Of a DNA stretch of 60,244 nucleotides, positions 1 through 60,244 are shown piece after piece. The notes beneath the pieces were generated by a model. It made no database searches. It was given only the letters and a program-made list of their open reading frames with translations, and had not been told where the DNA came from. Numbering within the stretch: the first letter of the stretch is position 1; each line of letters starts with the position of its first letter. The DNA comes from an uncultured virus (IMG/VR IMGVR_UViG_3300026522_000958) (taxonomy: Duplodnaviria; Heunggongvirae; Uroviricota; Caudoviricetes): the IMG/VR virus record IMGVR_UViG_3300026522_000958; one strand, 5' to 3'. Both the position numbers and the translations under genes were made by a program.

Positions 1-502
1 CAAGTTTTGCTGTACCGAACTTTGAACCAGGAGCAAAAGCCCAATCCATAGCGTTGCTATAAAATGATACCTTAATACGACCATTGAGTGTGTTTACAGA
101 AAAGAGCATCTCTCCTGTGACTTTATCTTTAACAAGAGAGTAGTCCCTGTTCCACACCAATGACACCTGCGGTGTAGTAAACTTTGGTATGATTCTGGCA
201 TTGCGCTTAGACTTTCTAAATCTGTCGGGGTGCTCTGCCTGCATGGTCTGTATAGTTTTATAAGAAGCTATAACCGTTCTTGTCACACTTACAGCCATCT
301 GAGATGGTAAAGTAAATACACTGCGACAGGTATCGTAAGTCTCTTTCTGTACCTTGAACTGCTTCAAAGGCATCTGGTGGTCACTTACATACTTTGCTAC
401 ATAAGAGCAGGCAAGAGAATAAGCCTTCATTGTTTTGATAAGAAGGCTCATATCACTCTCAGCCGGAAGGATATGCAGTTTTGCCGTAAGTGTTTGTTCC
501 AT
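1..502 (-). CDS. tnpB: TnpB RNA-guided nuclease family protein, N-terminal part (runs off window)
   Basis: Hand translation from ATG at 502: MEQTLTAKLHILPAESDMSLLIKTMKAYSLACSYVAKY...LPSQMAVSVTRTVIASYK...WNRDYSL...SVNTLNGRIKV; RBS GAAAGGA; divergent from tnpA. Confidence 0.8.
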   Translation of the reverse strand, partial: MEQTLTAKLHILPAESDMSLLIKTMKAYSLACSYVAKYVSDHQMPLKQFKVQKETYDTCRSVFTLPSQMAVSVTRTVIASYKTIQTMQAEHPDRFRKSKRNARIIPKFTTPQVSLVWNRDYSLVKDKVTGEMLFSVNTLNGRIKVSFYSNAMDWAFAPGSKFGTAKL

Positions 503-572
503 AAATTGATTCCTTTCACTAAATATATCATACTATAACTGTTAGTGAGAGTCAAGCAATAAAGGATATCTT

Positions 573-974
573 ATGGACCAGTATATACGACACAACAGAC
601 ACAAGTACGATTTGGAAGTACACCTTATCTTTGCAACCAAGTATCGGAAACAAATACTCAAAGGAGCTTTGGCTGATGACATTAAACAAAAAATATATGA
701 CATCTGCAACCGTGATGGTTATAGTATCGTAGCCATGGAAACAGACAAAGACCATATCCATATACTGTTAGGGTATGGAGTAACTGACCGTGTATGCGAT
801 ATCGTTAAGGTACTCAAACAGGAGACTACATACTATATCTGGCAAAGATATTCTAAGTTTCTTAGACAATGCTATTGGAAAAAGAAAATCTTTTGGTCTG
901 ATGGATACTTTGCCTGTAGTGTGGGAAAAGTCTCACGGGCGACAATAAAACATTATATCGACACACAGGGGTAG
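573..974 (+). CDS. tnpA: IS200/IS605 Y1 (HUH) transposase TnpA
   Basis: HLIFATKYRK, DKDHIHIL (HUH), FWSDGYFACSVG, IKHYIDTQ motifs. Confidence 0.95.
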   Translation: MDQYIRHNRHKYDLEVHLIFATKYRKQILKGALADDIKQKIYDICNRDGYSIVAMETDKDHIHILLGYGVTDRVCDIVKVLKQETTYYIWQRYSKFLRQCYWKKKIFWSDGYFACSVGKVSRATIKHYIDTQG

Positions 975-1123
975 TCCGGTCGCTCCTCCCACCGCCTAAA
1001 GGCAGTGGGCTTCCGCTCCCTCAAAATTTGGTGAATGACCAGAAAAAACCCCGGCCACACGTCAGCCACGTCATGCGTGCTTTCGTAGTCGGGATCCCTT
1101 CTTTATATGAGCGTCTTTTGTTT

Positions 1124-1276
1124 TTACATTAAAGGTATGTCGTAGACGTCCGGCACGCCATCTGCTTCTACCGGTGAACAGATAAAATCATACAGCTCGC
1201 CAGGTGTCTTTTTCTCGGCAGTCTCAGGGTCCATGCCCATATTGCCTGCCAGCATGATCAGTTCAAATCTGCTCAT
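1124..1276 (-). CDS. small acidic hypothetical protein (50 aa, MSRFELIM...)
   Basis: RBS GAAAGGAG before ATG at 1276; promoter box at 1324-1335. Confidence 0.7.
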   Translation of the reverse strand: MSRFELIMLAGNMGMDPETAEKKTPGELYDFICSPVEADGVPDVYDIPLM

Positions 1277-1379
1277 ATAGTGCTCCTTTCTCATATTTTC
1301 TGTGATGAATGATTGGTTATTACAGATTTGGGATAACGGCGGGGATGTGGTACGGTTAGCGAGGCATTTCTGTTTGTAC

Positions 1380-1409
1380 AAAAAAAGAGCCCGAAGGCTC
1401 TTTCTTTTT
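1380..1409 (-). terminator. intrinsic terminator
   Basis: AAAAAAAGAGCCCGAAGGCTCTTTCTTTT hairpin with A/T tracts. Confidence 0.65.
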
Positions 1410-1522
1410 AGAATATTAAGTTTTATTATGCAGCATCTGTATCCACTCCGGTCAGGTCTTCAACAGCCTGGATCTTTCCACGGCTTATGATCTTTCCCGG
1501 AAGGGAATCCGTGTCTGCTGTA

Positions 1523-1667
1523 ATTACGCGGTATCATAATGTACGTTTTTCGTACATTATCCATGTAACTGTAAAGGTGGTTTACACGAACAATAATGTA
1601 CGTTTTTAAGAAAACAACGGCTTTTTTGAAAAGTAGTTTACACGACTTATTTTGTACGTTTTTGTAC
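1523..1667. repeat. three imperfect direct repeats (56-57 bp period) with core TGTACGTTTTT; first copy lies in a perfect inverted repeat
   Basis: Core at 1540, 1597, 1653; TTTACACGA at 1581 and 1637; ATAATGTACG-TTTTT-CGTACATTAT at 1536-1560. Confidence 0.75.
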
Positions 1668-1698
1668 TTTTCTCAAAAAAATTTTTTTCTGTTACCGT

Positions 1699-3930
1699 TC
1701 ACATGTCAATGCTGGTAGCGATTTCCGGGGTTGCAACATGGAGCACGCGGTCGCGTATCTCCTCCGTACGTCCCTGGTTCCAGTACTGGGATCCGATATA
1801 ACCGCATGTACGTCTTGCGACACTCATCATGTCCTGGTTACGGTTTCCACAGTTTGGACACTCCCACACAAGTTTGTGGGTCTTCTCGTCGCGGACAGTG
1901 CGGATTTCTCCATCATACCCGCACTTCATGCAGTAGTCGCTCTTTGTATTGAGTTCAGCATACATGATGTTCTCATAGATAAATTTCATTATCGAAAGAA
2001 CTGCGGATATGTTACTCTGCAGGTTCGGAACCTCTACATATGAGATCGCTCCGCCTGGAGAAAGCTTCTGGAACTCAGATTCAAATCCGAGTTTATCAAA
2101 AGCGTTGATGTTCTCACGGACATTTACATGGTAACTGTTCGTGATATAATCATGATCCGTTACGCCCGGGATGACGCCGAATCTCTTCTGCAGGCCTTTG
2201 GCAAATGTATAAGTAGTGCTTTCCATCGGGGTGCCGTATACCGAGTATGCGATGTTTTCAGCATCACGCCATTCCTTGCACTTGTCGTTCATATGCTGCA
2301 TTACTGCAAGTGCAAACGGCTTTGCTTTAGGATCTGTATGGCTCTTTCCCGTCATTTCAAGACAGCACTCGTACAGTCCACCATATCCGAGAGATATTGT
2401 CGAATAACCGCCGTAAAGTAGCTTATCGATTGTCTCACCCTTCTTTAAGCGGGCAAGAGCACCGTACTGCCAGAGAATAGGAGCTACATCGGACTTTGTC
2501 CCAAGAAGTCTCTTGTGGCGGATCTGGAGTGCCCTATGGCACATTTCCAGACGCTCATCGAAAATCTTCCAGAACTCATCGAACCTGTCAGTCCCGTTTT
2601 CTTCTGAAGCTTTTACGGCAGAGCATGCTACGTCAACGAGGTTTACAGAACATACGCCCTGATTGAAGCGGCCGTAGAACTTGTGACTGCCATCCGGATT
2701 CCTTACAGAATCTTCGACTGTCAGGAACGACCTGCATCCCATGCAGGTATAGACATCGCCCTTTACTTCGCGCATCACCTTTGCACTGATGTAGTCCGGC
2801 ACCATCCTCTTCGCTGTGCATTTTGCTGCAAGCTCTGTAAGATAATAATATTTACTATCTTTATGGATGTTGTCCTCATCCAACACATAGATGATCTTTG
2901 GGAATGCGGGTGTGATGTATACACCTTTTTCGTTCTTAATGCCCTGTATCCTCTGGCGTAAGACTTCCTCAATGAGCATTGCAAGATCTTCTCTTGTCTG
3001 TCCCTCAGGAGCCTCATCAAGATACATATACATTGTGACGAATGGTGTCTGCCCATTACATGTCATCAGAGTCACCAACTGATACTGGATCGTCTGGATG
3101 CCATCCTTGACTTCTTCAGATAGGCGTTCTTTTACGAAATCATCTACCTTTTCAGGATTGATGATGCCCTCGCTTACGAATTTTTCCGCTTTTTTGTGGA
3201 GTTTCTGCCTTGACACATCCACAAATGGAGCAAGATGTGCAAGTGAAAACGACTGGCCACCGTACTGGTTTGACGCAACCTGTGCTACAATCTGAGTAGC
3301 CACATTTGCAGCCGTACGGAAACTCTTTGGCTTCTCGATCATTGTTCCCGTAATGACTGTTCCATTCTGGAGCATGTCTTCAAGATTAATCAGATCGCAG
3401 TTGTGCTCTCTCATGGCGAAATAATCCCTATCATGAATATGGATCAGTCCGTCCTTATGGGCCTGAACAAGCTCAGGAGGAAGCATAAGCCTGTCGGTAA
3501 GATCCTTTGATACCTCACCGGCCATGTAGTCCCTCTGGGTCGAGTTAATGTGAGCATTCTTGTTGGAATTCTCATCATTAGCTTCCTCGTTAACACCATT
3601 TATGATCTCCATAATGGTGTTATCTGTTTTTTTGTACATACGAAGCAGTTCATGATTGTTCCTGTATGTGGCATAGTTGATCGCGACTTCATAGCAGCGC
3701 ATCTCCATTATGCCTTTAATGACTCTGTCCTGGATCTTTTCCACATCGAGGGTGTCCTCGCCCTTTGCCTCCTTTGCCTCCTTTGCGATACTCTCAACAA
3801 TAGCTCTAATCTGGGCATCTGAGAGCTGGTAGATCGCGTCAACGGTTGCATTCGCTTTCTTTACGGCGTTGGCAACCTTTTCTCCGTCGAACGGCACTTC
3901 GGCGCCGTTCCTTTTCCTGATCATACACAT
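1699..3930 (-). CDS. nrdD: anaerobic (class III) ribonucleoside-triphosphate reductase with N-terminal ATP cone
   Basis: ATP cone (IRKRNGAEVPFD), HIHD, MGCRSFL, GRFNQGVCSVNL, CxxC pairs, glycyl radical loop RRTCGYIG. Confidence 0.97.
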   Translation of the reverse strand: MCMIRKRNGAEVPFDGEKVANAVKKANATVDAIYQLSDAQIRAIVESIAKEAKEAKGEDTLDVEKIQDRVIKGIMEMRCYEVAINYATYRNNHELLRMYKKTDNTIMEIINGVNEEANDENSNKNAHINSTQRDYMAGEVSKDLTDRLMLPPELVQAHKDGLIHIHDRDYFAMREHNCDLINLEDMLQNGTVITGTMIEKPKSFRTAANVATQIVAQVASNQYGGQSFSLAHLAPFVDVSRQKLHKKAEKFVSEGIINPEKVDDFVKERLSEEVKDGIQTIQYQLVTLMTCNGQTPFVTMYMYLDEAPEGQTREDLAMLIEEVLRQRIQGIKNEKGVYITPAFPKIIYVLDEDNIHKDSKYYYLTELAAKCTAKRMVPDYISAKVMREVKGDVYTCMGCRSFLTVEDSVRNPDGSHKFYGRFNQGVCSVNLVDVACSAVKASEENGTDRFDEFWKIFDERLEMCHRALQIRHKRLLGTKSDVAPILWQYGALARLKKGETIDKLLYGGYSTISLGYGGLYECCLEMTGKSHTDPKAKPFALAVMQHMNDKCKEWRDAENIAYSVYGTPMESTTYTFAKGLQKRFGVIPGVTDHDYITNSYHVNVRENINAFDKLGFESEFQKLSPGGAISYVEVPNLQSNISAVLSIMKFIYENIMYAELNTKSDYCMKCGYDGEIRTVRDEKTHKLVWECPNCGNRNQDMMSVARRTCGYIGSQYWNQGRTEEIRDRVLHVATPEIATSIDM

Positions 3931-4123
3931 AATATCATCCTTTCTATTCTGTTTTTCTCCAGAATTATGATTAACTTATAGTTGTATATAAGATTTGGGA
4001 GAAGATGCTATTGTCAACTCCTTCTTTGGATAAAACTGCCACAAAAAAAGAGTCCGAAGGCTCTTCAATGCTTGTTTTATCATACATCAGGGTTATTTTC
4101 TGTCATATACATTTTCCTCTCAT

Positions 4124-4169
4124 TTAATACAACATCGGACAACCGCGGCCTTAGTCGTGGGTCATTGAC
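4124..4169 (-). mobile_element. 46-bp fused-end IS200/IS605 remnant (PATE-like, IscB-type ends)
   Basis: Minus strand GTCAATGACCCACGACTAAGGCCGCGGTTGTCCGATGTTGTATTAA followed by ATGA, the same flank as the IscB elements. Confidence 0.5.
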
Positions 4170-4363
4170 AACTGTGCATCTCTGGTTTGATTGTTATCTC
4201 CACAATACAGATATATGGTATCCCCCTCTTCCAATTCTGGAAAGATAACTACACGGAACAGCAAAAACGCATTCATTTTTCATATATGGAAAGTTCTGGT
4301 TTTCTATATATGAAAAATCGTAGATTCTGTTTCAACCATATCTGATTAGGACGTGCACGGCTT

Positions 4364-4470
4364 TTCCGATGACTCCAATGCTAAAGCATCGGGGATTGTA
4401 AGACAGCAGTATCATCCTACAGCCCCACATTGAATAGCCTAAGTCTTTAAAACAAAGGCTATGTTATGGA
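4364..4470 (+). ncRNA. degenerate 5' part of an IscB omega RNA (HEARO-like) remnant
   Basis: Hairpin CTCCAATGCTAAAGCATCGGGG then TTGAATAGCCTAAGT...GGCTATGTTA, resembling TAGCCTAAGT...CTACGTTA of the intact copies. Confidence 0.45.
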
Positions 4471-4516
4471 ATAAAACGTACAAGCCGGCAGGCGGACAAA
4501 AGGAGGTTATATAGAT

Positions 4517-5254
4517 TTGAAAGGTAACAGCACAGTCATATTCGAGTATGAAAACATACTCATGGGGAAACAGCGGAACTTTAACTGTTCTTTTTCCGGT
4601 TCCGCTGAGAAGAGGCGGCAGGCAGTCGCGGAGATATGGCAGTATGCAGTACTCCATATCCTGCACTGGACTCCTGAAATGGCACTTAAGAACATGACGG
4701 TATCACTGATGAACAGTCTGTATCTTGACAGAACGCTCACACAGATAGATTCACCGTTTGTAAGGAAGAAACCCATAAACTTCAGGTACATCTTCAGCAT
4801 TGCCTTTCCAAAGCAGATCAGGTTCGATATCTTCAATGAGACGATCGACGCGTATAACAGGGTTCTGCACGTGGAAAAGTACAGTCATATGGAAGAACAA
4901 CAGCCGTACCATTTCCCAAAGTACTTCTTCACCGATGAGAACGGGGCGAAACGTGCATCGATATGCCTAAACTATGCGGTAAATCGTTTTCTGGGAGACA
5001 TGCCGGTCTCTGAAAGGTATGTATTTTTTTCAGACAGCACGAATGCAAATGCCTTTCTGAAACAGGCCATGATAGATTCCGTAGGGCGGCATATGTATGA
5101 TGCCCCTCTTGATTTCTACCACTTTTCGCTTCCTGAGGACGAGCGGGACTACCTGCTTTACTACAGCCTGAAGTTGTGGAACATTTTCAGAGCGAAGGAA
5201 CGTGATCTGTGCAGGAGGATGAAGAAAACTAAAAAGGTTAAACCTCGTGCATAA
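4517..5254 (+). CDS. hypothetical protein (weak resemblance to DUF4046-type repeats)
   Basis: 245-aa ORF, AGGAGG RBS before TTG, terminator downstream. Confidence 0.75.
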   Translation: MKGNSTVIFEYENILMGKQRNFNCSFSGSAEKRRQAVAEIWQYAVLHILHWTPEMALKNMTVSLMNSLYLDRTLTQIDSPFVRKKPINFRYIFSIAFPKQIRFDIFNETIDAYNRVLHVEKYSHMEEQQPYHFPKYFFTDENGAKRASICLNYAVNRFLGDMPVSERYVFFSDSTNANAFLKQAMIDSVGRHMYDAPLDFYHFSLPEDERDYLLYYSLKLWNIFRAKERDLCRRMKKTKKVKPRA

Positions 5255-5255
5255 G

Positions 5256-5282
5256 AAAAGCGCCCCACATGGGGCGTTTTTT
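5256..5282. terminator. bidirectional intrinsic terminator between convergent genes
   Basis: AAAAGCGCCCCACATGGGGCGTTTTTT. Confidence 0.8.
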
Positions 5283-5295
5283 AATGCCAATATAT

Positions 5296-5808
5296 TCAGT
5301 TTTTTGATACGAAGTCTAAGATCAGCTTCTGCTTTTCTTCAAGAGAGGCCTTTCTTATAAATTCTTCGTATGAACTGTACCTGTCTCCAATTCCAGCTCT
5401 TCTTTTCTTTCCTTCCGGAATAATGACTTCGAAATTTTTAAGGAACCGGTCAGATTCATCATCATCCATCATCTCTGAAAAGACGACTGCATCCTCGCGT
5501 TCCTGGTGTCTGACGATGTCTGCATAAGCATTCAGCTTCGCAGCTACAGCTTTTCTTAAACCACCACTGTATCTTCCGGCGATAAAGTCTTCTGCCACCT
5601 GTCTGAACTTGTCATCAGAATCGATGGTCAGATCAGACGGTTCAGGTACCGTCGAAGGCTTCAGGTCGGCTTCTTCCTTTCTGCTGACAGCATTGCCTGT
5701 AGACGCCATTATGATGTCACCGATGATCCCGGATATGCCCGGGATATTCTTCGCATCTTTTATGACGATCACAAGGTCGTCACCGTCAGCATATGTATAA
5801 CAGCTCAT
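5296..5808 (-). CDS. hypothetical protein, translationally coupled to the vWA gene
   Basis: 170-aa ORF overlapping upstream stop (ATGA). Confidence 0.8.
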   Translation of the reverse strand: MSCYTYADGDDLVIVIKDAKNIPGISGIIGDIIMASTGNAVSRKEEADLKPSTVPEPSDLTIDSDDKFRQVAEDFIAGRYSGGLRKAVAAKLNAYADIVRHQEREDAVVFSEMMDDDESDRFLKNFEVIIPEGKKRRAGIGDRYSSYEEFIRKASLEEKQKLILDFVSKN

Positions 5809-7958
5809 CTGAACTCCTTTTCTACTATTTTTCCGAGCCTCTTTATCAGCAAGTTCGAAAGGCCTTCCTCTTCAGTATGTATGAAATTTCTTCCGTACAT
5901 CTTCTGGAGAACATCAGCCTCGCAATCTCCAATTGCAATGCCTAAGACTGAGGCCTTTTTCTGTACAGCGGCTATCGCCCTTGTAGTAAGCTCAAGCCCT
6001 TCGTTATACGATCTGTACGCTCTTGCTGCAGGCGCACCGTCTGAGATAACGACAAGGAGTTTGTTCCTTGCCGCTCTCTTCTCAAGTGTTTCTCCTGCAT
6101 AACGGATCGAGTAGCTGTCGAAGTTGTCTGCGATAGCTCTCATTCCTGCAAGGGAAGTGTGCTGCTGCTTCGTGCTGTTCCACGTTACATAATGTAAATG
6201 GAGAGCATCGGTCGGGCCTTCATCAGCTGTAAAGCCCATTACATAATGAGGAATACCCATCTGCATAAGAGCTTCTGCAAAGATTATAGCAGTCTCTCTT
6301 GCGCGGCTTATCTTTGAACCGTACATTGAGCCTGACTGGTCCACAAGAAGGAATACTTCACAGTCTCTTTTAGAGCCAGGGTCTTTCCTCTTGTTGAAGA
6401 TCTTTGCTGATGTTCCGACTGATCCACGAAGGATATCATACGCACCTGTTGTGGCACGTCTTACTTCTTCCTGATCTGCAGCGAAACACTGCTCGAGACT
6501 TCTGACGAGGTGCTTGATCTTGCCCCTGTTGGCATTTACAATGCTATTGTACAAAGGGACGAGATCCTCACGGCTTTCTGCTTTCAGATTGCTGCATGTT
6601 GCAGCATTCTCAAGACCTGCCCCATGGACATCAACGTCCTGCGGCTGGTCTTCATAATTCTTTCGCTCTTCTTTTTCAATCTGCTTTGACGCATTATCAA
6701 GAGCATTGTCGAGCTGCTCCTTCTCTTCTTTTGAAAGAGTGTAGTTTTCGCTGTTATCGTCTGAAAGTAGTTTTTCAACTTCTTCTTTTGATAACGTGAG
6801 CGATCCTGCATCAGGGGCATCTCCGTTACCATCCCCGCCGACTTTTCCGTCATTGGAATAGGATTCGGGAGCTTCTCCGCCTTTGTCTTTCTTTGAAGAT
6901 GACTCTGAAGACGATGAAGACTTACTGCTATCTGCATCAGAGCTGCCAGCTTTTTCTCTGTCTCCATTTGCGGAAGATGAAGAACCTGGCTTTGCTTCCT
7001 CTTTATCAGATGTGGCCGATGCATTCTGTCCGTTGGAGTTTGCATCGTCAGAAGTGTCGTCATTCCCACCATTTTCAGAGGCTTCTTGTAAAAGCTTTTT
7101 GACAAGACTTTCGCGGCGCTTCTGTGCGCCGGTCTTTGGTCTGGATGGCTCGCTTTCACCTTCTGAATCTTCTGATCTTTCCTGATCATCCTGATCCTCT
7201 CCGGTAGAAGACGGATCCATTGCCTGCTGAAGAGCCTTTTTAAGCTCATCCATAAGCTTCTGGCGTTCCTTTTCATCCTCGAGGTCTCTCTCCCACAGAG
7301 GGCGGGCGATCTCCATTACCTCAAGAGCATAATCTGTACGCTTCTTTGAGTCTGTACATTCAATGCACTTGTTGTAGATCGGAGCAGCCTTTTTGAAGGC
7401 TTCTTCGGCTTCAGGAAATGTAAACTTTCCCTTTACGACTCCGAGATCCCCAAACTGGATGAGAGCATTCAGAAACTGTGCGTATGCTGTCGGGCTGTCC
7501 GTTATCTCAGGGCTTCCCATGTAGATGACCCTTACCGAAAAACGGAGTGCCTTTAGCAGGTATCCGCCTATTACGGAATCAGCCTGATACTCGATGCTCG
7601 GGTCCTCGATGCAGTTGAAGTTTTCGGAATAGATAGAAGCTTCAAATCTGTCAAACTCTTCAAGTTTCGCATAGAAAACAGCGAAGTTTGTAAGAGCCTG
7701 ATGGAGAAGTTCGTGAGCAAATACTCCGAAACGGAACATCCGCTTCTCTTCGTCCGTCATGACTTTTGTATACGGCTTGAAATCCCATGCCACATGGATG
7801 GTACGAGTATTTCCGTCCGTATATCCGAGGTCGTGATTGTTGTCTAGCCACTTTACTTTTACACGGATAGGCTTACCAGTCGTCCTTGACATAAAAGCTG
7901 ACGCCGTTCTGCTAAGAAGGACAGCTTCCGCTGCCCTTCCCTTAATTTCATCTGTCAT
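5805..7958 (-). CDS. CobT/NorD-like vWA domain protein with N-terminal HExxH motif
   Basis: FAHELLHQ, acidic low-complexity linker, MIDAS DQSGSM and ISDGAP; start reassigned to MTDEIK after GGAGG RBS. Confidence 0.85.
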   Translation of the reverse strand: MTDEIKGRAAEAVLLSRTASAFMSRTTGKPIRVKVKWLDNNHDLGYTDGNTRTIHVAWDFKPYTKVMTDEEKRMFRFGVFAHELLHQALTNFAVFYAKLEEFDRFEASIYSENFNCIEDPSIEYQADSVIGGYLLKALRFSVRVIYMGSPEITDSPTAYAQFLNALIQFGDLGVVKGKFTFPEAEEAFKKAAPIYNKCIECTDSKKRTDYALEVMEIARPLWERDLEDEKERQKLMDELKKALQQAMDPSSTGEDQDDQERSEDSEGESEPSRPKTGAQKRRESLVKKLLQEASENGGNDDTSDDANSNGQNASATSDKEEAKPGSSSSANGDREKAGSSDADSSKSSSSSESSSKKDKGGEAPESYSNDGKVGGDGNGDAPDAGSLTLSKEEVEKLLSDDNSENYTLSKEEKEQLDNALDNASKQIEKEERKNYEDQPQDVDVHGAGLENAATCSNLKAESREDLVPLYNSIVNANRGKIKHLVRSLEQCFAADQEEVRRATTGAYDILRGSVGTSAKIFNKRKDPGSKRDCEVFLLVDQSGSMYGSKISRARETAIIFAEALMQMGIPHYVMGFTADEGPTDALHLHYVTWNSTKQQHTSLAGMRAIADNFDSYSIRYAGETLEKRAARNKLLVVISDGAPAARAYRSYNEGLELTTRAIAAVQKKASVLGIAIGDCEADVLQKMYGRNFIHTEEEGLSNLLIKRLGKIVEKEFR

Positions 7959-8024
7959 ATTTTCTTCCTCCATCCCCGAAGGGGGCGCCCTGTATTGCGG
8001 CAGGGCTTTCATCAGTAAGTACCG

Positions 8025-9737
8025 TTAATCCTTTATGATAAAGGAAGGGTTCTTAAGGTTTTGGATCACTTCTGTCTCGAACTGGTCGCCCAGCTCAAGG
8101 GATGCCTCCGAGATGGCATTTCCGATCGAATTACGGACTGCCCTTCTCGGATTCTGGCCGTAGACCATATTTTTTATGGTCTGGACGCATGTACGGATAG
8201 AAAGATTGTTCACGACCTCTTCCTCACCGACCTGAGGATCCTTCAGCCAGTTCACGGCTGCCTTGTAAGCATCATAGACCCAGTTAACGGCCTTTTTGCT
8301 CTGGCCTGTCTTCTTAAGAAGGATCTCTTTGAAATCTTCCTCAGAAGGATCCATTAACTTCCATTTCGCCCCAAATCGGTTTGAAAATGCAGGATCGTTA
8401 GGGTTTGTGCCCTCGATTCCCGTGTTCTCGCACGCAAATACGAAACTGAGCGGGCTGCGGTAGGTCTTCTCATAGCCGTTCTTCAATACGAAGTATGGCT
8501 GCTCGAGAAACTGTCCGAATGCGCCCATCGTGACTGACGGGTCTGCAAGGTTCGGCTCCTCGAAGATGAAGATGCCGCCTTTGTCAGCAAACTTTGGGAT
8601 ATCGGTCTCCACATACTGCGGATGTCCGTCCACGATCTTCGTGGCACCTTCCGCAATGTCCTCGTCAGTATGCTTTGAGAATACGATCGTATATACCGGC
8701 ATTCCCGTTACTGCTGACAGAGCATACATTAATGATGACTTTCCTGTTCCCGGTTTGCCTAAGAGCATCCCGTTGAACATGAGATCGGCATATTTCATGG
8801 TATCCTCGAACGGGACGCCTGATGCCTTTCTCTCGAGTATCTTCTTTGCAGTATATGATACAGCCTTTACGATCTCAACGAAGTCCTCAGTGATCTCAAA
8901 GGTATCAAGATAACTCTTTGATGTTACAAGGGCCTTCTGTTCTTCAGTCCACGGAAAATCGACGGTATATTTACCATCATCAACTTCCTGTCTGAACGCC
9001 TCGATCGGGTCAGCGCCTGCGGCACCTTCCTTTTCTCTGCCCTCGATAGGAAGACTGTGGTCATACGGGCTTCTGGCAAGGTAATCCTCAGCCTTTGTTT
9101 TAAGCCCCGCGTCGGCCGTCGGCAGATAGAGTGGAGACCATTCCATAGCGCATCCATCAAGGATCCTCTGGCATGATGCTGCATCCAGAGTGCCCTCGTC
9201 TACTTCGACTTCCTTATGATCTACTGCGTAGCCATAGTAGAAGCTGTCGCAAAAGCGGAAGGCCATTGTTTCAAGGTCTTTCGGGGTGCCCTTGGCCATT
9301 TTAAGGATATTGCCGTTTGTTACACCGGCAAATGCCTCGAACATCTCTATCTGCACAGGTGCAGGCCCCAACAGCATTGCGTATAAGACATAAGGAATTG
9401 CCTTATGTCTATGGTGAACGAATGTTGCAGATGTTTCCATCTTTCCGTTTTCATCGATGAAGAATGATACCCCATCGAGTTCACCATAAAGCCAATTCGT
9501 GTCGTGGTTCACATATACTGCGAGACTTTTTTTATGCTTAAAGATGATATCAAACAGCAGTACAGCTGTCGACATCTTTACTCTCTGCCCCTTCTGGGCA
9601 TCCGTTCGGGCGTCAGACTTCATTTCCGGCGTTACAGCGACAGGAGTCATCCCAACGCTGAATCCTCCTATTTCTGATACGATCTTTCCTGATGTGTGAG
9701 CGAAAAGCTCGCTTGCTAATTTCATAACTTTTGACAT
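8025..9737 (-). CDS. MoxR/CobS-like AAA+ ATPase
   Basis: Walker A GKPGTGKS, Walker B-like IFIFEEPN, DPAFSNRF, LSIR; adjacent to vWA gene; start MSKVMK after GGAGG. Confidence 0.85.
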   Translation of the reverse strand: MSKVMKLASELFAHTSGKIVSEIGGFSVGMTPVAVTPEMKSDARTDAQKGQRVKMSTAVLLFDIIFKHKKSLAVYVNHDTNWLYGELDGVSFFIDENGKMETSATFVHHRHKAIPYVLYAMLLGPAPVQIEMFEAFAGVTNGNILKMAKGTPKDLETMAFRFCDSFYYGYAVDHKEVEVDEGTLDAASCQRILDGCAMEWSPLYLPTADAGLKTKAEDYLARSPYDHSLPIEGREKEGAAGADPIEAFRQEVDDGKYTVDFPWTEEQKALVTSKSYLDTFEITEDFVEIVKAVSYTAKKILERKASGVPFEDTMKYADLMFNGMLLGKPGTGKSSLMYALSAVTGMPVYTIVFSKHTDEDIAEGATKIVDGHPQYVETDIPKFADKGGIFIFEEPNLADPSVTMGAFGQFLEQPYFVLKNGYEKTYRSPLSFVFACENTGIEGTNPNDPAFSNRFGAKWKLMDPSEEDFKEILLKKTGQSKKAVNWVYDAYKAAVNWLKDPQVGEEEVVNNLSIRTCVQTIKNMVYGQNPRRAVRNSIGNAISEASLELGDQFETEVIQNLKNPSFIIKD

Positions 9738-9864
9738 ATGTTCCTCCATTTCCTTATCCTCCCTGCTTAAGAAGGATAAAATCTTAGATTGTGATGAATT
9801 GTTCTGTAGAAGATATGGGAGAACACTAAAAACCCCGTAAAAAACCCCGTCCAAACGGGCGGGG

Positions 9865-10416
9865 TTAGATGAGGCAGGCAAACAGAGCGCTTAAGTCAGT
9901 GCTTTTTTCTTTAGTTACCTCCAAGCGGGATCCTTTCACTGCGATAAAATCTTTCTTTATCGTGATTACCGGGGCAAGAACGCAGTCGGAATTTATATAA
10001 CTGTCATCATAGACACCGACATTTGATACAAAAAAAGCACGGCTGTCGTCATAGGGATTCATGCGTCCGAGCCACGCCCTGTCAAAGGCAGCAGCAAAAT
10101 CATCATGACGCATGGCTCCTTCCATTAAGGCGTTTATTCCCTTAACACCGGTCCCTCCGCTCCATGTGTCAAGGAGATGGAGCGATGTGCCGTCGGCCAT
10201 ACGATCTTTATAGGTGCGGTAGAATTCACGCATCTTTATGCCGCAGTACTGCACGTGATAAGGGTCGTTCGGGAACGGGCCTGCATCAACCCCGGTCGTC
10301 TGAATATCCGTAGTACCATCATCATGAAGGTATATAACGATTCCTTCGATCGGCGTGCCACAGGCTTTCCTTGTTTCAGGGAAAAATACTCTGTCACCTG
10401 TTTTTAATCTTCTCAT
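9865..10416 (-). CDS. hypothetical protein
   Basis: Start MRRLKTGD after GAAAGGAG; own promoter box at 10470. Confidence 0.75.
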   Translation of the reverse strand: MRRLKTGDRVFFPETRKACGTPIEGIVIYLHDDGTTDIQTTGVDAGPFPNDPYHVQYCGIKMREFYRTYKDRMADGTSLHLLDTWSGGTGVKGINALMEGAMRHDDFAAAFDRAWLGRMNPYDDSRAFFVSNVGVYDDSYINSDCVLAPVITIKKDFIAVKGSRLEVTKEKSTDLSALFACLI

Positions 10417-10578
10417 ATGTATCTCCTTTCTCATATATAGAAAAACGTGATGAATCCTTTTCATATATGAGATTTGGGATAAACAGATACGAATGAATGC
10501 GACGCAGAGTGCACAAAAAAAGGAGGCGGTACAGCCCGTCTCCTTAGTATTTTTTCATATATGGAAAATCAGACGGTA

Positions 10579-13077
10579 TCAGATCAGTGTCTTTTCCTTG
10601 TTTTCATCCTTGTCTTTCTCATTCTCTTTCTCCTGTCTCTTTGCACTTGCTGAAGCAGTAAGGGCTACAGCCTGGATAACGCTTCTTCTTGTAGAATCGG
10701 CGTTTTCCATCAGATGATCCATGATGCCGTCCGCGTCAAGCTCTGACTTTACTCCCTCAGGCGTTGTTACCTCGCCTTTCATCACTCCTGCATCATTCCA
10801 GACATGAAGGTCGTTTTCTCCGTCCGTGAAGTCTGCTGATTCGTCGCCTCTCAACTGCGACAGGCTGTGGAATGAGCTCTGGGCCGTGTTATAGTTGAAC
10901 TTTTCTACGGTAGACATCTTTGCGGTATCACGCGGCGTATAGGATGATGTTATAGGGGTATTGGCTTTTTCTGCCGTATCCTTTGCTGAAGTCTTCTCCT
11001 GTGTCTCCTCGATACCTTTTGTCACCTTTGCTGAGTTCAGGTCAGCGGCATATTCCACATCAGTTACCTTTTCCTCTGCCGATATCTTAAGGTCCGGCAT
11101 CTTTTCATCTTCACCCTGTTCCGGCGCTGTAGACTCTCGGGCGTCTTCTTCCGTCAGGATTTTTTCAGCCTTTCTTTCGCTTCTTTCAAGCTCCTTCTCG
11201 ATGGCTTTTTCTCTCTCTTCCATCTTTGCATACTGCATCTGTTCAGCGGGACGGGATTTTATCTCTTCACGTACCTCTTTCAGACTGTCCTTTGCCTTCT
11301 CAAGGGCCTCCTCTTTCTCTTCAAGTACAGTTTCTGCATCATCGTAGGCATCCTGTGCGCTTTCGAGGTCTGGGTTTGAATCCCTTGTCTTCTGTGACCT
11401 GCTAAGAGCACTCTTGGCTTTCTTTAATGCTTTTTCAGCTTCTTTTACGAGCTTTTCACGTTCAGCTCTTTCCGTCACGAGTTCATCCCTGGACATTTCT
11501 GTAAGAGACGGAGCAAGCATGGCCTCGAGCTGTGCTCCTTCAGGGTACTTAAGCATATCTTCCCTTGTTACCTGCTCTTTATTTACTACCTTTGTTATGT
11601 TCTTTGCCCTTGCTTCTTTCTTTTTCTCCTTTACCATGTCCTTATAGACATCGCTGAAGTCCTTATCTTCCTCGAGAGTGATCTTTATGGCCTCGGCTAC
11701 GTCTTCCTTGTCAGGGCTCTGACTTTTTGCAAGATTTAATACATCTTTCATCTGTTCGGGCTTTTTCTTGGCAAGTTCCGCGAGCAGCTTTGTGATCTCC
11801 TTGTCTGATTTCGTGCCGCGAAGCATCAGCTTGTCCTTTACTTTCCTTGCTGTGCGGGCAGCTTCGGCTATCTCTCTGCGGTGTTTCTCTTCCTCAGGTG
11901 TCAGAACCTCATTGTCAGTCTTGTACACAGGAACCGGCTCTGAAGGTCTTTCAGATCCTTTATCCTCTTTATGATCTTCCTTTGTATTTTCTGGAGCTTT
12001 GCCGGTCTGCTGAGGATCATCTTTTTTTACATCCTGTCCCTTATTTTCTGCTTCAGGTTCAGTGGCAGGAGAATCTTCCTTCTCAGACATTTTATCATCC
12101 TTTTCAGTCCTGTCACCATCTGTTTTCTGCTGTTTTTCAGGGACAGGTTCTGTGATAGATTCATCTCCACCCGATCTTTCAAGATCTTCGATATCTTCAT
12201 CTGCAGTCTTTTCCGAAAGGATCTTATATTGATTTACTGCCTTAAGCTGGTCAGGATCATGTCCTGCCAGAGTCTCCGCTGAACGTCTTATAGCGGCTGC
12301 GGTCCTCTTCCATCCGCCTCCTATATGGCCTGCTTTTTCCCTTGATTCCCTGTAGATGGACTTTTTTATCAGGACACGGCCTTCCAAAGCACTCAGCCTC
12401 TGTTTCTGTCTTTTTGTCAGATGCGATTCCCAGTCACTTTCATCGATCAGCGGTTCGCCGTCGATCTCCCGCTGGATGTTCATGGCCTTTATCTTCTTTA
12501 CCGCGGCCTCGCGATACTTCTCGGTCTTAGCGTTCCGTCTTTTTATTGCCCTTGCGCATGCTTTTCTGTCTGAATGTGCGTCTGATATGGCAAGACTGTA
12601 CCTGACCGCGCGGAACGGCGTATCAAGTGCCATGTAAGCAGACAGGCCAATGGTCTTGAACAGGGAGTTTGCCCTGTGCATAAAGCCGTACTGCCTTCTT
12701 AATTCTTTTGCTGCCTGCCTGGTCGTTTTCCGGAGTTCTTCGTCGTCGATGAGACCGTCTTCCGCGTCTTTCCTTGCTTTATCTGCTCTTTCCCGGGCAG
12801 ATGAGACGTTATCGCTTGCAAGGCCGGTGATCTTTTCCGGAGCCCCGTTTCTCTTTGCTTCTGCTATCTCCTCTTCGTTTTTTGCTGCCTCTTCTTCAAC
12901 GGAAAGGTTTTCATCTTCTGAAGGAGGCTCCGGTTCCTCACTGTTTAAGTGAGCGACTACAGTATCTGCATCCTTTTCTGATGCATTCTGCATTGTAGTG
13001 ACCCACGGGTCATCATCCCCGTCTCTGTACTGGACAGTAAATGTCCCATCCTCATTTCTTACTTTTCTGGCTGTCAT
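10579..13077 (-). CDS. large charged coiled-coil hypothetical protein
   Basis: ~830-aa E/K-rich ORF; start MTARK after GAAAGGA. Confidence 0.8.
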   Translation of the reverse strand: MTARKVRNEDGTFTVQYRDGDDDPWVTTMQNASEKDADTVVAHLNSEEPEPPSEDENLSVEEEAAKNEEEIAEAKRNGAPEKITGLASDNVSSARERADKARKDAEDGLIDDEELRKTTRQAAKELRRQYGFMHRANSLFKTIGLSAYMALDTPFRAVRYSLAISDAHSDRKACARAIKRRNAKTEKYREAAVKKIKAMNIQREIDGEPLIDESDWESHLTKRQKQRLSALEGRVLIKKSIYRESREKAGHIGGGWKRTAAAIRRSAETLAGHDPDQLKAVNQYKILSEKTADEDIEDLERSGGDESITEPVPEKQQKTDGDRTEKDDKMSEKEDSPATEPEAENKGQDVKKDDPQQTGKAPENTKEDHKEDKGSERPSEPVPVYKTDNEVLTPEEEKHRREIAEAARTARKVKDKLMLRGTKSDKEITKLLAELAKKKPEQMKDVLNLAKSQSPDKEDVAEAIKITLEEDKDFSDVYKDMVKEKKKEARAKNITKVVNKEQVTREDMLKYPEGAQLEAMLAPSLTEMSRDELVTERAEREKLVKEAEKALKKAKSALSRSQKTRDSNPDLESAQDAYDDAETVLEEKEEALEKAKDSLKEVREEIKSRPAEQMQYAKMEEREKAIEKELERSERKAEKILTEEDARESTAPEQGEDEKMPDLKISAEEKVTDVEYAADLNSAKVTKGIEETQEKTSAKDTAEKANTPITSSYTPRDTAKMSTVEKFNYNTAQSSFHSLSQLRGDESADFTDGENDLHVWNDAGVMKGEVTTPEGVKSELDADGIMDHLMENADSTRRSVIQAVALTASASAKRQEKENEKDKDENKEKTLI

Positions 13078-13167
13078 AATTCTGTCATCCTTTCTGAAAA
13101 CTGTGTGTAAGTAATTCACGCTGCTCCATAATGCAGATTTGGGAGAATGGCAGTCGGTGCGTAGTTT

Positions 13168-13659
13168 TCAGATTTTTCCTATAAAGTTTGCAAAGAGGCG
13201 GAGTATGGGGCCGCCTTTTCTGTGTTTCCTCTCGTCTTTTTCTTCCTCGATGGTCTCTGTATAATAAGCCGCTGTTCCCCTCTTCTTCTTTTCCTCATCG
13301 ATCTCTTCCATCGTAAACCATTTCATGGGTGCATATTCGGACCATGTAGTCCCGCAGTCCGCACAGAAGAAGCTGGCCTCAGGATCTATCTTTGCCACGA
13401 ACTGTATCAGCTCGCCGTTTTTTAAAGACATCTTTTCAGTATACTGATCCTGTGTATCTCTTCTGTATTCCACAAAACGTCCGGTACGTACGCTCCCACA
13501 GTACGGACATGGCGGCACATAATAATACGGCATACGGATCTTCGCTTTCAGTTTTTTGAATAAGTTGTATTTTTCTGCGGTTTTCCTGCTGTCATATCCT
13601 GTCACGGTCATAACGGTTTCTTCTGTTCCTTTATTATTTTCCTTATCCTTATCAGTCAT
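13168..13659 (-). CDS. zinc-ribbon hypothetical protein
   Basis: CPYC...CADC. Confidence 0.75.
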   Translation of the reverse strand: MTDKDKENNKGTEETVMTVTGYDSRKTAEKYNLFKKLKAKIRMPYYYVPPCPYCGSVRTGRFVEYRRDTQDQYTEKMSLKNGELIQFVAKIDPEASFFCADCGTTWSEYAPMKWFTMEEIDEEKKKRGTAAYYTETIEEEKDERKHRKGGPILRLFANFIGKI

Positions 13660-14354
13660 TCAATTTCCTGTCCTTCCTTTAGATGCATGTCATTGAGCTG
13701 ATTCCGACCGAGGAACAGCATATCTGACAGTGGATTTATCACCACATCCCTGTCTTTTCTTATCCTCTGGAGTTTCTCTGATGTTATCTCGAGCGGGCAG
13801 TATTTCCGGTCATCCTTCTGTGCCTTCTTCCATTCATCAAACTCTTCTACTGATGAAAAAAGGAGAAGGAATTCACCTGTCTCCCTGGCTTCTGCGAATA
13901 CATAATAGATATAGGGATACTCCTTTAAAGATCTGTCCTTTAGGTACACTGGAACTATGAATCTGTCCTTTTCCATCATCCGGAGATACGCTTTTGTGCC
14001 TGTCTGCTTCAGTCTCAGGATGTGGAACTTCAGGTTCGGATTATAGTAACCGTTCAGCACATCCTTTCTCGACAGAGGGATCTCTTTCGGCTCGTCCTTA
14101 TCGCGGAGCTTTACTATCACCTTCCGGACTCCGCAGGCATAGAAATGTCTCATATCCTTATTCTGAGTCAGCTCTTCCATCTTTTTGTCAAAATACGTTC
14201 CGTCGCCTAATGCATTGCAGAACGATTCTGCGTCCATCACGGACGAAAAGATATAGCACCTTCTGTCCTTGTCAACGTATACTTCCTTCGTGCACGACGA
14301 TCTTATTATGACATATTCCTTTTCGGTGAGAAGGTCAAGTGCTTCGCGATTCAT
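13656..14354 (-). CDS. SseB-like domain protein
   Basis: FIVPV...LLLFSSVEEFDEW...VVINP pattern; GGAGG RBS. Confidence 0.6.
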   Translation of the reverse strand: MNREALDLLTEKEYVIIRSSCTKEVYVDKDRRCYIFSSVMDAESFCNALGDGTYFDKKMEELTQNKDMRHFYACGVRKVIVKLRDKDEPKEIPLSRKDVLNGYYNPNLKFHILRLKQTGTKAYLRMMEKDRFIVPVYLKDRSLKEYPYIYYVFAEARETGEFLLLFSSVEEFDEWKKAQKDDRKYCPLEITSEKLQRIRKDRDVVINPLSDMLFLGRNQLNDMHLKEGQEIE

Positions 14355-14521
14355 AAAACACCTCCGGGCAATTTCAGCTGTAACAGATGTGGCAGATTTC
14401 CTTATCTCGATTTTTCATATATGAGAAACCGTCAGAAGGGCACACATGCCGCTTTTCCCATATATAAAAAATGACCGCCACGGTCTCCCGTAGCAGCCAT
14501 CACTATGTCTGTTATTTGATA

Positions 14522-17500
14522 TCAGCCGTAGTAATTTCTGAAATATTTATACGCCGTACCTCTGCTGTTCCAGAAGTCCTGAAGGCTCTTATAGCCTCTC
14601 ATCTGAGGCCCGCTTATTCCGCTCCTTGATGTACACTCAACGATTGTAAAGTTTCCAAGCGATGTTTTTCCTATGTACATCACAACGTGGTTGTCATAAT
14701 GTCCTTTGCTCGTCCCGTTTCTCTTTACTATGACATCTCCAGGAAGGAGAGTGCTTTCGGACGGGTTGCTGATTTCTTTTCCTCCTGACATAAGCCCTGA
14801 TGTATCGAGAGCCTGCGAGTTGGTAAACTTCGAAGCTCCTGACTTGTACAGTACATACGACACATATCCTGAACAGTCTGACTGACTCTTCCACTCGGAG
14901 AAGTTTGTCAGGTTGTTCTTTCCTCTGCCGGACGTATATGTCACGCCGTGCATGTTAGGACCTGGGCCATTCATGTTGTATGTGGCTTTTCCTATAAGCC
15001 TTAAAGCAGCTTCTACAGCGTTCTTTCTCTGCTGTTTTGCTTTCTTTGATGCGCTGCTTCCTTCAAGTTCGGAATCGACATTTGAAAGTATGCTCTGTAT
15101 CTCACTTTCTGATACGGATGCTGCCGCGTTGCCGCCGCTTCCTCCGTCTTCGCCGAGGTTGTTCACGTTATAGATGCCGTTCAGATTGAATCCGAGTTCG
15201 AGAAGGTCATCTGTGCTCAGATCGTAGATCATCTCGGCGTACGAGGTGTTGCTTCCTGACTGATAGATGTACCTGTCATCCGTATCATCATATCCGTCAT
15301 CAGCCCATCCTTCCCACTCGTTGTATCCTGCGGTATCCTTGCCTTCTTTCGGGTCTGCTTCTACCTGGTATTCTGACGACTTATAGTCATCGTCATCATC
15401 GCCTGTAGCGTCCTCTTTTAAGCCTGCTCCAATGAGATGGAGATAATCATCATCTCCCGGGGTTGTGGATACAGTGTCTCCGGCAGGGGCCTGGAATGAG
15501 TAGACCTTATCTTCGACATCAAACATTCCTACATTCGTCATACTGGTATCAGGAGAAGAAGCAAGCCCCGCACTTTCTCTTGTGCCTGAATCATCCTGAT
15601 CCTTGAAATCGTCTTCTCCTGTCGCACCCCACAGACCGCAGTTCATGAAGTTTAGCGACAGGGAGTATGTTATGCTCTTAAGTGTCTTTGTCGTCGATCC
15701 GTCAGAATTGTTCTTGTATTTGTATTCACGGTCGATCTCGGCCACATCGAACACGTTTGTCATTGTCCTGTTCACATCTTCTGAAGAAAGACCGAAATCT
15801 GCGTCTGTCGTAGGGTCGGGGCCAAAATACGTGAAGGACGCATTGTAGATGATAGTCGGAACATCAGTATCCGTCGCTATCATGTCAGCCCACTTCCTTG
15901 CTGCGCAGTACTGGGAATATCTGTACGAATTATCCACGATATGTGAGCAGTAATCTGAATAGAACTGCGTATGTGATACTTCATTCTCATTTCCTGTCGC
16001 AACGGTGGCCATCCCGATGATGCCTCTGAGATAGTTTTCAGCATTAGCGACCTTTCCGCCACTTCCTGCATCATTTGATGTTGATACGAGGTCGCCTCCG
16101 GTATTGCTGCCTGCTCCCCAGACATCAACAGTACCCGATGCGGCCTTTCCTGCCTGATCGCCCCAGCTTACGCATATATCAAGCTGTCCTGGGTTTGATG
16201 AAGCGAATGTTCCTGTATCTATTACGATGGCAGGCCCTAATGATGTCATGAGTTTCGAACCTCTTGATCGTCCCGGGACTGAAAGGTTTGCAGCACACAT
16301 GACGTAGCTCTCTCCACCTTTTACACCCCACATCATAACTCCGTCTGATCTTTTGTACATTTCACATTTCGGGTCGAACATGCAATGCAGTTTGAGAGTG
16401 TACTCGAGATTCTTAAAGTCCATGTGATAATATGTCTCTTTGCCGTTAGGCCCCTGTACCGTGCCTTTCTTCGCGGTCAAGTTATTGTTGTGACCTGACA
16501 GATATTTTTTATAGGACTTTTTATTTGTATCAGCCGCACCATCAGGGACTGTAACAGTCCTTACGTCTGCCGGATTAGTTGATGAACCCGAGAGCCCTAG
16601 GCTCTGTGCGTTTTCGCTGTGTTCCCTTTCAGTTACGAGATTTGACGGGCCGTTAAAGTTTATACCTGCAAAGATAAAGTTCTCGGCATAGTGGAGTTTG
16701 ATTCCGTATGCCTTCTTTACCATTGCTTTATGTTCTTTCTGGGCCCATGATGTGGAATCGTCTGAGATCTCAAGTATCTTATCCTGTATAGCTCCTTTGG
16801 CATCACTCCAGACACCGCCTCCGTCTGTCTCGTCGGTAACGCTGTTTGTACCAGCATAAGGCAGTAACGAACCTATCATGGTAGGGCCGGCGATTATGAA
16901 CCCGCATGCGATGGTGATCAGAAAAAGGGCGCAGCATACATAGAGCGCGACTTTCTTCGTGACCCTTATCACTCCGCCGAGAAATCTTGACGGCGCCGTT
17001 ATGGCCTTTGTTACGACGTTGTTTCTTATTTTGTTTATCCTCTTCTGTATAGCTTGTCTTATGAAGGCTGCCCCGCCACCTATCTTTGCAAAACCCTGTG
17101 CTACGGCTTTCCCCATTCTTGTCCTGCCTATGGTCTTGCTGCCGATGAACTTCGTGAGTTTCCATAAGCCCTGTCCGGCAGTCCTTACAGGGGACATGAC
17201 AGCTTTTCTTACCACACGTTTCTGCGAAGCTTCCCTTGCAGACCACTTGGCCCTGTTCATCCTGAGAGATGCGTTCTTATCTGCGCGCCATTTTCTGGCT
17301 CTTTTTGAGAAGATGCCCGCTGCTCCGCCCCCGATGTTTACGCCGGCCCTGGCTATATCATTAGCGATCTTGCCCGGCGCATTCAGTACAGCCACGCCTG
17401 CCGAGATGCCTCCGTATGTCACACCTTTACCGAATTTTACGGTAGCCTTTGCTGATTTGGCGGTCACTTTTGCAACTCTCATTCCCTGTGCGGCATCTGC

Positions 17501-18832
17501 ATCACCGTACAAAGAACTCATGGTATCAGCGAGGTCTTCTCTCCATGTGCCGGCTCTCTGCATGGCTTTCTGCTTTGATACAAGGCCCTTGTATTCTTTT
17601 AACAGTGCCAGATCCCACGACTTTATCATCTCTTTACGACCGGTCACCTTATTGTACATCTTCCCGGTCTTTATCATCATGTCGAGATCGACTGACGACA
17701 TGCCTTCAAGGTTTATGCCCTGGTCCTTGAAGTATTTCTTTATCATCCCCATGTTGTTGGAAATGTCTTTTGTGGCATTACCGAATGAATTGTCTGCTCC
17801 GGTGACGTACTTATGTCCCGTTGCACTTTCCACACGGCTGATGCCGTCTGCAAGATCTCTGTCTTTCCTGCCGTAGAAGACATGACTCGTTACGCTATCA
17901 AGGACATGCTCTCTCTCATCTGCCGACGTGACTGTCGCCTTGTCTTCGATGGCATTTACGGCACCGATGACATGTTTTTTCTTGTTCATCCCTGCCGATA
18001 TATTTGACCTTACGGCAGCATGTGCCATAGCAGACATTCCGGTCAGGGTGGCCACCGCTTTTGCGTCTTTTTTGACTTCGTTTTTGCCCTGTACGGCATC
18101 TGAAGACTGGTACTGGCTTGTTATGAGTTCTTTTGTTGCCTCTCCGAAAGCCGTTCCGTCTCCCTTGAAGTGGGTTTTATGGACATCCCTTGCCTGCATG
18201 GAGGACTTTTCAGTCTTGTTCTGCAGGTCAAGCCTTCCGAAGTCCTCGCCTCTTTCTTCAGTGATCTTTTTAAGCCCTTCAGATCCGCTCTGGGATCTGC
18301 CGAGATCATCCGTTACAAGGCCTCTGAAATCGGACCCGTCACTGCTTCTTGCTTCCCAGTTGCGGTCCTCTTCGTCTTCCTTTACTTCATGGTAGATCTT
18401 TGACTCAGCGTCAGTCACTGCGTGCTTTATTCCGCCGGCTTCCTGCTGCCCGGCATGGGAGTGGATCATCTTTGTGGACTCATCAGTCGACTGCCACCTG
18501 CCTTCTGCCGTTTCGGCTCTGGCATCCGAGTGCTTTCCTGCTATGTCTTCTGAAGTCCGGCCTTTGAGAACGATCTCGCTCTTCTCTTCAGCTGCCTGCT
18601 CTGACTGCTGTGCCACTCCTGTGTCTGATAACTGTTTCTCGCCCGTAAGGGATCCTCTGTTATCTGATGAATATGATCTTACATGTCCGTCATACGTGCC
18701 CTGTTCATGACTATTCCCGGAGGAAGGGATCGTATCGTCTTTTCTCGCACCGAAATGCGGGAGGGTCGCGGAATCGATGTCCCCGTTCATAAGGTTATTC
18801 TGTTTTCCTCTCCTGCTGTTATCCTGTGCCAT
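14522..18832 (-). CDS. conjugative cell-wall hydrolase (VirB1 role) with TM segment, 3D-like domain and C-terminal NlpC/P60
   Basis: DCSGYVSYVL, LPGDVIV, HVVMYIG; AANLSV...AIVIDTG...LDI; located downstream of virB4. Confidence 0.85.
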   Translation of the reverse strand: MAQDNSRRGKQNNLMNGDIDSATLPHFGARKDDTIPSSGNSHEQGTYDGHVRSYSSDNRGSLTGEKQLSDTGVAQQSEQAAEEKSEIVLKGRTSEDIAGKHSDARAETAEGRWQSTDESTKMIHSHAGQQEAGGIKHAVTDAESKIYHEVKEDEEDRNWEARSSDGSDFRGLVTDDLGRSQSGSEGLKKITEERGEDFGRLDLQNKTEKSSMQARDVHKTHFKGDGTAFGEATKELITSQYQSSDAVQGKNEVKKDAKAVATLTGMSAMAHAAVRSNISAGMNKKKHVIGAVNAIEDKATVTSADEREHVLDSVTSHVFYGRKDRDLADGISRVESATGHKYVTGADNSFGNATKDISNNMGMIKKYFKDQGINLEGMSSVDLDMMIKTGKMYNKVTGRKEMIKSWDLALLKEYKGLVSKQKAMQRAGTWREDLADTMSSLYGDADAAQGMRVAKVTAKSAKATVKFGKGVTYGGISAGVAVLNAPGKIANDIARAGVNIGGGAAGIFSKRARKWRADKNASLRMNRAKWSAREASQKRVVRKAVMSPVRTAGQGLWKLTKFIGSKTIGRTRMGKAVAQGFAKIGGGAAFIRQAIQKRINKIRNNVVTKAITAPSRFLGGVIRVTKKVALYVCCALFLITIACGFIIAGPTMIGSLLPYAGTNSVTDETDGGGVWSDAKGAIQDKILEISDDSTSWAQKEHKAMVKKAYGIKLHYAENFIFAGINFNGPSNLVTEREHSENAQSLGLSGSSTNPADVRTVTVPDGAADTNKKSYKKYLSGHNNNLTAKKGTVQGPNGKETYYHMDFKNLEYTLKLHCMFDPKCEMYKRSDGVMMWGVKGGESYVMCAANLSVPGRSRGSKLMTSLGPAIVIDTGTFASSNPGQLDICVSWGDQAGKAASGTVDVWGAGSNTGGDLVSTSNDAGSGGKVANAENYLRGIIGMATVATGNENEVSHTQFYSDYCSHIVDNSYRYSQYCAARKWADMIATDTDVPTIIYNASFTYFGPDPTTDADFGLSSEDVNRTMTNVFDVAEIDREYKYKNNSDGSTTKTLKSITYSLSLNFMNCGLWGATGEDDFKDQDDSGTRESAGLASSPDTSMTNVGMFDVEDKVYSFQAPAGDTVSTTPGDDDYLHLIGAGLKEDATGDDDDDYKSSEYQVEADPKEGKDTAGYNEWEGWADDGYDDTDDRYIYQSGSNTSYAEMIYDLSTDDLLELGFNLNGIYNVNNLGEDGGSGGNAAASVSESEIQSILSNVDSELEGSSASKKAKQQRKNAVEAALRLIGKATYNMNGPGPNMHGVTYTSGRGKNNLTNFSEWKSQSDCSGYVSYVLYKSGASKFTNSQALDTSGLMSGGKEISNPSESTLLPGDVIVKRNGTSKGHYDNHVVMYIGKTSLGNFTIVECTSRSGISGPQMRGYKSLQDFWNSRGTAYKYFRNYYG

Positions 18833-18910
18833 TTTCTATACCTCATTTTTTCATATATGGAAAAATGCCCCGGCCGGAACGTCTGTCCCCGTGCCGGAGC
18901 TTTCTGTCAT

Positions 18911-19228
18911 AAATTTTTTGGCGGAGAAACCCACAGGCTTGCCTGTGGGAGGAACCGCCTTTTGAAATCCCATAAGGGGTTTAATTACTCACCCCGGAGG
19001 GTGGTTAGTGTACCATCGCCAATGTTAGTGAGAGGTTTTATACAAGCAACACTGTTCCTATACCTCAGAATTGTTTAATCACTTGTCTTAGAGCTGCAGA
19101 CTTGGTACTACATCCGCAGGTAACTATATATTCTCTCCTAACGTAGTGCCCGAAGCACTTAGGCTACTCACTCAGGGTTACAGTATTTCTACCGCAACCC
19201 CACGGGCTTACCCGTGGGTATTAGTGAG
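18911..19228 (-). mobile_element. 318-bp non-autonomous IscB-type IS200/IS605 element carrying only the omega RNA
   Basis: Starts CTCACTAATACCCACGGGTAAGCCCGTGGG, ends with hairpin CCCACAGGCAAGCCTGTGGG plus tail then ATGA; ends shared with 33737-34224 and 59980-60244; no iscB ORF. Confidence 0.88.
18975..19228 (-). ncRNA. IscB omega RNA (HEARO/OMEGA scaffold)
   Basis: GTAGCCTAAGT...CACTACGTTAGGAGAGAATATATAGTTACC...GATTAAACA...GGAACAGTGTTGC...AAAACCTCTC...AACATTGGCGA; 3' boundary approximate. Confidence 0.85.
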
Positions 19229-19231
19229 CTC

Positions 19232-19546
19232 TTATGAAACCGTAAAATGCGTATGCGGTCCGTTCCCGGGATCATCAGTCTCTGATGGGATCTCTTCAGT
19301 CTCATCATCAGTCTGCTCCCGAGGCTCTGTTCCGCCGTCGGAATATCCTTCCCCGATGATCTCCTGCATCCGCTGCATCTGGGCATTCCTTTTCATGGTC
19401 TTTCTCTTGTATTCTTCCTGTCTCTTCCTTATCTCTTCTTCAAACCGCGGGTCTTTCCTGTGCTTTCTCCTTACGGACTGAAGGCACAGGTACATGATTC
19501 CTGCTGCGGCGAGAAAACATAAGGCTATGATAAGCCGTACGCTCAT
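19232..19546 (-). CDS. small membrane-anchored hypothetical protein in tra cluster
   Basis: N-terminal TM helix, AGGAGG RBS. Confidence 0.75.
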   Translation of the reverse strand: MSVRLIIALCFLAAAGIMYLCLQSVRRKHRKDPRFEEEIRKRQEEYKRKTMKRNAQMQRMQEIIGEGYSDGGTEPREQTDDETEEIPSETDDPGNGPHTHFTVS

Positions 19547-19558
19547 TTGTTTCCTCCT

Positions 19559-22132
19559 TTATGATGCTCTGTTTCCTGCCATACTTTCAGCAGGTGATGT
19601 CGACATGATCTTAAACAGCTCGGTATCCTTTGGGAAATCGAGCCCGAACGGTATCGTCACAGAGCCTGTATATAAAAGTCCGTGGCCTTTCTGCGCTGTC
19701 TCATTTATGTATTCGAGCTGCATAGCTGAAAGTGAGAACAATTCTGCTAGGTTCTGTCTGTCGATAGGCGAGGACTTGAGCATTATGACAAAAGATGTGT
19801 TGTTGAGTATCGCTCTTCCGTCAGAGCTTCTGTACAGATCCTCGGTATTCTGCATGATGCCAGTCGGTACGCCCATCCACTTACGGGCCATTTTCCAGAT
19901 CTGCTTCAGGTACACTCTCGTGTTGGCTTTCTCGAGCAGGATATGGAACTCATCGATATAAAACCATGTATAGATATGTCTCTTTGCATTTGCCATCATC
20001 CTGTTCCATACATCCTGGATACAGATATGGAGTCCGAGACTCTGCATACCGGATCCGAGACGCTTGATGTTATATATCACGAACTTTCTGTTAGTCTCTA
20101 CGGTGGATCTTCTTGCAAACGTGTTGAAGTTTCCTACCGTATATGATTCGAGGATATCCGCAAGCTCCTGTGCCATGCCGTCTTCTCTCTGATTCCTGAG
20201 CTCCTGATACAGATCCGTAAGCGACGGGCTGAGCTCTTTGTCGAGGGTTACTCCATCAGTCCTTGACTTCATCACCTTAAGGTACGGCTCATATATCCTC
20301 GATATGCACCTGTCGATTATGCTCTTACAGGCAGGCTGGAGCTCACGGCCTTTCCCTAACATGATCTCAAGCATCGATACGACGAAGTCGGACTTCATTG
20401 TGAGAGGATCTGTTTCATCGTCTGAAAGGTCGAGGTCGAGAGGGTTTATGAACTGTCCCGAGCCGGGATACAGGTCGATACGCTGTCCGTGCAGTGCGTC
20501 CGCAAGGGGCCCGTATTCACCCTGAGGATCTATGACAAAGACCTGTGCGTCCTTATGGTTTAAGAGCACGTTTATCATCTCGCACTTTGCTGTAAACGAT
20601 TTACCCGAGCCGGAGCTTCCGAACACGAGCCCGTTATAGTTATCACCCGTCAGCCTGTTGTATAAGACCATCGTATTGGTGGAACCTGACAGGCCGTAGA
20701 AGATGGCATTCTTCTGTGAAAGTGTTTCCTGATAGTACGGGATGAATACGGCAGCTGATTCGGTCGTGCACATCTTCTCGACAAACAGATCGTTTCTCGC
20801 GAGAGGGAGCACCGTCTTCACGCCGAATTCCTGCTGAAACTGGAGCACTCTCAACGGCGCCTGATGGTTTGCCGCCACGCTCTTTACAAGGGCAAGGTTC
20901 TCCTCAAGCTGTTCCTTTGAATCGGCAAAGACCGCCACGGTCATCGTCATGAAGAACAGTCTCTGGTTCCTTGTCGTGATATCTGACATCAGATCGCGGG
21001 CCGAGGCCTGTTTTGCAAGGAGTTCAGGCGGCAGGTCGACGAACAGGCCTTCCTGTGCGTTACGTCTCTGGAGCTTGTCTCCCTGTGCCTCGATGGACGC
21101 CATCTGGCTTCTTACGAGCTTTACGGCTTTCTCATTCTCGATCGGCTCATAGTAAACGGATATGAGCATCGTTGATGCTATTTCAGTCAGCTCTGCGATG
21201 AAGTTTGTCGAGAGCATCGTAGGTACCTTCTGTAAGTACAGGACTGTCCCGTATGTATCCCCAAACTTGAAGTCATTTCCGTTGAATTCCATGCCCTCAG
21301 CCGGTGCGATTATGTCTTTTACGGAAAGTCCCTGTCTTGCTACCTCGTCAAGGTTGATGGAATCTCCGTCAAATACTCCGCCGTAAAGTCTGTAATCCTC
21401 GTCCTGGTTATATATGTCATAGAAAAGTTTCAGTCTCTCCTGTGTAGTCATCGGTTTTGTCTTCTTGCCCGAGATCTTCTTCACACGGTTGTCGACTTCC
21501 GTATCAAGTCTTGACAACACTGATGCGGCATGCTCATCAGACTCATCCTGTATGGATACGGTCAGATATTTGTCCTGCGTGATGCTGTTATTTCCCTTCG
21601 AGAGGTTTCCGAGTATGATCTGGTTCATCTCGTTTCGGTATTTATTCAGTCCGTCGGGCTGAGGGAGTATGCGCAGATCCTTTATGGTCTGCACTTTATC
21701 GATCTTATGGTTGAAGATCGTGACTTCCCATCTCACGTTCGCATCGAAAGTATTTAAAAGATCCATGTATCCCGAGAACATAAGCGACTGCTCTTCGGTT
21801 GTCGCTATCTGGAAGTTTGCGTCTTCGAGATGATAGCATTTCGTATATGTTCCCGGAGAAGTCTCGATAATACCTTCTCTCGTTATTCCTCTGAAAGGCA
21901 CGGAATCACGGACGTTTTTAGGGAGCTTGTCGATCTTTGCGATGGCTTTCAGTTTTTCTCCGATGCCGCCCTTGTTCTTTTTCTTCTGCTGCTTTTTTGT
22001 ACCGTCATCGAGCTTCATCTTTGATGAGCCGTTCGTAGCTTCAGGCTTCGATCTATGAGCCGGTGTCTGTGTCTTCTGCGGCGCTCTTGCTTTTGCGGCG
22101 TGAGCTCTTGCAGCATTGTTTCTGTCTGGCAT
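19559..22132 (-). CDS. virB4: VirB4-like conjugative ATPase
   Basis: GSSGSGKS, VIDPQGEY, YIDEFH, ARKWMG; follows PrgI. Confidence 0.93.
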   Translation of the reverse strand: MPDRNNAARAHAAKARAPQKTQTPAHRSKPEATNGSSKMKLDDGTKKQQKKKNKGGIGEKLKAIAKIDKLPKNVRDSVPFRGITREGIIETSPGTYTKCYHLEDANFQIATTEEQSLMFSGYMDLLNTFDANVRWEVTIFNHKIDKVQTIKDLRILPQPDGLNKYRNEMNQIILGNLSKGNNSITQDKYLTVSIQDESDEHAASVLSRLDTEVDNRVKKISGKKTKPMTTQERLKLFYDIYNQDEDYRLYGGVFDGDSINLDEVARQGLSVKDIIAPAEGMEFNGNDFKFGDTYGTVLYLQKVPTMLSTNFIAELTEIASTMLISVYYEPIENEKAVKLVRSQMASIEAQGDKLQRRNAQEGLFVDLPPELLAKQASARDLMSDITTRNQRLFFMTMTVAVFADSKEQLEENLALVKSVAANHQAPLRVLQFQQEFGVKTVLPLARNDLFVEKMCTTESAAVFIPYYQETLSQKNAIFYGLSGSTNTMVLYNRLTGDNYNGLVFGSSGSGKSFTAKCEMINVLLNHKDAQVFVIDPQGEYGPLADALHGQRIDLYPGSGQFINPLDLDLSDDETDPLTMKSDFVVSMLEIMLGKGRELQPACKSIIDRCISRIYEPYLKVMKSRTDGVTLDKELSPSLTDLYQELRNQREDGMAQELADILESYTVGNFNTFARRSTVETNRKFVIYNIKRLGSGMQSLGLHICIQDVWNRMMANAKRHIYTWFYIDEFHILLEKANTRVYLKQIWKMARKWMGVPTGIMQNTEDLYRSSDGRAILNNTSFVIMLKSSPIDRQNLAELFSLSAMQLEYINETAQKGHGLLYTGSVTIPFGLDFPKDTELFKIMSTSPAESMAGNRAS

Positions 22133-22147
22133 CCTTTTCTCCTTTCC

Positions 22148-22597
22148 TTATTGGTATATCCTGTATTTCTTCTTACTGCTTCGTACTATGGTATTGTTCT
22201 TTTTGTTCTTCAGATACCGCTTCCGCTGTGCTTCCGGCATCTTCTTGAGTCTTGCCTGTTCTTCCTTCTTCAAGATTTTTTCATAAGCTTTCCTGTAAGA
22301 GTTTTGTGCTCTTACTCTCCGCTTTTTCGGCGTCAGTACCGACGAATAGAGTATCCTCATGGAAAATACCTCGAAATGCATCCCTGCCGGTTTTATCCAT
22401 CCGCAGAGGATAAAAGGCATCGCGATAAAGAATGCCACAAAAAGCTTGTTTGATATGTCCTCAAAAGGCAGAAGCAGGGCAATAGGTATGGCGATGGCCG
22501 CACCAAGGCCGACACAGATGGTCTGTCTTAAGGTAAAAGGCCCTAAAAACTTCGTCTCATACTGTCTTATGTCATCTGTCATCTCAACAGTTATCAT
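22148..22597 (-). CDS. prgI: PrgI family membrane protein
   Basis: DIRQYETKFLGPFTLRQ plus two TM segments, upstream of virB4. Confidence 0.9.
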   Translation of the reverse strand: MITVEMTDDIRQYETKFLGPFTLRQTICVGLGAAIAIPIALLLPFEDISNKLFVAFFIAMPFILCGWIKPAGMHFEVFSMRILYSSVLTPKKRRVRAQNSYRKAYEKILKKEEQARLKKMPEAQRKRYLKNKKNNTIVRSSKKKYRIYQ

Positions 22598-22608
22598 ATC
22601 TGCCTCCT

Positions 22609-23628
22609 TTATGCTCCTGCCACATCATTGGCAAGTTCTCCGCCTTTAAGCATCATTCCGATGGATGTGAGGTTTACCGCGATGTCTTCCGCTATATATG
22701 AGAATGCCGCGAAGATACCGCTGTCGTCCTTAAGTTTTTCACCACCAAGCTCTAAAAACTTTATGGTGATCACTGCGACTGCGATGCATATGACGATCTT
22801 TAAGAATGCAGCGAGATACTTTTTTATGTATCTCATGCCCATGCTCCTTACGCCTTCACCGTATATGTCAGCAACAGCGATAGGGAAGAACAGCCTTCTG
22901 AGGCCGAGCTCGATAAGGATCGAAAATCCTACGAAGTATGCCGCGATGATGAGGAGGAATGATCCCACCCACGGCAGGAAGAGCATCGCCATCGCACGCA
23001 GCCAATTCAGAAATCCCAGATGATAGTTCGGGGCTTTTACCTTGAACCCGAGGTTTGCAAGGAACTGTACCGCCCGCTCATCAAGAACTGGCGAGTCACT
23101 CGCTATCATAGCTGTTGTGCTGTTTGACGATATGAATTCCTTTATGATCGTACCGCCTAAGTCTGCTACCCAGTTTATGATGTCAGAGAGCATCATCATG
23201 AAAAAGGCCACTATGAACAGTTCCATCAGGAATTTAAACACTTCTTCCACCGGGTCCTGCCCCCGTTCCATGTTCTGGAACAGATGCACCGCTGCATATC
23301 CTATGGCGATGGCAAATCCTATGATAAGAGCCACGTCATAGAATCCTTTGAAGTCTTCATCAATACTGTCCATCCCTGAGCCCGTCACGTAATCGTAGTA
23401 ATATTTTTCCCCGCCGTCCTTGTCCACTCCGGAATCACTCGGTAGCAGTATCTTGAATATCACACTCGAAGGCCCGCTTAAGATCTGTTTTGTCATGTCA
23501 AACGGGAACCTCTTCCAACTTATCTTTGCCTGGGCGCTCGGAAACCCGATTATGAACACGGCAGCAAACACAAGGAGCAGTATCGAGAACTTTTTTATCT
23601 TTTTTTCTTTTACTGCAAATGTTTCCAA
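22609..23628 (-). CDS. VirB6/TrbL-like polytopic membrane protein
   Basis: Multiple TM helices, IELGLRRLFFPIAVADI...YIKKYLA; position in cluster. Confidence 0.75.
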   Translation of the reverse strand: METFAVKEKKIKKFSILLLVFAAVFIIGFPSAQAKISWKRFPFDMTKQILSGPSSVIFKILLPSDSGVDKDGGEKYYYDYVTGSGMDSIDEDFKGFYDVALIIGFAIAIGYAAVHLFQNMERGQDPVEEVFKFLMELFIVAFFMMMLSDIINWVADLGGTIIKEFISSNSTTAMIASDSPVLDERAVQFLANLGFKVKAPNYHLGFLNWLRAMAMLFLPWVGSFLLIIAAYFVGFSILIELGLRRLFFPIAVADIYGEGVRSMGMRYIKKYLAAFLKIVICIAVAVITIKFLELGGEKLKDDSGIFAAFSYIAEDIAVNLTSIGMMLKGGELANDVAGA

Positions 23629-23696
23629 ATGTTACCTCCTAAAAGAAACAGGCACAGGAATGATCCCATGCCTGCCGTTCTAAAGTATGTCGCTTG

Positions 23697-24080
23697 TTAT
23701 GTTGTAGCGATATAATCTGACCAGGTGACGTTTCCGATCACAAGGCTTACGATAACAAGCATTATCGCTGCGCCGATCTGCATCATCGCCTTCTGTTTTG
23801 CGGGGCCGTCGCCTTCAGAGTTGGCTGATGCATAATGCACGACTCCGAAAACTCCGAATACTGCTGCAAGACCTGTCACAAGTTTTGCAACTATGCCTAC
23901 GATGGCATCAAGCAGTTCGCCAGCGTCGGCGCTTGCACCCATCGCTGCAGGGGCTGATGCCACTGCTACAGTAAATGCCGTTATGACCGGCATTACCTTT
24001 TCCGCATTGAGATATACACGTGCCTTAAAAGCACGAAATACATCTCTCGGCTTTCTCTTTTTCCCATTCCTCATAAACAT
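23697..24080 (-). CDS. VirB2/TrbC pilin-like protein
   Basis: Leader plus two hydrophobic helices separated by DGPAKQKAMMQI. Confidence 0.7.
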   Translation of the reverse strand: MFMRNGKKRKPRDVFRAFKARVYLNAEKVMPVITAFTVAVASAPAAMGASADAGELLDAIVGIVAKLVTGLAAVFGVFGVVHYASANSEGDGPAKQKAMMQIGAAIMLVIVSLVIGNVTWSDYIATT

Positions 24081-24311
24081 TTCCTCCTGTCAAAAGAAAA
24101 GGGTCTTCATGTGTCATGGGATGGCTTTGAATTTCAAAAACTCTAGGAGATCCCATAAGCGGAAGCACTGCCGCACCCCGCCTGATTCAGACTTGGGAGA
24201 TATTTATCACAGAACCGTTTATAAACTGTCTGTATTCTTTATTTTTCATATATGAAAAACCGGCACGGAAATCCGCACCGGTCAGTTTCTCATATATGAA
24301 ATTTGAGCCCC

Positions 24312-26873
24312 TTACTGCGATATCTTGTACTCCATGATAGAGATGTCGGGCTGTATCAGTTTCAGTATGCTCTTTGAGTTTTCTTTTATCGCAGTATCAA
24401 ACTTTTCATCATTGACAGAGCCGTCAGGGTTTTTGAGGGCTTCAGCATCGAATCCCATAGAACTTAAAAGCCCCTGTGCTTCAGCTTCTCCTATCTCAGT
24501 CTCACCGGACATTCCTTCTTTCTGAGCCTTATCAAGGAGTTTCCTGTCGTCATCTGCCTCTTTTGCCTCTCTCCTTCTTGCCTTGTTCTCATCCCTTCTT
24601 GCTTTCTTCATATCGGCTTCATTTCTGTTGTCGGCAGTATATTCAGGAGTCTTCTCCCTTATATCCTCTCCTGCGGCAGCTTTTGCCATCGCCTCAACTG
24701 CCTTGTTTTTCTTTGTTCTCTCCCTGAACGGAAGAAGCTCTTCAGGATCTTTCCTGCTCTTTGATTTGACTTTGAACTTGCCTGCCACACTCTGCGCGTA
24801 CTTGTAGTTCGGATGGTTTATGGTCTTGTATTTAGGTCCCCAGTACAGAGGGAGTCCCCTGATACGAACGATACAGTCATTCTCCCCCATGAGGGCTATC
24901 TTATCAGGAGTGAGAAGGTCTTCACCCGAGTTATTGATACTCGTTGAACCTTCGCCCATCTTCTGGTAGGATTCGTTCATGGTACGTATCGCTGTCTTCC
25001 CGCCTGTTTCGCAGAACCACTTTAAAGTCTCGCTGTCATCGGATCCGAGAAGGATCTTTGCATCGCAGTTACCTGCGAGAGTGTTCCATTTCTTATCGTA
25101 TATCTGCTGGAGTTGTGAGATAGCCTGCAGCACGATCACAACTGAGATCTCGTATTTACGGATGGTGGCCACTTTCTGGTCGAAATCCGGGATCTCGCCG
25201 ATATTTGCGAACTCATCGAGCAGGAACCTCACATGGTTCGGACACTTTGCAGAGCATTTTTCTACTTTTATCTTTGTAAGTCTCTGCTTGAACTCATTTA
25301 TCATCTCTTTCGTTCCGCGCCATGCAACAAGTTCCATGACAGGTTTCCCGTTCTCATCTTTTATGACGTTCCCGTCCTTGTCATGCCGTTTAGTCCAGAG
25401 CTCATAAAGATGTTTCTCCTTATTGTATTTTGTCCTTGTGCCCATCTTTATGTCTTTTACATATCTTTCGATCTCTTCTTTTGCCAGGTCAGAATCAGCT
25501 GCACTCTTTGCCTGCTCGACTTTCAGGATTTCTTTTCCGCTTGTGGGCGGGTCCTTTTTATTTAAAAGGTTGTCAAGAAACGACCGCCTGTACTGGGTCT
25601 TCATCGGAATGTTCGCCTGCCAGCCGTATTCTGCTTCCGTCTCACAGTAGTTATAGAGTGTCATGAAAAGCTGTGAATAAAGAAGAGATACGATAAAGTT
25701 GAAGGTCGTATCGGCTGTAGGGATGACGATGAAGAGTGCCTGCCTCGTATCAGCGAAGTTCTCAAATTCCATCTCGTCCGTCTCTGTAAGGTACTGGATA
25801 TCCGAGAGTTTGAATGTTTCAAGACGTACGCCGACGGAGATGAGGATCGACTTTAAGGTCTTTCCTGCACCGAGCTTGAATGTGTCATACTGCTGTATCG
25901 CAAGGTTGTCAGGGTCTTCCTTCCTGAAGTTCTCAAATATCTTGTCAAGAGGTGATTGTGCTGTATCATCGTTCTCATCCACCGAGCCCATGTTTACGAG
26001 CTTTACCACGTTGTAGAAAGTCTGGTCTTCAGGCGGGCATGTATGCCACAGATAAAGTACGAGAGCTTCTATGAGAAGCTTTTCCGACTTCTCCCAGAAC
26101 GGATCTCCCGAATGTGATTCAGTCGGCGTGGTGTTCTTTATCAGCGTATTCACGAGCACGAACACGTCTTTTTCGGATTTGATATAGTGGAATGGATTAT
26201 ACCGGCTGCTCCGGTACACATCGGTCAGGTTGAACACCTTGACCTTGTACCCATTGTCTTCAAGAGCTTTACCGTAATCACGCACAAGTTCGCCAGACGG
26301 GTCTGTCACGACAAAATTTGCATTGTACTGAAGAATGTTCGGAGAGATGAAAAAGAACGATTTACCGGCGCCGGAACCTCCGATGACGAGCACGTTCGTA
26401 TTACGTTTTGTCTTCTTGTTGTCTATCGCGAGCATCATCTCCTTTGAGAAGATGATGTTGTTTGGGCCGTCATATCTTGCATATCCTATCGGGTCCGTCT
26501 TTTCCATGTCATACTGTTTTTTCTCGGCAGCAGTAAGGAAATGCGCCGAATGTACTTTGTTCGGGTTATCATGTGCTTTCATCTGCGCTGTCAGATAGAA
26601 CATTCCGGCAGCTGTTGCTATGGCAAGCGCGATGCAGATGGTCATAAGGGCATTCTGTTTAAATGCCCCTATGACCTGTCTGAAGCTTACCCCTGTCGGG
26701 TTTGCGAGAACATATGACAGGGCATCTCCCAGGCCTATCCTCGTACTGGTGCTCTGGTACGCCTTTGCCGCAAGATAAAAGTACATGACTACAAGAAGTC
26801 CGATGATGCCTATGACAAGATAGGCTGTTCTTGTATTTTTCTTGTTCTTTTCTTCAAGGATCGGTGATGCCAT
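24312..26873 (-). CDS. virD4: VirD4/TraG type IV coupling protein
   Basis: Two N-terminal TMs, GGSGAGKS, TDPSGEL, DPFWEKSE, LLDEFANIG, LQAISQL. Confidence 0.95.
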   Translation of the reverse strand: MASPILEEKNKKNTRTAYLVIGIIGLLVVMYFYLAAKAYQSTSTRIGLGDALSYVLANPTGVSFRQVIGAFKQNALMTICIALAIATAAGMFYLTAQMKAHDNPNKVHSAHFLTAAEKKQYDMEKTDPIGYARYDGPNNIIFSKEMMLAIDNKKTKRNTNVLVIGGSGAGKSFFFISPNILQYNANFVVTDPSGELVRDYGKALEDNGYKVKVFNLTDVYRSSRYNPFHYIKSEKDVFVLVNTLIKNTTPTESHSGDPFWEKSEKLLIEALVLYLWHTCPPEDQTFYNVVKLVNMGSVDENDDTAQSPLDKIFENFRKEDPDNLAIQQYDTFKLGAGKTLKSILISVGVRLETFKLSDIQYLTETDEMEFENFADTRQALFIVIPTADTTFNFIVSLLYSQLFMTLYNYCETEAEYGWQANIPMKTQYRRSFLDNLLNKKDPPTSGKEILKVEQAKSAADSDLAKEEIERYVKDIKMGTRTKYNKEKHLYELWTKRHDKDGNVIKDENGKPVMELVAWRGTKEMINEFKQRLTKIKVEKCSAKCPNHVRFLLDEFANIGEIPDFDQKVATIRKYEISVVIVLQAISQLQQIYDKKWNTLAGNCDAKILLGSDDSETLKWFCETGGKTAIRTMNESYQKMGEGSTSINNSGEDLLTPDKIALMGENDCIVRIRGLPLYWGPKYKTINHPNYKYAQSVAGKFKVKSKSRKDPEELLPFRERTKKNKAVEAMAKAAAGEDIREKTPEYTADNRNEADMKKARRDENKARRREAKEADDDRKLLDKAQKEGMSGETEIGEAEAQGLLSSMGFDAEALKNPDGSVNDEKFDTAIKENSKSILKLIQPDISIMEYKISQ

Positions 26874-26889
26874 AATTAAAATCCCTTCC

Positions 26890-28296
26890 TTATCTCACGG
26901 TCTCTTCAGACTTCTCTGTCGTTGTGGTCTTTGTGATGTACTGTGAAGTCTTTTCTTTTGATTCCTTTACCTCTTCCTTTGAGACCGCATGGGCTTCTCT
27001 CTCAGTGACTTCCATAGACATGAGCTTCTGTATGGATATTCTGTAATCGGCAGGGCTTATCCCGGCCTCATCCATCGTCTCCTTTAATGCCTGCATGTCT
27101 TCATCCCTGTACGGCTCCACAGCCTGCCCTTTTTCGAGTCCGTCCATTATGGCAAAGACTTCGTTTCTGTAGCTCTTGAAGCCGTCTGCCGGATAATCCC
27201 TGTACTTCTCGTCAAATGAAGTCGTCTTTATCATGGAATTCATCCTGTCTGCTATGGTGGTCTCTGCCTGGCTTACGGCGTACTGCTCTCTTGTCTTTTC
27301 AAGACGTTCCGGCTCCACCGTGCGTTCTTTTGTTTTTCTGTGCTCTTCAAAGCTTTCGTAGTCTGAGATGATCGCCTTGTTCATGATGCGGTCTGTTGCC
27401 CTGATGAGTTCGACATCATAGTCAGGGTCCGTGCTCTTCAAGTCCATCAGTACTTCAGGATGGGTCTTTCCCCTTCTGTCAGGACGGTCTTCTACATACC
27501 TGAAGCCTTTTGCCACAGCCCTGCCAGAAGATTCGTCTTTTTCCGTATAGAATTCCACGTATCTCGACGGATCATCAGCCGATACGAGCCACTGCGTCCT
27601 GTCATCATCTTTAAGTGCCGCTATCTTCTTTGCCATAGCGGCATCATTCTCAAGCTGATGTATCTTGGTCACTCCGTTCGGTCCGTAAAGACTCATTACA
27701 TGTTTTACTGCCGCTTCGCAGAAATCGGTCCTGCACGGGTTCATCTCATATGCCTTCTGGCTGTGGAGCATGGCATTATACGACCCGTCGGGGTTTTTAT
27801 GTTCACCTATCATGAAGCCTTTTGATATGTCATTGCACTTTCTTTTTAGGTTTTCCATTTCATAGCCGTTGAGACCTTTTATCTCAATGACGTTCTTGTT
27901 CCGGATCTTTTCAGTACGTGCGATAGCGTCCTCAAGCTCGTCGGAATTTACCACCTGGTAATAGTCTCCTTTTGCGATAAGACACTGTCTGTTGACTTCC
28001 TTTACCTTCTCAAGGTCAACATCTCTTACGATGAGCTTCCCTGTAAGGTCTTTTACATACGGGACTTTCTGTCTCTCCAGTTCGGCCATGACCATATCCT
28101 TCATGTACCTGCCCTGGATATCATATGTATATATCCCGTTGCCTTCCTTTATCCATTTGGCCAGAGCTCTTGCCGAGGCACCCTGGTCGTTTTTCTGTAT
28201 CATGTCCGCGAGGGCATCGAGTATCCTTGCGATCATCTCTGCTGTAGCTTTCGTTATCTTTCCTGCTGACTGTATGGCACTCTGCGCTGTTTCCAT
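26890..28296 (-). CDS. conjugation-associated hypothetical protein (PcfB-like position)
   Basis: 468-aa ORF directly upstream of virD4. Confidence 0.7.
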   Translation of the reverse strand: METAQSAIQSAGKITKATAEMIARILDALADMIQKNDQGASARALAKWIKEGNGIYTYDIQGRYMKDMVMAELERQKVPYVKDLTGKLIVRDVDLEKVKEVNRQCLIAKGDYYQVVNSDELEDAIARTEKIRNKNVIEIKGLNGYEMENLKRKCNDISKGFMIGEHKNPDGSYNAMLHSQKAYEMNPCRTDFCEAAVKHVMSLYGPNGVTKIHQLENDAAMAKKIAALKDDDRTQWLVSADDPSRYVEFYTEKDESSGRAVAKGFRYVEDRPDRRGKTHPEVLMDLKSTDPDYDVELIRATDRIMNKAIISDYESFEEHRKTKERTVEPERLEKTREQYAVSQAETTIADRMNSMIKTTSFDEKYRDYPADGFKSYRNEVFAIMDGLEKGQAVEPYRDEDMQALKETMDEAGISPADYRISIQKLMSMEVTEREAHAVSKEEVKESKEKTSQYITKTTTTEKSEETVR

Positions 28297-28498
28297 TAAA
28301 CCTGTCCTTTCCCGTGATCTGCCGCGAGCTGTCCCGCATTTTTACTTCTAAGATTTGGGATACGGGAAAATTTCACTGGTTTTTAGGCAAAACGGGTATC
28401 GTCAGGTGGTAGTTTTCATATATGAAAAATCAGGAATTTCTATATATGAAAAAGTATCTGCTCTGTTTCTGCCACATCTATACCGCCAGAAGGATATG

Positions 28499-28507
28499 TG
28501 CTATAAT
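28499..28507 (+). promoter_or_regulatory. extended -10 element (TGcTATAAT)
   Basis: Upstream of gene 28540, with a palindrome just downstream (core 28512). Confidence 0.5.
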
Positions 28508-28539
28508 TTTCCATATATGAAAAACAGGAGGAATACAGG

Positions 28540-29292
28540 ATGTTCGAAAAGGAAAAAGAAGAACCGTGGTATATAAATTCAGAAGGGTTTCAATTCATTG
28601 ACCCCGAGACGAACAGATTTGTCGAAGGATTCACGCCTGAACAGCAGCGGGCACTCGTATGGGCCATTGGCAACGGGTATAGTGTGAGACGCGCGGCCTT
28701 TAAGAAGATTCCAGCTGTCCTCATGCCGTCTGTTGCGATGTTCCTTGATACTCCGCTTGCCCAGAAATTGGACCATCCGGGCAGGTCGATGTACAAAGGG
28801 CTCATGAAACAGGACGCATACAGTGAAGAGATCGTGAAATGGCTGTTATCGCTTCCTGATGATAAAAAGGCGAAAGCAGACTGGATTGTCTTATCAGAAG
28901 ACAGTCCTGAAGCAGGCTATGACTATCTGCACTCCATTCATGCCTGTTTCAATAACATGGGAATAATAAGAAAGAAACTGGTATCGCCAGAAGACTGCGG
29001 AGCCGTGGTCTTTGCATATCTTGCAAGAGCAAAAGACTGGGGCAGCAGGAAGTTTGATCCGATACTTAAGGAAGCAAACAGGTGGTATAAAAAGCACGGG
29101 GTATACGACATTCCACCCAAGGAAAAGACTGTCCTGGAATCGATGTGCTATTCAGCCGGCGATTATATGACCCCGGCTTCTATCGCACCCGGGCTCAATG
29201 AGCAGATAGACAGGAAGAAAATATACATAGCGGCCGGAGAAGTCCCTCTACCTTATATACCGATACCCCATGCCAATGACGGACAAAAATGA
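28540..29292 (+). CDS. hypothetical protein, divergent from tra operon
   Basis: 250-aa ORF with AGGAGG RBS and downstream terminator. Confidence 0.8.
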   Translation: MFEKEKEEPWYINSEGFQFIDPETNRFVEGFTPEQQRALVWAIGNGYSVRRAAFKKIPAVLMPSVAMFLDTPLAQKLDHPGRSMYKGLMKQDAYSEEIVKWLLSLPDDKKAKADWIVLSEDSPEAGYDYLHSIHACFNNMGIIRKKLVSPEDCGAVVFAYLARAKDWGSRKFDPILKEANRWYKKHGVYDIPPKEKTVLESMCYSAGDYMTPASIAPGLNEQIDRKKIYIAAGEVPLPYIPIPHANDGQK

Positions 29293-29303
29293 CACATGAG
29301 CAC

Positions 29304-29337
29304 AAAAAAGCAGCCTCCGTAAAGGAAGCTGTTTTTT
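29304..29337. terminator. bidirectional intrinsic terminator
   Basis: AAAAAAGCAGCCTCCGTAAAGGAAGCTGTTTTTT between convergent genes. Confidence 0.7.
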
Positions 29338-29356
29338 CTTAAGCGGGTATATCACA

Positions 29357-29704
29357 TTATGAAAAGGTGATGTCTCCGTCATCAGCCGGAGTATCAGTAG
29401 GTGCATCTGCAGCACCTGACTGGCTCTTTGCAGGCTTGGCATTTTTGTAGGCCTCCAGCACTGCGTCGATAGCTGCCTGGCGGTCCTCCTTTGTGATTGG
29501 GTGAGCGGTCTCGATATAACCATCCTTACCATCCTTGTCCTTACCCTTTCTCTGAGGGTAGGTAACATAAAGCTGACCGTCGCTCTTACGCTCACGAACG
29601 TGAACGTCGATGGCGAATCCTCCTCCAATAACGAGAGACCCAAGGCCTACAAGGCCTTTGCCATCTGAATACTTCGTGATCCTTGCTGTGTACTTGTTGT
29701 CCAT
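29357..29704 (-). CDS. spoVG: SpoVG family nucleic-acid-binding protein
   Basis: LYVTYPQRK...GYIETAHPITKEDRQ...VLEAY; AAGGAGG RBS. Confidence 0.85.
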   Translation of the reverse strand: MDNKYTARITKYSDGKGLVGLGSLVIGGGFAIDVHVRERKSDGQLYVTYPQRKGKDKDGKDGYIETAHPITKEDRQAAIDAVLEAYKNAKPAKSQSGAADAPTDTPADDGDITFS

Positions 29705-29788
29705 GATTAGTTCCTCCTTATAGAACTGTGATAAAAATAATTGGTACACTTTAGTTATGGGAGAAAGGTCTTACTTTGGATGGAAAGC

Positions 29789-29832
29789 GTGAACTACTCG
29801 GAAACAAGTTCCTGAGAATTCCCGCCCGATTT
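29789..29832 (-). mobile_element. 44-bp fused left/right-end IS605 remnant (PATE-like)
   Basis: TTAAG|AAATCGGGCGGGAATTCTCAGGAACTTGTTTCCGAGTAGTTCAC matches both ends of element 52281-52578. Confidence 0.7.
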
Positions 29833-29891
29833 CTTAAAAAAGCGGACGCCCTTTCGGATGTCCGCCGCTGCATGTCCTATTATATCAGACA

Positions 29892-31982
29892 TTATTTTTT
29901 CTTTTTGGAAGGTTTTGTTGCCCTTTTCAGAGCCTTGTCAAGGTCTTTTACGGCATTTTTGCCTGAACTCTTTTTCTTCTTCGGCTTTACGGTCGTGACA
30001 TTTCTTGCCTTGTCGATCTCCTTGTAGTATGCGGATGTATTGATGGATCCCTTGCTGCAGTATTTATTGTAATACTTGTTAATGATCGACTGCACCTTTG
30101 ACCAGTTGGTATTTCCTTTGTAGATGCTCGTCTGCTCGGCCTTCCATGAATCAGCAGCATTCTTGTATTTGTTTCTGTTGCTTCCCGATGAAGATGGCTC
30201 CGATTTTGGAGACCCGTTGGTCGTATTTGTCTTGTCCTTGCCTGAAGCCCCGTTTTTATTCTTATTCTTATACTTATTTTTATCCTTGTTCTTGAGACTG
30301 TTCTGGGCGCTGACAGCGACCTTATGTATCTTTGCACCGAGACCGTTGGAGAGTTTCTTGTAATAGGTGTTTACGTCATTGATGAGCGTGGTCATCTTCT
30401 CTTCTCCGGTCGGAGTCATATACGGCTCGAGCTTTGCCTTTGACTTCGTATAATAGCCAGACAGGGACTTTACGGTATCATTCTCGATATCAGTGATAGC
30501 CTTCGCTGATGAAGCCTTTGTCATTTTTTCCTTTGCGGAAGCGATAGCAGACTTCTCCTTGCTCTGGATCGCCTTTTTCTCTGATGCAGAAAGGGTCTTC
30601 AGTTTGTTATAATTGGTATCTCCGATCCTGTCTACATTATTCTGGGCCTGCTTTATATAGATCTGGATATTCTTGTAGAATCCGGTAAGAGTCACACTGT
30701 TCCCGCTTACTGTTGCAACACCGCCGAGGCTTGTTGTCTTTGCTTCTATAAGATACTTGTTGAAATAACTCTCTGCATCCTTTTCCTTTTTGTTGAGCTT
30801 GTTCTCGGCTGCAGTCCTGTCTTTTTCTACAGTGATGAAGCTGAGTTTCGCCCTTACATTCTCATAAGCAGTCTGTACGGCTGACGCGGCACTGTTCCCT
30901 TTTGTTACAAGTGCGTCATGTGTGGTATGCGCCTCGGTTATCATCTCATTCAGATTCGGAGACTGGATAGTGCTGTTCTCTGCGAGAGTCTTGCACTTGC
31001 CTTTCAACGTTTCTACAGCCGTTTTATGCTCATTGCGCAGATCGCTCTTCTGTGTGCTGTAGGTGCTGTCTGCTTCGCTTAAGGCCGACGTGAACTCTGA
31101 TCTGGCTGTAGTATTGTTCTGATTTGCCTCTCTTATGGCGTCCTGAGCATCCTTGATCTTCTGTGAGATATCCGAAAGCTTGTCTGAAAGTTCATCTTTG
31201 ATCGTTGAGACTGTATCATTTGAAGCGAGCTTAGCTTCCTTGATGGCATCCTGGATCTCTTTGATCTTGTCGTTCTGAGTGCTCTTGTATTCTTTCAGGT
31301 TGCTGTTTAATTCGTTTGTCTTGTCCGTGAGTTCCTGCTTGTCCTGATTCAGCTCGTCATTGATATCGCTTATGCGGTCTTTTGATGCGGACTGCTCTTC
31401 CTTGATCTGCTGCTTTTTCTCCGCAGCAAATTCTTCCTGGGCCCGGTTTGCATCTTTGATCTTTGCGTTCAGGTCATCGATCTCGGATTTCTGTGTTTTC
31501 CTGTCGAGTGCTTTGATCTGGGCCTTATACTCGTTTACGAGTGTCTTTGTCTCCAGCTGATTCTTTTTGATCTCGTCATTAAGATCCGCGACGGTCTTCT
31601 TCAGGGCAGCCTGTTCCTTCTTGATCCTGTTCTTACAGTCCGTCTGCTGATTTGAATAGGTTGTCTTCAGTTCTTTAATCGATTGCTTCGTTGCAGCTTC
31701 CTGGTCCTTGATGTCCTGCTTTACAGCTTTGATCTGGTCATTTGCATCACAGATCTTCTGTTTCAGGGCCTCCTGCTCTTCCTTGATCTTTTCCTGGGCA
31801 TCTCTCTTTGCCTGGTTCTGCTGATCCCTTAGGTCATCTAAGGTATCACCTACAGGCGCAGTCATTGACTGTATCTCGATCCTTACGGGTTCGGCAGACA
31901 CGGGAAGTGTCGTAACGCCCGGTGTAAATGCCATTGCTGCTGAAAGTATCAGCGTCATGATTCTGAGTTTTCCATTCTTCAT
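29892..31982 (-). CDS. secreted long coiled-coil protein
   Basis: Signal peptide MKNGKLRIMTLILSAAMAF..., heptad-rich body, basic C-terminus; AGGAGG RBS. Confidence 0.8.
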   Translation of the reverse strand: MKNGKLRIMTLILSAAMAFTPGVTTLPVSAEPVRIEIQSMTAPVGDTLDDLRDQQNQAKRDAQEKIKEEQEALKQKICDANDQIKAVKQDIKDQEAATKQSIKELKTTYSNQQTDCKNRIKKEQAALKKTVADLNDEIKKNQLETKTLVNEYKAQIKALDRKTQKSEIDDLNAKIKDANRAQEEFAAEKKQQIKEEQSASKDRISDINDELNQDKQELTDKTNELNSNLKEYKSTQNDKIKEIQDAIKEAKLASNDTVSTIKDELSDKLSDISQKIKDAQDAIREANQNNTTARSEFTSALSEADSTYSTQKSDLRNEHKTAVETLKGKCKTLAENSTIQSPNLNEMITEAHTTHDALVTKGNSAASAVQTAYENVRAKLSFITVEKDRTAAENKLNKKEKDAESYFNKYLIEAKTTSLGGVATVSGNSVTLTGFYKNIQIYIKQAQNNVDRIGDTNYNKLKTLSASEKKAIQSKEKSAIASAKEKMTKASSAKAITDIENDTVKSLSGYYTKSKAKLEPYMTPTGEEKMTTLINDVNTYYKKLSNGLGAKIHKVAVSAQNSLKNKDKNKYKNKNKNGASGKDKTNTTNGSPKSEPSSSGSNRNKYKNAADSWKAEQTSIYKGNTNWSKVQSIINKYYNKYCSKGSINTSAYYKEIDKARNVTTVKPKKKKSSGKNAVKDLDKALKRATKPSKKKK

Positions 31983-32158
31983 TTCTGAATAACCTCCTTT
32001 GATGAAGTAACACACAGTATCTATCGTCTGTGCACAATCTGTCAGGTTACATCAGATTTGGAAGAATATATCGGCTGGATGTCAGGAACAAGAATATCTA
32101 CGAAAGAGCCGACAGTCCGCTTCCGCAGCAGACCGCCGGTTCCCCAACTCTTCGATTT

Positions 32159-32506
32159 TTACTCCTTATCTTTAATAATAAATGCGTTTGAATAGACGTC
32201 TGTCTCGCCGGCGCCTATCACAACAAGAGATCCATTGCCGGCTTTTACGGCCGTATCCCCTGCCTCATAAATCACGTTTCCCCTGGAATCCATGCTTATT
32301 TTTGTCACGTTGTACGAAGCAATCTTTGTCAGGCTGTCATCAGCGAGGTAAGCCGTATATGTCCCTTCAGAACCGGCTTTTTCCACCTGCACCGCCTCGT
32401 TTCTCGTTTTTAAAAACACCACGATTATGACCGCGATGAGCACCCCAAGGAGGATTGGCACGAGATATGTCTTTAAAAATCCTGATGTCCTGTCCTTACT
32501 TTCCAT
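32159..32506 (-). CDS. membrane-anchored hypothetical protein
   Basis: Single TM helix, RBS. Confidence 0.75.
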   Translation of the reverse strand: MESKDRTSGFLKTYLVPILLGVLIAVIIVVFLKTRNEAVQVEKAGSEGTYTAYLADDSLTKIASYNVTKISMDSRGNVIYEAGDTAVKAGNGSLVVIGAGETDVYSNAFIIKDKE

Positions 32507-32553
32507 GATTTTTCTCCTTCTTCTTTCTTCTGAACTTTTTCGTATATGGGATA

Positions 32554-33414
32554 TCAGCTGTCCGTATAACCGATTCCGCGAATCTTTAGCTTCTCTGAAG
32601 ATGTTACCGTGATATAATCGCCTTTGTTCCCATATAACTCTATCATGTATTTATGGGTATCTTCGTTTTTATAAGACGCCATGTAAAAGCCTGTCTTTTT
32701 ATTCAAGGCCGACTTATAGTCGCTTATGTTTCCCTGGTCCTTTTTTGCTTCTTCCGTCATTATGCTCGTCATGGGCGTTTTAAGATCTGCCATGCATGTG
32801 ATGATGATCATCCTGCCGTCTTCCGACGAATATGAATATGCTTCTGTCTCTCCGTTGTCGCTGTCCGTCTCACTGACCCTGGAATACGGTTCAGATGCGG
32901 TGATCTGGAGAATGATCCTTTTATCAGCAAGCAGAAGATCTATGTCCTTTGTCCCTTTATCCACTGATGACGAAGATGTATCAGCCGTGTCGTTCTCCTT
33001 TCCTGCTTCAGCAGAGGCTTCAGTTTTTCCGCTGTTGTCAGTAGTAACGGAAGAGTCCTTTATTTTCGGGAATACGACGACACCAAGACATATGGCAGCA
33101 ACATATACTCCGAGTGCTGCCCTCGCCCATCTCCTTCTTTCGATATCTGCCCTGTCAATGAAGCCCCATACAACAAGAAGGAGTGGTCCGGCTATCGGGA
33201 TAAGGGAAAGAACTATATATAAAAACCAGCCTTTTGAAGACATGTGCCCGTCGGGACTCCCGCGGGGAGCATTCATATCGTCGCGTTCTTCATCTTCCTC
33301 ATCATAATCTTCTCCGTCTTCGTCAGAGTCATCTTCAGTTTCATAATCCGGGATGTTATCTTCATCTTCCTCATCATCATCCCAGTCCCTGCGGTAATAT
33401 CTTTTATCACTCAT
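32554..33414 (-). CDS. membrane protein with acidic N-terminus
   Basis: D/E tract, then WFLYIVLSLIPIAGPLLLVVWGF...RRWARA TM motif. Confidence 0.8.
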   Translation of the reverse strand: MSDKRYYRRDWDDDEEDEDNIPDYETEDDSDEDGEDYDEEDEERDDMNAPRGSPDGHMSSKGWFLYIVLSLIPIAGPLLLVVWGFIDRADIERRRWARAALGVYVAAICLGVVVFPKIKDSSVTTDNSGKTEASAEAGKENDTADTSSSSVDKGTKDIDLLLADKRIILQITASEPYSRVSETDSDNGETEAYSYSSEDGRMIIITCMADLKTPMTSIMTEEAKKDQGNISDYKSALNKKTGFYMASYKNEDTHKYMIELYGNKGDYITVTSSEKLKIRGIGYTDS

Positions 33415-33427
33415 ACATTCTTTCGGC

Positions 33428-33736
33428 CTAATCTTTTACCTTTTCCTTTTTATTATCATCGGGTTTACTGTATTCATATCTGTACAGCACATCCCTGGCA
33501 TATTTTACCGCATCCCGATAGTCTTCTCCCACGCCGTCATTTCTGCCCCTGTATGTATCAGAAAACGGGTCGCTGCTTAAGTATATGAGAATGGGGGTAT
33601 ACCGGTCGTTCCTTTTTTTTATATCTTCTTCCACATGGTGCCTCATCATCTCATCGACCGTGGGGAAGTATCCATCCGTTTCATCCGAAAGACCATCGGC
33701 AATATCAAGGAACATATTGAATCTGTCTTCTGTCAT
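33428..33736 (-). CDS. small acidic hypothetical protein; original RBS displaced by IscB mini-element
   Basis: ATG abuts element end; AAGGAG lies on the far side of the element at 34233-34238. Confidence 0.7.
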   Translation of the reverse strand: MTEDRFNMFLDIADGLSDETDGYFPTVDEMMRHHVEEDIKKRNDRYTPILIYLSSDPFSDTYRGRNDGVGEDYRDAVKYARDVLYRYEYSKPDDNKKEKVKD

Positions 33737-33785
33737 ATATTTTTGGCGGGGAAACCCATGGGCTTGCCCATGGGAGGAACCGCCT

Positions 33786-33957
33786 TTAACCTACCTTTCT
33801 TTGTTCTATAAGATAATTACTACGCATTTTTAGCAACTTTAGGTTCTTATATCCTACAGAAGCGTTAATATGCTTTCCATCTAAAAGTCTTAAATCCATA
33901 CGCCCTGTAGAACGTCTGCCAAAAATGAAGCACTTACATCCTTTCCACTGCACCTTT
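33786..33957 (-). pseudogene. iscB: iscB C-terminal remnant
   Basis: KVQWKGCKCFIFGRRSTGRMDLRLLDGKHINASVGYKNLKLL..., near-identical to 59948-60244. Confidence 0.85.
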
Positions 33958-33974
33958 TAAATCCTTGAAAGGTT

Positions 33975-34224
33975 TTAATTACTCGCTCCGGAGAGCGGTT
34001 AGTGTACCATCGCCAATGTTAATGAGAGGTTTTGTACGCCTGCAACACTGTTCCTAACCTTAAGAACTGTTTGATCACAGACCGTAGTGTTTGGAACTTG
34101 GTACTACATTCCAAAGTACCTATATATTCTCTCTTAACGTAGTGCCCGAAGCACTTAGGCTACTCACTCAGGGTTACAGTATTTCTACTGCAACCCCGCG
34201 GACTTGCCCGTGGGTATTAGTGAG
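33975..34224 (-). ncRNA. IscB omega RNA (second copy)
   Basis: Highly similar to 18975-19228 with differences in stems. Confidence 0.85.
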
Positions 34225-34374
34225 ACGCGATACTCCTTGGTAGTTTATTGTCAGCGCTTTAGATATGGCAGAGAACGTGGACAGAATTTTTCATATATGG
34301 AAAACTGCTGATTCCTCATATATGAAAAACATACTTGGCACAAAAAAAACACCGCCGAAGCGATGTTTTTTGAT

Positions 34375-34623
34375 TTATGCCGCAGAATCAGTCTTAGGTT
34401 CTTTCCAGATCTCAACTGAGGACGTATCATCGTCAATATAGAGATTCCAGGGGTCTTCTTTATCGGAAGTAAATTTTCCACCGAAGAACCATCCGAGTAC
34501 TTTTAAAATACAATGATCGGACTGCTTTGTGATGACTTCACAGAGAAGTTCCGACCTGTCAGGTCCGTCTTCTTCAAGATAATGAACCTTCTGTCCGACC
34601 ACAAGATCTTTCCAGCTTAACAT
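34375..34623 (-). CDS. small hypothetical protein
   Basis: Start MLSWKDL after GGAGGT. Confidence 0.7.
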   Translation of the reverse strand: MLSWKDLVVGQKVHYLEEDGPDRSELLCEVITKQSDHCILKVLGWFFGGKFTSDKEDPWNLYIDDDTSSVEIWKEPKTDSAA

Positions 34624-34637
34624 GAATACACCTCCTA

Positions 34638-35126
34638 TCAATAATGATAGAGGACAATATTTTCAAGAGTAAACTGGTTCTTCCTGTTAATATACCGCAT
34701 GTTACCGGCATATTCTCGGATGAATGAGTCCAGTGTCATGATCTCGCCATACGGCACATAATAAATATACTTACCGAGTGTTTCATCAATGAGCTGACGA
34801 ATCTTGAAAATGCACTGGTCATCCGTTGTGAACTCCTTTACGGAGAGGGAGCTGACCTTCTTCTTCAACAGGGCAAGCCTGTTTCCGAAGTATTTTTCAG
34901 GCCCGTCCTCTTCAAATTCAAAGCTTTTCTTTTTGTCAATGCGACGGATGATGCCTGCTTCTTCAGCAGAAGACAGAACATTTTCAATCCCGGCATGTAC
35001 ATCTTCATAATCAGCCGTATAATCACATCCCGGTATATTGTGTGCAGCTGCTACCTGTATAGCATAGGAGTTTGACTGTGAATCATCTTCACCATACGCA
35101 TTAACAAAGTAGATATAATCTTTCAT
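34638..35126 (-). CDS. hypothetical protein
   Basis: 162-aa ORF with RBS. Confidence 0.75.
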   Translation of the reverse strand: MKDYIYFVNAYGEDDSQSNSYAIQVAAAHNIPGCDYTADYEDVHAGIENVLSSAEEAGIIRRIDKKKSFEFEEDGPEKYFGNRLALLKKKVSSLSVKEFTTDDQCIFKIRQLIDETLGKYIYYVPYGEIMTLDSFIREYAGNMRYINRKNQFTLENIVLYHY

Positions 35127-35206
35127 AAATATTCCTCTTTATCCCCGATAAACGGGGAAAGGACGCTTTCTCGTCCTGCCCCGCCATACGGGTTTAAAGT
35201 TTATGG

Positions 35207-35371
35207 TTACTGTCTTGGATCCGGGCCTTCCTCGATCTTTATGATCGATGCGGCCAGCTGCCACAGCCTGATATATAGCTTGCCCTGTTTTCTGGCGTCG
35301 GCTTTGTTGCGAGCACGGCAGATCATCGGGTCGTACGGCTGGTCGGAGAAGTAGATATAATAGAACTTCAT
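35207..35371 (-). CDS. small hypothetical protein (54 aa, MKFYYIYFSDQPYDPMIC...), below ORF-track cutoff
   Basis: GGAGGAGG RBS; directly follows gene 35375-35932. Confidence 0.65.
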   Translation of the reverse strand: MKFYYIYFSDQPYDPMICRARNKADARKQGKLYIRLWQLAASIIKIEEGPDPRQ

Positions 35372-35374
35372 AGG

Positions 35375-35932
35375 TCAGACCTCCTCCGGCACAAGTTTAC
35401 CAGATATATAATCCTTTACCAAATCCTTTACTTTTAAGTAAATACAGGATTCTTCGGTAAGGGGCAACCCTTTTTCTTGCACCTTTTTAAATTCTTCAAG
35501 CGCGGTCTCAACAGTGTGAAAAGTCTTTATCCGTCTTCCATAAAGGGTCAGAACACAGACATTTCCATAATCTTCACAGAAAATATAAAAATCACTTCCT
35601 GTGATTTTATTAACTTTTTCCAGGTATTTACGAGCATATCTTTGTCCATGTGGCGGAGTTACCGTCTTTTCTTCGACGACACCGAACGTCTTTTCTTCAA
35701 CGACACCGAACCAGTATCCGTCTCCAGTGTCATAGCAGACATAATCAGGTTCGACAGTGCTGCTGTCATCCTTCGGATGCTTCGCGTTGTACTCCTGCAT
35801 GGTCATCCCTGTACAGGTTTTAAAACGTTCTGCAAGGTGAGCGAGAGCGTCCTCGCGATCTTCATAGACAGCTGTCAGTTCCTCGCCGTATGCATCGTTG
35901 TCATTATACTCTTTGTATAGATAAACATTCAT
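35375..35932 (-). CDS. hypothetical protein with internal 8-aa duplication
   Basis: 185-aa ORF; FGVVEEKT twice. Confidence 0.75.
   Translation of the reverse strand: MNVYLYKEYNDNDAYGEELTAVYEDREDALAHLAERFKTCTGMTMQEYNAKHPKDDSSTVEPDYVCYDTGDGYWFGVVEEKTFGVVEEKTVTPPHGQRYARKYLEKVNKITGSDFYIFCEDYGNVCVLTLYGRRIKTFHTVETALEEFKKVQEKGLPLTEESCIYLKVKDLVKDYISGKLVPEEV
35663..35710. repeat. 24-bp tandem duplication, in frame
   Basis: CGTCTTTTCTTC(G/A)ACGACACCGAA x2. Confidence 0.9.
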
Positions 35933-35970
35933 TTCTTTTCCCTTTCTGCCCCTTTTGGGACAAATCTGTT

Positions 35971-36450
35971 TCAGCGCCGCTCTTCTGCAAATGTCTCTGC
36001 GATATCGTTGTAGGCAAATGCGATAGACCTAAGTTCCGGGTCGTTGAACAGACACTCGTCTTCTTCCCTGATGCTTTCCGGCGTGATCTTTGATAATTGA
36101 TCAAAGAGCCTCTCCATTTCTTTGACAGAATATTCAGGCATCGCCTTAAACATCGCTTCTGCGTCAGGCATGTCAGCTATATGGTTACCGTTTCCTTCCG
36201 AATCATACGACTTGACAGCCTCATAATGGCTCTTTTTGGTGGTATAATTCTGTTCCACGAATCTTATCAGTGACTCATCGGAATCAAAACTGACCATGAA
36301 ATCGACTTCAAGGTCATAGTGTCTGCCTTTAAAATCCATCTCTCCGATCCATGAATATAGCTCGCCGTACTCCCTGCCGTTTTCTTTTCCGGCATCTGCG
36401 ACCAGGAAATCATTATCAAGGAGACAGTTATATAATTTTTTTGTTATCAC
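35971..36450 (-). CDS. acidic hypothetical protein
   Basis: GTG start overlapping upstream stop, AGGAGG RBS. Confidence 0.75.
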   Translation of the reverse strand: MITKKLYNCLLDNDFLVADAGKENGREYGELYSWIGEMDFKGRHYDLEVDFMVSFDSDESLIRFVEQNYTTKKSHYEAVKSYDSEGNGNHIADMPDAEAMFKAMPEYSVKEMERLFDQLSKITPESIREEDECLFNDPELRSIAFAYNDIAETFAEERR

Positions 36451-36653
36451 GCGCCCCTCCTTTCCGACATCACGGTATTGTATACAGAATCATAGATGTC
36501 TGACACAGTATCTCTGCTGATATTCAGACAATCCGTCATCAGTACTTCCGCTTCAAGCATCCGGCCGTATCTGCGTTCCTTTAGCTTCTGTGGTGCATTG
36601 AGATAGTCCGTGATAAGCTGCCTGTAATGGACAAATATTTCTTCTTTCGGCAT
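36447..36653 (-). CDS. small hypothetical protein
   Basis: Start MPKEEIF after GAAAGGAG; promoter box at 36713. Confidence 0.7.
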   Translation of the reverse strand: MPKEEIFVHYRQLITDYLNAPQKLKERRYGRMLEAEVLMTDCLNISRDTVSDIYDSVYNTVMSERRGA

Positions 36654-36745
36654 ATTTTTACTCCTTTCTTCCCTTTCAGGGAAATATAATTGTGATGAAT
36701 AGTCTACATAGTAGATTTGGGAGAATACGATATAAATTAAAGCAT

Positions 36746-36776
36746 AAAAAAAGAGACCCTGCGGTCTCTCTTTTTT
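36746..36776 (-). terminator. intrinsic terminator
   Basis: AAAAAAAGAGACCCTGCGGTCTCTCTTTTTT. Confidence 0.7.
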
Positions 36777-36783
36777 ATGGATT

Positions 36784-37428
36784 TCATTCTCCCTTAAATC
36801 CAAGGCCCTCCTCAAACATCGGGATAAGCCAATTCCATACAAGGATCGTGCCTTCGACATCTGCAAGGGAATTATGGAAGTTCCGTATTCTGCCCTCGTT
36901 GCCTGACAGTTTTACGAGGTTTGTCAAGGTATGCGGATGCATCTCCTTTGGATATCCGGTCACCTTTTCTCTTGCCATACGGAGCGTATCGCCCGTATAT
37001 TCCGGTGCGAATCCGCTCCACGGGCCGTAAGCCTTTTTATACATACCATCGATCATGCGGATGTCAAATGAGATATTCTGCCCGATCACCGGAAGTTCTC
37101 CGACAAAAGAGATTATCCTGTCAAGAGCTTCAGGGATGGTTATGCCTTTTTCAAGCAGTATCTCATCCGTGATGCCGTTCACCGCACCTGCCGCTTCAGG
37201 CATATGTACAGGGCATTGAAGATAGAAATCCTCAGTATTGTCAAACGGCATCTCTGTATTTGATAGGATGCCCTCTTTATTCATGTATAGCTTTTTGGCT
37301 GAAAACTGCACAACATAATCGCTGTCTGACGAGAATCCTGTTGTCTCCGTGTCGAGCACGCAGACAACATTCCCTGCCGCATGTTCTATGAAGCTGCGGA
37401 GTCCGTCATAGTCGAATGGTTTAGCCAT
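36784..37428 (-). CDS. DEDDh 3'-5' exonuclease (DnaQ/epsilon-like)
   Basis: LDTETTG, GQNISFDIRM, HNSLADV. Confidence 0.92.
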   Translation of the reverse strand: MAKPFDYDGLRSFIEHAAGNVVCVLDTETTGFSSDSDYVVQFSAKKLYMNKEGILSNTEMPFDNTEDFYLQCPVHMPEAAGAVNGITDEILLEKGITIPEALDRIISFVGELPVIGQNISFDIRMIDGMYKKAYGPWSGFAPEYTGDTLRMAREKVTGYPKEMHPHTLTNLVKLSGNEGRIRNFHNSLADVEGTILVWNWLIPMFEEGLGFKGE

Positions 37429-37509
37429 TGTTTTCTCCTTTCATGGCAAGAGCCCTGTGGTACAGCCGCAGAGCCCTTGTTTTTAGCTGAGTCATAAGAT
37501 TATATAAGA

Positions 37510-38472
37510 TCAGGCGCTTTTTTTGCCATAAACAAGGATCCCGAGCTCCTTGAATGCCTTGAACTGCACGTTCTCAGCATCAGTCTCATACTCCTTGTCA
37601 GCTTCAGCAGCCCAGCGGAGGAACGCCCTGAACTTCGACGTGTTCTTCACATCATCGAGCCTTTCTCCTTTGAGGTTCCCGATAAGGATCTCTGTTTCGC
37701 CCGGGAAAGGAAGCTTTATGGTCTTTCCTTTCTTTTTCGGGGCAGGAGCAGGCTTATCAAGATCGACAATGCCGTCCTCCTTTTCAGAAGGTTCTGCCTT
37801 CTTTTTAGAAGATGTCTCTGCATTATCGTCACCTCCGAGTTTTATACCATCCGCGTCGTTATCAGGAGCATCTACGGTGGTCTCATCAGCTGTCTTCTGA
37901 GCTTCTGCTTTTTCGAGAGCTTTCTGGACTCTCAGGTAACGAAGAGAACCGAAAGTCTTCTGCAGATATCCGGTTCCATAATATGACACCTGGATAGTGA
38001 CCGTCTTGATCACGCCTGTGACATCGTCATACTCGATGTCGGTAACGATGAACTCATCGCCGAAATCGGTAGGTCTGCTATTGGCATCTGCTGCCGACTT
38101 ATAACCCTTAAGATCCTCCTTCTTGAAGAATATCTTAGGTGATGTATAAAGTTCTCTCCCAAGACCCCAGTTGAAGCACGCTCTTTTGAAAGAATCAGAC
38201 GCCAACCCCTTTTCCTTCTCAACATTGGATTCCGATCCGGTGTCCTCTTTCGAGATCCACTGTTTTTTATCAGGATCCCATATTGAAACGACGCAGTTGG
38301 CATTATCCCTTGAGTAGGATTTCTGCCAATTCATTGGGCCTACAGTCTCATCAAGCAGATTCTGGTCGCATCTGGCATCTTTGTACAGAAGAATCTGCAC
38401 TCCACCCTTATTTACCTGGCTGACTCTTGCTTCAATCTCGTCAGCTCTCAGCTTTCTGAATTTTAAATCCAT
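37510..38472 (-). CDS. Rad52/Sak-like single-strand annealing protein
   Basis: LLYKDAR..LLDETVGPMNWQ, KEDTGSES..EKGLASDSFKRACFNWGLGRELY; start MDLKF after GAAAGGAG. Confidence 0.88.
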   Translation of the reverse strand: MDLKFRKLRADEIEARVSQVNKGGVQILLYKDARCDQNLLDETVGPMNWQKSYSRDNANCVVSIWDPDKKQWISKEDTGSESNVEKEKGLASDSFKRACFNWGLGRELYTSPKIFFKKEDLKGYKSAADANSRPTDFGDEFIVTDIEYDDVTGVIKTVTIQVSYYGTGYLQKTFGSLRYLRVQKALEKAEAQKTADETTVDAPDNDADGIKLGGDDNAETSSKKKAEPSEKEDGIVDLDKPAPAPKKKGKTIKLPFPGETEILIGNLKGERLDDVKNTSKFRAFLRWAAEADKEYETDAENVQFKAFKELGILVYGKKSA

Positions 38473-38701
38473 ATTGTGACTCCTTTCTTTTCCATATATG
38501 GAAAACTTAAAATGTGATAAATGTTTTGTATAAAAGATATGGGAGAATATGGGTACTCTCTCTTCTTTTCCACCTATAGGAAGTATCTGCATGCCGGATA
38601 ATAATATTACGGACATTTTCATATATGGAAAATGGATATCTCCACGGCATAAAAAAGGCCCGGTATTTACCGGGTCTTTAAGCAGAAAAATGGAGGGTTT
38701 A

Positions 38702-40039
38702 TCAAACAAGAGTGATGTCTTCATCATCATTAACATCACCTGCTGTAATCGTCTTAGCGCTCTTTGTCAGAGCATATGGGACCTGGCCCACAAGCTCCTG
38801 GAGCTTGGTATAGGTCACGGAACCTTTATCAAATCCGTCTATCCTGTCAGGAAGTTCCATGACAGCTGTTGCTACATCATACCAGGTGTAGCGCTTTGCC
38901 GGATTGATCTCAGCATTCATAGCTTCCAGAAGGGACTTTCTTCTCTTCTTCCCGAGGAAGGTTGTAAGCTTCCCACGGACAGAACTGCTGAGTGCCTTCT
39001 TTACGGCTGCTTCATTATCATTCTGGCCTGCCTTTGTGGTAAGGTCTATGGATGAATAATCGGCGACTTCTATGCCAATAAGCTCGGCAAGTGCTTCAGG
39101 CAGCTTTCTGATGTCCGGGAGAAGGTTCTGGTCGATATTATCGGCGACTTCCTCTGCCGTTACATCTCCTACGTGCTTTATCATAAGCAGTTCGGGAGCA
39201 ATGCCCGCCGTTGAGCCTTCGGTCTTATAAATGACTTCAGCTGTGATTGAGCACAGGCCGATGTCAGAGACCTCAAGCAGGATGCCCGGGGTGACTTTAT
39301 TCGGCAGCTTGTATTCTGCCTGGATGTCCTCAGCTGCCTCCGGATATTCGAGAAGGATCATGGATCTGTAATGATCCACTCTCCACTCCTTTACTGTCGG
39401 AGCGCCGAGCGTACCATCCTTGTCAAGACGGTCCATGATATCCAGCAGTATTGTCTGCGGGATATACTTGTATCTTGGTCCGAACCCCGCAAAGATCTTT
39501 CTGTACGAACCATCTTCACGCCATACGAGATGTACGGCATTGCCTGAACTGAAGATAGACTCTGCAAGAAGAAGATTCCTTGCGTATGTCGGGGCAAGTG
39601 CTGCTGTGCCTGACAGATCTGCTCTCTGGAGCAGTGTCATGAAGCTGGAGCTTCCGACGGAAAACTTTTCATCGCCGACTTTTAAGGCCAGCTTTGTGTC
39701 TCGAAGCATTTCCGAGAGCTGTTCTTCATCAAAATCCTTACTTGCGACCATTGCGACCGCAGGAGAGCCTTCGTCTTCGAATCTGTCAAGACCGTCCTGG
39801 TCAAGAACTTTTACAACAAGCTTGTCATCGGGGATTGAATGTTCCTTCCGCTGCCGCTTGTCTTCCGATTCGCCGTGCAGCACATGAAGAAACCTGAGGT
39901 CTTCCGGGTCGATGACCTCATGCCTTGTATGTGCTGCCATAGTGGTGACAGCCTCTCTGAAGCCGTCCTGGTCGTTACCGGTCAGGGCAAATGTATTGAG
40001 CAGGGAGAATTTCTCCTCTGCGTTTATCTTTTTATCCAT
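38702..40039 (-). CDS. hypothetical protein, DUF932-like
   Basis: RYKYIPQ..LLD and GILLEVSDIGLCSI patterns; next to annealase. Confidence 0.6.
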   Translation of the reverse strand: MDKKINAEEKFSLLNTFALTGNDQDGFREAVTTMAAHTRHEVIDPEDLRFLHVLHGESEDKRQRKEHSIPDDKLVVKVLDQDGLDRFEDEGSPAVAMVASKDFDEEQLSEMLRDTKLALKVGDEKFSVGSSSFMTLLQRADLSGTAALAPTYARNLLLAESIFSSGNAVHLVWREDGSYRKIFAGFGPRYKYIPQTILLDIMDRLDKDGTLGAPTVKEWRVDHYRSMILLEYPEAAEDIQAEYKLPNKVTPGILLEVSDIGLCSITAEVIYKTEGSTAGIAPELLMIKHVGDVTAEEVADNIDQNLLPDIRKLPEALAELIGIEVADYSSIDLTTKAGQNDNEAAVKKALSSSVRGKLTTFLGKKRRKSLLEAMNAEINPAKRYTWYDVATAVMELPDRIDGFDKGSVTYTKLQELVGQVPYALTKSAKTITAGDVNDDEDITLV

Positions 40040-40068
40040 TTCTTCCTCCTTCCCTGCATAGGGAAAAC

Positions 40069-40281
40069 TCAGTCGTTACCGAGGAAATTCTCTACTTCCT
40101 CGATAAAACATTCATATTTCATAGGGTATCTGCCCATCGATATGAAATGCCTTATTTCTTCTGTCGACCCCTTCTTGTAGCTCTCCGCCCAGTTCTTTGC
40201 TGTCGGTCCTGTGATGATGCCCAAATTTACAAGAGGGGTAAGCGCCTGCAATAATTGCAGGCTTTTTATATTTCTGCTCAT
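40069..40281 (-). CDS. small hypothetical protein
   Basis: AAGGAGG RBS, promoter box at 40322. Confidence 0.7.
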   Translation of the reverse strand: MSRNIKSLQLLQALTPLVNLGIITGPTAKNWAESYKKGSTEEIRHFISMGRYPMKYECFIEEVENFLGND

Positions 40282-40384
40282 ATATTATCCTCCTTTTTCT
40301 GTGATGATGATGTTCTTTTAAAGATATGGGAGAAAATCAGATGCTTTAGTATCTGTATAGCAGAAAATACAATAATACACGCGC

Positions 40385-40440
40385 GTGAACTACTCGGTTA
40401 CAAATGACTTGATGGAACATTCCGGGACAGCCCGCCCTGC
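40385..40440 (-). mobile_element. IS605 right-end / TnpB omega RNA remnant
   Basis: CAGGGCGGGCTGTCCCGG...CCGAGTAGTTCAC, same terminus as 52281 and 29789. Confidence 0.5.
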
Positions 40441-40632
40441 AGGTGTTTAAAAAGCCGGCATTTATGCCGGCCATGATGTTTGATTATTGAGTTGTTGTGT
40501 TTATGCAGAGATGTTCCTTCGTTATCAGATGAATATGCGATCTTCATGGTTTCTCCAAAACTTTTTGCTACATTTTTTGTTTTTGGAGTGCAGCCATTAT
40601 CCTCGCCTTCCGTTTGGTTCGCACTGTTGTGG

Positions 40633-41592
40633 TTACGACACATCAGTATCAGCGACAGGCTTCTTCTCATATGAACCTCTGTCAATATCGTCAGAGATCT
40701 CTCTCTCGTCTTCCTTCGTGATACTCTCAGAAAACAGCCCGTCATGGATCTGCTGTCTTAAGGTTTCGGCATCGGAGGACTCTTCTTTTGCTATATCAGC
40801 ATCTGATCTGAAAGTGCCTTCACCGTACTCTACCGCATACGGTACGATCTCCATTGAGTGGTCGTTCCATGTGTAGATCTTTCCGCAGTTTTTACATTTG
40901 GTACGTCTTACGACATTCCTTGCCTGGATGAAGCCGTCGATATATACAACAGTGCCAAGTTTTATCCTCAGCTTATCCTCTATGGCCTGTTCACCGTAGC
41001 TCTTTACCCACGGCCAGTCTGTACGCAGCGTAGGGTCGTCAGTTCTTATGTGGTATTTCCTGTTGATCGCGAGCTGGTACTGGCATACAGTCGTACCCTT
41101 CTTTGTCTTGTAGATCTTCGGTTCTCTTACGCAGGTGCCGATGAAAAGGGCCTGGTTTGAGATCTCGCGGCTTTCGAGGATATCATTTACCGCGTCCTTT
41201 TTCTCATCATAGTGTGCCACTTTGCGCACATAAATGGGGTTGACATAAAGGACGGTGCCTTTCTTGATGTTCTTTGTCGGTTCTCCGTCTTCTCCGATAC
41301 AGTTTGGGCAGTATGAAGGCTTGTCGATGTTCTTTGACACCAGTATGCCTTTGATGACCACGATGTCATTTGCTTCCCATTCACACATCCTGTCAAGGAT
41401 ATCCGCATCCTTTGAGAGAATCAGCGGATAGTCATGCTTAATATAGCGTATATTGTCGTGGGCATCCCTGACGCCCCTGACCACATGCACATATCCCATG
41501 CCGTAGAGATATTCCCCTGTCTCCCTGTTCCTTGCGATAAGCGGCTTCTTCGCTACGCGGGCCCACATATACACATTGTTCTGTTTTGACAT
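40633..41592 (-). CDS. tandem OB-fold single-stranded DNA-binding protein with CxxC inserts
   Basis: NQALFIGTCVREP..KTKKGTTVCQYQLAINR..TDW..VKSYGEQA..VYIDGFIQAR; CPNC and CKNC. Confidence 0.8.
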   Translation of the reverse strand: MSKQNNVYMWARVAKKPLIARNRETGEYLYGMGYVHVVRGVRDAHDNIRYIKHDYPLILSKDADILDRMCEWEANDIVVIKGILVSKNIDKPSYCPNCIGEDGEPTKNIKKGTVLYVNPIYVRKVAHYDEKKDAVNDILESREISNQALFIGTCVREPKIYKTKKGTTVCQYQLAINRKYHIRTDDPTLRTDWPWVKSYGEQAIEDKLRIKLGTVVYIDGFIQARNVVRRTKCKNCGKIYTWNDHSMEIVPYAVEYGEGTFRSDADIAKEESSDAETLRQQIHDGLFSESITKEDEREISDDIDRGSYEKKPVADTDVS

Positions 41593-41720
41593 AAACGTTC
41601 TCCTTCTGCATCTTTATGATGCTTTCAGCCCTCTTGAGGCTCCATGCTTTTTCATAACATAGATTTGGGAGCGTATTTTTTCAGAACACTTCTGTACATC
41701 TTTTATATATGAGCCGGCTG

Positions 41721-43340
41721 TCACTTGAGATCGTCTGAATCCCTGCATTCCTTCTTCGTGGCCTTTTTTCTGCCGTTCCTTTCGGGGACACTGTCTTTGC
41801 TTTCCTTGTCAGTTCCTTCAGCCTCTTTTATGATATCTTCAAATCTTTTTGCTCCGTTCTTTTCATGTTTATGCTCTTCAGATGTCTCCTGCTGTCTCAT
41901 CTCATCCGGCAGGTCTTTTTCGTCGGTTATCACGACAGGGCCTTTTCCTTTCACGATGACATATTCGCCTATCGTGGCTGTGAACCTTGTTGCATTTACA
42001 TGTTTTCTTTCTGTATCCTCGGATCCGTCAAACAACCTGTACGTATCCTTTGGCTTCGCGCCTGCCTTTTCGTTTACAGAGATGGTCACATGAGGAATGC
42101 CTGACGGGGTACTGTCGATAAGCTTCTGTACTTCAGGATCATCTGATGAAATATTCCCGACAAGGAAGCCTTCGTTCATCCCGTCATTGGCATATTCCAG
42201 GAGAGTCACTTTTACTTTCTGTCCGAGCAGGCGGTGGAACGCCGCTTCCTGTTTGGGAGTTGGCCTGTACTGAAGTGTTATATGCGGATTTTCTATGATC
42301 TTATCAAGGGGGCTGCCGTATGAACCCGCAAGCCTTCCTACCTGTACAGCATTCAGGAATATCCCGTTGTATTTGGCTGTAAGATCCTGCTTTCTGCTTT
42401 TGCTCATTTCTTTTTTACCTTCTTTACTTTCCTTTGCGATCATCGTCTTCACTTCATTTAAAGCTCTGTATTTTTCTGCCACATAGTCAGTCCTTACAAA
42501 GCCTATAGGCTGTCCGAGCACCCAGATCTCTTTCTGATCCCTTCCGGTCTTCGGATTCTTCCCGATGCGGAGATCGGCATATCCTTTCGGTATGTGGTTC
42601 TGATAAAGAAATTTTTCAACGAGTTTTGCCGAACGCATCTGCTTTTTCCGTTCCGTCTCCCTTAAGGATTCATCAGACTCTCGCGAGATCTGCGTTTTTG
42701 CCACTGCTTTTGATATCACTTCCACCCTGCATTGCTCGAGCTGCTCCGGCTCTACTGTAAGCTTCCCGTCCTTATACGGGTCGATTCCTGCTCTTGTGCA
42801 TTCGAACTGTCTTAGATATCTCGCTTCTTTTGCCTTTATCGAGGGGAATGCGGTCTGTATCTTGAAATGAAAGTACGGGTCGCTCTCATCACGCTTCAGC
42901 ACCATCTTCAGTACCGGGGTATCCATCTTTTCATTTGTCATGACCTGATAGCCGTATCCGATCACGTTGTTGAAAAGAGTGTCTAGTTCAAGGTATTCAT
43001 ACGGATCGTTCCTGCCTTCAGCAAGAGCTTTTTCCCTGTCAAAATCCATCTTTTCTGACGTTGCCCATACTGCAATATCCCTGCTGTTATAAAGAAGCGC
43101 ATTTTCTATGATATCGCTCAGGTCGTCAAACTCACCGTCTTCCGGCTGATATGATAAGAACTGGGATACGTCTTTATGATATTTCGACACATCAAGTATC
43201 ATTTCATCATCCGTAAGTCCTACATGGGAATCTTTCATATGTCCTGAAATGGAAAAATACTCCGTTACCTGTCCAGGATGGGTTATGATGAAATCGTCCA
43301 GGTTTTTTCCATATTCTTTATCTGTTCTGTTCTCGTACAT
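41721..43340 (-). CDS. putative RNase A-like (CdiA-CT type) domain fused to 2H phosphoesterase domain
   Basis: GHMKDSHVGLTDDEM...SQF...MVLKR...IQTAFP; C-terminal PHITL and PHVTISV..GAKPKDT; start MYENR. Confidence 0.6.
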   Translation of the reverse strand: MYENRTDKEYGKNLDDFIITHPGQVTEYFSISGHMKDSHVGLTDDEMILDVSKYHKDVSQFLSYQPEDGEFDDLSDIIENALLYNSRDIAVWATSEKMDFDREKALAEGRNDPYEYLELDTLFNNVIGYGYQVMTNEKMDTPVLKMVLKRDESDPYFHFKIQTAFPSIKAKEARYLRQFECTRAGIDPYKDGKLTVEPEQLEQCRVEVISKAVAKTQISRESDESLRETERKKQMRSAKLVEKFLYQNHIPKGYADLRIGKNPKTGRDQKEIWVLGQPIGFVRTDYVAEKYRALNEVKTMIAKESKEGKKEMSKSRKQDLTAKYNGIFLNAVQVGRLAGSYGSPLDKIIENPHITLQYRPTPKQEAAFHRLLGQKVKVTLLEYANDGMNEGFLVGNISSDDPEVQKLIDSTPSGIPHVTISVNEKAGAKPKDTYRLFDGSEDTERKHVNATRFTATIGEYVIVKGKGPVVITDEKDLPDEMRQQETSEEHKHEKNGAKRFEDIIKEAEGTDKESKDSVPERNGRKKATKKECRDSDDLK

Positions 43341-43425
43341 TTTCCTGCCTTTCTGAACATAAAAAAGGCCGTCCGCATAAGCGGATGGCCTCATGTTCTA
43401 TTATTCAGATTTGGGAGATGCTGTA

Positions 43426-43704
43426 TCAGTCGGAAATCTCCAGAAACACGCGAGAACAGCGCCCTCTGAGCTTTTTTTTGAACAGTTCTTTTGCTGCTCT
43501 GCCTGTCGCCACATCCTCTGGGTGTACCCTGGTGATATTTCCATTCTCGTCGGTTATATCCGATGAAATGGTTTCTATGAACATTTCCGGCGGGCAGTCA
43601 GTGCGGATCTTATATGAGCGGATCTTCTCTGCCGTGTATCCGGCTTCCCTCAGATCCTCTTCTGCCTGTGGCGCTCCTGCGAGTGGGAATACATATGTGT
43701 ACAT
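43426..43704 (-). CDS. small hypothetical protein
   Basis: GAAAGGAG RBS. Confidence 0.7.
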   Translation of the reverse strand: MYTYVFPLAGAPQAEEDLREAGYTAEKIRSYKIRTDCPPEMFIETISSDITDENGNITRVHPEDVATGRAAKELFKKKLRGRCSRVFLEISD

Positions 43705-43991
43705 ATACTGGCTCCTTTCCGTACTTCTGTATGACTCCTTAAGTCGTTATAGATATGGATGTTTATGTTATTTCATTTTTTCATATATGGAGAACCAGAG
43801 ATCATCTATAAGTGTATTTACTGCATTACTCAGTTCTTCTTCTGTATGCTCATATCCGTTTCCTTTCTACACGTTGACTTCTATATCATCGATCATTATA
43901 CACTTTCCTCTTCGTTATAGATAGGGCAGATGGGCACATTCCGGTTTTCATATATAGAAAACCATAAGTGCGTATTCTCATCTGTCTGTGC

Positions 43992-46900
43992 TCATCGCAG
44001 TTCTTTTATCCTGTAGTTTCTATCCTGAAGGACATCTGCTGATATCCTGTACTTCGGTTCCCTGAACTCATTCATGTCCTCATCATATATCAGGAATTTT
44101 CTTCCGTTCTCATCCTCATATTTTTCCCTGAACGCATTTTCCTTTTCGATATGGAACAGAGCGTAGCTGTTTACACCGAGGATAAGAATATTCTTCTTCG
44201 AAGATACGGCTGAAGCGGATGATACGGAAAATTGCATGGAGGACCCTTCTTCATCCCGTCCTCTGTTTTTCATCATATTGCCTTCTGCCACAATGACGTT
44301 TCCATCCGTTATGAGATCTTTTATATACGGATAGGTTCTTGCAAAGCAGGCACACGGGATCTCTCCGGTCCTGTCAGACAAAGTAAAGAAAGTCATTTCA
44401 GCCCCGTCACGTTTTCTCTTTGTTATCCTTATGTTTCCGCATATTCCGTACAGTCTGGCAGTATCCATATCAGCCTCGTCTATATGTCTGCACGGGGTAT
44501 CAAGATCTTCTGCTTCAGGGCAGTAGTCAAGAGGCGATGCGGACACATAAAGCCCCAGCATTTCCTTTTCCCTCTGAAGTCTTGCCTTCTTATCCTCATA
44601 TATGCTCTCGTCTGCAGTTCTCAGCGTCAGCTCTCTTTTAATACTGCCGATATCTTTATCAAGTGTTTCAGCTTTGTTTTCAAGCTTATAAGCTTCATAC
44701 GCTTTCTTTAGGCATACCTTTATGCCTGCATCTTCCTGCACTCTGATGACGGCTTCGTCTGTTTCAGGCACTCCTGCTCCAAGGACAGCTTCACATGCGG
44801 CCTTTTGTGTTTTTCTGTCGCGCAGTTCCTTTGTGAGTGTCATGATATCAGGAAGGACATTTACAAGAGCTTCCCTGTTGTCCGTAAAACTGTCAGACGC
44901 TCCGGCGTATATAAGGTTTTCGGCAGCGGACTTCCCGATGCCCGTTCTCAAGCACAGGTCTGCTTCTGACGAAAACGGTCCGTTGAGACTTCTTTCCTTT
45001 ACTATCTCCTGTGCTCCTGTCTTTATTCCCTTTACAGCCGAAAGAGCAAAGCGTATCTCTCCATCGTCAGCCGTAAAATCTTCGACCGACCTGTTGATAT
45101 CCGGCGGGAGGATCTTTATCCCTGATGAGCGTGCGCCGTAAATGAGCTCTGACACCTCTTCCTGATCCGCCGCCCAGTTCAGCGCTGCCGCAAAGAATTC
45201 CGCGGGATAGTATTCCTTCAGCCATGCCGTGATATACGCATTATAGGCGTAGGCAGCCGCATGGGATTTGTTGAACGCATACGAGGCAAAGTGCATCATC
45301 TGGTCAAATATCTTATTTGCTGCTGATTCAGATATGCCGTTATTCACGCATCCTTTTATATTCCTGTCTGGGTCACCGTATATGAATGCCTTTCTCTCAT
45401 GCTCGAGCTTTTCCTTCTTTTTCTTTGACATGGCACGCCTTACGAGGTCAGCCCCGCCGAACGAATATCCGGCGAGAGACTGGCATACCTGCATGACCTG
45501 TTCCTGATAGATCATGGCTCCATAGGTGTCCTTTAAGATCGGCTCAAGCTCTGGTGTGAGATAGGTTATCTCTTTCCTTCCGTTCTTTACCTCGATTATA
45601 TCGTCCAGGTACTGGATAGGCCCCGGACGGTATGCTGCGTTTAAAAGCACAAGATCCGAGAACTCAGTAGGCCTGAATCTCTTCAGCATGCTCCTCATGC
45701 CGTCTGATTCAAACTGGAACACGGCCTTAGTATTGCCTGACTGGAAAATGTCCTTATATATCTTCTGGTCTGCCGTATCAAGCTTCAGCACGTCTATGGC
45801 CTTCCCAGTCCTTTTCTGGATCATCTGAAGTGCCTCTGTGATGATGTCAAGGGTCTTGAGTCCCAGGAAATCAAATTTCAGCAGGCCGTTGGCTTCCACG
45901 TCATCCTTTGAGCACTGCGTCGTCATCATGCCGAACTGTTTGTTATACATGAGCGCGAGCACGTCAGAGACATCAGCACCCTTTTTCATTATGACTATGC
46001 CTGCAGCATGTGCACCATAAGAAGTGAATACCCCTTCCATCACCGATGCATAGTGCAGTATCTCCCTGCAGTCATCTGCCTTCCCAAGGGAATCCGCATC
46101 CACATATTTATCTTTCAGGTACTCCATGACGGATATGGTGTCATCGCTGCATTCGTCTATCTTTCCTGTATTCCTGTCGATCTGTGTGGCAAACGATGTC
46201 CCGGGAGCAGACGGTACGTCCTTTGACATGGTATCTCCTATAGTTCTGAGCGAAGTCCCGTATGTGCGCAGGCCGTAGAATTTGGAGCCTATCGCAAGGC
46301 AGCCTTTTGGCCCCTGCGCATTGGTCGTCATGATGCCGCAGACAGCCTTATCCCCGTAGACATATTTTACATGGTCGATCACCTTCTGCCTGGTGTCGGC
46401 TGATATATCTGAATCTATATCAGGCATTGACACACGCTCAGGGTTTAAGAAACGCTCAAATATAAGACCGTACTTTATAGGGTCAAGGTTCGTGATCCCC
46501 AACAGATAGCAGACGAGCGAGCCGCCGTCAGAGCCTCTTCCTGTTCCGATACGATATCCTGCATTGTCTTCCCATCCGTTTTCTTTTATCCATTCAATGA
46601 GCTTATCTGTATCGAGAGGCGCATCAGAGATCATCTTCTTCGGTACTTTTCCGAGGAGTGTTCCGTATGTAAGGAACTCGCGCACTACAAGGTGATAATT
46701 GTCATATCCCATGCCCTCGATGATACCGAGCTCATACTTTATCCTGTCGTTATATATCTTCTCGTCAGGGAATCCGTCCGGGAACCTCCACGTTATACCT
46801 TTCCTTACGAGTTTTTCTATATCTTCCCTCGGATGGCTGCTTGCCTCCGGATAATGTTTTTCTGTTTTAAACTCAACATTACATTTTTCGAATATCTTTA

Positions 46901-48152
46901 CGGCATTTATGAGTGCCTCGAACACTATATCCTCAGGCAGGATTTCAGACAGGGCCTTTATCCTCTCATCTGTCGTTTTCAGGTAAAGCTCTCTGTCCGA
47001 AGGGGATGGTTCCTCAAAATTTTTCCCGAACCGGAGAGATCTTATGAGGCATCTCCTTAAGATATCATCCTCTGAATTTGTCAGCATATGTACATCGTTC
47101 GTGGCAACGAGGGGGATCCTTAATTTCCTTGCTGCTTCTGCTACAACAGGGAAACAGATCTTTTCATCCGGGATGCCGTGGTATTGTACCTCCGCGTAGA
47201 CATTTCTTCTGCCGAATGCCTCAGCATAGCTTAAAAGTTCATTCTCAGCCCTTTCTTGCATTTGCTCTCTGGATAGGGAGGATGCTCTGTATCCTTCTAT
47301 CTCCTGCCTGTATTCTTCATATTTCTTTACGCTGTCTGCAAGTGAGATGAGCTCGCGGTTTGCCGCGGTACGCTTTCTCTGCATCTTTTTAAGATCGTCT
47401 TTTACTCGTGCAAGCTCAGTCTTTGCTTTTTCTGATGCTTCTTTGTCTTCTTCAAGTTCTTTTAATGCAGCGTCTTTTTCAGGCCCTTCTTCGAGCTTTC
47501 CGATCTTCTTCTCACGGGAGCCGAACCTCATCTCTGCAAGCCTTTTGTCATCATCCCGGAGCATCTTCAGCTCTTCAATCTCACTGTCAATATGGGCAAG
47601 CTTTGCCTCTGCACCCTTATATGCTGCTGAGTCGGGAGACAGATATTTCTTCTGTTTCTTTTCTGCTTTTGCTATGAGCCTGTCTATTTTTGAATTTGAT
47701 AAGAATATCGTTGAGATGACTCCCTGCATACAGGCTGTCATGAAGATGATATGCCCCTGATATTTCCTTCCGAATGACTTGAGCTCGTCAGATGAGATGA
47801 CAGGAAATGATCCCTGCATGGTCTCATTTGCCCTTGTCACGATCTTTTCGATTCCGTGCCAGCCTTCATCATCAACAGCAAGGACTATCCCGTGCTGCCT
47901 GCCGAGGATCCTGCCACCGTCGATATACAGTTCACATCCCGGAATGACTTTAAGTCCTTCAGCCTGGAGAACATGGCGGTAGTCCTCTATAGATGATACC
48001 ACGCCGTGGTCTGTTATGGCTATGCCCGGCATACCGAGCTCTTTTAGTCTTTCTGCAAGTTTCCCCGGGAATATGAATGCATCCTTGTCACTCCTTACAT
48101 GGCAATGAAGCTCTGGCACTTCGTATGGAAAATCTGCAACTGTTAATGCCAT
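43992..48152 (-). CDS. dnaE: DNA polymerase III alpha subunit
   Basis: PHP domain (LHCH, AITDHG, ATNDVH), GTGRGS, FERFLNPERVSMPDIDSD, KFDFLGL, YAFNKSHA, C-terminal OB fold. Confidence 0.97.
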   Translation of the reverse strand: MALTVADFPYEVPELHCHVRSDKDAFIFPGKLAERLKELGMPGIAITDHGVVSSIEDYRHVLQAEGLKVIPGCELYIDGGRILGRQHGIVLAVDDEGWHGIEKIVTRANETMQGSFPVISSDELKSFGRKYQGHIIFMTACMQGVISTIFLSNSKIDRLIAKAEKKQKKYLSPDSAAYKGAEAKLAHIDSEIEELKMLRDDDKRLAEMRFGSREKKIGKLEEGPEKDAALKELEEDKEASEKAKTELARVKDDLKKMQRKRTAANRELISLADSVKKYEEYRQEIEGYRASSLSREQMQERAENELLSYAEAFGRRNVYAEVQYHGIPDEKICFPVVAEAARKLRIPLVATNDVHMLTNSEDDILRRCLIRSLRFGKNFEEPSPSDRELYLKTTDERIKALSEILPEDIVFEALINAVKIFEKCNVEFKTEKHYPEASSHPREDIEKLVRKGITWRFPDGFPDEKIYNDRIKYELGIIEGMGYDNYHLVVREFLTYGTLLGKVPKKMISDAPLDTDKLIEWIKENGWEDNAGYRIGTGRGSDGGSLVCYLLGITNLDPIKYGLIFERFLNPERVSMPDIDSDISADTRQKVIDHVKYVYGDKAVCGIMTTNAQGPKGCLAIGSKFYGLRTYGTSLRTIGDTMSKDVPSAPGTSFATQIDRNTGKIDECSDDTISVMEYLKDKYVDADSLGKADDCREILHYASVMEGVFTSYGAHAAGIVIMKKGADVSDVLALMYNKQFGMMTTQCSKDDVEANGLLKFDFLGLKTLDIITEALQMIQKRTGKAIDVLKLDTADQKIYKDIFQSGNTKAVFQFESDGMRSMLKRFRPTEFSDLVLLNAAYRPGPIQYLDDIIEVKNGRKEITYLTPELEPILKDTYGAMIYQEQVMQVCQSLAGYSFGGADLVRRAMSKKKKEKLEHERKAFIYGDPDRNIKGCVNNGISESAANKIFDQMMHFASYAFNKSHAAAYAYNAYITAWLKEYYPAEFFAAALNWAADQEEVSELIYGARSSGIKILPPDINRSVEDFTADDGEIRFALSAVKGIKTGAQEIVKERSLNGPFSSEADLCLRTGIGKSAAENLIYAGASDSFTDNREALVNVLPDIMTLTKELRDRKTQKAACEAVLGAGVPETDEAVIRVQEDAGIKVCLKKAYEAYKLENKAETLDKDIGSIKRELTLRTADESIYEDKKARLQREKEMLGLYVSASPLDYCPEAEDLDTPCRHIDEADMDTARLYGICGNIRITKRKRDGAEMTFFTLSDRTGEIPCACFARTYPYIKDLITDGNVIVAEGNMMKNRGRDEEGSSMQFSVSSASAVSSKKNILILGVNSYALFHIEKENAFREKYEDENGRKFLIYDEDMNEFREPKYRISADVLQDRNYRIKELR

Positions 48153-48284
48153 TATATCTTCTCCTGTCCGGATGGCATAACGCCGCCCTTTTTATATGTT
48201 AGACTTGGAAGACTGCCCGACCATATTTTTTCATATATGAAAAAGAGCCCTTTGCCAGAGCTCTTTCCTTATCCCATGATAGTG

Positions 48285-49634
48285 CTATTCTTCCGCTTTT
48301 ACCTGCATCCACTTTATGAAAACATCAGGCATTCCTTTTACAAGGAGCATGTCGTCGATCCCCTTGTATCTGCCGTTCCAGATATAAGGTTTTCCGTTGA
48401 CACCGGAGCCTTTTACGGTATCCCAGTGTGCAGAAATGACCTTCCTGCAGTTCCCGTCAAGGACTGACAGGATCTTCTTCTGGTCTTTTTTGATGCCTTC
48501 CTGCTTCTTTTTAAGATGTACAGTAAAAGCATCGATACTCATGTCCGCATCCTCTGCATCACGGCTGTCGTATGCTTCTCTTACGGCTTCAGGGCACATC
48601 TGCTCCTTGTCCATATCAAAGCACTCAAACACGACATCACCTTTGCGGATGATGCCGCCGTTTTTTAATACTTTTGTCATTCCCTTGATGGATTTTACTC
48701 CGGGAACACCTACAACCGTTATCCTTCTACCTAAAAGGCAATAGGTAACTGTCGCTTTGAGTATGCCTTCGGTAACGACCACGATGCCTTTGGTGCTGCC
48801 TTTTAAGACTGTGCACTGGGCACCTGATCCGCAGCCGCCTTTACGGCCAGCCGATGAAAACCAGATGTATTTGCTGCCTGAACCGGGGTCATCAACTCTC
48901 TTCTGGAAACCTGTGACAGCACAGAGGTATATGGACTTCCCTGTGTTCACGGCCCTTACACCTTCAGGAAGATTTTTCAGGATCTCAGCAGACGGCCTGT
49001 CAGATGCTATCTTTACCGGGTAATATACCGGGCAGAGATAGCCCGATCTCTGGACTCCTGCACAGGTATTTCTGTCATAGGCTCCCTTACAGAAACCCGG
49101 AACTCCTGTCGTTTTGACAGGGCCTTTTTCAGCCATCTTACGGCAGAGCTCATACCCGTTTTCAGGAGCGGATCTGAATCCGAAGTCACTGATATCCTGC
49201 TCGGTAAGGCCTCTTCTCAGAAGATCTGCTTTGTGTTCTTCCTTGAGAGGGAGACATGAGAGCATTCTTCCGTAGCTCTTTGCAGTTTCTCTGCTGTCTA
49301 CCTTCTGGACTTCAACGACAGGTTCGGGCTTGTATTCCTTTGGCACATAGTCCGATGCACCTGTACCGTCAAGGATCTCGTGTACTGCCTGACGATAATT
49401 GCCTTCTGAATCATCCATGCCTTTTGCAGCCATGTAAAGATCTACTGCGCCGCCGTGAGCGCCGCAGGATGCACAGAAACACTGCCAGTAGCCTGATCCT
49501 TTCGTAGGGTTGTACGAACATTTTCTGTCTCTCCTGCCGCATACCGGGCACGGGATATAGTGCTCGTTGCCTGATACAGCATATACTTTTATCCCAAGTA
49601 ACTGTACTACCATGTCTGTAGTTATTGTATTCAT
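48285..49634 (-). CDS. primase-like protein (Zn finger plus TOPRIM, DUF3854-type)
   Basis: CPVC...CFCASC, KYIWFSS, VVVTEGILKA, CFDMD, KGIDD. Confidence 0.82.
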   Translation of the reverse strand: MNTITTDMVVQLLGIKVYAVSGNEHYIPCPVCGRRDRKCSYNPTKGSGYWQCFCASCGAHGGAVDLYMAAKGMDDSEGNYRQAVHEILDGTGASDYVPKEYKPEPVVEVQKVDSRETAKSYGRMLSCLPLKEEHKADLLRRGLTEQDISDFGFRSAPENGYELCRKMAEKGPVKTTGVPGFCKGAYDRNTCAGVQRSGYLCPVYYPVKIASDRPSAEILKNLPEGVRAVNTGKSIYLCAVTGFQKRVDDPGSGSKYIWFSSAGRKGGCGSGAQCTVLKGSTKGIVVVTEGILKATVTYCLLGRRITVVGVPGVKSIKGMTKVLKNGGIIRKGDVVFECFDMDKEQMCPEAVREAYDSRDAEDADMSIDAFTVHLKKKQEGIKKDQKKILSVLDGNCRKVISAHWDTVKGSGVNGKPYIWNGRYKGIDDMLLVKGMPDVFIKWMQVKAEE

Positions 49635-49792
49635 AACTTTTCTCCTTTCATATCATATATGTATTGTGATGAATCGTTTTCATATATGAGATTTGGGAGA
49701 TTTGCAGGCCGGCTTGTCAGAACGGGATGATCCCGCAAAAAAGCACCCCGGTCTCCCGGAGTGCCATACGGTCTTTATGCTGTTTTTCGTGT

Positions 49793-50701
49793 TTACCAGA
49801 CGGCATGCTGCTTTTGATATTCCTTCAGCCTTTCCTGATATACTCTTTCCTCTTCTTCCTTTCTTCTGCGCTCAGCCGTCGCAACTCTTGCCCTGTGTGC
49901 CTGAAGAGCTGTTTCATCGGCTTCCCTGTTCTTGAACACAGTTCTTATCGTTACCATCTGTGCGTATGAATATACATCCGGCAGGGATTCATACCATTCC
50001 TTTACTTTCTTTCTGGCTTTTTTCTGGTCATCCGTTATGCGGACTACAGCAGCGTTTCCGTCCGGAACGGTCATGAACCCGTCATATCTTTCGCTCGTGA
50101 TATCGCCCTGGATCCTCGGATAGTAGAACCTGCCGTTTACTGCTACAAGGTTTGTCCCCGAGTATGCCATGCCGCACATCTCACAGAGCTCCTTCATCGC
50201 ATTGAGATGATATGCGTTCTGGTCTATCGGGTTTTCCATCCATTTTTCGTTTACAATGTCATTCGGCATCGAGAATGCCCAGTCCTCTCCTGCCCCTCTT
50301 ATACGGAACACCGTATCATCTGTCGGCTTTAAGCACCCGCGGCCTTTTTCCTTACACTCGACAGCGATGATGCCTTTTTCTGTTACAAATGCCATATCGA
50401 CCTCGGTATTTTCTCCATCCTTCGTCGGGATAAGGAGATTCCTTAAAGGTTCTGCGTTGAAGGCCTTCCCGAGTACGGAAGCCGTTTCATTTTCAAAATC
50501 GCTTCCCGCTTTTATCCTTTTCTTTTCAAGCTTCTCCATCTCTTTTTCTGTAAGCTTTTTAGGAGGCCTGTGTCTGCGTTCTGAAGCTGTAGCTCTTACA
50601 GTATCGATCAGTGCGTACACGAAACCGATGATCATCGATATAACAAATAGTCCGACGATGAAATTCCAGAGATTGTTTACGATAAATTCTATAGCATCCA
50701 T
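49793..50701 (-). CDS. membrane-anchored NERD-domain nuclease
   Basis: N-terminal TM; GSDFE, TEVDMAFVTEKGIIAVECK, NPIDQNAYH. Confidence 0.82.
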   Translation of the reverse strand: MDAIEFIVNNLWNFIVGLFVISMIIGFVYALIDTVRATASERRHRPPKKLTEKEMEKLEKKRIKAGSDFENETASVLGKAFNAEPLRNLLIPTKDGENTEVDMAFVTEKGIIAVECKEKGRGCLKPTDDTVFRIRGAGEDWAFSMPNDIVNEKWMENPIDQNAYHLNAMKELCEMCGMAYSGTNLVAVNGRFYYPRIQGDITSERYDGFMTVPDGNAAVVRITDDQKKARKKVKEWYESLPDVYSYAQMVTIRTVFKNREADETALQAHRARVATAERRRKEEEERVYQERLKEYQKQHAVW

Positions 50702-50913
50702 TCTGTTATTCCTTACCGGAAAATCCGGCCCTTTCTCTTTTTATATATGAAATCTGTTGTCCTTGTATCTATCTTATCACTTGTGTACTAGATTTGGTAG
50801 ATATTAGGGCCGCATTTTTTCATATATGGAAAACTACGATTTTTCATATATGAAACTGTGGATGCGGGCACAAAAAAGACCGCGTTTGCCGCGGCCTTTG
50901 TCTTAGTGAAGCT

Positions 50914-51846
50914 TCAGATCTCGTCAAGGATTCCCGACTCGACAGCTTCGTCGATATCATCGTACGACAGCTGTGAAATAAGCTCGAAATCATCGTCATC
51001 AGAATCTCTTCCGGTGCCGTTGTACTTCTTTGTGAGCCTGTGCGTCGCAAGCTTTCTCTCAGCTGCATTTAAGCGTCTCATCACGTCATCCTGCGTTGGA
51101 CGCTTTTTCAACCCGTAATCCTTGTAATGATCATCTTTAAGGAGCATCTGGCATACTTTTTTTGACGACTTGCCGTTTACTCTCATCTCATAGATGATCA
51201 TCTGCTCGAGCTCTGAAAGGGATCTGAATATCATCATTCCAGTCTCTTTCTTTTCCTCTACGCAGACGATGTCTTCCGGTCCGTCGTGGTAAATGTCTTT
51301 AACCTCGTCATTTACATCGGCAAGCGACCAGTGCTGACCTGCAACGTAATTCTCACGTGCGGCCTGTACGGTAGATACGCTTTCGCCGGATATCATGGCG
51401 AGCTGTGCATCAGTGAGCTCGATATCATCGATCCCATCAAAGCCTGCCTTTATTGCTGCCTTATTGAGACGGCTTATGGCACCGATATAGTAGGTGCTGA
51501 TGTCGCCTCTGCACATATCCCTGTGCGCTTCATTGATGTAGCGCAGGAAAAATGTTGATGGCATCGTGCCTCTTGTCGGGTCGTAGTCCGACAGATGCTC
51601 GAGCACCTGTGCCTGAGCTTCAACGATCAGATCGTCGTATTCCGCATTCATCGTGCGGTTATACTTTTTAATCAGATCCTTTACTAGATGCTGCAGTGCT
51701 CTCCAGATAACATAAAAATAGTCATCTCTGGACACTGAGCCGTTTTTGAATCCTGTATATGCTTCAAGTATACGCTCGGGTTCTGATTTCTTCTCATTTT
51801 TATAGGCCTGAGTCAGCCTTTTGGGGATCTTTGTGTCTGCTCCCAT
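50914..51846 (-). CDS. divergent sigma-70-family RNA polymerase sigma factor
   Basis: Region 2-like YDDLIVEAQAQVLEHLSDYDPTRGTMPSTFFLRYI, region 3 HTH and WSLAD, region 4-like LSELEQMII. Confidence 0.78.
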   Translation of the reverse strand: MGADTKIPKRLTQAYKNEKKSEPERILEAYTGFKNGSVSRDDYFYVIWRALQHLVKDLIKKYNRTMNAEYDDLIVEAQAQVLEHLSDYDPTRGTMPSTFFLRYINEAHRDMCRGDISTYYIGAISRLNKAAIKAGFDGIDDIELTDAQLAMISGESVSTVQAARENYVAGQHWSLADVNDEVKDIYHDGPEDIVCVEEKKETGMMIFRSLSELEQMIIYEMRVNGKSSKKVCQMLLKDDHYKDYGLKKRPTQDDVMRRLNAAERKLATHRLTKKYNGTGRDSDDDDFELISQLSYDDIDEAVESGILDEI

Positions 51847-52015
51847 GAATATTTCCTCCTTTTCTCATATATAGTTCCAGGGCTTCTGCCAGAGGTACGT
51901 CAGCCTTTACGGCCTCAATAGCCTCGACCCGCCTGACTGCTTCGTCAAAACCGCACTGCTTTATGTTGTGCCGGTTATAGCAGTCCCACGAGGAGGAAAA
52001 TTCTTTCTGCTTCAT
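51800..52015 (-). CDS. small hypothetical protein upstream of and overlapping the sigma gene
   Basis: AGGAGG RBS before MKQKEF. Confidence 0.55.
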   Translation of the reverse strand: MKQKEFSSSWDCYNRHNIKQCGFDEAVRRVEAIEAVKADVPLAEALELYMRKGGNIHGSRHKDPQKADSGL

Positions 52016-52224
52016 TTTCTGCCTCCTTTTGTCCTGATGAATCATGTTGCACCAAAGACTTGGGAGATATTCATGTTCTGGGAATGGACCGATCTGACGG
52101 TCTGATGACTTTTTTCGTGTACCAATATATCTTCTGCCACGATCCCCTGGCCGGGATCCGGCGGACGGCTGTGCCGTCTTATTGCTGATCTATACATAAG
52201 CACTTTTTAGAACTTACATTCTTT

Positions 52225-52252
52225 ATTATATCATCTTTACAGGAAACTTCAA
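52225..52252 (-). promoter_or_regulatory. host sigma-A-type promoter facing the sigma factor operon
   Basis: TTGAAG-N16-TATAAT with extended TG. Confidence 0.65.
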
Positions 52253-52280
52253 GTATTTTGTTAAGATTTTGTTACACATT

Positions 52281-52578
52281 GTGAACTACTCGGCTACAAG
52301 TAGCCGGACTTCCTGCTTCAAGACTGGTGATAACTAGCACACCTTTAGGCGTACCCCGTCAGAGCCAGCTCCACAGGCTTTAGTTTGGGCGGTCCCCGCC
52401 CTACATTGGTATCAACCTATTCCCCGCACCGGAAAATGCGGTAGGCTTCGTTTATAATGGTATTATAATATGTCTGAGTCAATAAGAAAACGTATATTCT
52501 GTTCTTATTTGCTTCAGATAAGCACTATTTGCGGGCTTTCATCTCGGGAACTTGTTCCCGAGAATTCCCACCCGATTT
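52281..52578 (-). mobile_element. 298-bp non-autonomous IS605-type element retaining a TnpB-type omega RNA
   Basis: Left end after TTAAG with hairpin CTCGGGAACAAGTTCCCGAG; GTAGGGCGGGGACCGCCC..AAGCCTGTGGAG..GAAGCAGGAAG..CCGGCTACTTGTAGCCGAGTAGTTCAC right end; no tnpB ORF. Confidence 0.8.
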
Positions 52579-53535
52579 CTTAATCGTCATATCGTCCTGT
52601 AAGTATCCGTCCTGTACAAGCATCTCCTGCATTACACTCACATCAGACGAGGTATCAATCTCATCGTCATAAAACAGATCATCGTATATCTGTGCGAGGG
52701 CCTTGTTTATCATGTCAAGCGACCTTTGTATATCCTTCTTCTGTTTTTCAATGCTTTCATTTTCTTCGCAGCCAGCAAATTCAGTGTACTTTGTGAGGAG
52801 ATTTTCAAGTGTCGGCAGGTAATACCGTTTCATACGGCTCATCTGCCCTGCTTTTTCGTGATGGCGTTCAGTCTCTTCTGTTATCTGCGTAAGCCTGTCA
52901 ATTAAGATATCAAGGGCATTGGTCATATCCTTATCGAAGATTTCTTCTCTTAGTCTTTCGAACCTGCTGATGTAACCGTGCAGCTCTTTGTCCTTTATAA
53001 CCGTACCGGGAAGCCCTTTTGACCCTGCCTTTCCGGTATCGATGCGGTCCGGTTCTTTTTCCATCTGGTCTTTATCTTTCCTTTCATCAAGAAGAAAGCT
53101 TAAGACTGTCAATGTTATTCCGCTGCCCAAAAGCAGGTGACCTATTACTGAGATTACTCCACTGACGAAAGAGCATATGATTCCGCTATATATCATCATA
53201 GTAAAGAATATCATACTGTTTTCGTCACGTATCAGGTCAGGCAGCGGCATCGGAGGTTTTTCAAATGATTCTTCCTTTTCTTCGAAAGACAGCCCGCATC
53301 TGTATTCTTCCGGCAGGGTATAATCATCTGCTGACCTGTCGTTTATGCATACATCACTGTTCCTGCTGATCATGCTTTCGATCATCTGCGCAAGATCGTT
53401 TTCGTACACGGAAGGAACGGAGATATTAGAGCCATCATAATGCTTTATGAACTTTATGAGTTCGTCTGATACTTCCTGTGCCGTTCTAGGGTTTTCTTTT
53501 TCAGGATAATATATGCTTACTGCTGCGGCTTCCAC
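52525..53535 (-). CDS. XpaC-like (5-bromo-4-chloroindolyl phosphate hydrolysis family) membrane protein; C-terminus supplied by mini-IS
   Basis: Two TMs, YYLPTLENLLTKY, SDVSVMQEML..DG. Confidence 0.75.
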   Translation of the reverse strand: MEAAAVSIYYPEKENPRTAQEVSDELIKFIKHYDGSNISVPSVYENDLAQMIESMISRNSDVCINDRSADDYTLPEEYRCGLSFEEKEESFEKPPMPLPDLIRDENSMIFFTMMIYSGIICSFVSGVISVIGHLLLGSGITLTVLSFLLDERKDKDQMEKEPDRIDTGKAGSKGLPGTVIKDKELHGYISRFERLREEIFDKDMTNALDILIDRLTQITEETERHHEKAGQMSRMKRYYLPTLENLLTKYTEFAGCEENESIEKQKKDIQRSLDMINKALAQIYDDLFYDDEIDTSSDVSVMQEMLVQDGYLQDDMTIKKSGGNSREQVPEMKARK

Positions 53536-53993
53536 GAGAGCCAGGCCTCCTTCCTATCATTATAGATAATATCCATTATGTCTGTTTCGCTGCTGATACC
53601 GGAAATGACCTTTATGGATTCGTCCGATGTCAGCCTTTCTACGACATCGTCTATGATCTTCTTTATGAAGATCTTTTTTTTTATGTGAAAGTCTTTTTCA
53701 AGCGCCCTTGCAGTACTCAGAATATTGCGCGATCTTACAGGCCGCATGGCAGAAGATGAGTTTTCCTGATCTTTATATAGATTAAACGGTACATATACCC
53801 CAAGTATTACCTTATGCCACGAGAATCCGATGGAACACATGCCATGCCCTTTTCCGTATCTGACTGCATCTTTAAAATGTCCAAGTATGTCGTCTTCAAA
53901 CATGATCGTGATTTTTTCCAGAAAATCCGTATGTTCAAGTATCACGGCCTTTGCAACGTCGATCTTATCCGGGGTTTCCTTACTGTTCTTCAT
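53517..53993 (-). CDS. hypothetical protein
   Basis: 158-aa ORF overlapping both neighbours in an operon. Confidence 0.7.
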   Translation of the reverse strand: MKNSKETPDKIDVAKAVILEHTDFLEKITIMFEDDILGHFKDAVRYGKGHGMCSIGFSWHKVILGVYVPFNLYKDQENSSSAMRPVRSRNILSTARALEKDFHIKKKIFIKKIIDDVVERLTSDESIKVISGISSETDIMDIIYNDRKEAWLSWKPQQ

Positions 53994-55827
53994 ATATATC
54001 CTTCTCTTGTCTGTTGATCTCTGTTATCCTGATGCCTGATGCTTTTACCGCTTCATCCGTGTCAGGATGTGATACCGATGCTATGAACACATTGTCGTAG
54101 TCTTCCCCACATACCGTAAGTATCGAAAGGAATTCCCTGAATGTCTCCGCATCCATCACGGACATTTCGTCAAGAAGTATGATCTTTGCTCCGCAGAGAT
54201 CGTTTAAAAGGCTTATCATCATGTAAAGGAAAAACGCCTTCTCGCCTCCCGAAAGGGATGCGTAATCAAGAAGGTCACCGGCTCTGTTGGTCATCTTTAC
54301 GACTACGCCGTTGTCATATCCGAACATGAACTTAAACGGCACATCTCTCGACTCGCACTTATCATTACAGAAGTCCTCGAATGTTCCCAGATAACCCGAC
54401 AGGACGCCCTTTCTTACTACTCCGCCGTCCTGCACGGCCTTTACGAGTGCTTCGTAAGAGACCAGCAGTTCCTTATCTTTTTCGAGCTTTGCCCGGGTGT
54501 CGAATGACTTCTTTTTCTCTTCAAGGATAGACATCTGCTTCCTTATGTCGGCGACGGCATCCTTATGGTCGGGTTTCTTTACTTCTGCCGGCTTTTCAGG
54601 GAGTTTCAGTTCTGATGTCTCAAGCCCCTTTATCTCACGCTCTATCCTTACCTTCCCGTTATACTTTTTCTCTTCTGCTGCATACTTCTCGGCTTCGGCA
54701 TAGAGTTCTTTTCTTCTCTTGTCTGCCTTGAATATCTCGTCTTCAAGCTTCTTCATGCTCTCTGACATATCTTGTACCGACTTTTCGATCTCTTTCTTTG
54801 CCGGACCCTTGTTTTCATGACAGGTAATGAGAGGACTTATCGGGCATACCGGCTTGTCAAGGGCTTCGAGCGTCTTTTCAAGCTGCTCCTTTCCTTCTTT
54901 CATCGATCTGTATGCAGCCCTGTTATTTGCTATGGTCTCTCCTGCCTGATCATATTCTTTCCGGATGCGGGCCTTTACTTCAATATCAGGGGCCGTTACA
55001 TCTGCATACTTTTCCAGTTCTGCTTTCAGTTCTTTAATCCTGTCCTGCTGCTTTCCGACTGCAGCGGCCATCCTGTTATACGAATCGACCTTTTGCAGGT
55101 AGAGACTGTACGCAGTATCCTCTTTGTTGAACTCGTCGAGACGGGAGTTATATTCTTCTTTCTGTCTGCTGTAGCTTTCAGGATCCACGGCCGGCGGCAG
55201 AGTCTTCAACAGTGCTTCGCTCTCCTTTATGCGCGCTTTGAGGTCTTTCCTCTCGCCCTTTAAGAGTACTTCCAGTTCATCGAGCGAGTCGATATCGATA
55301 TCATCTTCAGGCAGGTCGTCATCAAGGACAGCCGACATCCCATCTGTGATGCCCGGGATAAAATTCTTTATGTCGTCACGTGTCATTTTCTTCGGGATGT
55401 ATGAGAGGATAAACTTTCCAAATTCCTTCGGTTTCATGGCTGCCACAAGATCCTGTGATGATACAGTCTTTACCTTATCGAGCGGAAGGCCCGTAAAGCG
55501 TTCGAGCATTTCGTTTAAAGCTTTGCCCGTGATCTTATTGTCTTCATAATAGCACGAGTCTGTTTTATCCCTCTCGGAGTGTCTTCTGAAGTCTGCTGTC
55601 TCTCCCGACGCATTCTCTATGACCATCCTGACGTCTGCCGACTGCGACCCTCTGTTTATCATCTCTCCAGCCGGCTTAATGCCTGTAAGAGCGTATCTTA
55701 TGGCAGACAGGACTGAAGTCTTTCCCGTGCCGTTAGATGACGACAGGAGCGTTATCTTTTCAGGCTTTACTGTCAGCTCGTCCTTTATACCCATGAACCC
55801 TGATATGGTTATCTTTTTTATCTTCAT
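53980..55827 (-). CDS. SMC/Rad50(SbcC)-like ABC ATPase
   Basis: NGTGKTS, coiled coils with central CPISPLITC, LSGGE, ILLDE, terminal SH. Confidence 0.9.
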   Translation of the reverse strand: MKIKKITISGFMGIKDELTVKPEKITLLSSSNGTGKTSVLSAIRYALTGIKPAGEMINRGSQSADVRMVIENASGETADFRRHSERDKTDSCYYEDNKITGKALNEMLERFTGLPLDKVKTVSSQDLVAAMKPKEFGKFILSYIPKKMTRDDIKNFIPGITDGMSAVLDDDLPEDDIDIDSLDELEVLLKGERKDLKARIKESEALLKTLPPAVDPESYSRQKEEYNSRLDEFNKEDTAYSLYLQKVDSYNRMAAAVGKQQDRIKELKAELEKYADVTAPDIEVKARIRKEYDQAGETIANNRAAYRSMKEGKEQLEKTLEALDKPVCPISPLITCHENKGPAKKEIEKSVQDMSESMKKLEDEIFKADKRRKELYAEAEKYAAEEKKYNGKVRIEREIKGLETSELKLPEKPAEVKKPDHKDAVADIRKQMSILEEKKKSFDTRAKLEKDKELLVSYEALVKAVQDGGVVRKGVLSGYLGTFEDFCNDKCESRDVPFKFMFGYDNGVVVKMTNRAGDLLDYASLSGGEKAFFLYMMISLLNDLCGAKIILLDEMSVMDAETFREFLSILTVCGEDYDNVFIASVSHPDTDEAVKASGIRITEINRQEKDIYEEQ

Positions 55828-56076
55828 CTGCTGCTCCTTTTCTGTCTGCCCTATTCTTCACCCTGCTGTTTGTGGTGCTGGTTATCCCTGTAATCTTCTC
55901 TGTACCGGTACGCTCCGACTTTATTTCACTATCTGTGGCTAGATATGGCAGATAGGGATCCTGCAATTTTTCATATATGGAAAATGAGGGCTGCGTCATT
56001 ACCCTTCTTCTGCCAATTCTCATATATAACGATTTATCATAAATTTTATCCGATTTTATCGGGAAAGGAGATCTTT

Positions 56077-56724
56077 ATGTCAGATATTATCAAAGGCGGA
56101 CAGATAGTCATATTCGACAGATACAGCACTTACGCAGGGAAGCTATATCAGGCAGTAATCGTAAAACCTAATGTGTATTATCACGGCGGAAAATACTGCC
56201 TCATGCAGGGGCAGTCACTCTTCTGGGCACCTTATCCTGAAAAAAAATTCTGGGATAAGGATAGGGTATGCTGTCCGTTCGCAGGTGGCAACATGCTTTA
56301 CAGGCTGGATGGGATATTTGATTCCAGCCCAAAGGCGATGAAATTCCTAGATATGTTCGGTTACCTGATGCCGGATGAGGATTACAGGCTGTTCCTTCCG
56401 AACGGTGCGATGCTCCAGGACTATCCCGAGATAAAGCAGGCCATGCAGGATGAGATAACCGAAAATGTAGGATATCTTTATCTCACATCATACGGGGATT
56501 ATGTATCCTACTGCAGCACGAGCGGCACCGAGGAGTTTATAAGCTATAAAGAGAGTATGTTTACCGCACTAGGATTTGCTCCCGTCTTTCTCATCGACGA
56601 GCAGGCCGTAAAGAAGGCCGAAAAGGATATACATGGACGCCCCGTGATCAGCCCCGTGATCAGCCCCGTGATCAGGGAATGGCGTGCACGCTCTTTGGAC
56701 TCACTGTTCTCATGTCTCGCCTGA
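56077..56724 (+). CDS. hypothetical protein
   Basis: Start MSDIIK after GAAAGGAG; inverted promoter box at 56009. Confidence 0.75.
   Translation: MSDIIKGGQIVIFDRYSTYAGKLYQAVIVKPNVYYHGGKYCLMQGQSLFWAPYPEKKFWDKDRVCCPFAGGNMLYRLDGIFDSSPKAMKFLDMFGYLMPDEDYRLFLPNGAMLQDYPEIKQAMQDEITENVGYLYLTSYGDYVSYCSTSGTEEFISYKESMFTALGFAPVFLIDEQAVKKAEKDIHGRPVISPVISPVIREWRARSLDSLFSCLA
56641..56675. repeat. 12-bp tandem repeat x3 (PVIS)
   Basis: CCCGTGATCAGC repeated. Confidence 0.9.
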
Positions 56725-56735
56725 ATCTGTACAGC

Positions 56736-56766
56736 AAAAAAAGACCGGAATATATCCGGTCTTTTT
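56736..56766. terminator. bidirectional intrinsic terminator
   Basis: AAAAAAAGACCGGAATATATCCGGTCTTTTT between convergent genes. Confidence 0.8.
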
Positions 56767-56767
56767 A

Positions 56768-57832
56768 TTATGCTATTTTTGCGAGAAGCACGTCTGCTGC
56801 CGTGCCGTCGTTTCTTACGCAGATGTCTGCAAGAGCGGCATTTTTTCTTTCAGTCTCAAGAGATAAAAGCCTTAACGTCTTTTCAGTATCCGATAATCCT
56901 TTATCCGAAATGATCGCTGCGATGAGCTTTTCTCTGTTCTTATCGACATATATGATGACTGTAGGGAAATGATGCTTCATCCCTATAGCTCCGCACATAT
57001 CAAGAGCAAGTACCGCATTGTTTCCGGCATCGAGGATCGCCCTTACATCCTTTTCAGATGTCCCGTAGGCATATCCGCCGTAACGGGTCTTTTCGAGGAA
57101 ATCCTCCTTCAGGAACTCTTCTTCCGTGATAGTCGTCTTTCCCGCTACGCCGGGTTTTGTAGTGTAGCTTTCCGGTCTCACGAATGAGTGGTCCCTGGAG
57201 ATGAGGTCATCGATCACTTCATTCTTGCCTGATCCCGAAGGACCTACAAATGCAAGAACTGTCGGCACCTTTATCTCCTTTTCTCTCTGTCCGTTCGATA
57301 TGCGGATGATATGTCTTGTAAGACATAAGAATTCTGACATATCGTTTACAGAGAGGATCCCTGTCATGTCTTTATTCCACGGGCGCCTCATCAGCACAGG
57401 ATATGTGGCCGGACTTGACAGAACATTGTTGATGTTGTCGTCAAGCAGCACATCGAAATGCACGAGATCCTTTGCGGCGCCTAAGATGATATGGCTTTCA
57501 GGCAGCTCCGGGAATGCTTCCATGATCTGCTTTGCCCTTACGCCCATCATGTCAGGGTACACGGCGGTGATCACATATACATCGGCGATCTCCATGAGGC
57601 GTGCCATGACCTTCTTCACAAGGTCTGTCACCCCTGTCCGGCTCTGCTCCCTGTACAGGATCTCTTCGTGATAAAGTTCCTTGATCACGGACGCTCTCCC
57701 TGTATTCTCCCAGGAAGCGATATCCTCCGTGGTGAGCGGCGGTTCGATCCCGTATCTCTCCGTAGCTATCCTGCAGGCAATACTGTTGAAGTGGGCGAGT
57801 GTATCGTCCCAGTCTATTCCGATCTTTAACAT
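56768..57832 (-). CDS. fusion of 5'(3')-deoxyribonucleotidase (HAD) and guanylate-kinase-like domain
   Basis: IDWDDTL, LLDDN, RPWN; then GPSGSGKN, SYTTKP, YGGYAYGT. Confidence 0.85.
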   Translation of the reverse strand: MLKIGIDWDDTLAHFNSIACRIATERYGIEPPLTTEDIASWENTGRASVIKELYHEEILYREQSRTGVTDLVKKVMARLMEIADVYVITAVYPDMMGVRAKQIMEAFPELPESHIILGAAKDLVHFDVLLDDNINNVLSSPATYPVLMRRPWNKDMTGILSVNDMSEFLCLTRHIIRISNGQREKEIKVPTVLAFVGPSGSGKNEVIDDLISRDHSFVRPESYTTKPGVAGKTTITEEEFLKEDFLEKTRYGGYAYGTSEKDVRAILDAGNNAVLALDMCGAIGMKHHFPTVIIYVDKNREKLIAAIISDKGLSDTEKTLRLLSLETERKNAALADICVRNDGTAADVLLAKIA

Positions 57833-57909
57833 AATATTCTCCTTTCTCATATATGAAAACGTGATAAATCATTGTTATCAGAGATTTGGGAGAATATGCA
57901 GTTTTTCTG

Positions 57910-59979
57910 TTACTGCCCTGCCATACTGATCACTTCCTGTAAAGACATCTTTTCGGCATTATTCCCTTCAGCTTTGCGCACCGGCATCTTTTCGATCTTT
58001 GTCCGTTTTACCTTCTCGGATTTTTTATACTTTTCCTCATAGTATCCGCTGTTGCGTGAAAACGGATTGTCTTCGCCTGCCAGAGACACCGGAAGAAAAT
58101 CATCTCTGCCGTAGAAGATATTGTGTTCTGCGTCAAACAGAAGCTGGACTTTCCTGCTCGGTGCTTCAAAGCGGTTCTTTAAATTCTTCAGCATCATGTT
58201 TCTCTGAGGGAGACCCATAAGGCGTTCAACTTCATTCTGTCCGTTCTTATCAGATGGAGATATATACCCCTGCATGACCTCATACAGATCAAGGGCCATC
58301 ATGCAGTCTGCCGAGTACTCGAGGTTCGAGCTGTCGCGTCCCGAGTTCATCGTTATCGTGCCGTCCCTCATGGAATCCCTCGATACAGCCGAGATGGCAA
58401 ATGCTGTCGAATTATACCGCACGGCATAGTTTTTAAGCATCATCATGGTCTTCTTGATGGTCTCTTTCTGGTCTCCTGCTCCGTTATCTGTTACGAGATG
58501 CAGGTAGTCGAGAAATACAGCAGGAGCTTCTGCCTCACTCTTTAAGGCATTCTTCCCTTTCTCTTCGAGATATGCCGTAAGCGATGAAACATCAGCACTG
58601 ATGGTGTCAGGCTTATAATCCATGTATGGAAGTATATTCTGCCTGTACTTTTCTGCAGCTTCCATCACAGTCTTTTCCTGACCTTCATCCCAGTCATACC
58701 CCTGGAGGACTGAGAGTGATGTCATCGGTGTCTGCATTCCTGAAGTAAGCCTTGAGATACCCTTTGCATACATCTGGTCCCTTGACATCTCGAGATTTAA
58801 GTAAATGACAGGATGTCCGTTTTCTGCTATCCCTTCTGCTATCTGTTGCATGAGAGTCGTTTTCCCTGCTCCCGGGGCGGCAAGGATAAGATACACGTTC
58901 TGTTTCATCGGTCCTCCCGACAGGAGCCTGTCGAAGAAGGATATTCCTGTCGGAATAGGCCTGTAGCTTTCTGTCTTTATTGCTGAAAGAAAGCGGTCAA
59001 ATCCTTTTTTGTCTTCAGAGCATACCGGTGTACCATCATCACCCCCGGGCACCATTTTGGCCTCTGTCCCGCCTTGTTTTGTGTGAGCCTGTGGAGAATT
59101 GTCTGCCGGAGCTGGTATACCTCTGTCATCAGTCTTGTTTTGTGATGCAAAAAGTGTCCTTAAATATGCCCGAGCCTTTTGTTCTCCTTCGGTCTCGATA
59201 AGGTCAGTAATGTCAGCCTTCTCAGGAGCATCCGTCCAGACCGAGAACAGGTTAAGGAGCGTAACATTGCACACGTCCTTTATGGCATCATATTCAGTCT
59301 GTGCAAAAACACGGCCCACCCTGTCATTGTCATAAAGGATATACACTTTCTTTCCTGCAAGTTGCTTCGTATAGGCATCAAACCATTTATTTCCTGCAAT
59401 CCCTTTCGTGGCTCCGTTTTCGGTACACACGGCCGTTTTTCCTGTTAAGGCATGGAAGCTGTCGCAATCTTTTTCGCCTTCAAAGATAAAGACTTCAGCC
59501 GTGCCGATGGGGCCTGCAGAATAAAGCCTGTGGGGGCATTCTCCACGCCCGAGTCTGTATCCGCTCCTTGCAGTGTCATCCCCGTGAAGCCATCTGAATG
59601 TTCTTTTGCCGTCCCTGTCCGTAAACCTCGCTTTACAGAGCCTGTCATCATAGCTTTCGTAACAGTAGTCATATAAAGCTCTGTATGTAAGGCCGTTTGA
59701 GTCTGCATACCAATGCAGGAACTCGTCCCTCTTCTCTTCATGTGTCTTCAGGCTGTCTTTCCCTGACATAAGATCCTCCTTCGTTATCCCCAGTGCAGAA
59801 CATATGTCCTGTGTGCTGCATCCGCAGAAGCACTTGACCGCGATACTGCCGTCGTCCATAGCGCGGACGCTCAGGCTCCTGTTCTTTTTATCATCATGCG
59901 CAGGGCAGAAAGCGGTATAACCGTTTCTCCCCGATCTTTTTACTCCTTTAAGTCCTGAAAGCAGTTCGTTTATCGTCAT
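57910..59979 (-). CDS. primase-helicase (Zn finger, TOPRIM, DnaB-like SF4 helicase)
   Basis: CPAHDD..CFCGC, FEGEKD, YDNDRVG, KADITD; AAPGAGKT, NLEMS, LDYLH, KNRF. Confidence 0.9.
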   Translation of the reverse strand: MTINELLSGLKGVKRSGRNGYTAFCPAHDDKKNRSLSVRAMDDGSIAVKCFCGCSTQDICSALGITKEDLMSGKDSLKTHEEKRDEFLHWYADSNGLTYRALYDYCYESYDDRLCKARFTDRDGKRTFRWLHGDDTARSGYRLGRGECPHRLYSAGPIGTAEVFIFEGEKDCDSFHALTGKTAVCTENGATKGIAGNKWFDAYTKQLAGKKVYILYDNDRVGRVFAQTEYDAIKDVCNVTLLNLFSVWTDAPEKADITDLIETEGEQKARAYLRTLFASQNKTDDRGIPAPADNSPQAHTKQGGTEAKMVPGGDDGTPVCSEDKKGFDRFLSAIKTESYRPIPTGISFFDRLLSGGPMKQNVYLILAAPGAGKTTLMQQIAEGIAENGHPVIYLNLEMSRDQMYAKGISRLTSGMQTPMTSLSVLQGYDWDEGQEKTVMEAAEKYRQNILPYMDYKPDTISADVSSLTAYLEEKGKNALKSEAEAPAVFLDYLHLVTDNGAGDQKETIKKTMMMLKNYAVRYNSTAFAISAVSRDSMRDGTITMNSGRDSSNLEYSADCMMALDLYEVMQGYISPSDKNGQNEVERLMGLPQRNMMLKNLKNRFEAPSRKVQLLFDAEHNIFYGRDDFLPVSLAGEDNPFSRNSGYYEEKYKKSEKVKRTKIEKMPVRKAEGNNAEKMSLQEVISMAGQ

Positions 59980-60244
59980 AAATATTTAGCGGGGAAACCC
60001 ACAGGCTTGTCTGTGGGAGAAACCGCCTTTCACCTACCTTTCTTTGTTCTATAAGATAACTACTACGCATTTTGAGCAACTTCAGGTTCTTGTATCCTAC
60101 AGATGCGTTAATATGCGTTCCGTCTAAAAGCCTCAAATCCATACGCCCTGTAGAACGTCTGCCGAAGATAAAGCATTTCTGTCCTTTCCACTGTACCTTA
60201 TCGTACAGCCTGAAACCTTTAACTTCATATGGTGCCTGATTACG
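59948..60244 (-). CDS. iscB: IscB C-terminal part (5' part outside window)
   Basis: RNQAPYEVKGFRLYDKVQWKGQKCFIFGRRSTGRMDLRLLDG; frame open to window edge. Confidence 0.85.
   Translation of the reverse strand, partial: RNQAPYEVKGFRLYDKVQWKGQKCFIFGRRSTGRMDLRLLDGTHINASVGYKNLKLLKMRSSYLIEQRKVGERRFLPQTSLWVSPLNIYDDKRTAFRT
59980..60244 (-). mobile_element. IscB-encoding IS200/IS605 element, 3' end
   Basis: End hairpin CCCACAGACAAGCCTGTGGG, tail, then ATGA = start of primase-helicase. Confidence 0.88.

Follow-up and report, generated by a model that had tools for sequence, protein, structure and literature searches.

A directional 12-mer marks transcript starts in a conjugative mobile element that encodes a divergent sigma-70 relative

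Genes of the element and distribution of box 1

The window, which is the whole stretch of 60,244 nucleotides analysed here, belongs to a conjugative element that encodes VirB4, a coupling protein, PrgI, and TrbL; it is open at both ends, and the element continues beyond it. The mobile element has been found in gut bacteria of cattle and pigs. We saw no phage structural genes there, and most ORFs of the window, including most of the large ones, match no family. A scan of 50 + 20 ORFs for recognisable transcription or DNA-binding domains yielded two cases, a sigma-70-family protein of 310 aa (P0001, 50914-51846, minus strand) and a SpoVG-like ORF (29357-29749), SpoVG proteins being known to bind both DNA and RNA.

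The 12-mer TCTSCCAWATCT, referred to here as box 1, occurs in exact form 11 times in the window versus 0.08 expected (a count not attained in any of 100 shuffles), always on the minus strand; 26 copies are found with up to one mismatch (1.66 expected), and 54 with up to two (23.2 expected). Wholly non-coding positions hold 24 of the 26 sites, in a window of which 11.7% lies outside the refined CDS list (binomial P ~1e-20), and all 24 face the next gene; the two matches located inside genes, 4632(-) and 54761(+), are probably due to chance. The addition of three intergenic sites with two mismatches, 4227(+), 4332(+), and 48201(-), brings the total to 27, the approximate number given by the first-pass annotation, and a degenerate 28th site lies at 43751. 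The change of strand that it had described at 4332, 28468, and 56009 was also recovered, with plus-strand boxes preceding all three non-IS plus-strand genes: 4517-5254 (boxes 4332 and 4227), 28540-29292 (box 28468), and 56077-56724 (box 56009).

In 17 of the 27 cases, a scripted search located a start codon with a Shine-Dalgarno sequence 40-71 nt past the box; for box 13135 the gene start, placed by hand, is 58 nt away, and for the other nine the distance is 30-307 nt. A terminator-like hairpin often precedes box 1, and terminator-like sites are enriched in the window (35, 31, and 26, versus 19.1, 18.9, and 17.8 expected). Sigma-A-like sites show no such enrichment (20, 26, and 30, versus 30.6, 27.0, and 30.0 expected), and a search for a consistent sigma-A pair at the boxes found none, in keeping with the earlier statement that they resemble no sigma-A consensus.

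Two promoter classes and a palindrome

Two classes of promoter can be distinguished; all sites listed below are on the minus strand unless marked otherwise. Class A, with a C at box position 4, often carries a second element, box 2. The promoter at 1301-1335 is composed of box 1 TATCCCAAATCT (1324-1335), a 13-nt spacer, and box 2 ATTCATCACA (1301-1310), and precedes a 50-aa ORF that starts at 1276. Exact copies of box 1 are followed by ATTCATCACA after 11 nt at 9790-9822, before an AAA_5 ATPase gene (start 9749), and after 12 nt at 36691-36724, before a 68-aa ORF; the same 12-nt spacer leads to ATTTATCACA at 38513-38546 and to ATTTATCACG at 57860-57893. At 10446-10481, box 1 TATCCCAAATCT adjoins the palindromic motif CATATATG and is then followed by box 2 ATTCATCACG, while at 49665-49700 an exact box 1, CATATATG, and box 2 follow each other, and at 40300-40333 an exact box 1 leads to CATCATCACA. 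Exact class A boxes are also present at 3991-4002, 60 nt from the NrdD start at 3930 and with no clear box 2, and at 13135-13146, before an 832-aa ORF of unknown function.

Class B has a base other than C at position 4, and a palindrome, TTTTCATATATGAAAA, upstream at a fixed 26 nt. The plus-strand module at 4305-4343 includes the palindrome core TATATATG (4305-4312) and box TCAACCATATCT (4332-4343) and precedes gene 4517-5254, and the module at 14385-14423 combines a core at 14416-14423 with box TCTGCCACATCT at 14385-14396. Further modules lie at 28441-28479 (plus strand, before gene 28540-29292), 34261-34299 (box end 37 nt ahead of the start of a HEARO RNA match, 34224), 43751-43789 (degenerate box, ACATCCATATCT), 43919-43956 (box TCTGCCCTATCT, with TATAAT 18 nt past it), 48201-48239 (before the DNA polymerase III alpha gene), 50790-50828 (before a NERD-domain gene), and 55941-55979 (before an SMC/AAA_15-like ATPase gene). 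The motif CATATATG is present in 23 copies versus 0.93 expected; it is tied to one promoter class at a fixed distance, and several class A promoters have the palindrome overlapping either their -10 region or their leader. Neither the two classes nor CATATATG had been part of the first-pass annotation.

The other boxes are TCTTCCAATTCT at 4227-4238 (plus strand), upstream of gene 4517-5254; TCTCCCAAGTCT at 24189-24200, heading the row of type IV secretion genes that runs from 24080 down to 19232; TATCCCAAATCT at 28351-28362, before a 468-aa ORF and the coupling-protein gene; TCTCCCATAACT, within 29727-29764, before the SpoVG-like gene; TCTTCCAAATCT at 32054-32065, before a 696-aa ORF that starts at 31982; GCTCCCAAATCT at 41661-41672, with no box 2; an exact copy at 43407-43418, followed by a terminator-like hairpin; TCTCCCAAGTCT within 52033-52067, 40 nt before a 71-aa ORF (51800-52015, minus strand) and the sigma gene; and TCTGCCAATTCT within 56009-56041 (plus strand), separated by 11 nt from box 2 ATTTATCATA.

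Taken alone, box 2 is barely enriched: ATTYATCACA with up to one mismatch is found 19 times, a count that 2 of 100 shuffles also attain, versus 10.6 expected. Eight of these 19 matches lie 11-14 nt past box 1 (1301, 9790, 10446, 36691, 38513, 49665, 56032, and 57860), and the ninth site proposed previously, at 40300, has the variant sequence CATCATCACA. The boxes at 52056 and 29753 are followed by weaker copies, ATTCATCAGG after a 13-nt spacer and TTTTATCACA after 17 nt, respectively.

RNA ends and the start region

The RNA data are contigs of four metatranscriptome runs, which cover two samples and two studies, with 32 of 173 pieces making up the matches listed; these are assembled contigs rather than reads, from which strand and exact 5' ends are inferred, and coincident contig stops from two studies count as a weak hint by the tool's rating. 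Among the matches listed, contigs begin 17-28 nt past box 1 at at least 8 of the 13 boxes compared. Counted from the 3' end of box 1, the distance to the most upstream contig end is 17 nt for box 41661, 18 nt for 57882, 19 nt for 38535, 48201, and 56009, 20 nt for 49689, 21 nt for 40322, and 28 nt for 50790, and at at least five sites among these matches the two studies agree to within 1-5 nt. The ends in question are 41644, 41642, and 41639 (17-22 nt past box 41661), 57864 (two runs), 38516, a single end at 48182, 56039, 56043, and 56044 on the plus strand, 49669, 49668, and 49659, 40300 and 40305, and 50762 and 50745. Loose ends at 40300, 40305, 57864, 56039, and 56043 are adapter-like, and we take them to be adapter sequence; they switch side when the gene strand switches. 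Opposite contig ends fall just short of terminator hairpins, at 50899-50901 and 38679-38697. Among the matches listed, no contig end is present at box 43407 or at box 52056, the sigma operon's own, and a single contig runs across boxes 43407, 43751, and 43919.

Since RNA contigs begin 17-28 nt downstream of it, box 1 marks transcript starts, and because 41661, which is devoid of box 2, displays the same distance, it is box 1 that sets the start. The proposal that this signal, which stands before nearly every gene of the element, is a promoter element thus holds, the boxes being strictly co-oriented with genes, often preceded by a hairpin, and followed at this distance by contigs from two studies.

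Plasmid-wide operators near most promoters are known, as for KorA and KorB of IncP plasmids, repressors whose palindromic sites lie at variable distances, and this raises the question of whether box 1 could be a repressor operator or another DNA-level signal that sits beside unrecognised ordinary promoters. As in the Kor regulons, a conjugative element carries a single short motif repeatedly, ahead of its operons for replication, transfer, and maintenance, and a palindromic motif of such a kind does exist here in CATATATG, with its excess over expectation. The nearest analogue of a Kor operator is nevertheless the palindrome TTTTCATATATGAAAA; unlike Kor operators, box 1 is asymmetric, co-oriented with genes in 24 of 24 cases, and placed at a fixed 17-21 nt from RNA ends, with no ordinary promoter consensus beside it, and we consider this explanation very improbable.

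Contig ends fall at positions 6-10 of box 2 at at least four sites among the matches listed. A role for box 2 as a -10 element was considered and rejected, as RNA ends lie within it; for the same reason box 2 is viewed as the start region, which agrees with a side remark in the first-pass annotation and contradicts the -35/-10 pairing of the two boxes that it otherwise implied. Box 1 itself is poorly placed for a -35 element: its 3' end is at most 17-21 nt from the RNA ends, so that it sits at about -29 to -18, 6-10 bp nearer the start than a sigma-70-type -35, whose hexamer ends approximately 29 nt from the start, and no sigma-70 relative is known whose region 4 binds there. A weak TAnnAA is found 5-10 nt past box 1, with T and A in fixed register (0.44 and 0.77 bits), and alignment on box 2 gives the pattern aaA..ATTcATCACa. 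This -10-like hexamer has no T at -7, where at least 9 of 11 sites have A.

The clustering of ends inside box 2 is also what would be expected if the boxes acted in RNA, with a few ordinary promoters generating long transcripts that a site-specific RNase cuts at box 2; box 1 would then belong to the recognition site or serve as a leader motif. The tight packing of genes on one strand would suit such processing, as would a contig from run X3 that crosses box 2 and reaches 57892, 11 bases into box 1, and some RNA therefore covers box 1 there. Conversely, many boxes have a terminator-like hairpin ahead of them, and RNA contigs end at these hairpins, which indicates that the units are separate; the end distance at 41661 is the same with no box 2; no stable pairing between boxes 1 and 2 is evident by eye; and divergent genes, which have an intergenic region to themselves, carry the box on their own strand. 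Processing is therefore improbable as the origin of the ends.

Conservation extends from about -29 to +6 and is strong in the start region, a pattern typical of phage-type polymerases but not of sigma promoters. The reader could thus be a polymerase or initiation factor outside the sigma-70 family, recognising a promoter that extends from box 1 through the start region, in the manner of single-subunit phage polymerases or of non-canonical ones; it could be the product of one of the many large family-less ORFs or be encoded beyond the open ends of the window. A rigid single-protein promoter would not tolerate the 11-14 nt variation between boxes 1 and 2, nor would 41661 be expected to start at the same distance with no box 2, and neither a polymerase-like Pfam match nor, in the large ORFs of unknown function, a DxDGD-type motif was found. 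This reading, too, appears unlikely.

The sigma-70 relative and the reading of box 1

P0001 scores 27.6 bits against Pfam Sigma70_r2 (cut-off 24), its family profile aligns with regions 2-4 of SigA, and its AF2 model (pLDDT 87.9) has full-length sigma B, S, and A as best fold matches. Judged by profile and predicted fold, it is a genuine, if divergent, three-domain sigma-70 relative, as had been claimed for 50914-51846. The 71-aa ORF, which has no known family, adjoins the sigma gene upstream and overlaps it, and the same RNA contigs cover both. These long, error-free contigs start at 52189-52203, upstream of the box at 52056, and run through it; their starts are near a sigma-A-like promoter, TTGAAG-16-TGaTATAAT (52225-52252, minus strand). 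A start of the sigma unit set by TATAAT (~52218) would make contig ends 15-29 nt short, and true starts at the box promoters might consequently be nearer box 1 than given above.

P0001 is the leading, though unproven, candidate reader of box 1, whose position fits an activator about as well as a sigma factor. Box 1 may instead be the site of an element-encoded activator that takes the place of the -35 contact and brings host RNA polymerase to the weak TAnnAA through sigma-A or another host sigma; the element's sigma would then serve a different and smaller group of genes, or none of the box promoters. Known -35-replacing activators bind where box 1 lies: the MotA boxes of phage T4 middle promoters (MotA with AsiA) are centred near -30, and sites of mycobacterial PafBC, which acts by 'sigma adaptation,' abut the -10. 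Such promoters couple a conserved asymmetric element, located between about -35 and -18, to a plain -10, and box 1 fits this position better than that of a -35; its 12 conserved bp exceed a typical -35 element, and the TA in fixed register is what a -10 recognised by a standard region 2 would show. In contrast to MotA and PafBC promoters, the hexamer lacks the T at -7 needed by sigma-A. Box 1 is asymmetric, with none of the repeats typical of dimeric activator sites. No MotA-, AsiA-, or PafBC-like proteins were detected among the window ORFs scanned, nor any DNA-binding domain other than those of the sigma and SpoVG-like proteins, although most ORFs are family-less. An activator is thus possible but doubtful.

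Sigma factors of phages and plasmids offer some of the closest precedents for a reading by P0001. In Bacillus phage SPO1, gp28 and gp33/34 redirect host core polymerase to private promoters; the host sigma reads the first sigma gene, and the promoters retain both a -35 and a -10 block. The present case resembles such cascades in that a mobile genome has private promoters that resemble no host consensus, and differs from them in that the element is conjugative, with no phage structural genes seen in the window. Plasmid pBS32 of Bacillus subtilis encodes the sigma factor SigN (ZpdN), whose promoters are essentially plasmid-only, with an ordinary -35/-10 layout in the example row of its Table 2; sigN has both housekeeping-type promoters and one of its own type, a proven positive feedback (PMC6751061). 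Similarly, a sigma-A-like site (52252-52225) and a box (52056-52067) precede the sigma operon here. Unlike the SigN -35/-10 layout in that row, the conserved 12-mer is ~6-10 bp too near the start for a -35, and the dependence on sigma described as proven for pBS32 has here only a candidate sigma as its counterpart. A tblastn search with P0001 against 72,556 plasmid records gave no match even at E = 1, and similarity to SigN was not detectable.

The explanation we favour, tentatively, is that box 1 is the core of an element-private promoter class read by a factor that the element makes itself, with P0001 as the best candidate. Box 1 would form the upstream core of the promoter, at about -29 to -18, followed by four variable bases and a weak -10-like TAnnAA in fixed register, with transcription starting 17-21 nt past the box. 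In the strongest version, the start would lie within box 2, probably at the A of its 'YA' step (ATTYA/TCACA), which would make box 2 a start-region and leader element rather than a -10. The upstream sigma-A-like promoter, which has no box, would allow host RNA polymerase to transcribe the sigma gene first; once made, the sigma would in turn activate the box promoters, that of its own operon among them, in a feed-forward loop. Another reader of the box may be encoded outside the window, as the element extends beyond it. Finally, a second factor, bound to the palindrome TTTTCATATATGAAAA, may modulate both classes.

Distribution and classes of the box

The 12-nt motif TCTSCCAWATCT (box 1) occurs in the window 11 times without mismatch, where 0.08 occurrences are expected, while 26 sites are found with at most one mismatch (1.66 expected) and 54 with at most two (23.2 expected). 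Non-coding sequence, which makes up 11.7% of the window, holds 24 of the 26 sites with up to one mismatch, and all 24 face the next gene; the remaining two, at 4632 (-) and 54761 (+), are intragenic. Together with three intergenic sites carrying two mismatches, these 24 sites give the approximately 27 copies counted in the first-pass annotation, and their placement bears out its description of a box that lies upstream of genes, shares their orientation, and switches strand with them, plus-strand copies being present precisely before the three plus-strand genes that do not belong to an insertion sequence (IS). A 28th, degenerate copy was located at 43751. For 17 of the 27 boxes, a script found a start codon preceded by a Shine-Dalgarno sequence at a distance of 40-71 nt, and one more box was placed by hand. 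The notion that the three plus-strand genes could be paralogous regulators was discarded, the genes being mutually unrelated.

A second motif, ATTYATCACA (box 2), is weakly enriched when considered alone (19 occurrences vs 10.6 expected). It had been reported to follow box 1 by 11-14 nt at nine sites, which was found to be the case at all nine, and weaker copies come after the boxes at 52056 and 29753. The boxes fall into two classes, a split that is made here and was absent from the first-pass annotation. Sixteen boxes carry C at position 4 (TCTCCCAWATCT); none of the 16 has a palindrome at a fixed upstream distance, and this group (class A) includes 10 of the 11 copies of box 2. In nine boxes with G, A or T at position 4 (class B), the core of the palindrome TTTTCATATATGAAAA starts 26 nt upstream (once, 25 nt). 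Three further boxes, at 4227 (+), 32054 and 56009 (+), with T or G at position 4, lack a palindrome at the fixed distance, and it is to the last of these that the eleventh copy of box 2 belongs.

The palindrome core, CATATATG, is present in the window in 23 copies vs 0.93 expected, with examples at 10462, 24247, 28417, 34292, 48232, 50821 and 55972. It is found immediately after box 1 at 10470, 49689 and 56009, and within the leader at 38535, 57882, 10470, 49689 and 28468. TTTTCATATATGAAAA looks like the operator of a second, dimeric regulator that would act throughout the element; no candidate protein for such a regulator was found.

RNA ends and promoter layout

The RNA evidence consists of contigs assembled from four metatranscriptome runs, representing two samples (X3 and X7; X4 and X6) from two studies, and aligned to positions 38050-58000; 32 of the 173 pieces are listed and form the basis of what follows. 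These long pieces contain no errors (0 other letters over up to 2429 nt), and thus the element was present in these RNA samples; their cover of contiguous DNA is very uneven. Several contig ends carry loose letters that resemble Illumina adapters, one type being found at the gene-5' end of minus- and plus-strand units alike, and the other at the 3' end. Adapter sides that track the gene strand are the signature of a stranded library, and the contig ends can therefore be regarded as the ends of RNA-derived fragments.

Among the matches listed, contigs end 17-22 nt past the 3' end of the box at 41661, which has no box 2 (ends at 41644, 41642 and 41639), 18 and 38 nt past the box at 57882 (57864 in two runs, one with adapter, and 57844), and 19 nt past those at 38535 (38516) and 48201 (48182). 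At the plus-strand box 56009, the distance is 19-24 nt (56039 and 56043, both with adapter, and 56044), with 56161, at 141 nt, in one run; at 49689, it is 20-77 nt (49669, 49668, 49659 and 49612). The box at 40322 is followed by ends at nominal distances of 17-22 nt (40305 and 40300, both with adapter, the former having one mismatch and probably corresponding to 40301), 32 nt (40290) and 249 nt (40073), and that at 50790 by ends at 28 and 45 nt (50762 and 50745). The opposite contig ends stop a few bases short of terminator-like hairpins, as is the case for ends 50899-50901, before the hairpin at 50894-50880, and 38679-38697, before that at 38674-38659, and the contigs thus outline separate units that comprise a box, one or more genes, and a terminator. 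Running counter to this clean picture, one X3 contig extends as far as 57892, covering box 2 as well as 11 bases of box 1, and the boxes at 43407, 43751 and 43919 are crossed by a single X6 contig. The box at 52056 is read through in all four runs, and the box at 55941 has no contig among the matches listed.

Coincident contig stops in two studies are rated by default as a weak hint; here, they are given somewhat more weight in view of the adapters, of how many sites show them and of the uniform distance, yet they fall short of start-site mapping. Contigs of units with box 2 have a word depth of 15-200, and units without it, including those of class B, mostly 0-21, a contrast that was not used as evidence since contig depth cannot rank genes; cover close to zero at 42046-42711 and 52702-56031 is not evidence of silence. 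Contig joints 45509>45706 and 52299>52554, seen in three runs, skip 196 and 254 nt, and are probably due to foreign sequence or repeat artefacts rather than to splicing, because their shorter sides measure only 20-21 letters.

Box 1 is very probably a promoter element; that it should be an RNA processing motif is scarcely probable, and that it should function solely as an operator is very improbable. The layout implied by the first-pass annotation, with box 1 as -35 and box 2 as -10, had to be abandoned. Among the matches listed, contigs end inside box 2 (positions 6-10) at 38535, 40322, 49689, 56009 and 57882, and since the RNA includes the 3' half of this motif, box 2 cannot be an upstream -10, an element that lies wholly upstream of the start with approximately 6-8 nt in between. 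At 40322 and 52056, moreover, transcripts that began 7 nt past box 2 would lack part of the Shine-Dalgarno sequence. A -35 of the sigma-70 type is separated from the start by approximately 29 nt and from the -10 by 16-18 nt; box 1, however, is too near the RNA ends, the most upstream of which lie at most 17-21 nt away at seven of eight sites (with a soft margin, given that starts are inferred from contigs), and it ends only 4 nt before a TA in fixed register.

When the sequences are aligned on box 1, downstream conservation is restricted to T and A at the fifth and sixth positions (0.44 and 0.77 bits), followed by an A-rich run, while alignment on box 2 yields the pattern aaA..ATTcATCACa. With the common 12-nt spacer, both alignments give one and the same hexamer, TAnnAA, located 6-8 nt before the A of the 'YA' step of box 2 (ATTYA). 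A start at this A would fall on nt 16-19 counted from the end of box 1, the exact value varying with the spacer (17 for the 12-nt spacer), and would lie 1-6 nt upstream of the observed RNA ends; the box at 41661, without box 2, obeys the same start rule via TATGAA. The best reading of the layout thus places box 1 at about -29 to -18, TAnnAA at -12 to -7, and box 2 at -4 to +6. Further loss of 5' ends in the libraries, at which the sigma unit might hint, would bring box 1 still nearer to the start, and in no reading considered does box 1 occupy -35.

The resemblance of the box to sigma-A promoters had been denied at the outset, and rightly so: a search of the 27 boxes for TTGACA-like and TATAAT-like hexamers 16-18 nt apart yielded no consistently placed pair, even when 8 of 12 matches sufficed, and sites resembling the sigma-A consensus number 76 window-wide vs approximately 88 expected. 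A sigma-54-like -24/-12 promoter was also ruled out, GG/GC being absent and the candidate protein being of the sigma-70 type.

The sigma-70-family protein and the reader of the box

The divergent sigma-70 protein recognized by the first-pass annotation at 50914-51846 (-) (P0001, 310 residues) withstood closer analysis. Its region 2 is matched by Pfam PF04542 (27.6 bits vs a cut-off of 24), as it is in 36 of 46 aligned relatives, and regions 3-4 follow in one chain by profile and fold: positions 49-267 of the family profile align to regions 2-4 of Thermus SigA (195-411; E 2e-8), the AF2 model (pLDDT 87.9) displays helical domains at 22-133, 146-170 and 190-267, and the best Foldseek matches are full-length sigma B, S, A and 32, with 260-300 columns for B, S and A. 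Pfam region 4 was not detected in P0001 and was found in only 2 of the 46 relatives; a conserved C-terminal helix after region 4 is common to the family. P0001 is a candidate promoter-specificity factor, predicted from sequence and modelled structure to bind core RNA polymerase, and it shares with a SpoVG-like ORF (29357-29749) the distinction of carrying the only recognisable transcription or DNA-binding domain in the window. Its relatives, 147 at E <=1e-3 among 1.84 billion cluster representatives and 8 at E <=1e-30, stem almost entirely from uncultured gut assemblies (Logan, ENA), one coming from a named Candidatus Weimeria MAG, and the Atlas places P0001 among Bacillota sigma clusters. No match was obtained for P0001 in genome contigs or viral contigs, for its relatives P0004 and P0005 in viral contigs, or by tblastn of P0001 in phage and plasmid collections, and the family alignment found no member among 400 genomes from the phylum to which an unrelated Bacilli MAG belongs.

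RNA contigs of the sigma unit span 50899-52203 and start at 52189-52203, upstream of the box at 52056. A near-perfect sigma-A-type promoter, TTGAAG-16-TGaTATAAT (52252-52225), ends approximately 22 nt before these starts. If this promoter is the one in use, the contigs fall 15-29 nt short of the start; if the weaker TAAGTT (52216-52211) serves instead, their ends are exact. The unit is preceded by both a host-type promoter sequence and an own-type box, its contigs beginning near the former and crossing the latter. Should both be active, the layout would resemble that of pBS32 SigN, for which a host-type and then an own-type promoter were demonstrated experimentally before the sigma gene (PMC6751061).

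An intergenic stretch upstream of the sigma unit, 52281-52447 (-), lies in RNA-library contigs with a word depth of up to 781, and at 52279, 52352, 52406 and 52532 contigs diverge into other sequences; a sigma-A-like site is present at 52482-52454, and no Rfam match was obtained for the stretch. It may represent an abundant, small structured RNA that is partly shared with other sequences in the samples.

That P0001 is the reader of box 1 can be suggested tentatively, at slightly less than an even chance. The protein is encoded in the window and complete, its gene lies within long, error-free contigs from RNA libraries, the layout of its unit is like that of an autoregulated mobile-element sigma, and sigma-A-type promoters are nowhere enriched in the window, whereas terminators are. 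However, no known region 4 contact is made at the position of box 1, which instead matches that of activators that replace the -35, such as T4 MotA and PafBC, and the element extends past the window. It is conceivable, if rather unlikely, that the reader is such an activator, working with the host holoenzyme: box 1 (about -29 to -18), beside the -10-like hexamer TAnnAA, falls within the range of about -35 to -18 typical of the MotA and PafBC type, a likeness of position alone. Against this possibility, no such DNA-binding domain was recognized in 50 + 20 ORFs with four libraries, approximately half of the ORFs matching nothing and the element extending further. A different polymerase or factor is improbable as the reader of the box.

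It is unlikely, if conceivable, that the divergent family of P0001 reads a promoter geometry undescribed for any sigma-70 relative, in which a 12-bp specificity element at -29 to -18 would abut a degenerate -10 without T-7, together with a conserved start region. If true, region 4 would have to be repositioned, or DNA would be read by a new surface, for which the conserved C-terminal helix of the family alignment is a possibility, and the conjugative element could express its genes for replication, transfer and nucleotide metabolism through a channel orthogonal to host promoters.

The element and its putative promoter code

Nearly all genes in the window are on the minus strand. They include a type IV secretion set for transfer, with a VirB4/TraG-type ATPase (19559-22132), a coupling protein (24312-26873), PrgI, TrbL/VirB6 and an NlpC/P60 giant protein; replication genes, namely those for DNA polymerase III alpha (43992-48152), a primase-helicase (57910-59979), SSB, an Erf-like annealing protein and an exonuclease, in addition to a primase-like gene (48285-49634); the nucleotide metabolism genes for NrdD (1699-3930) and an NT5C-guanylate kinase fusion (56768-57850); and the sigma-70-family ORF (50914-51846). 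Because of this transfer, replication and nucleotide gene content, the window is identified as a segment, open at both ends, of a conjugative plasmid or ICE whose replication genes are phage-like. Family matches are absent for approximately half of the window ORFs. A YonO-like or other polymerase among the large ORFs without family was ruled out, as a DxDGD-type motif is absent, and an 832-aa ORF is unmatched in the Atlas. The same DNA was recovered from cattle and pig gut runs of 9 studies, the 4 metatranscriptome runs being among them. Megablast of 48000-56000 gave no match in the plasmid collection, and the DNA polymerase III alpha protein none in viral contigs, its best matches in plasmids, such as a Ruminococcus albus megaplasmid, reaching only <=35% identity.

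Other features of the window were noted. An IS200/IS605-type pair consists of a Y1 transposase (2-502 (-), Pfam 4e-33) and an ORF with a TnpB-like N-terminal domain (573-974 (+)); neither gene has box 1, and the transposase has its own sigma-A-like promoter, TTGACT-17-TATGAT (555-527). The ORF at 41721-43394 (-) matches, at its N-terminus, the bacterial CdiA-CT RNase A domain (Pfam PF18431, 3.5e-7), and a terminator-like hairpin lies between its likely start codon and the box at 43407. At 5805-9881 (-), a CobT-C/VWA-domain protein and a dynein-type AAA_5 ATPase form an adjacent, MoxR-VWA-like pair headed by a class A promoter (9811). HEARO RNA (Rfam RF02033) has two full matches, at 19004-19228 (-) and 33998-34224 (-) (122 and 118 bits), and a third, partial related copy at 59975-60199 (-); each terminates in a conserved 51-nt hairpin, immediately after which an unrelated gene starts (that for the NlpC/P60 giant protein, a 102-aa ORF, and that for the primase-helicase). 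A class B box lies 37 nt upstream of one copy, and no IscB/HNH-type ORF was detected within the window. Finally, the 13-mer CCGAGTAGTTCAC has three exact copies vs 0.03 expected (29789-29801, 40385-40397 and 52281-52293, all (-)), each just past a stop codon or at the end of a putative small RNA.

Scans for the box in sequence collections employed the joined pattern box 1-N11-14-box 2, the 12-mer alone being too short. Eight single matches were found in 596 billion bases, with one genome for each of 185,579 species, seven in JGI metagenome contigs and one in IMG/VR; they are isolated and chance-like, and none is related to the window by blastn or tblastn. The class B pattern had no match in IMG/VR, searches of the literature for the motif strings returned only unrelated, primer-type matches, and the consulted portion of a paper on a Butyrivibrio megaplasmid makes no mention of a shared intergenic motif (PMC2914790).

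An element-encoded sigma factor with a private regulon is of a known kind, represented by phage cascades and by pBS32 SigN, whose regulon is confined to its plasmid (PMC6751061). What is new here is the box motif, an uncharacterised sigma family from uncultured gut Firmicutes, and a two-class architecture with a probable palindromic co-regulator, above all the conserved 12-mer between the canonical -35 and -10 positions. Anaerobic gut Firmicutes dominate livestock microbiomes, and to our knowledge few cases of a plasmid with its own promoter code, such as pBS32 SigN, have been worked out, none of them from such organisms. A promoter code of their own lets mobile elements express genes independently of host promoter rules and switch them on as a block; the element described here, transcribed in rumen-type metatranscriptomes, offers approximately 27 natural promoter variants, in two classes, plus a candidate reader. 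Should the reader be an activator, -35 replacement would gain a new example beyond phages and actinobacteria. If the sigma factor is the reader, the odd position of the box would bear on the ways in which sigma factors contact DNA, and the sigma-box pair would constitute a compact orthogonal expression system for gut anaerobes that are hard to engineer.

Follow-up and report, generated by a model that had tools for sequence, protein, structure and literature searches.

In the 60,244-nt stretch of DNA analysed here (the window), a short palindrome has been found upstream of nine promoters at an almost invariant distance, the gap from the end of its core to the start of a 12-bp promoter box being 19 nt at eight of them and 18 nt at the ninth (Table 1). 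The best reading of this arrangement, unproven and in our estimate an even bet, is a layered programme in which a sigma factor of the element's own would serve the box promoters and a dual regulator would act according to the position of its site. If this reading is true, the element seems to control its genes by a programme of its own, with a private promoter word and a mirror-image docking site.

The window is best explained as one portion of a conjugative, plasmid-like element of large size, carried by uncultured bacteria of the ruminant (cattle) and pig gut, and gene annotation has placed T4SS genes and a coupling-protein gene in it. Only part of the element is seen in these ~60 kb, with ~48 proteins. 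Three further contigs, represented by four metagenome stretches, have served for comparison and have almost no genes in common with the window; they may belong elsewhere on this element or on a sister element and therefore do not count as independent evolutionary replicates.

Palindrome and fixed spacing

The palindrome core, CATATATG, occurs in 23 exact copies in the window against 0.93 expected, a number reached in 0 of 100 shuffles, and is the middle part of a longer palindrome, 18 bp in all, whose arms are a T-tract and an A-tract. When the flanks are included and at most one core mismatch is allowed, 26 sites have been counted in the window versus 0-2 in 30 dinucleotide shuffles. The T/A-tract flanks are present at 21 of the 23 exact cores, which are intergenic, while the remaining two (44597, 56947) are intragenic and without flanks, as chance predicts. 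Column counts over 21 aligned sites from the window and the other contigs have shown that both arms are kept (T-tract 16-21/21, A-tract 19-21/21); the base next to the core is A in 21/21 on the promoter side, and its counterpart at the other end of the core is C in 16/21. We regard the palindrome as the putative operator of a dimeric DNA-binding protein, and family and homology searches among the window proteins have found no such regulator.

Regarding the spacing, an earlier note on this DNA had reported 31 bp from box start to core start (14385/14416, 34261/34292, 43751/43782, 48201/48232, 50790/50821, 55941/55972), 30 bp at 43919/43949, and the same 31 bp mirrored on the plus strand (4343/4312, 28479/28448). 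All of these coordinates check out, and the expected enrichment has been confirmed in the window, where the gap of 19 nt is found in 8 of the 35 palindrome-box pairs within -100 to +150 nt (binomial P=1.4e-12) and in no shuffle. It recurs 13 times on the four other stretches, which brings the total to 21, and the gaps observed overall are 19 nt in 21/23, 18 in one and 20 in one.

Table 1. Promoters, palindromes and sigma operon features of the window (positions in nt; centres relative to the presumed start).
Position	Strand	Feature	Details
1302..1335	-	Consensus-class promoter, small ORF	box 1324-1335, leader 1302-1310
3991..4002	-	Box-only promoter	upstream of nrdD
4281..4288		Second palindrome	24 bp upstream of 4305 site, centre ~-64.5
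4305..4343	+	Palindrome-preceded promoter, 245-aa ORF 4517-5254	core 4305-4312 (1 mismatch), 19-nt gap, box 4332-4343
9791..9822	-	Consensus-class promoter, AAA_5/VWA operon	box 9811-9822, leader 9791-9799
10432..10481	-	Consensus-class promoter, two putative operators	box 10470-10481, leader 10447-10455; core 10462-10469 abuts box (~-1.5), core 10432-10439 (1 mismatch) adjoins RBS
10556..10563		Far-upstream palindrome of 10470 promoter	centre ~-95.5, directly before terminator
13135..13146	-	Box-only promoter	upstream of 846-aa gene
14385..14423	-	Palindrome-preceded promoter, SseB-like operon	box 14385-14396, core 14416-14423
14459..14466		Upstream palindrome, 1 core mismatch	43 bp from 14416 site
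18852..18859		Palindrome	directly upstream of RBS of 1436-aa NlpC/P60 gene, downstream of HEARO RNA
24189..24200	-	Box-only promoter	upstream of T4SS genes (23697-24080 onward)
24247..24298		Two palindromes, 24247-24254 and 24291-24298	flank terminator hairpin; 46 and 90 nt upstream of 24189 box
28351..28362	-	Box-only promoter	upstream of 26890-28296 and coupling-protein gene
28417..28424		Second palindrome of 28468 promoter	24 bp upstream, centre ~-64.5
28441..28479	+	Palindrome-preceded promoter, orphan 250-aa gene 28540-29292	core 28441-28448 (1 mismatch), box 28468-28479
28512..28519		Third palindrome of 28468 promoter	between start site and RBS, centre ~+30.5
29753..29764	-	Box-like element (2 mismatches)	upstream of SpoVG-like gene
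32054..32065	-	Box-only promoter	upstream of 707-aa gene
34261..34299	-	Palindrome-preceded promoter, HEARO RNA and downstream genes	box 34261-34272, core 34292-34299
34317..34324		Second palindrome of 34261 promoter	25 bp upstream, centre ~-65.5
36692..36724	-	Consensus-class promoter	box 36713-36724, leader 36692-36700
38493..38546	-	Consensus-class promoter, Erf/Sak-like gene	box 38535-38546, leader 38514-38522, core 38493-38500 at ~+32.5
38620..38627		Far-upstream palindrome of 38535 promoter	centre ~-94.5
40301..40333	-	Consensus-class promoter without operator, 70-aa and 445-aa genes	box 40322-40333, leader 40301-40309; adapter-tagged RNA ends 40305 and 40300, contig depth 150-200
41661..41672	-	Box-only promoter	upstream of SSB-like gene; RNA contig ends 41644/41642/41639
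43407..43418	-	Box-only promoter	upstream of gene with RNase A-like CdiA-CT domain
43751..43789	-	Palindrome-preceded promoter, 92-aa ORF 43426-43704	box 43751-43762 (4 mismatches), core 43782-43789
43919..43956	-	Palindrome-preceded promoter, 18-nt gap	box 43919-43930, core 43949-43956 (1 mismatch)
48201..48239	-	Palindrome-preceded promoter, dnaE	box 48201-48212, core 48232-48239; RNA contig end 48182, 19 nt after box
49654..49700	-	Consensus-class promoter, primase-like gene	box 49689-49700, leader 49666-49674; core 49681-49688 abuts box, second core 49654-49661 adjoins RBS; RNA contig ends 49669/49668
50742..50749		Near-palindrome (1 mismatch)	adjoins RBS of NERD gene, centre ~+38.5
50790..50828	-	Palindrome-preceded promoter, NERD gene	box 50790-50801, core 50821-50828
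50845..50852		Second palindrome of NERD promoter	24 bp upstream, centre ~-64.5
50914..51846	-	Sigma-70-family factor P0001, 310 aa	candidate reader of box
51800..52045	-	81-aa ORF (ORF list)	upstream of sigma gene
52034..52067	-	Consensus-class promoter of sigma operon	box 52056-52067, leader 52034-52042
52225..52252	-	Host-type (sigmaA-like) promoter, TTGAAG-16-TATAAT with TG	upstream of sigma operon
55941..55979	-	Palindrome-preceded promoter, SMC-like ATPase operon	box 55941-55952, core 55972-55979
56009..56040	+	Consensus-class promoter, ORF ending 56724	box 56009-56020, abutting core 56021-56028 (1 mismatch), leader 56032-56040; adapter-tagged RNA ends 56039/56043
57848..57893	-	Consensus-class promoter, nucleotidase-kinase gene	box 57882-57893, leader 57861-57869, core 57848-57855 adjoins RBS; adapter-tagged RNA end 57864

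The promoter box and its candidate sigma factor

Nearly every transcription unit in the window has the box, with the consensus TCTCCCAAATCT in gene orientation, upstream of it. Of 49 boxes with at most two mismatches, 46 are followed by a purine at the sixth nucleotide and 38 by a pyrimidine at the fifth; box position 7 is A in 21/21 aligned instances, and the distance from box to Shine-Dalgarno goes down to 12-19 nt. Assembled RNA contigs from two samples end 17-20 nt after the box at six of the seven promoters examined and 28 nt after it at the seventh, several of these ends carrying sequencing adapters, and at a sigmaA-type promoter they end 22 nt after the -10. Consequently, all 5' ends seem to lack the same 11-15 nt, a calibration based on this one sigmaA-type promoter. 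We infer that the box behaves as an (extended) -10-type promoter element, which would span -17 to -6 relative to start positions that are deduced, not mapped, and would place the A of position 7 at -11. A conserved -35 element has not been found at the box-only promoters, and matches to the host-type (sigma-70-type) promoter are not enriched (22 versus 29.9 expected).

The candidate reader of the box, P0001, has matched Pfam Sigma70_r2 (E=2.6e-6) and, with residues 19-270, the sigma factor of PHROG 351. Its AlphaFold model (pLDDT 87.7) has a region-4-like C-terminal domain, and the top Foldseek matches (E<=0.001) are mostly sigma-factor/RNAP holoenzyme chains (sigmaS, A, B) aligned over ~260-320 columns. 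By the family match, the model and these structural matches, the element encodes a full-length sigma factor of its own, and the box would be the -10-type element for it. The sigma operon is covered by RNA contigs over 50901-52203 at a depth of 100-400, which also include the co-transcribed 81-aa ORF, for which searches have returned no family match. The sigmaA-like promoter upstream is one of eight 10-of-12 matches in 38100-58050 and the only one of them that both lies on the gene strand and has TG ahead of its -10, and RNA contigs end beside it at 52203/52202/52200/52189, two of them adapter-tagged. The box promoter at the same operon suggests self-activation of the sigma gene. In the layered programme, the host-type promoter would express the sigma factor as the first layer, with the operon's own box promoter in addition, and as the second layer the factor would bring RNA polymerase to at least 26 promoters of the window, each essentially one 12-bp extended -10-type box.

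Two promoter architectures

A third motif, a 9-nt leader located 11-14 nt after the box, marks the consensus class of promoters. The palindrome at gap 19 accompanies 16 of the 49 boxes and the leader 13, and no box has the two together, so that the architectures are mutually exclusive; a palindrome abutting the box has been found at six, all six with the leader. The presumed palindrome centres lie at -40.5 at eight palindrome-preceded window promoters and at -39.5 at one, and at four of the nine a second palindrome is located 24-25 bp further upstream (centre -64.5 or -65.5). Within the consensus class of the window, the palindrome centres at -1.5, abutting the box, three times, and the downstream sites centre at +24.5 to +32.5. 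Those which the earlier note had placed downstream of consensus boxes (10432, 10462, 38493, 49681, and 57848, given there as 57847) are real, and downstream palindromes also occur at two palindrome-preceded promoters (28468 at +30.5, 50790 at +38.5), so that the two classes are not cleanly separate.

The earlier note had furthermore divided the promoters into degenerate boxes behind the palindrome and consensus boxes elsewhere. This division holds in the window, where position 4 is C in 0/9 palindrome-preceded versus 15/17 other boxes (p=1.8e-5, counts by eye), and weakens to a tendency on the other contigs (4/13 versus 7/10, p=0.1), where the four boxes with the consensus C show that a weak box is not required. 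Its gene lists have proved right, with dnaE, the SMC-like ATPase, NERD and SseB-like genes in the first class and the primase-like, Erf/Sak-like and nucleotidase-kinase genes in the second.

In its third layer, the programme would have the 18-bp palindrome bound by a dimeric protein, the outcome being set by the position of the site. At an off-consensus box with the palindrome at ~-40.5, the protein would most likely activate, since this centre is that of a classical class II activator, beside sigma region 4, the spacing is invariant and the boxes are off-consensus; the second site at four promoters is as expected for cooperative binding. The activated set would comprise dnaE, the SMC-like ATPase, NERD, the SseB-like operon, the HEARO RNA and two orphan genes. 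The orphan gene 28540-29292 has the most elaborate operator set, and neither relatives nor a usable fold have been found for it. At a consensus box, the protein would most likely repress, since its sites abut the box (~-1.5) and/or sit between start site and RBS (+24 to +33), and the primase-like gene, the Erf/Sak-like gene, the nucleotidase-kinase and two unknowns would form this set. What stands of the single dimeric dual regulator proposed earlier is the same palindrome at stereotyped, different positions in the two classes; the regulator itself has not been found in the window. The earlier note had missed the leader, the tandem pairing of many upstream sites and the candidate -10-type role of the box for the element's sigma factor.

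Contig depth and other readings of the palindrome

Metatranscriptome contigs from four RNA runs (two samples, two studies) have a depth of ~50-200 for consensus-class units, including those with operators over the start site, and of ~1-9 for palindrome-preceded units (dnaE 1-9, SMC block 1-5 in the four runs), contig depth being a poor measure of expression. NERD contigs have reached a depth of 3-6 in two of the four runs, and in run X3 one contig extends from the sigma operon through NERD at a depth of 407. The split fits two classes and does not separate an absent activator from a present repressor. An occupied repressor should also shut the start-site operators, and the depths are therefore consistent with samples in which an activator is missing or inactive.

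The low depth of the palindrome-preceded units in all four runs also favours a reading which we consider possible, if clearly less probable than the layered programme, namely that one repressor, comparable to KorA/KorB of RK2 or C1 of P1, controls the element globally with the palindrome as its operator, and that nothing is activated. Bound at ~-40.5, such a repressor would keep sigma region 4 and the alpha C-terminal domains from docking, and at -1.5 and downstream it would block the start site or act as a roadblock. A tandem arrangement with 24-25 bp between sites is what cooperative repressors typically show, the downstream sites at two palindrome-preceded promoters agree with it, and the 4/13 boxes with the consensus position-4 base on the other contigs should not need help. 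However, promoters with an operator at the start site (49689, 56009) or adjoining the RBS (57882, 38535) have shown a depth of ~50-85 in the same runs, which is hard to reconcile with occupied sites. Moreover, box-only promoters without a conserved -35 leave little at -40 to occlude, the invariant 19-nt gap (21/23) is stricter than occlusion needs, and the window boxes behind the palindrome are systematically off-consensus.

Two further readings are both improbable. According to the first, there is no separate regulator, the palindrome being a -35/UP-like element read by sigma region 4 and/or the alpha C-terminal domains and the 19-nt gap the ordinary -35/-10-type spacing of a second promoter class. 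The proximal A-tract arm would lie at ~-36 to -32, where -35 elements sit, the small asymmetry of the bases beside the core is compatible with a further constraint acting on the proximal arm, the sigma model has its region-4-like domain, and the A/T tracts may resemble UP-element subsites. Yet the far arm is kept as well as the near one, whereas contact from one side would need only the latter, the tandem copies suggest cooperative dimer binding, and the palindrome also occurs where a -35 role is impossible, i.e., abutting the box downstream, by RBSs, 95 nt upstream and flanking terminators. According to the second, equally improbable to us, the palindrome is bound by a global regulator from the host chromosome, so that the element would respond to the physiology of its host rather than run a switch of its own, with which the missing regulator gene in the 60-kb window and a possible likeness of the arms to those of some Firmicute global-regulator boxes agree. 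Against this, the window is only part of the element, and 26 sites per 60 kb with a geometry tied to an element-specific promoter are typical of element-encoded regulators. Searched as the palindrome-gap-box composite, the pattern has given 0 matches in one genome per species of 185,579 species, and a looser pattern 10 matches, all chance-like.

That the fixed spacing reflects duplication of one promoter-bearing segment, of no regulatory meaning, is highly improbable: some leaders are very alike from the RBS-proximal palindrome to the Shine-Dalgarno (at 10432, at 57848 and on contig stretch L007), but in column counts over the 21 instances the 14 nt between the motifs are variable and, like the outer flanks, essentially random, which argues against a copied cassette, while the motifs and their distance are kept in front of unrelated downstream genes.

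A fixed distance between a putative operator and a promoter word

The sequence CATATATG is present in 23 copies in the window against 0.93 expected, a number that has been reached in none of 100 shuffles, and it is the core of a palindrome of 18 bp whose two arms are a T-tract and an A-tract. These flanks, together with an intergenic position, have been found for 21 of the 23 copies, and the two unflanked ones (44597, 56947) are intragenic, as chance predicts. With up to one core mismatch, the flanked palindromes amount to 26 sites in the window vs. 0-2 in 30 dinucleotide shuffles. The palindrome is treated here as an operator, i.e., the putative site of a dimeric regulator. The earlier note had claimed that it keeps an almost invariant distance to a 12-bp promoter word, the box; all coordinate pairs listed there have turned out to be correct on re-inspection, and the spacing is indeed enriched within the window. 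Counted from core end to box start in gene orientation, the gap is exactly 19 nt at eight promoters and 18 nt at a ninth, and 8 of the 35 palindrome-box pairs within -100 to +150 nt fall on gap 19 (binomial P=1.4e-12).

A pattern scan has recovered the composite palindrome-gap-box motif on three further metagenome contigs (L002/L005, L007, and L003), so that the pooled set comprises 21 instances at gap 19, one at gap 18, and one at gap 20. Across the 21 gap-19 instances, conservation extends over the box and the two palindrome arms, while the intervening 14 nt are essentially random. The additional contigs have almost no proteins in common with the window and may stem from elsewhere on this element or from a sister element; they enlarge the regulon without being replicates that evolved independently. 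Genomes of 185,579 species, one per species, have given no match to the composite motif. A looser pattern has yielded 10 matches in the species-representative genomes, all judged to be chance by local motif counts, and the single match on a viral contig (L001, the same contig as L004) is likewise chance. Many palindromes directly adjoin the intrinsic terminator of the upstream gene (window 10556, 24247-24298, 38620, and 48232; L007 7472), where the terminator T-run doubles as the T-tract arm of the operator, and at 24247/24291 the terminator hairpin is bracketed by two palindromes. One RNA contig (run X4) fuses the flank of palindrome 38620 (at 38615) to that of palindrome 55972 (at 55985) with 17 other letters between them, which is probably an assembly chimera via the repeated operator.

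Several lines of evidence point to the box (TCTCCCAAATCT in gene orientation) as a -10-type promoter. It is located upstream of nearly every transcription unit, with 26 boxes heading units of the window. The 49 boxes with at most two mismatches are followed by a common signature, with a pyrimidine as the fifth nucleotide downstream in 38 cases and a purine as the sixth in 46. Taking this purine as +1, the box would span -17 to -6 and its invariant A (21/21) would be placed at -11. At promoters consisting of the box only, nothing is conserved further upstream, and no -35 element has been found; sigma-70-type promoter matches are not enriched in the window (22 found vs. 29.9 expected). The Shine-Dalgarno sequence may start only 12-19 nt after the box, and down to 12 nt on the other contigs. 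In the assembled RNA contigs of four metatranscriptome runs (two samples, two studies), the gene-upstream ends are found 17-20 nt downstream of the box at six promoters out of seven (40322, 57882, 56009, 49689, 48201, and 41661) and 28 nt downstream at the seventh (50790); several ends carry attached sequencing adapter, and the seven promoters cover all three architectures described below. At the host-type promoter of the sigma operon, the distance from the -10 hexamer to the RNA ends is 22 nt, which suggests that every RNA 5' end has lost about 11-15 nt, a calibration on one promoter. Corrected by this single-promoter calibration, the starts would fall where the pyrimidine-purine signature predicts them. 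A leader motif following some of the boxes has also been considered as the -10 element with the box as its -35, and has been rejected: RNA contigs reach into or upstream of the leader, their ends track the box equally at the leaderless promoters 48201 and 41661, and the Shine-Dalgarno sequence begins from 12 nt after the box on other contigs.

Promoter architectures, expression and competing readings

Three promoter architectures have been distinguished (see table). Those with an upstream operator and those with the leader are mutually exclusive: among the 49 boxes 16 carry an upstream operator, 13 the leader, and none both, and all six boxes with an abutting operator also have the leader. The same 18-bp palindrome is found at about -40.5 (nine promoters), -1.5 (three), and +24 to +39 (six), which bears out the earlier suggestion that one palindrome is shared by two promoter classes in different positions; the value of -40.5 depends on a putative start 6 nt after the box. 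Palindrome-preceded promoters have a second operator 24-25 bp further upstream in four cases and 43-49 bp in two. In the consensus class, five promoters carry operators that abut the box (three cases, centred near -1.5), are located between +24 and +33 beside the RBS, or both, and two of the operator-bearing promoters have a far-upstream operator near -95. The leader motif alone is weakly enriched (27 matches with at most one mismatch vs. a mean of 13.8 and a maximum of 24 in 20 simple shuffles), and its meaning comes from its position. The proposal that a weakened box stands behind the palindrome holds for the window, in which box position 4 is C at 0/9 palindrome-preceded promoters vs. 15/17 others (p=1.8e-5, Fisher test on counts made by eye), and does not reach significance on the other contigs (4/13 vs. 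7/10, p=0.1).

Coordinates and attributes of the features discussed; positions are those of the window unless a contig is named
Feature	Location	Remarks
Palindrome-preceded promoters	nine window promoters	operator centre at about -40.5 (once -39.5) from the putative start; no leader motif
Consensus-class promoters	ten window promoters	9-nt leader (ATTCATCAC-like) 11-14 nt after the box
Box-only promoters	seven window promoters and a degenerate one before the SpoVG-like gene	no leader, no stereotyped operator
Sigma-70-family protein P0001	50914-51846 (-)	310 aa
Host-type promoter of the sigma operon	52252-52225	TTGAAG-16-TATAAT with TG; best-supported host-type promoter in the RNA-covered stretch
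Box promoter of the sigma operon	52056-52067	closer in than the host-type promoter
LexA-like palindrome	52209-52222 (-)	14 bp, imperfect
HEARO RNAs	19004-19228 (-); 33998-34224 (-); L002 1971-2197; L005 19303-19523	full-length
Conserved non-coding stretch	52281-52459 (-)	90% identical to L007 3192-3374, 83% to L003
ORF beside the non-coding stretch	52525-53535
Copies of CCGAGTAGTTCAC	~29800-29850; 40340-40390; 52270-52285 (-)	13-nt word in gene orientation; intergenic gaps
Orphan gene	28540-29292	two upstream operators, box, one downstream operator
Operon on L007	L007 14912-16560	headed by a palindrome-preceded promoter
Chimeric protein gene	L007 15547-16560	337 aa
IS200-type Y1 transposase	573-974 (+)	Pfam E=4e-33
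Partial gene at window edge	2-502 (-)	N-terminal part of a protein; looks TnpB-type by eye
RNase A-like (CdiA-CT) gene	41721-43394 (-)	557 aa; N-terminal domain, Pfam E=3.5e-7; box-only promoter
Replication and nucleotide genes		anaerobic ribonucleotide reductase NrdD, DnaE-type polymerase, primase-like protein, DnaB/Toprim protein, SSB-like, Erf/Sak-like annealing protein, RNase T-type exonuclease, nucleotidase-guanylate kinase fusion
Type IV secretion genes		PrgI, TrbL/VirB6, VirB4-like ATPase, VirD4-type coupling protein, NlpC/P60 giant protein
Other genes		SMC-like ATPase, NERD protein, MoxR/VWA pair, SpoVG-like protein

Depths of the RNA contigs differ between the classes, with about 50-200 for consensus promoters vs. 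about 1-9 for palindrome-preceded ones (four runs from two samples and one state; contig depth is an unreliable measure). The unit 38702-40281 has been covered at ~150-200, the primase-like gene at ~50, the sigma operon at 100-400, the plus-strand gene 56083-56724 at ~80, and the nucleotidase-kinase at ~60, compared with 1-9 for dnaE, 1-5 for the SMC block, and 0-5 for the RNase A-like gene. For the NERD gene, two runs give depths of 3-6 and a third gives 21; the fourth (X3) reaches 407, with a single RNA contig that continues from the sigma operon into NERD. Poor measure as contig depth is, the consensus-class promoters are on, including those with an operator at the start site, and the palindrome-preceded ones are nearly off.

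This pattern fits a dual activator/repressor that is absent or inactive in the samples, and we give a roughly even chance to a regulator of which the effect at private-sigma promoters depends on the operator position. A protein acting as repressor only is a possible but considerably weaker explanation; it fits less well with promoters that are on although operators lie over their start sites. That the palindrome is read by the polymerase itself appears improbable, as the far arm is conserved and copies occur at positions in which a -35 or UP element would be meaningless, and to its reading by a host factor we assign a similarly small chance. A copied cassette as the origin of the fixed arrangement is excluded for practical purposes by the variable spacers, which are essentially random while the motifs are kept.

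The sigma factor, candidate regulators and known systems

The sigma-70-family factor of the window, P0001, matches Pfam Sigma70_r2, as do 29/40 members of its family, while region 4_2 is detected by Pfam in only 2/40; residues 19-270 match a phage sigma family (PHROGs), and 147 representative relatives have been found at E<=0.001 among 1.84 billion proteins. The sequence search of the PDB has returned spurious uL10 matches only and no sigma, and a fold search has therefore been needed. The best Foldseek matches of the predicted model (pLDDT 87.7) are mostly sigma chains in RNAP holoenzyme complexes (sigmaS, sigmaA, and sigmaB), with alignments of about 260-320 columns that span most of the chain length; the model of P0001 is that of a full-length sigma comprising regions 2 to 4. 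The sigma operon is preceded by both a host-type promoter and a closer-in box promoter; as judged from co-location, P0001 would be the reader of the box. The -10 of the host-type promoter is immediately followed by an imperfect palindrome, which differs at one position from the LexA-box core of Gram-positive bacteria. Chance would produce about 23 matches of this kind in the window, and the RNA runs show good expression of the sigma operon; an SOS link resembling that of SigN is a weak lead.

Among the window proteins, searches with Pfam (E<=1), PHROGs, and NCBIfam have found no DNA-binding family apart from the SpoVG-like protein. The richest operator set of the window belongs to the orphan gene 28540-29292 and has the pattern that would be expected for an autoregulated gene. 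An atlas look-up of its product has given nothing above 0.80, no homologue has been found beyond one 99% identical copy, and its single-sequence fold is unusable (pLDDT 36.6). A different lead, not a finding, comes from L007, where a palindrome-preceded promoter heads an operon encoding a protein of 114 aa that is rich in cysteine, a 79-aa HTH protein at L007 15332-15571, and a chimera in which an XRE-type HTH (Pfam E=1.9e-6) is combined with sigma region 4 (5.9e-12) and an alpha C-terminal domain (1.2e-15). The chimera family comprises only 17 clusters among 5.8 billion proteins, none of which bears a name and some of which are short forms without the HTH; the chimera has no homologue in the window, and its sigma4 plus alpha-CTD short form P0020 has merely an unrelated weak match in genomes. 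As a candidate palindrome reader, the HTH of this protein would recognize the CATATATG core and its alpha-CTD-like domain the flanking A-tracts, and the region-4-like domain would provide, on the DNA side, those contacts to the polymerase that are normally made by a -35 and an UP element. The activator would then be made of polymerase spare parts and would serve a private sigma limited to a -10-type box. We consider it rather unlikely that the chimera reads the palindrome in this way; if so, the element would possess a fully self-contained, bistable transcription switch.

The underlying logic is well known: a single protein serves as an activator from about -41 and as a repressor from a site that overlaps the start. 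The lambda cI protein at OR/PRM, CRP, and FNR activate weak promoters from a dimer site ~41-42 bp upstream, beside sigma region 4; with cI and class II activators a second site ~24 bp away allows cooperative binding, and the same protein represses where its site overlaps the core promoter. In contrast to these systems, the core promoter of the element is a 12-bp -10-type box without a -35, the operator sequence is unrelated, and the compared positions derive from the start-site signature and are thus putative. Some -10-only phage promoters likewise consist of a single extended -10-type word without a -35, among them the T4 late promoters; these are read by gp55, a minimal sigma that depends on gp33 and the sliding clamp. 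In the element, too, a mobile-element sigma would read a -10-type word alone, but P0001, unlike gp55, is predicted to be full-length.

Phage phi29 has a 19-kb genome and uses host sigmaA at three promoters. Its regulator p4 acts on repeated inverted-repeat sites, represses the early promoters A2b and A2c while activating the late promoter A3, and the outcome is set by the site position relative to the core promoter (PMC3100819). The likeness consists in one operator that serves both promoter classes in differing positions; unlike phi29, the element has at least 26 private-sigma promoters, nine with an upstream site and five or more operator-bearing, and is conjugative. No p4 homologue has been found in the family searches, in which the window proteins match no regulator family. 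SigN (ZpdN) of the Bacillus subtilis plasmid pBS32 is a plasmid-encoded sigma with a regulon on its own plasmid, and its report describes SigA-dependent promoters and a SigN-read promoter of sigN that result in positive feedback, -35 and -10 regions in SigN promoters, and LexA as the trigger (PMC6751061). The sigmaA-type and box promoters of the element's sigma operon correspond to this arrangement, and the differences lie in the single extended box as promoter and in a palindrome layer that splits the regulon into classes. The Mu C/Mor and controller (C) protein systems involve one to four promoters and the host sigma, and C proteins bind tandem palindromes, activating at low and repressing at high concentration. 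Phage Mu C and Mor are small dimers on dyad sites that overlap the -35 region where the promoter has a poor -35 element (PMC4461284), and C proteins of restriction-modification systems are small dimers on dyad sites at poor -35 regions (PMC5282649). No homologue of either has been identified in this analysis.

New are the combination and the scale, i.e., the putative pairing of a divergent full-length sigma with a single 12-bp -10-type word, one operator in three stereotyped positions at 14 or more promoters in 60 kb, and a leader exclusive to one class. A full-text literature search with motif strings and for plasmid-encoded sigma factors has found no description of such a system. Among uncultured gut Bacillota, large conjugative elements have hardly been studied, and homology gives no access to their control circuits. 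The cis-regulatory code of the window is unusually legible, consisting of a private word, one operator with three positions, and a class-specific leader, and it extends to genes of replication, recombination, nucleotide metabolism, and type IV secretion and even to guide RNAs of transposons. Should the reading as a dual regulator be true, the element would be a plasmid counterpart to phage early/late switches and would offer a compact orthogonal parts set (sigma, 12-bp promoter, and position-signed operator) for engineering anaerobic Bacillota. The same reading predicts which genes fire together at replication or transfer of the element.

The element, its guide RNAs and variable segments

The window (G+C ~46%, nearly all genes on the minus strand) belongs to an undescribed conjugative element of uncultured gut bacteria. 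Near-identical DNA is contained in cattle and pig gut metagenomes (nine studies), and a megablast search of a plasmid collection with 48000-58000 has given no match. Most proteins other than those in the table are without any match. Besides the Y1 transposase and the partial gene at its edge, several IS200/IS605 and ISL3 elements have been observed on the other contigs.

Four HEARO RNAs, the guide-RNA scaffolds of IscB, have been detected with Rfam scores of 115-122 bits, and both copies in the window lack an adjacent IscB gene. The copy at 33998-34224 begins ~30 nt past the putative start of the palindrome-preceded promoter 34261, and on L002 the order is palindrome, box, ~35 nt, HEARO, and then an IscB gene (RRXRR and HNH). 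Regulated promoters of the element therefore seem to drive transposon guide RNAs. The conserved non-coding stretch 52281-52459 has the highest RNA contig depth of its region (up to 750), and its L007 counterpart is located directly 3' of a TnpB gene; probably, it represents a guide-RNA scaffold of TnpB that no longer has its gene. The ORF beside it has just its last 20-25 residues in common with TnpB C-termini. RNA contigs of three of the four runs join 52299 to 52554, omitting 254 nt that take in the non-coding stretch, which may reflect an element variant without a small insertion or RNA processing. The TnpB-RNA-like stretch has one of the three copies of CCGAGTAGTTCAC at its 3' end, and the copies may mark guide-RNA scaffold ends or transposon ends.

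For the RNase A-like gene the RNA contig depth is about zero. Within dnaE, RNA contigs of three runs omit 196 nt (45509 to 45706) and others diverge at 45487 and 45725, so that the segment 45487-45725 may be a variable or inserted stretch in strain variants.
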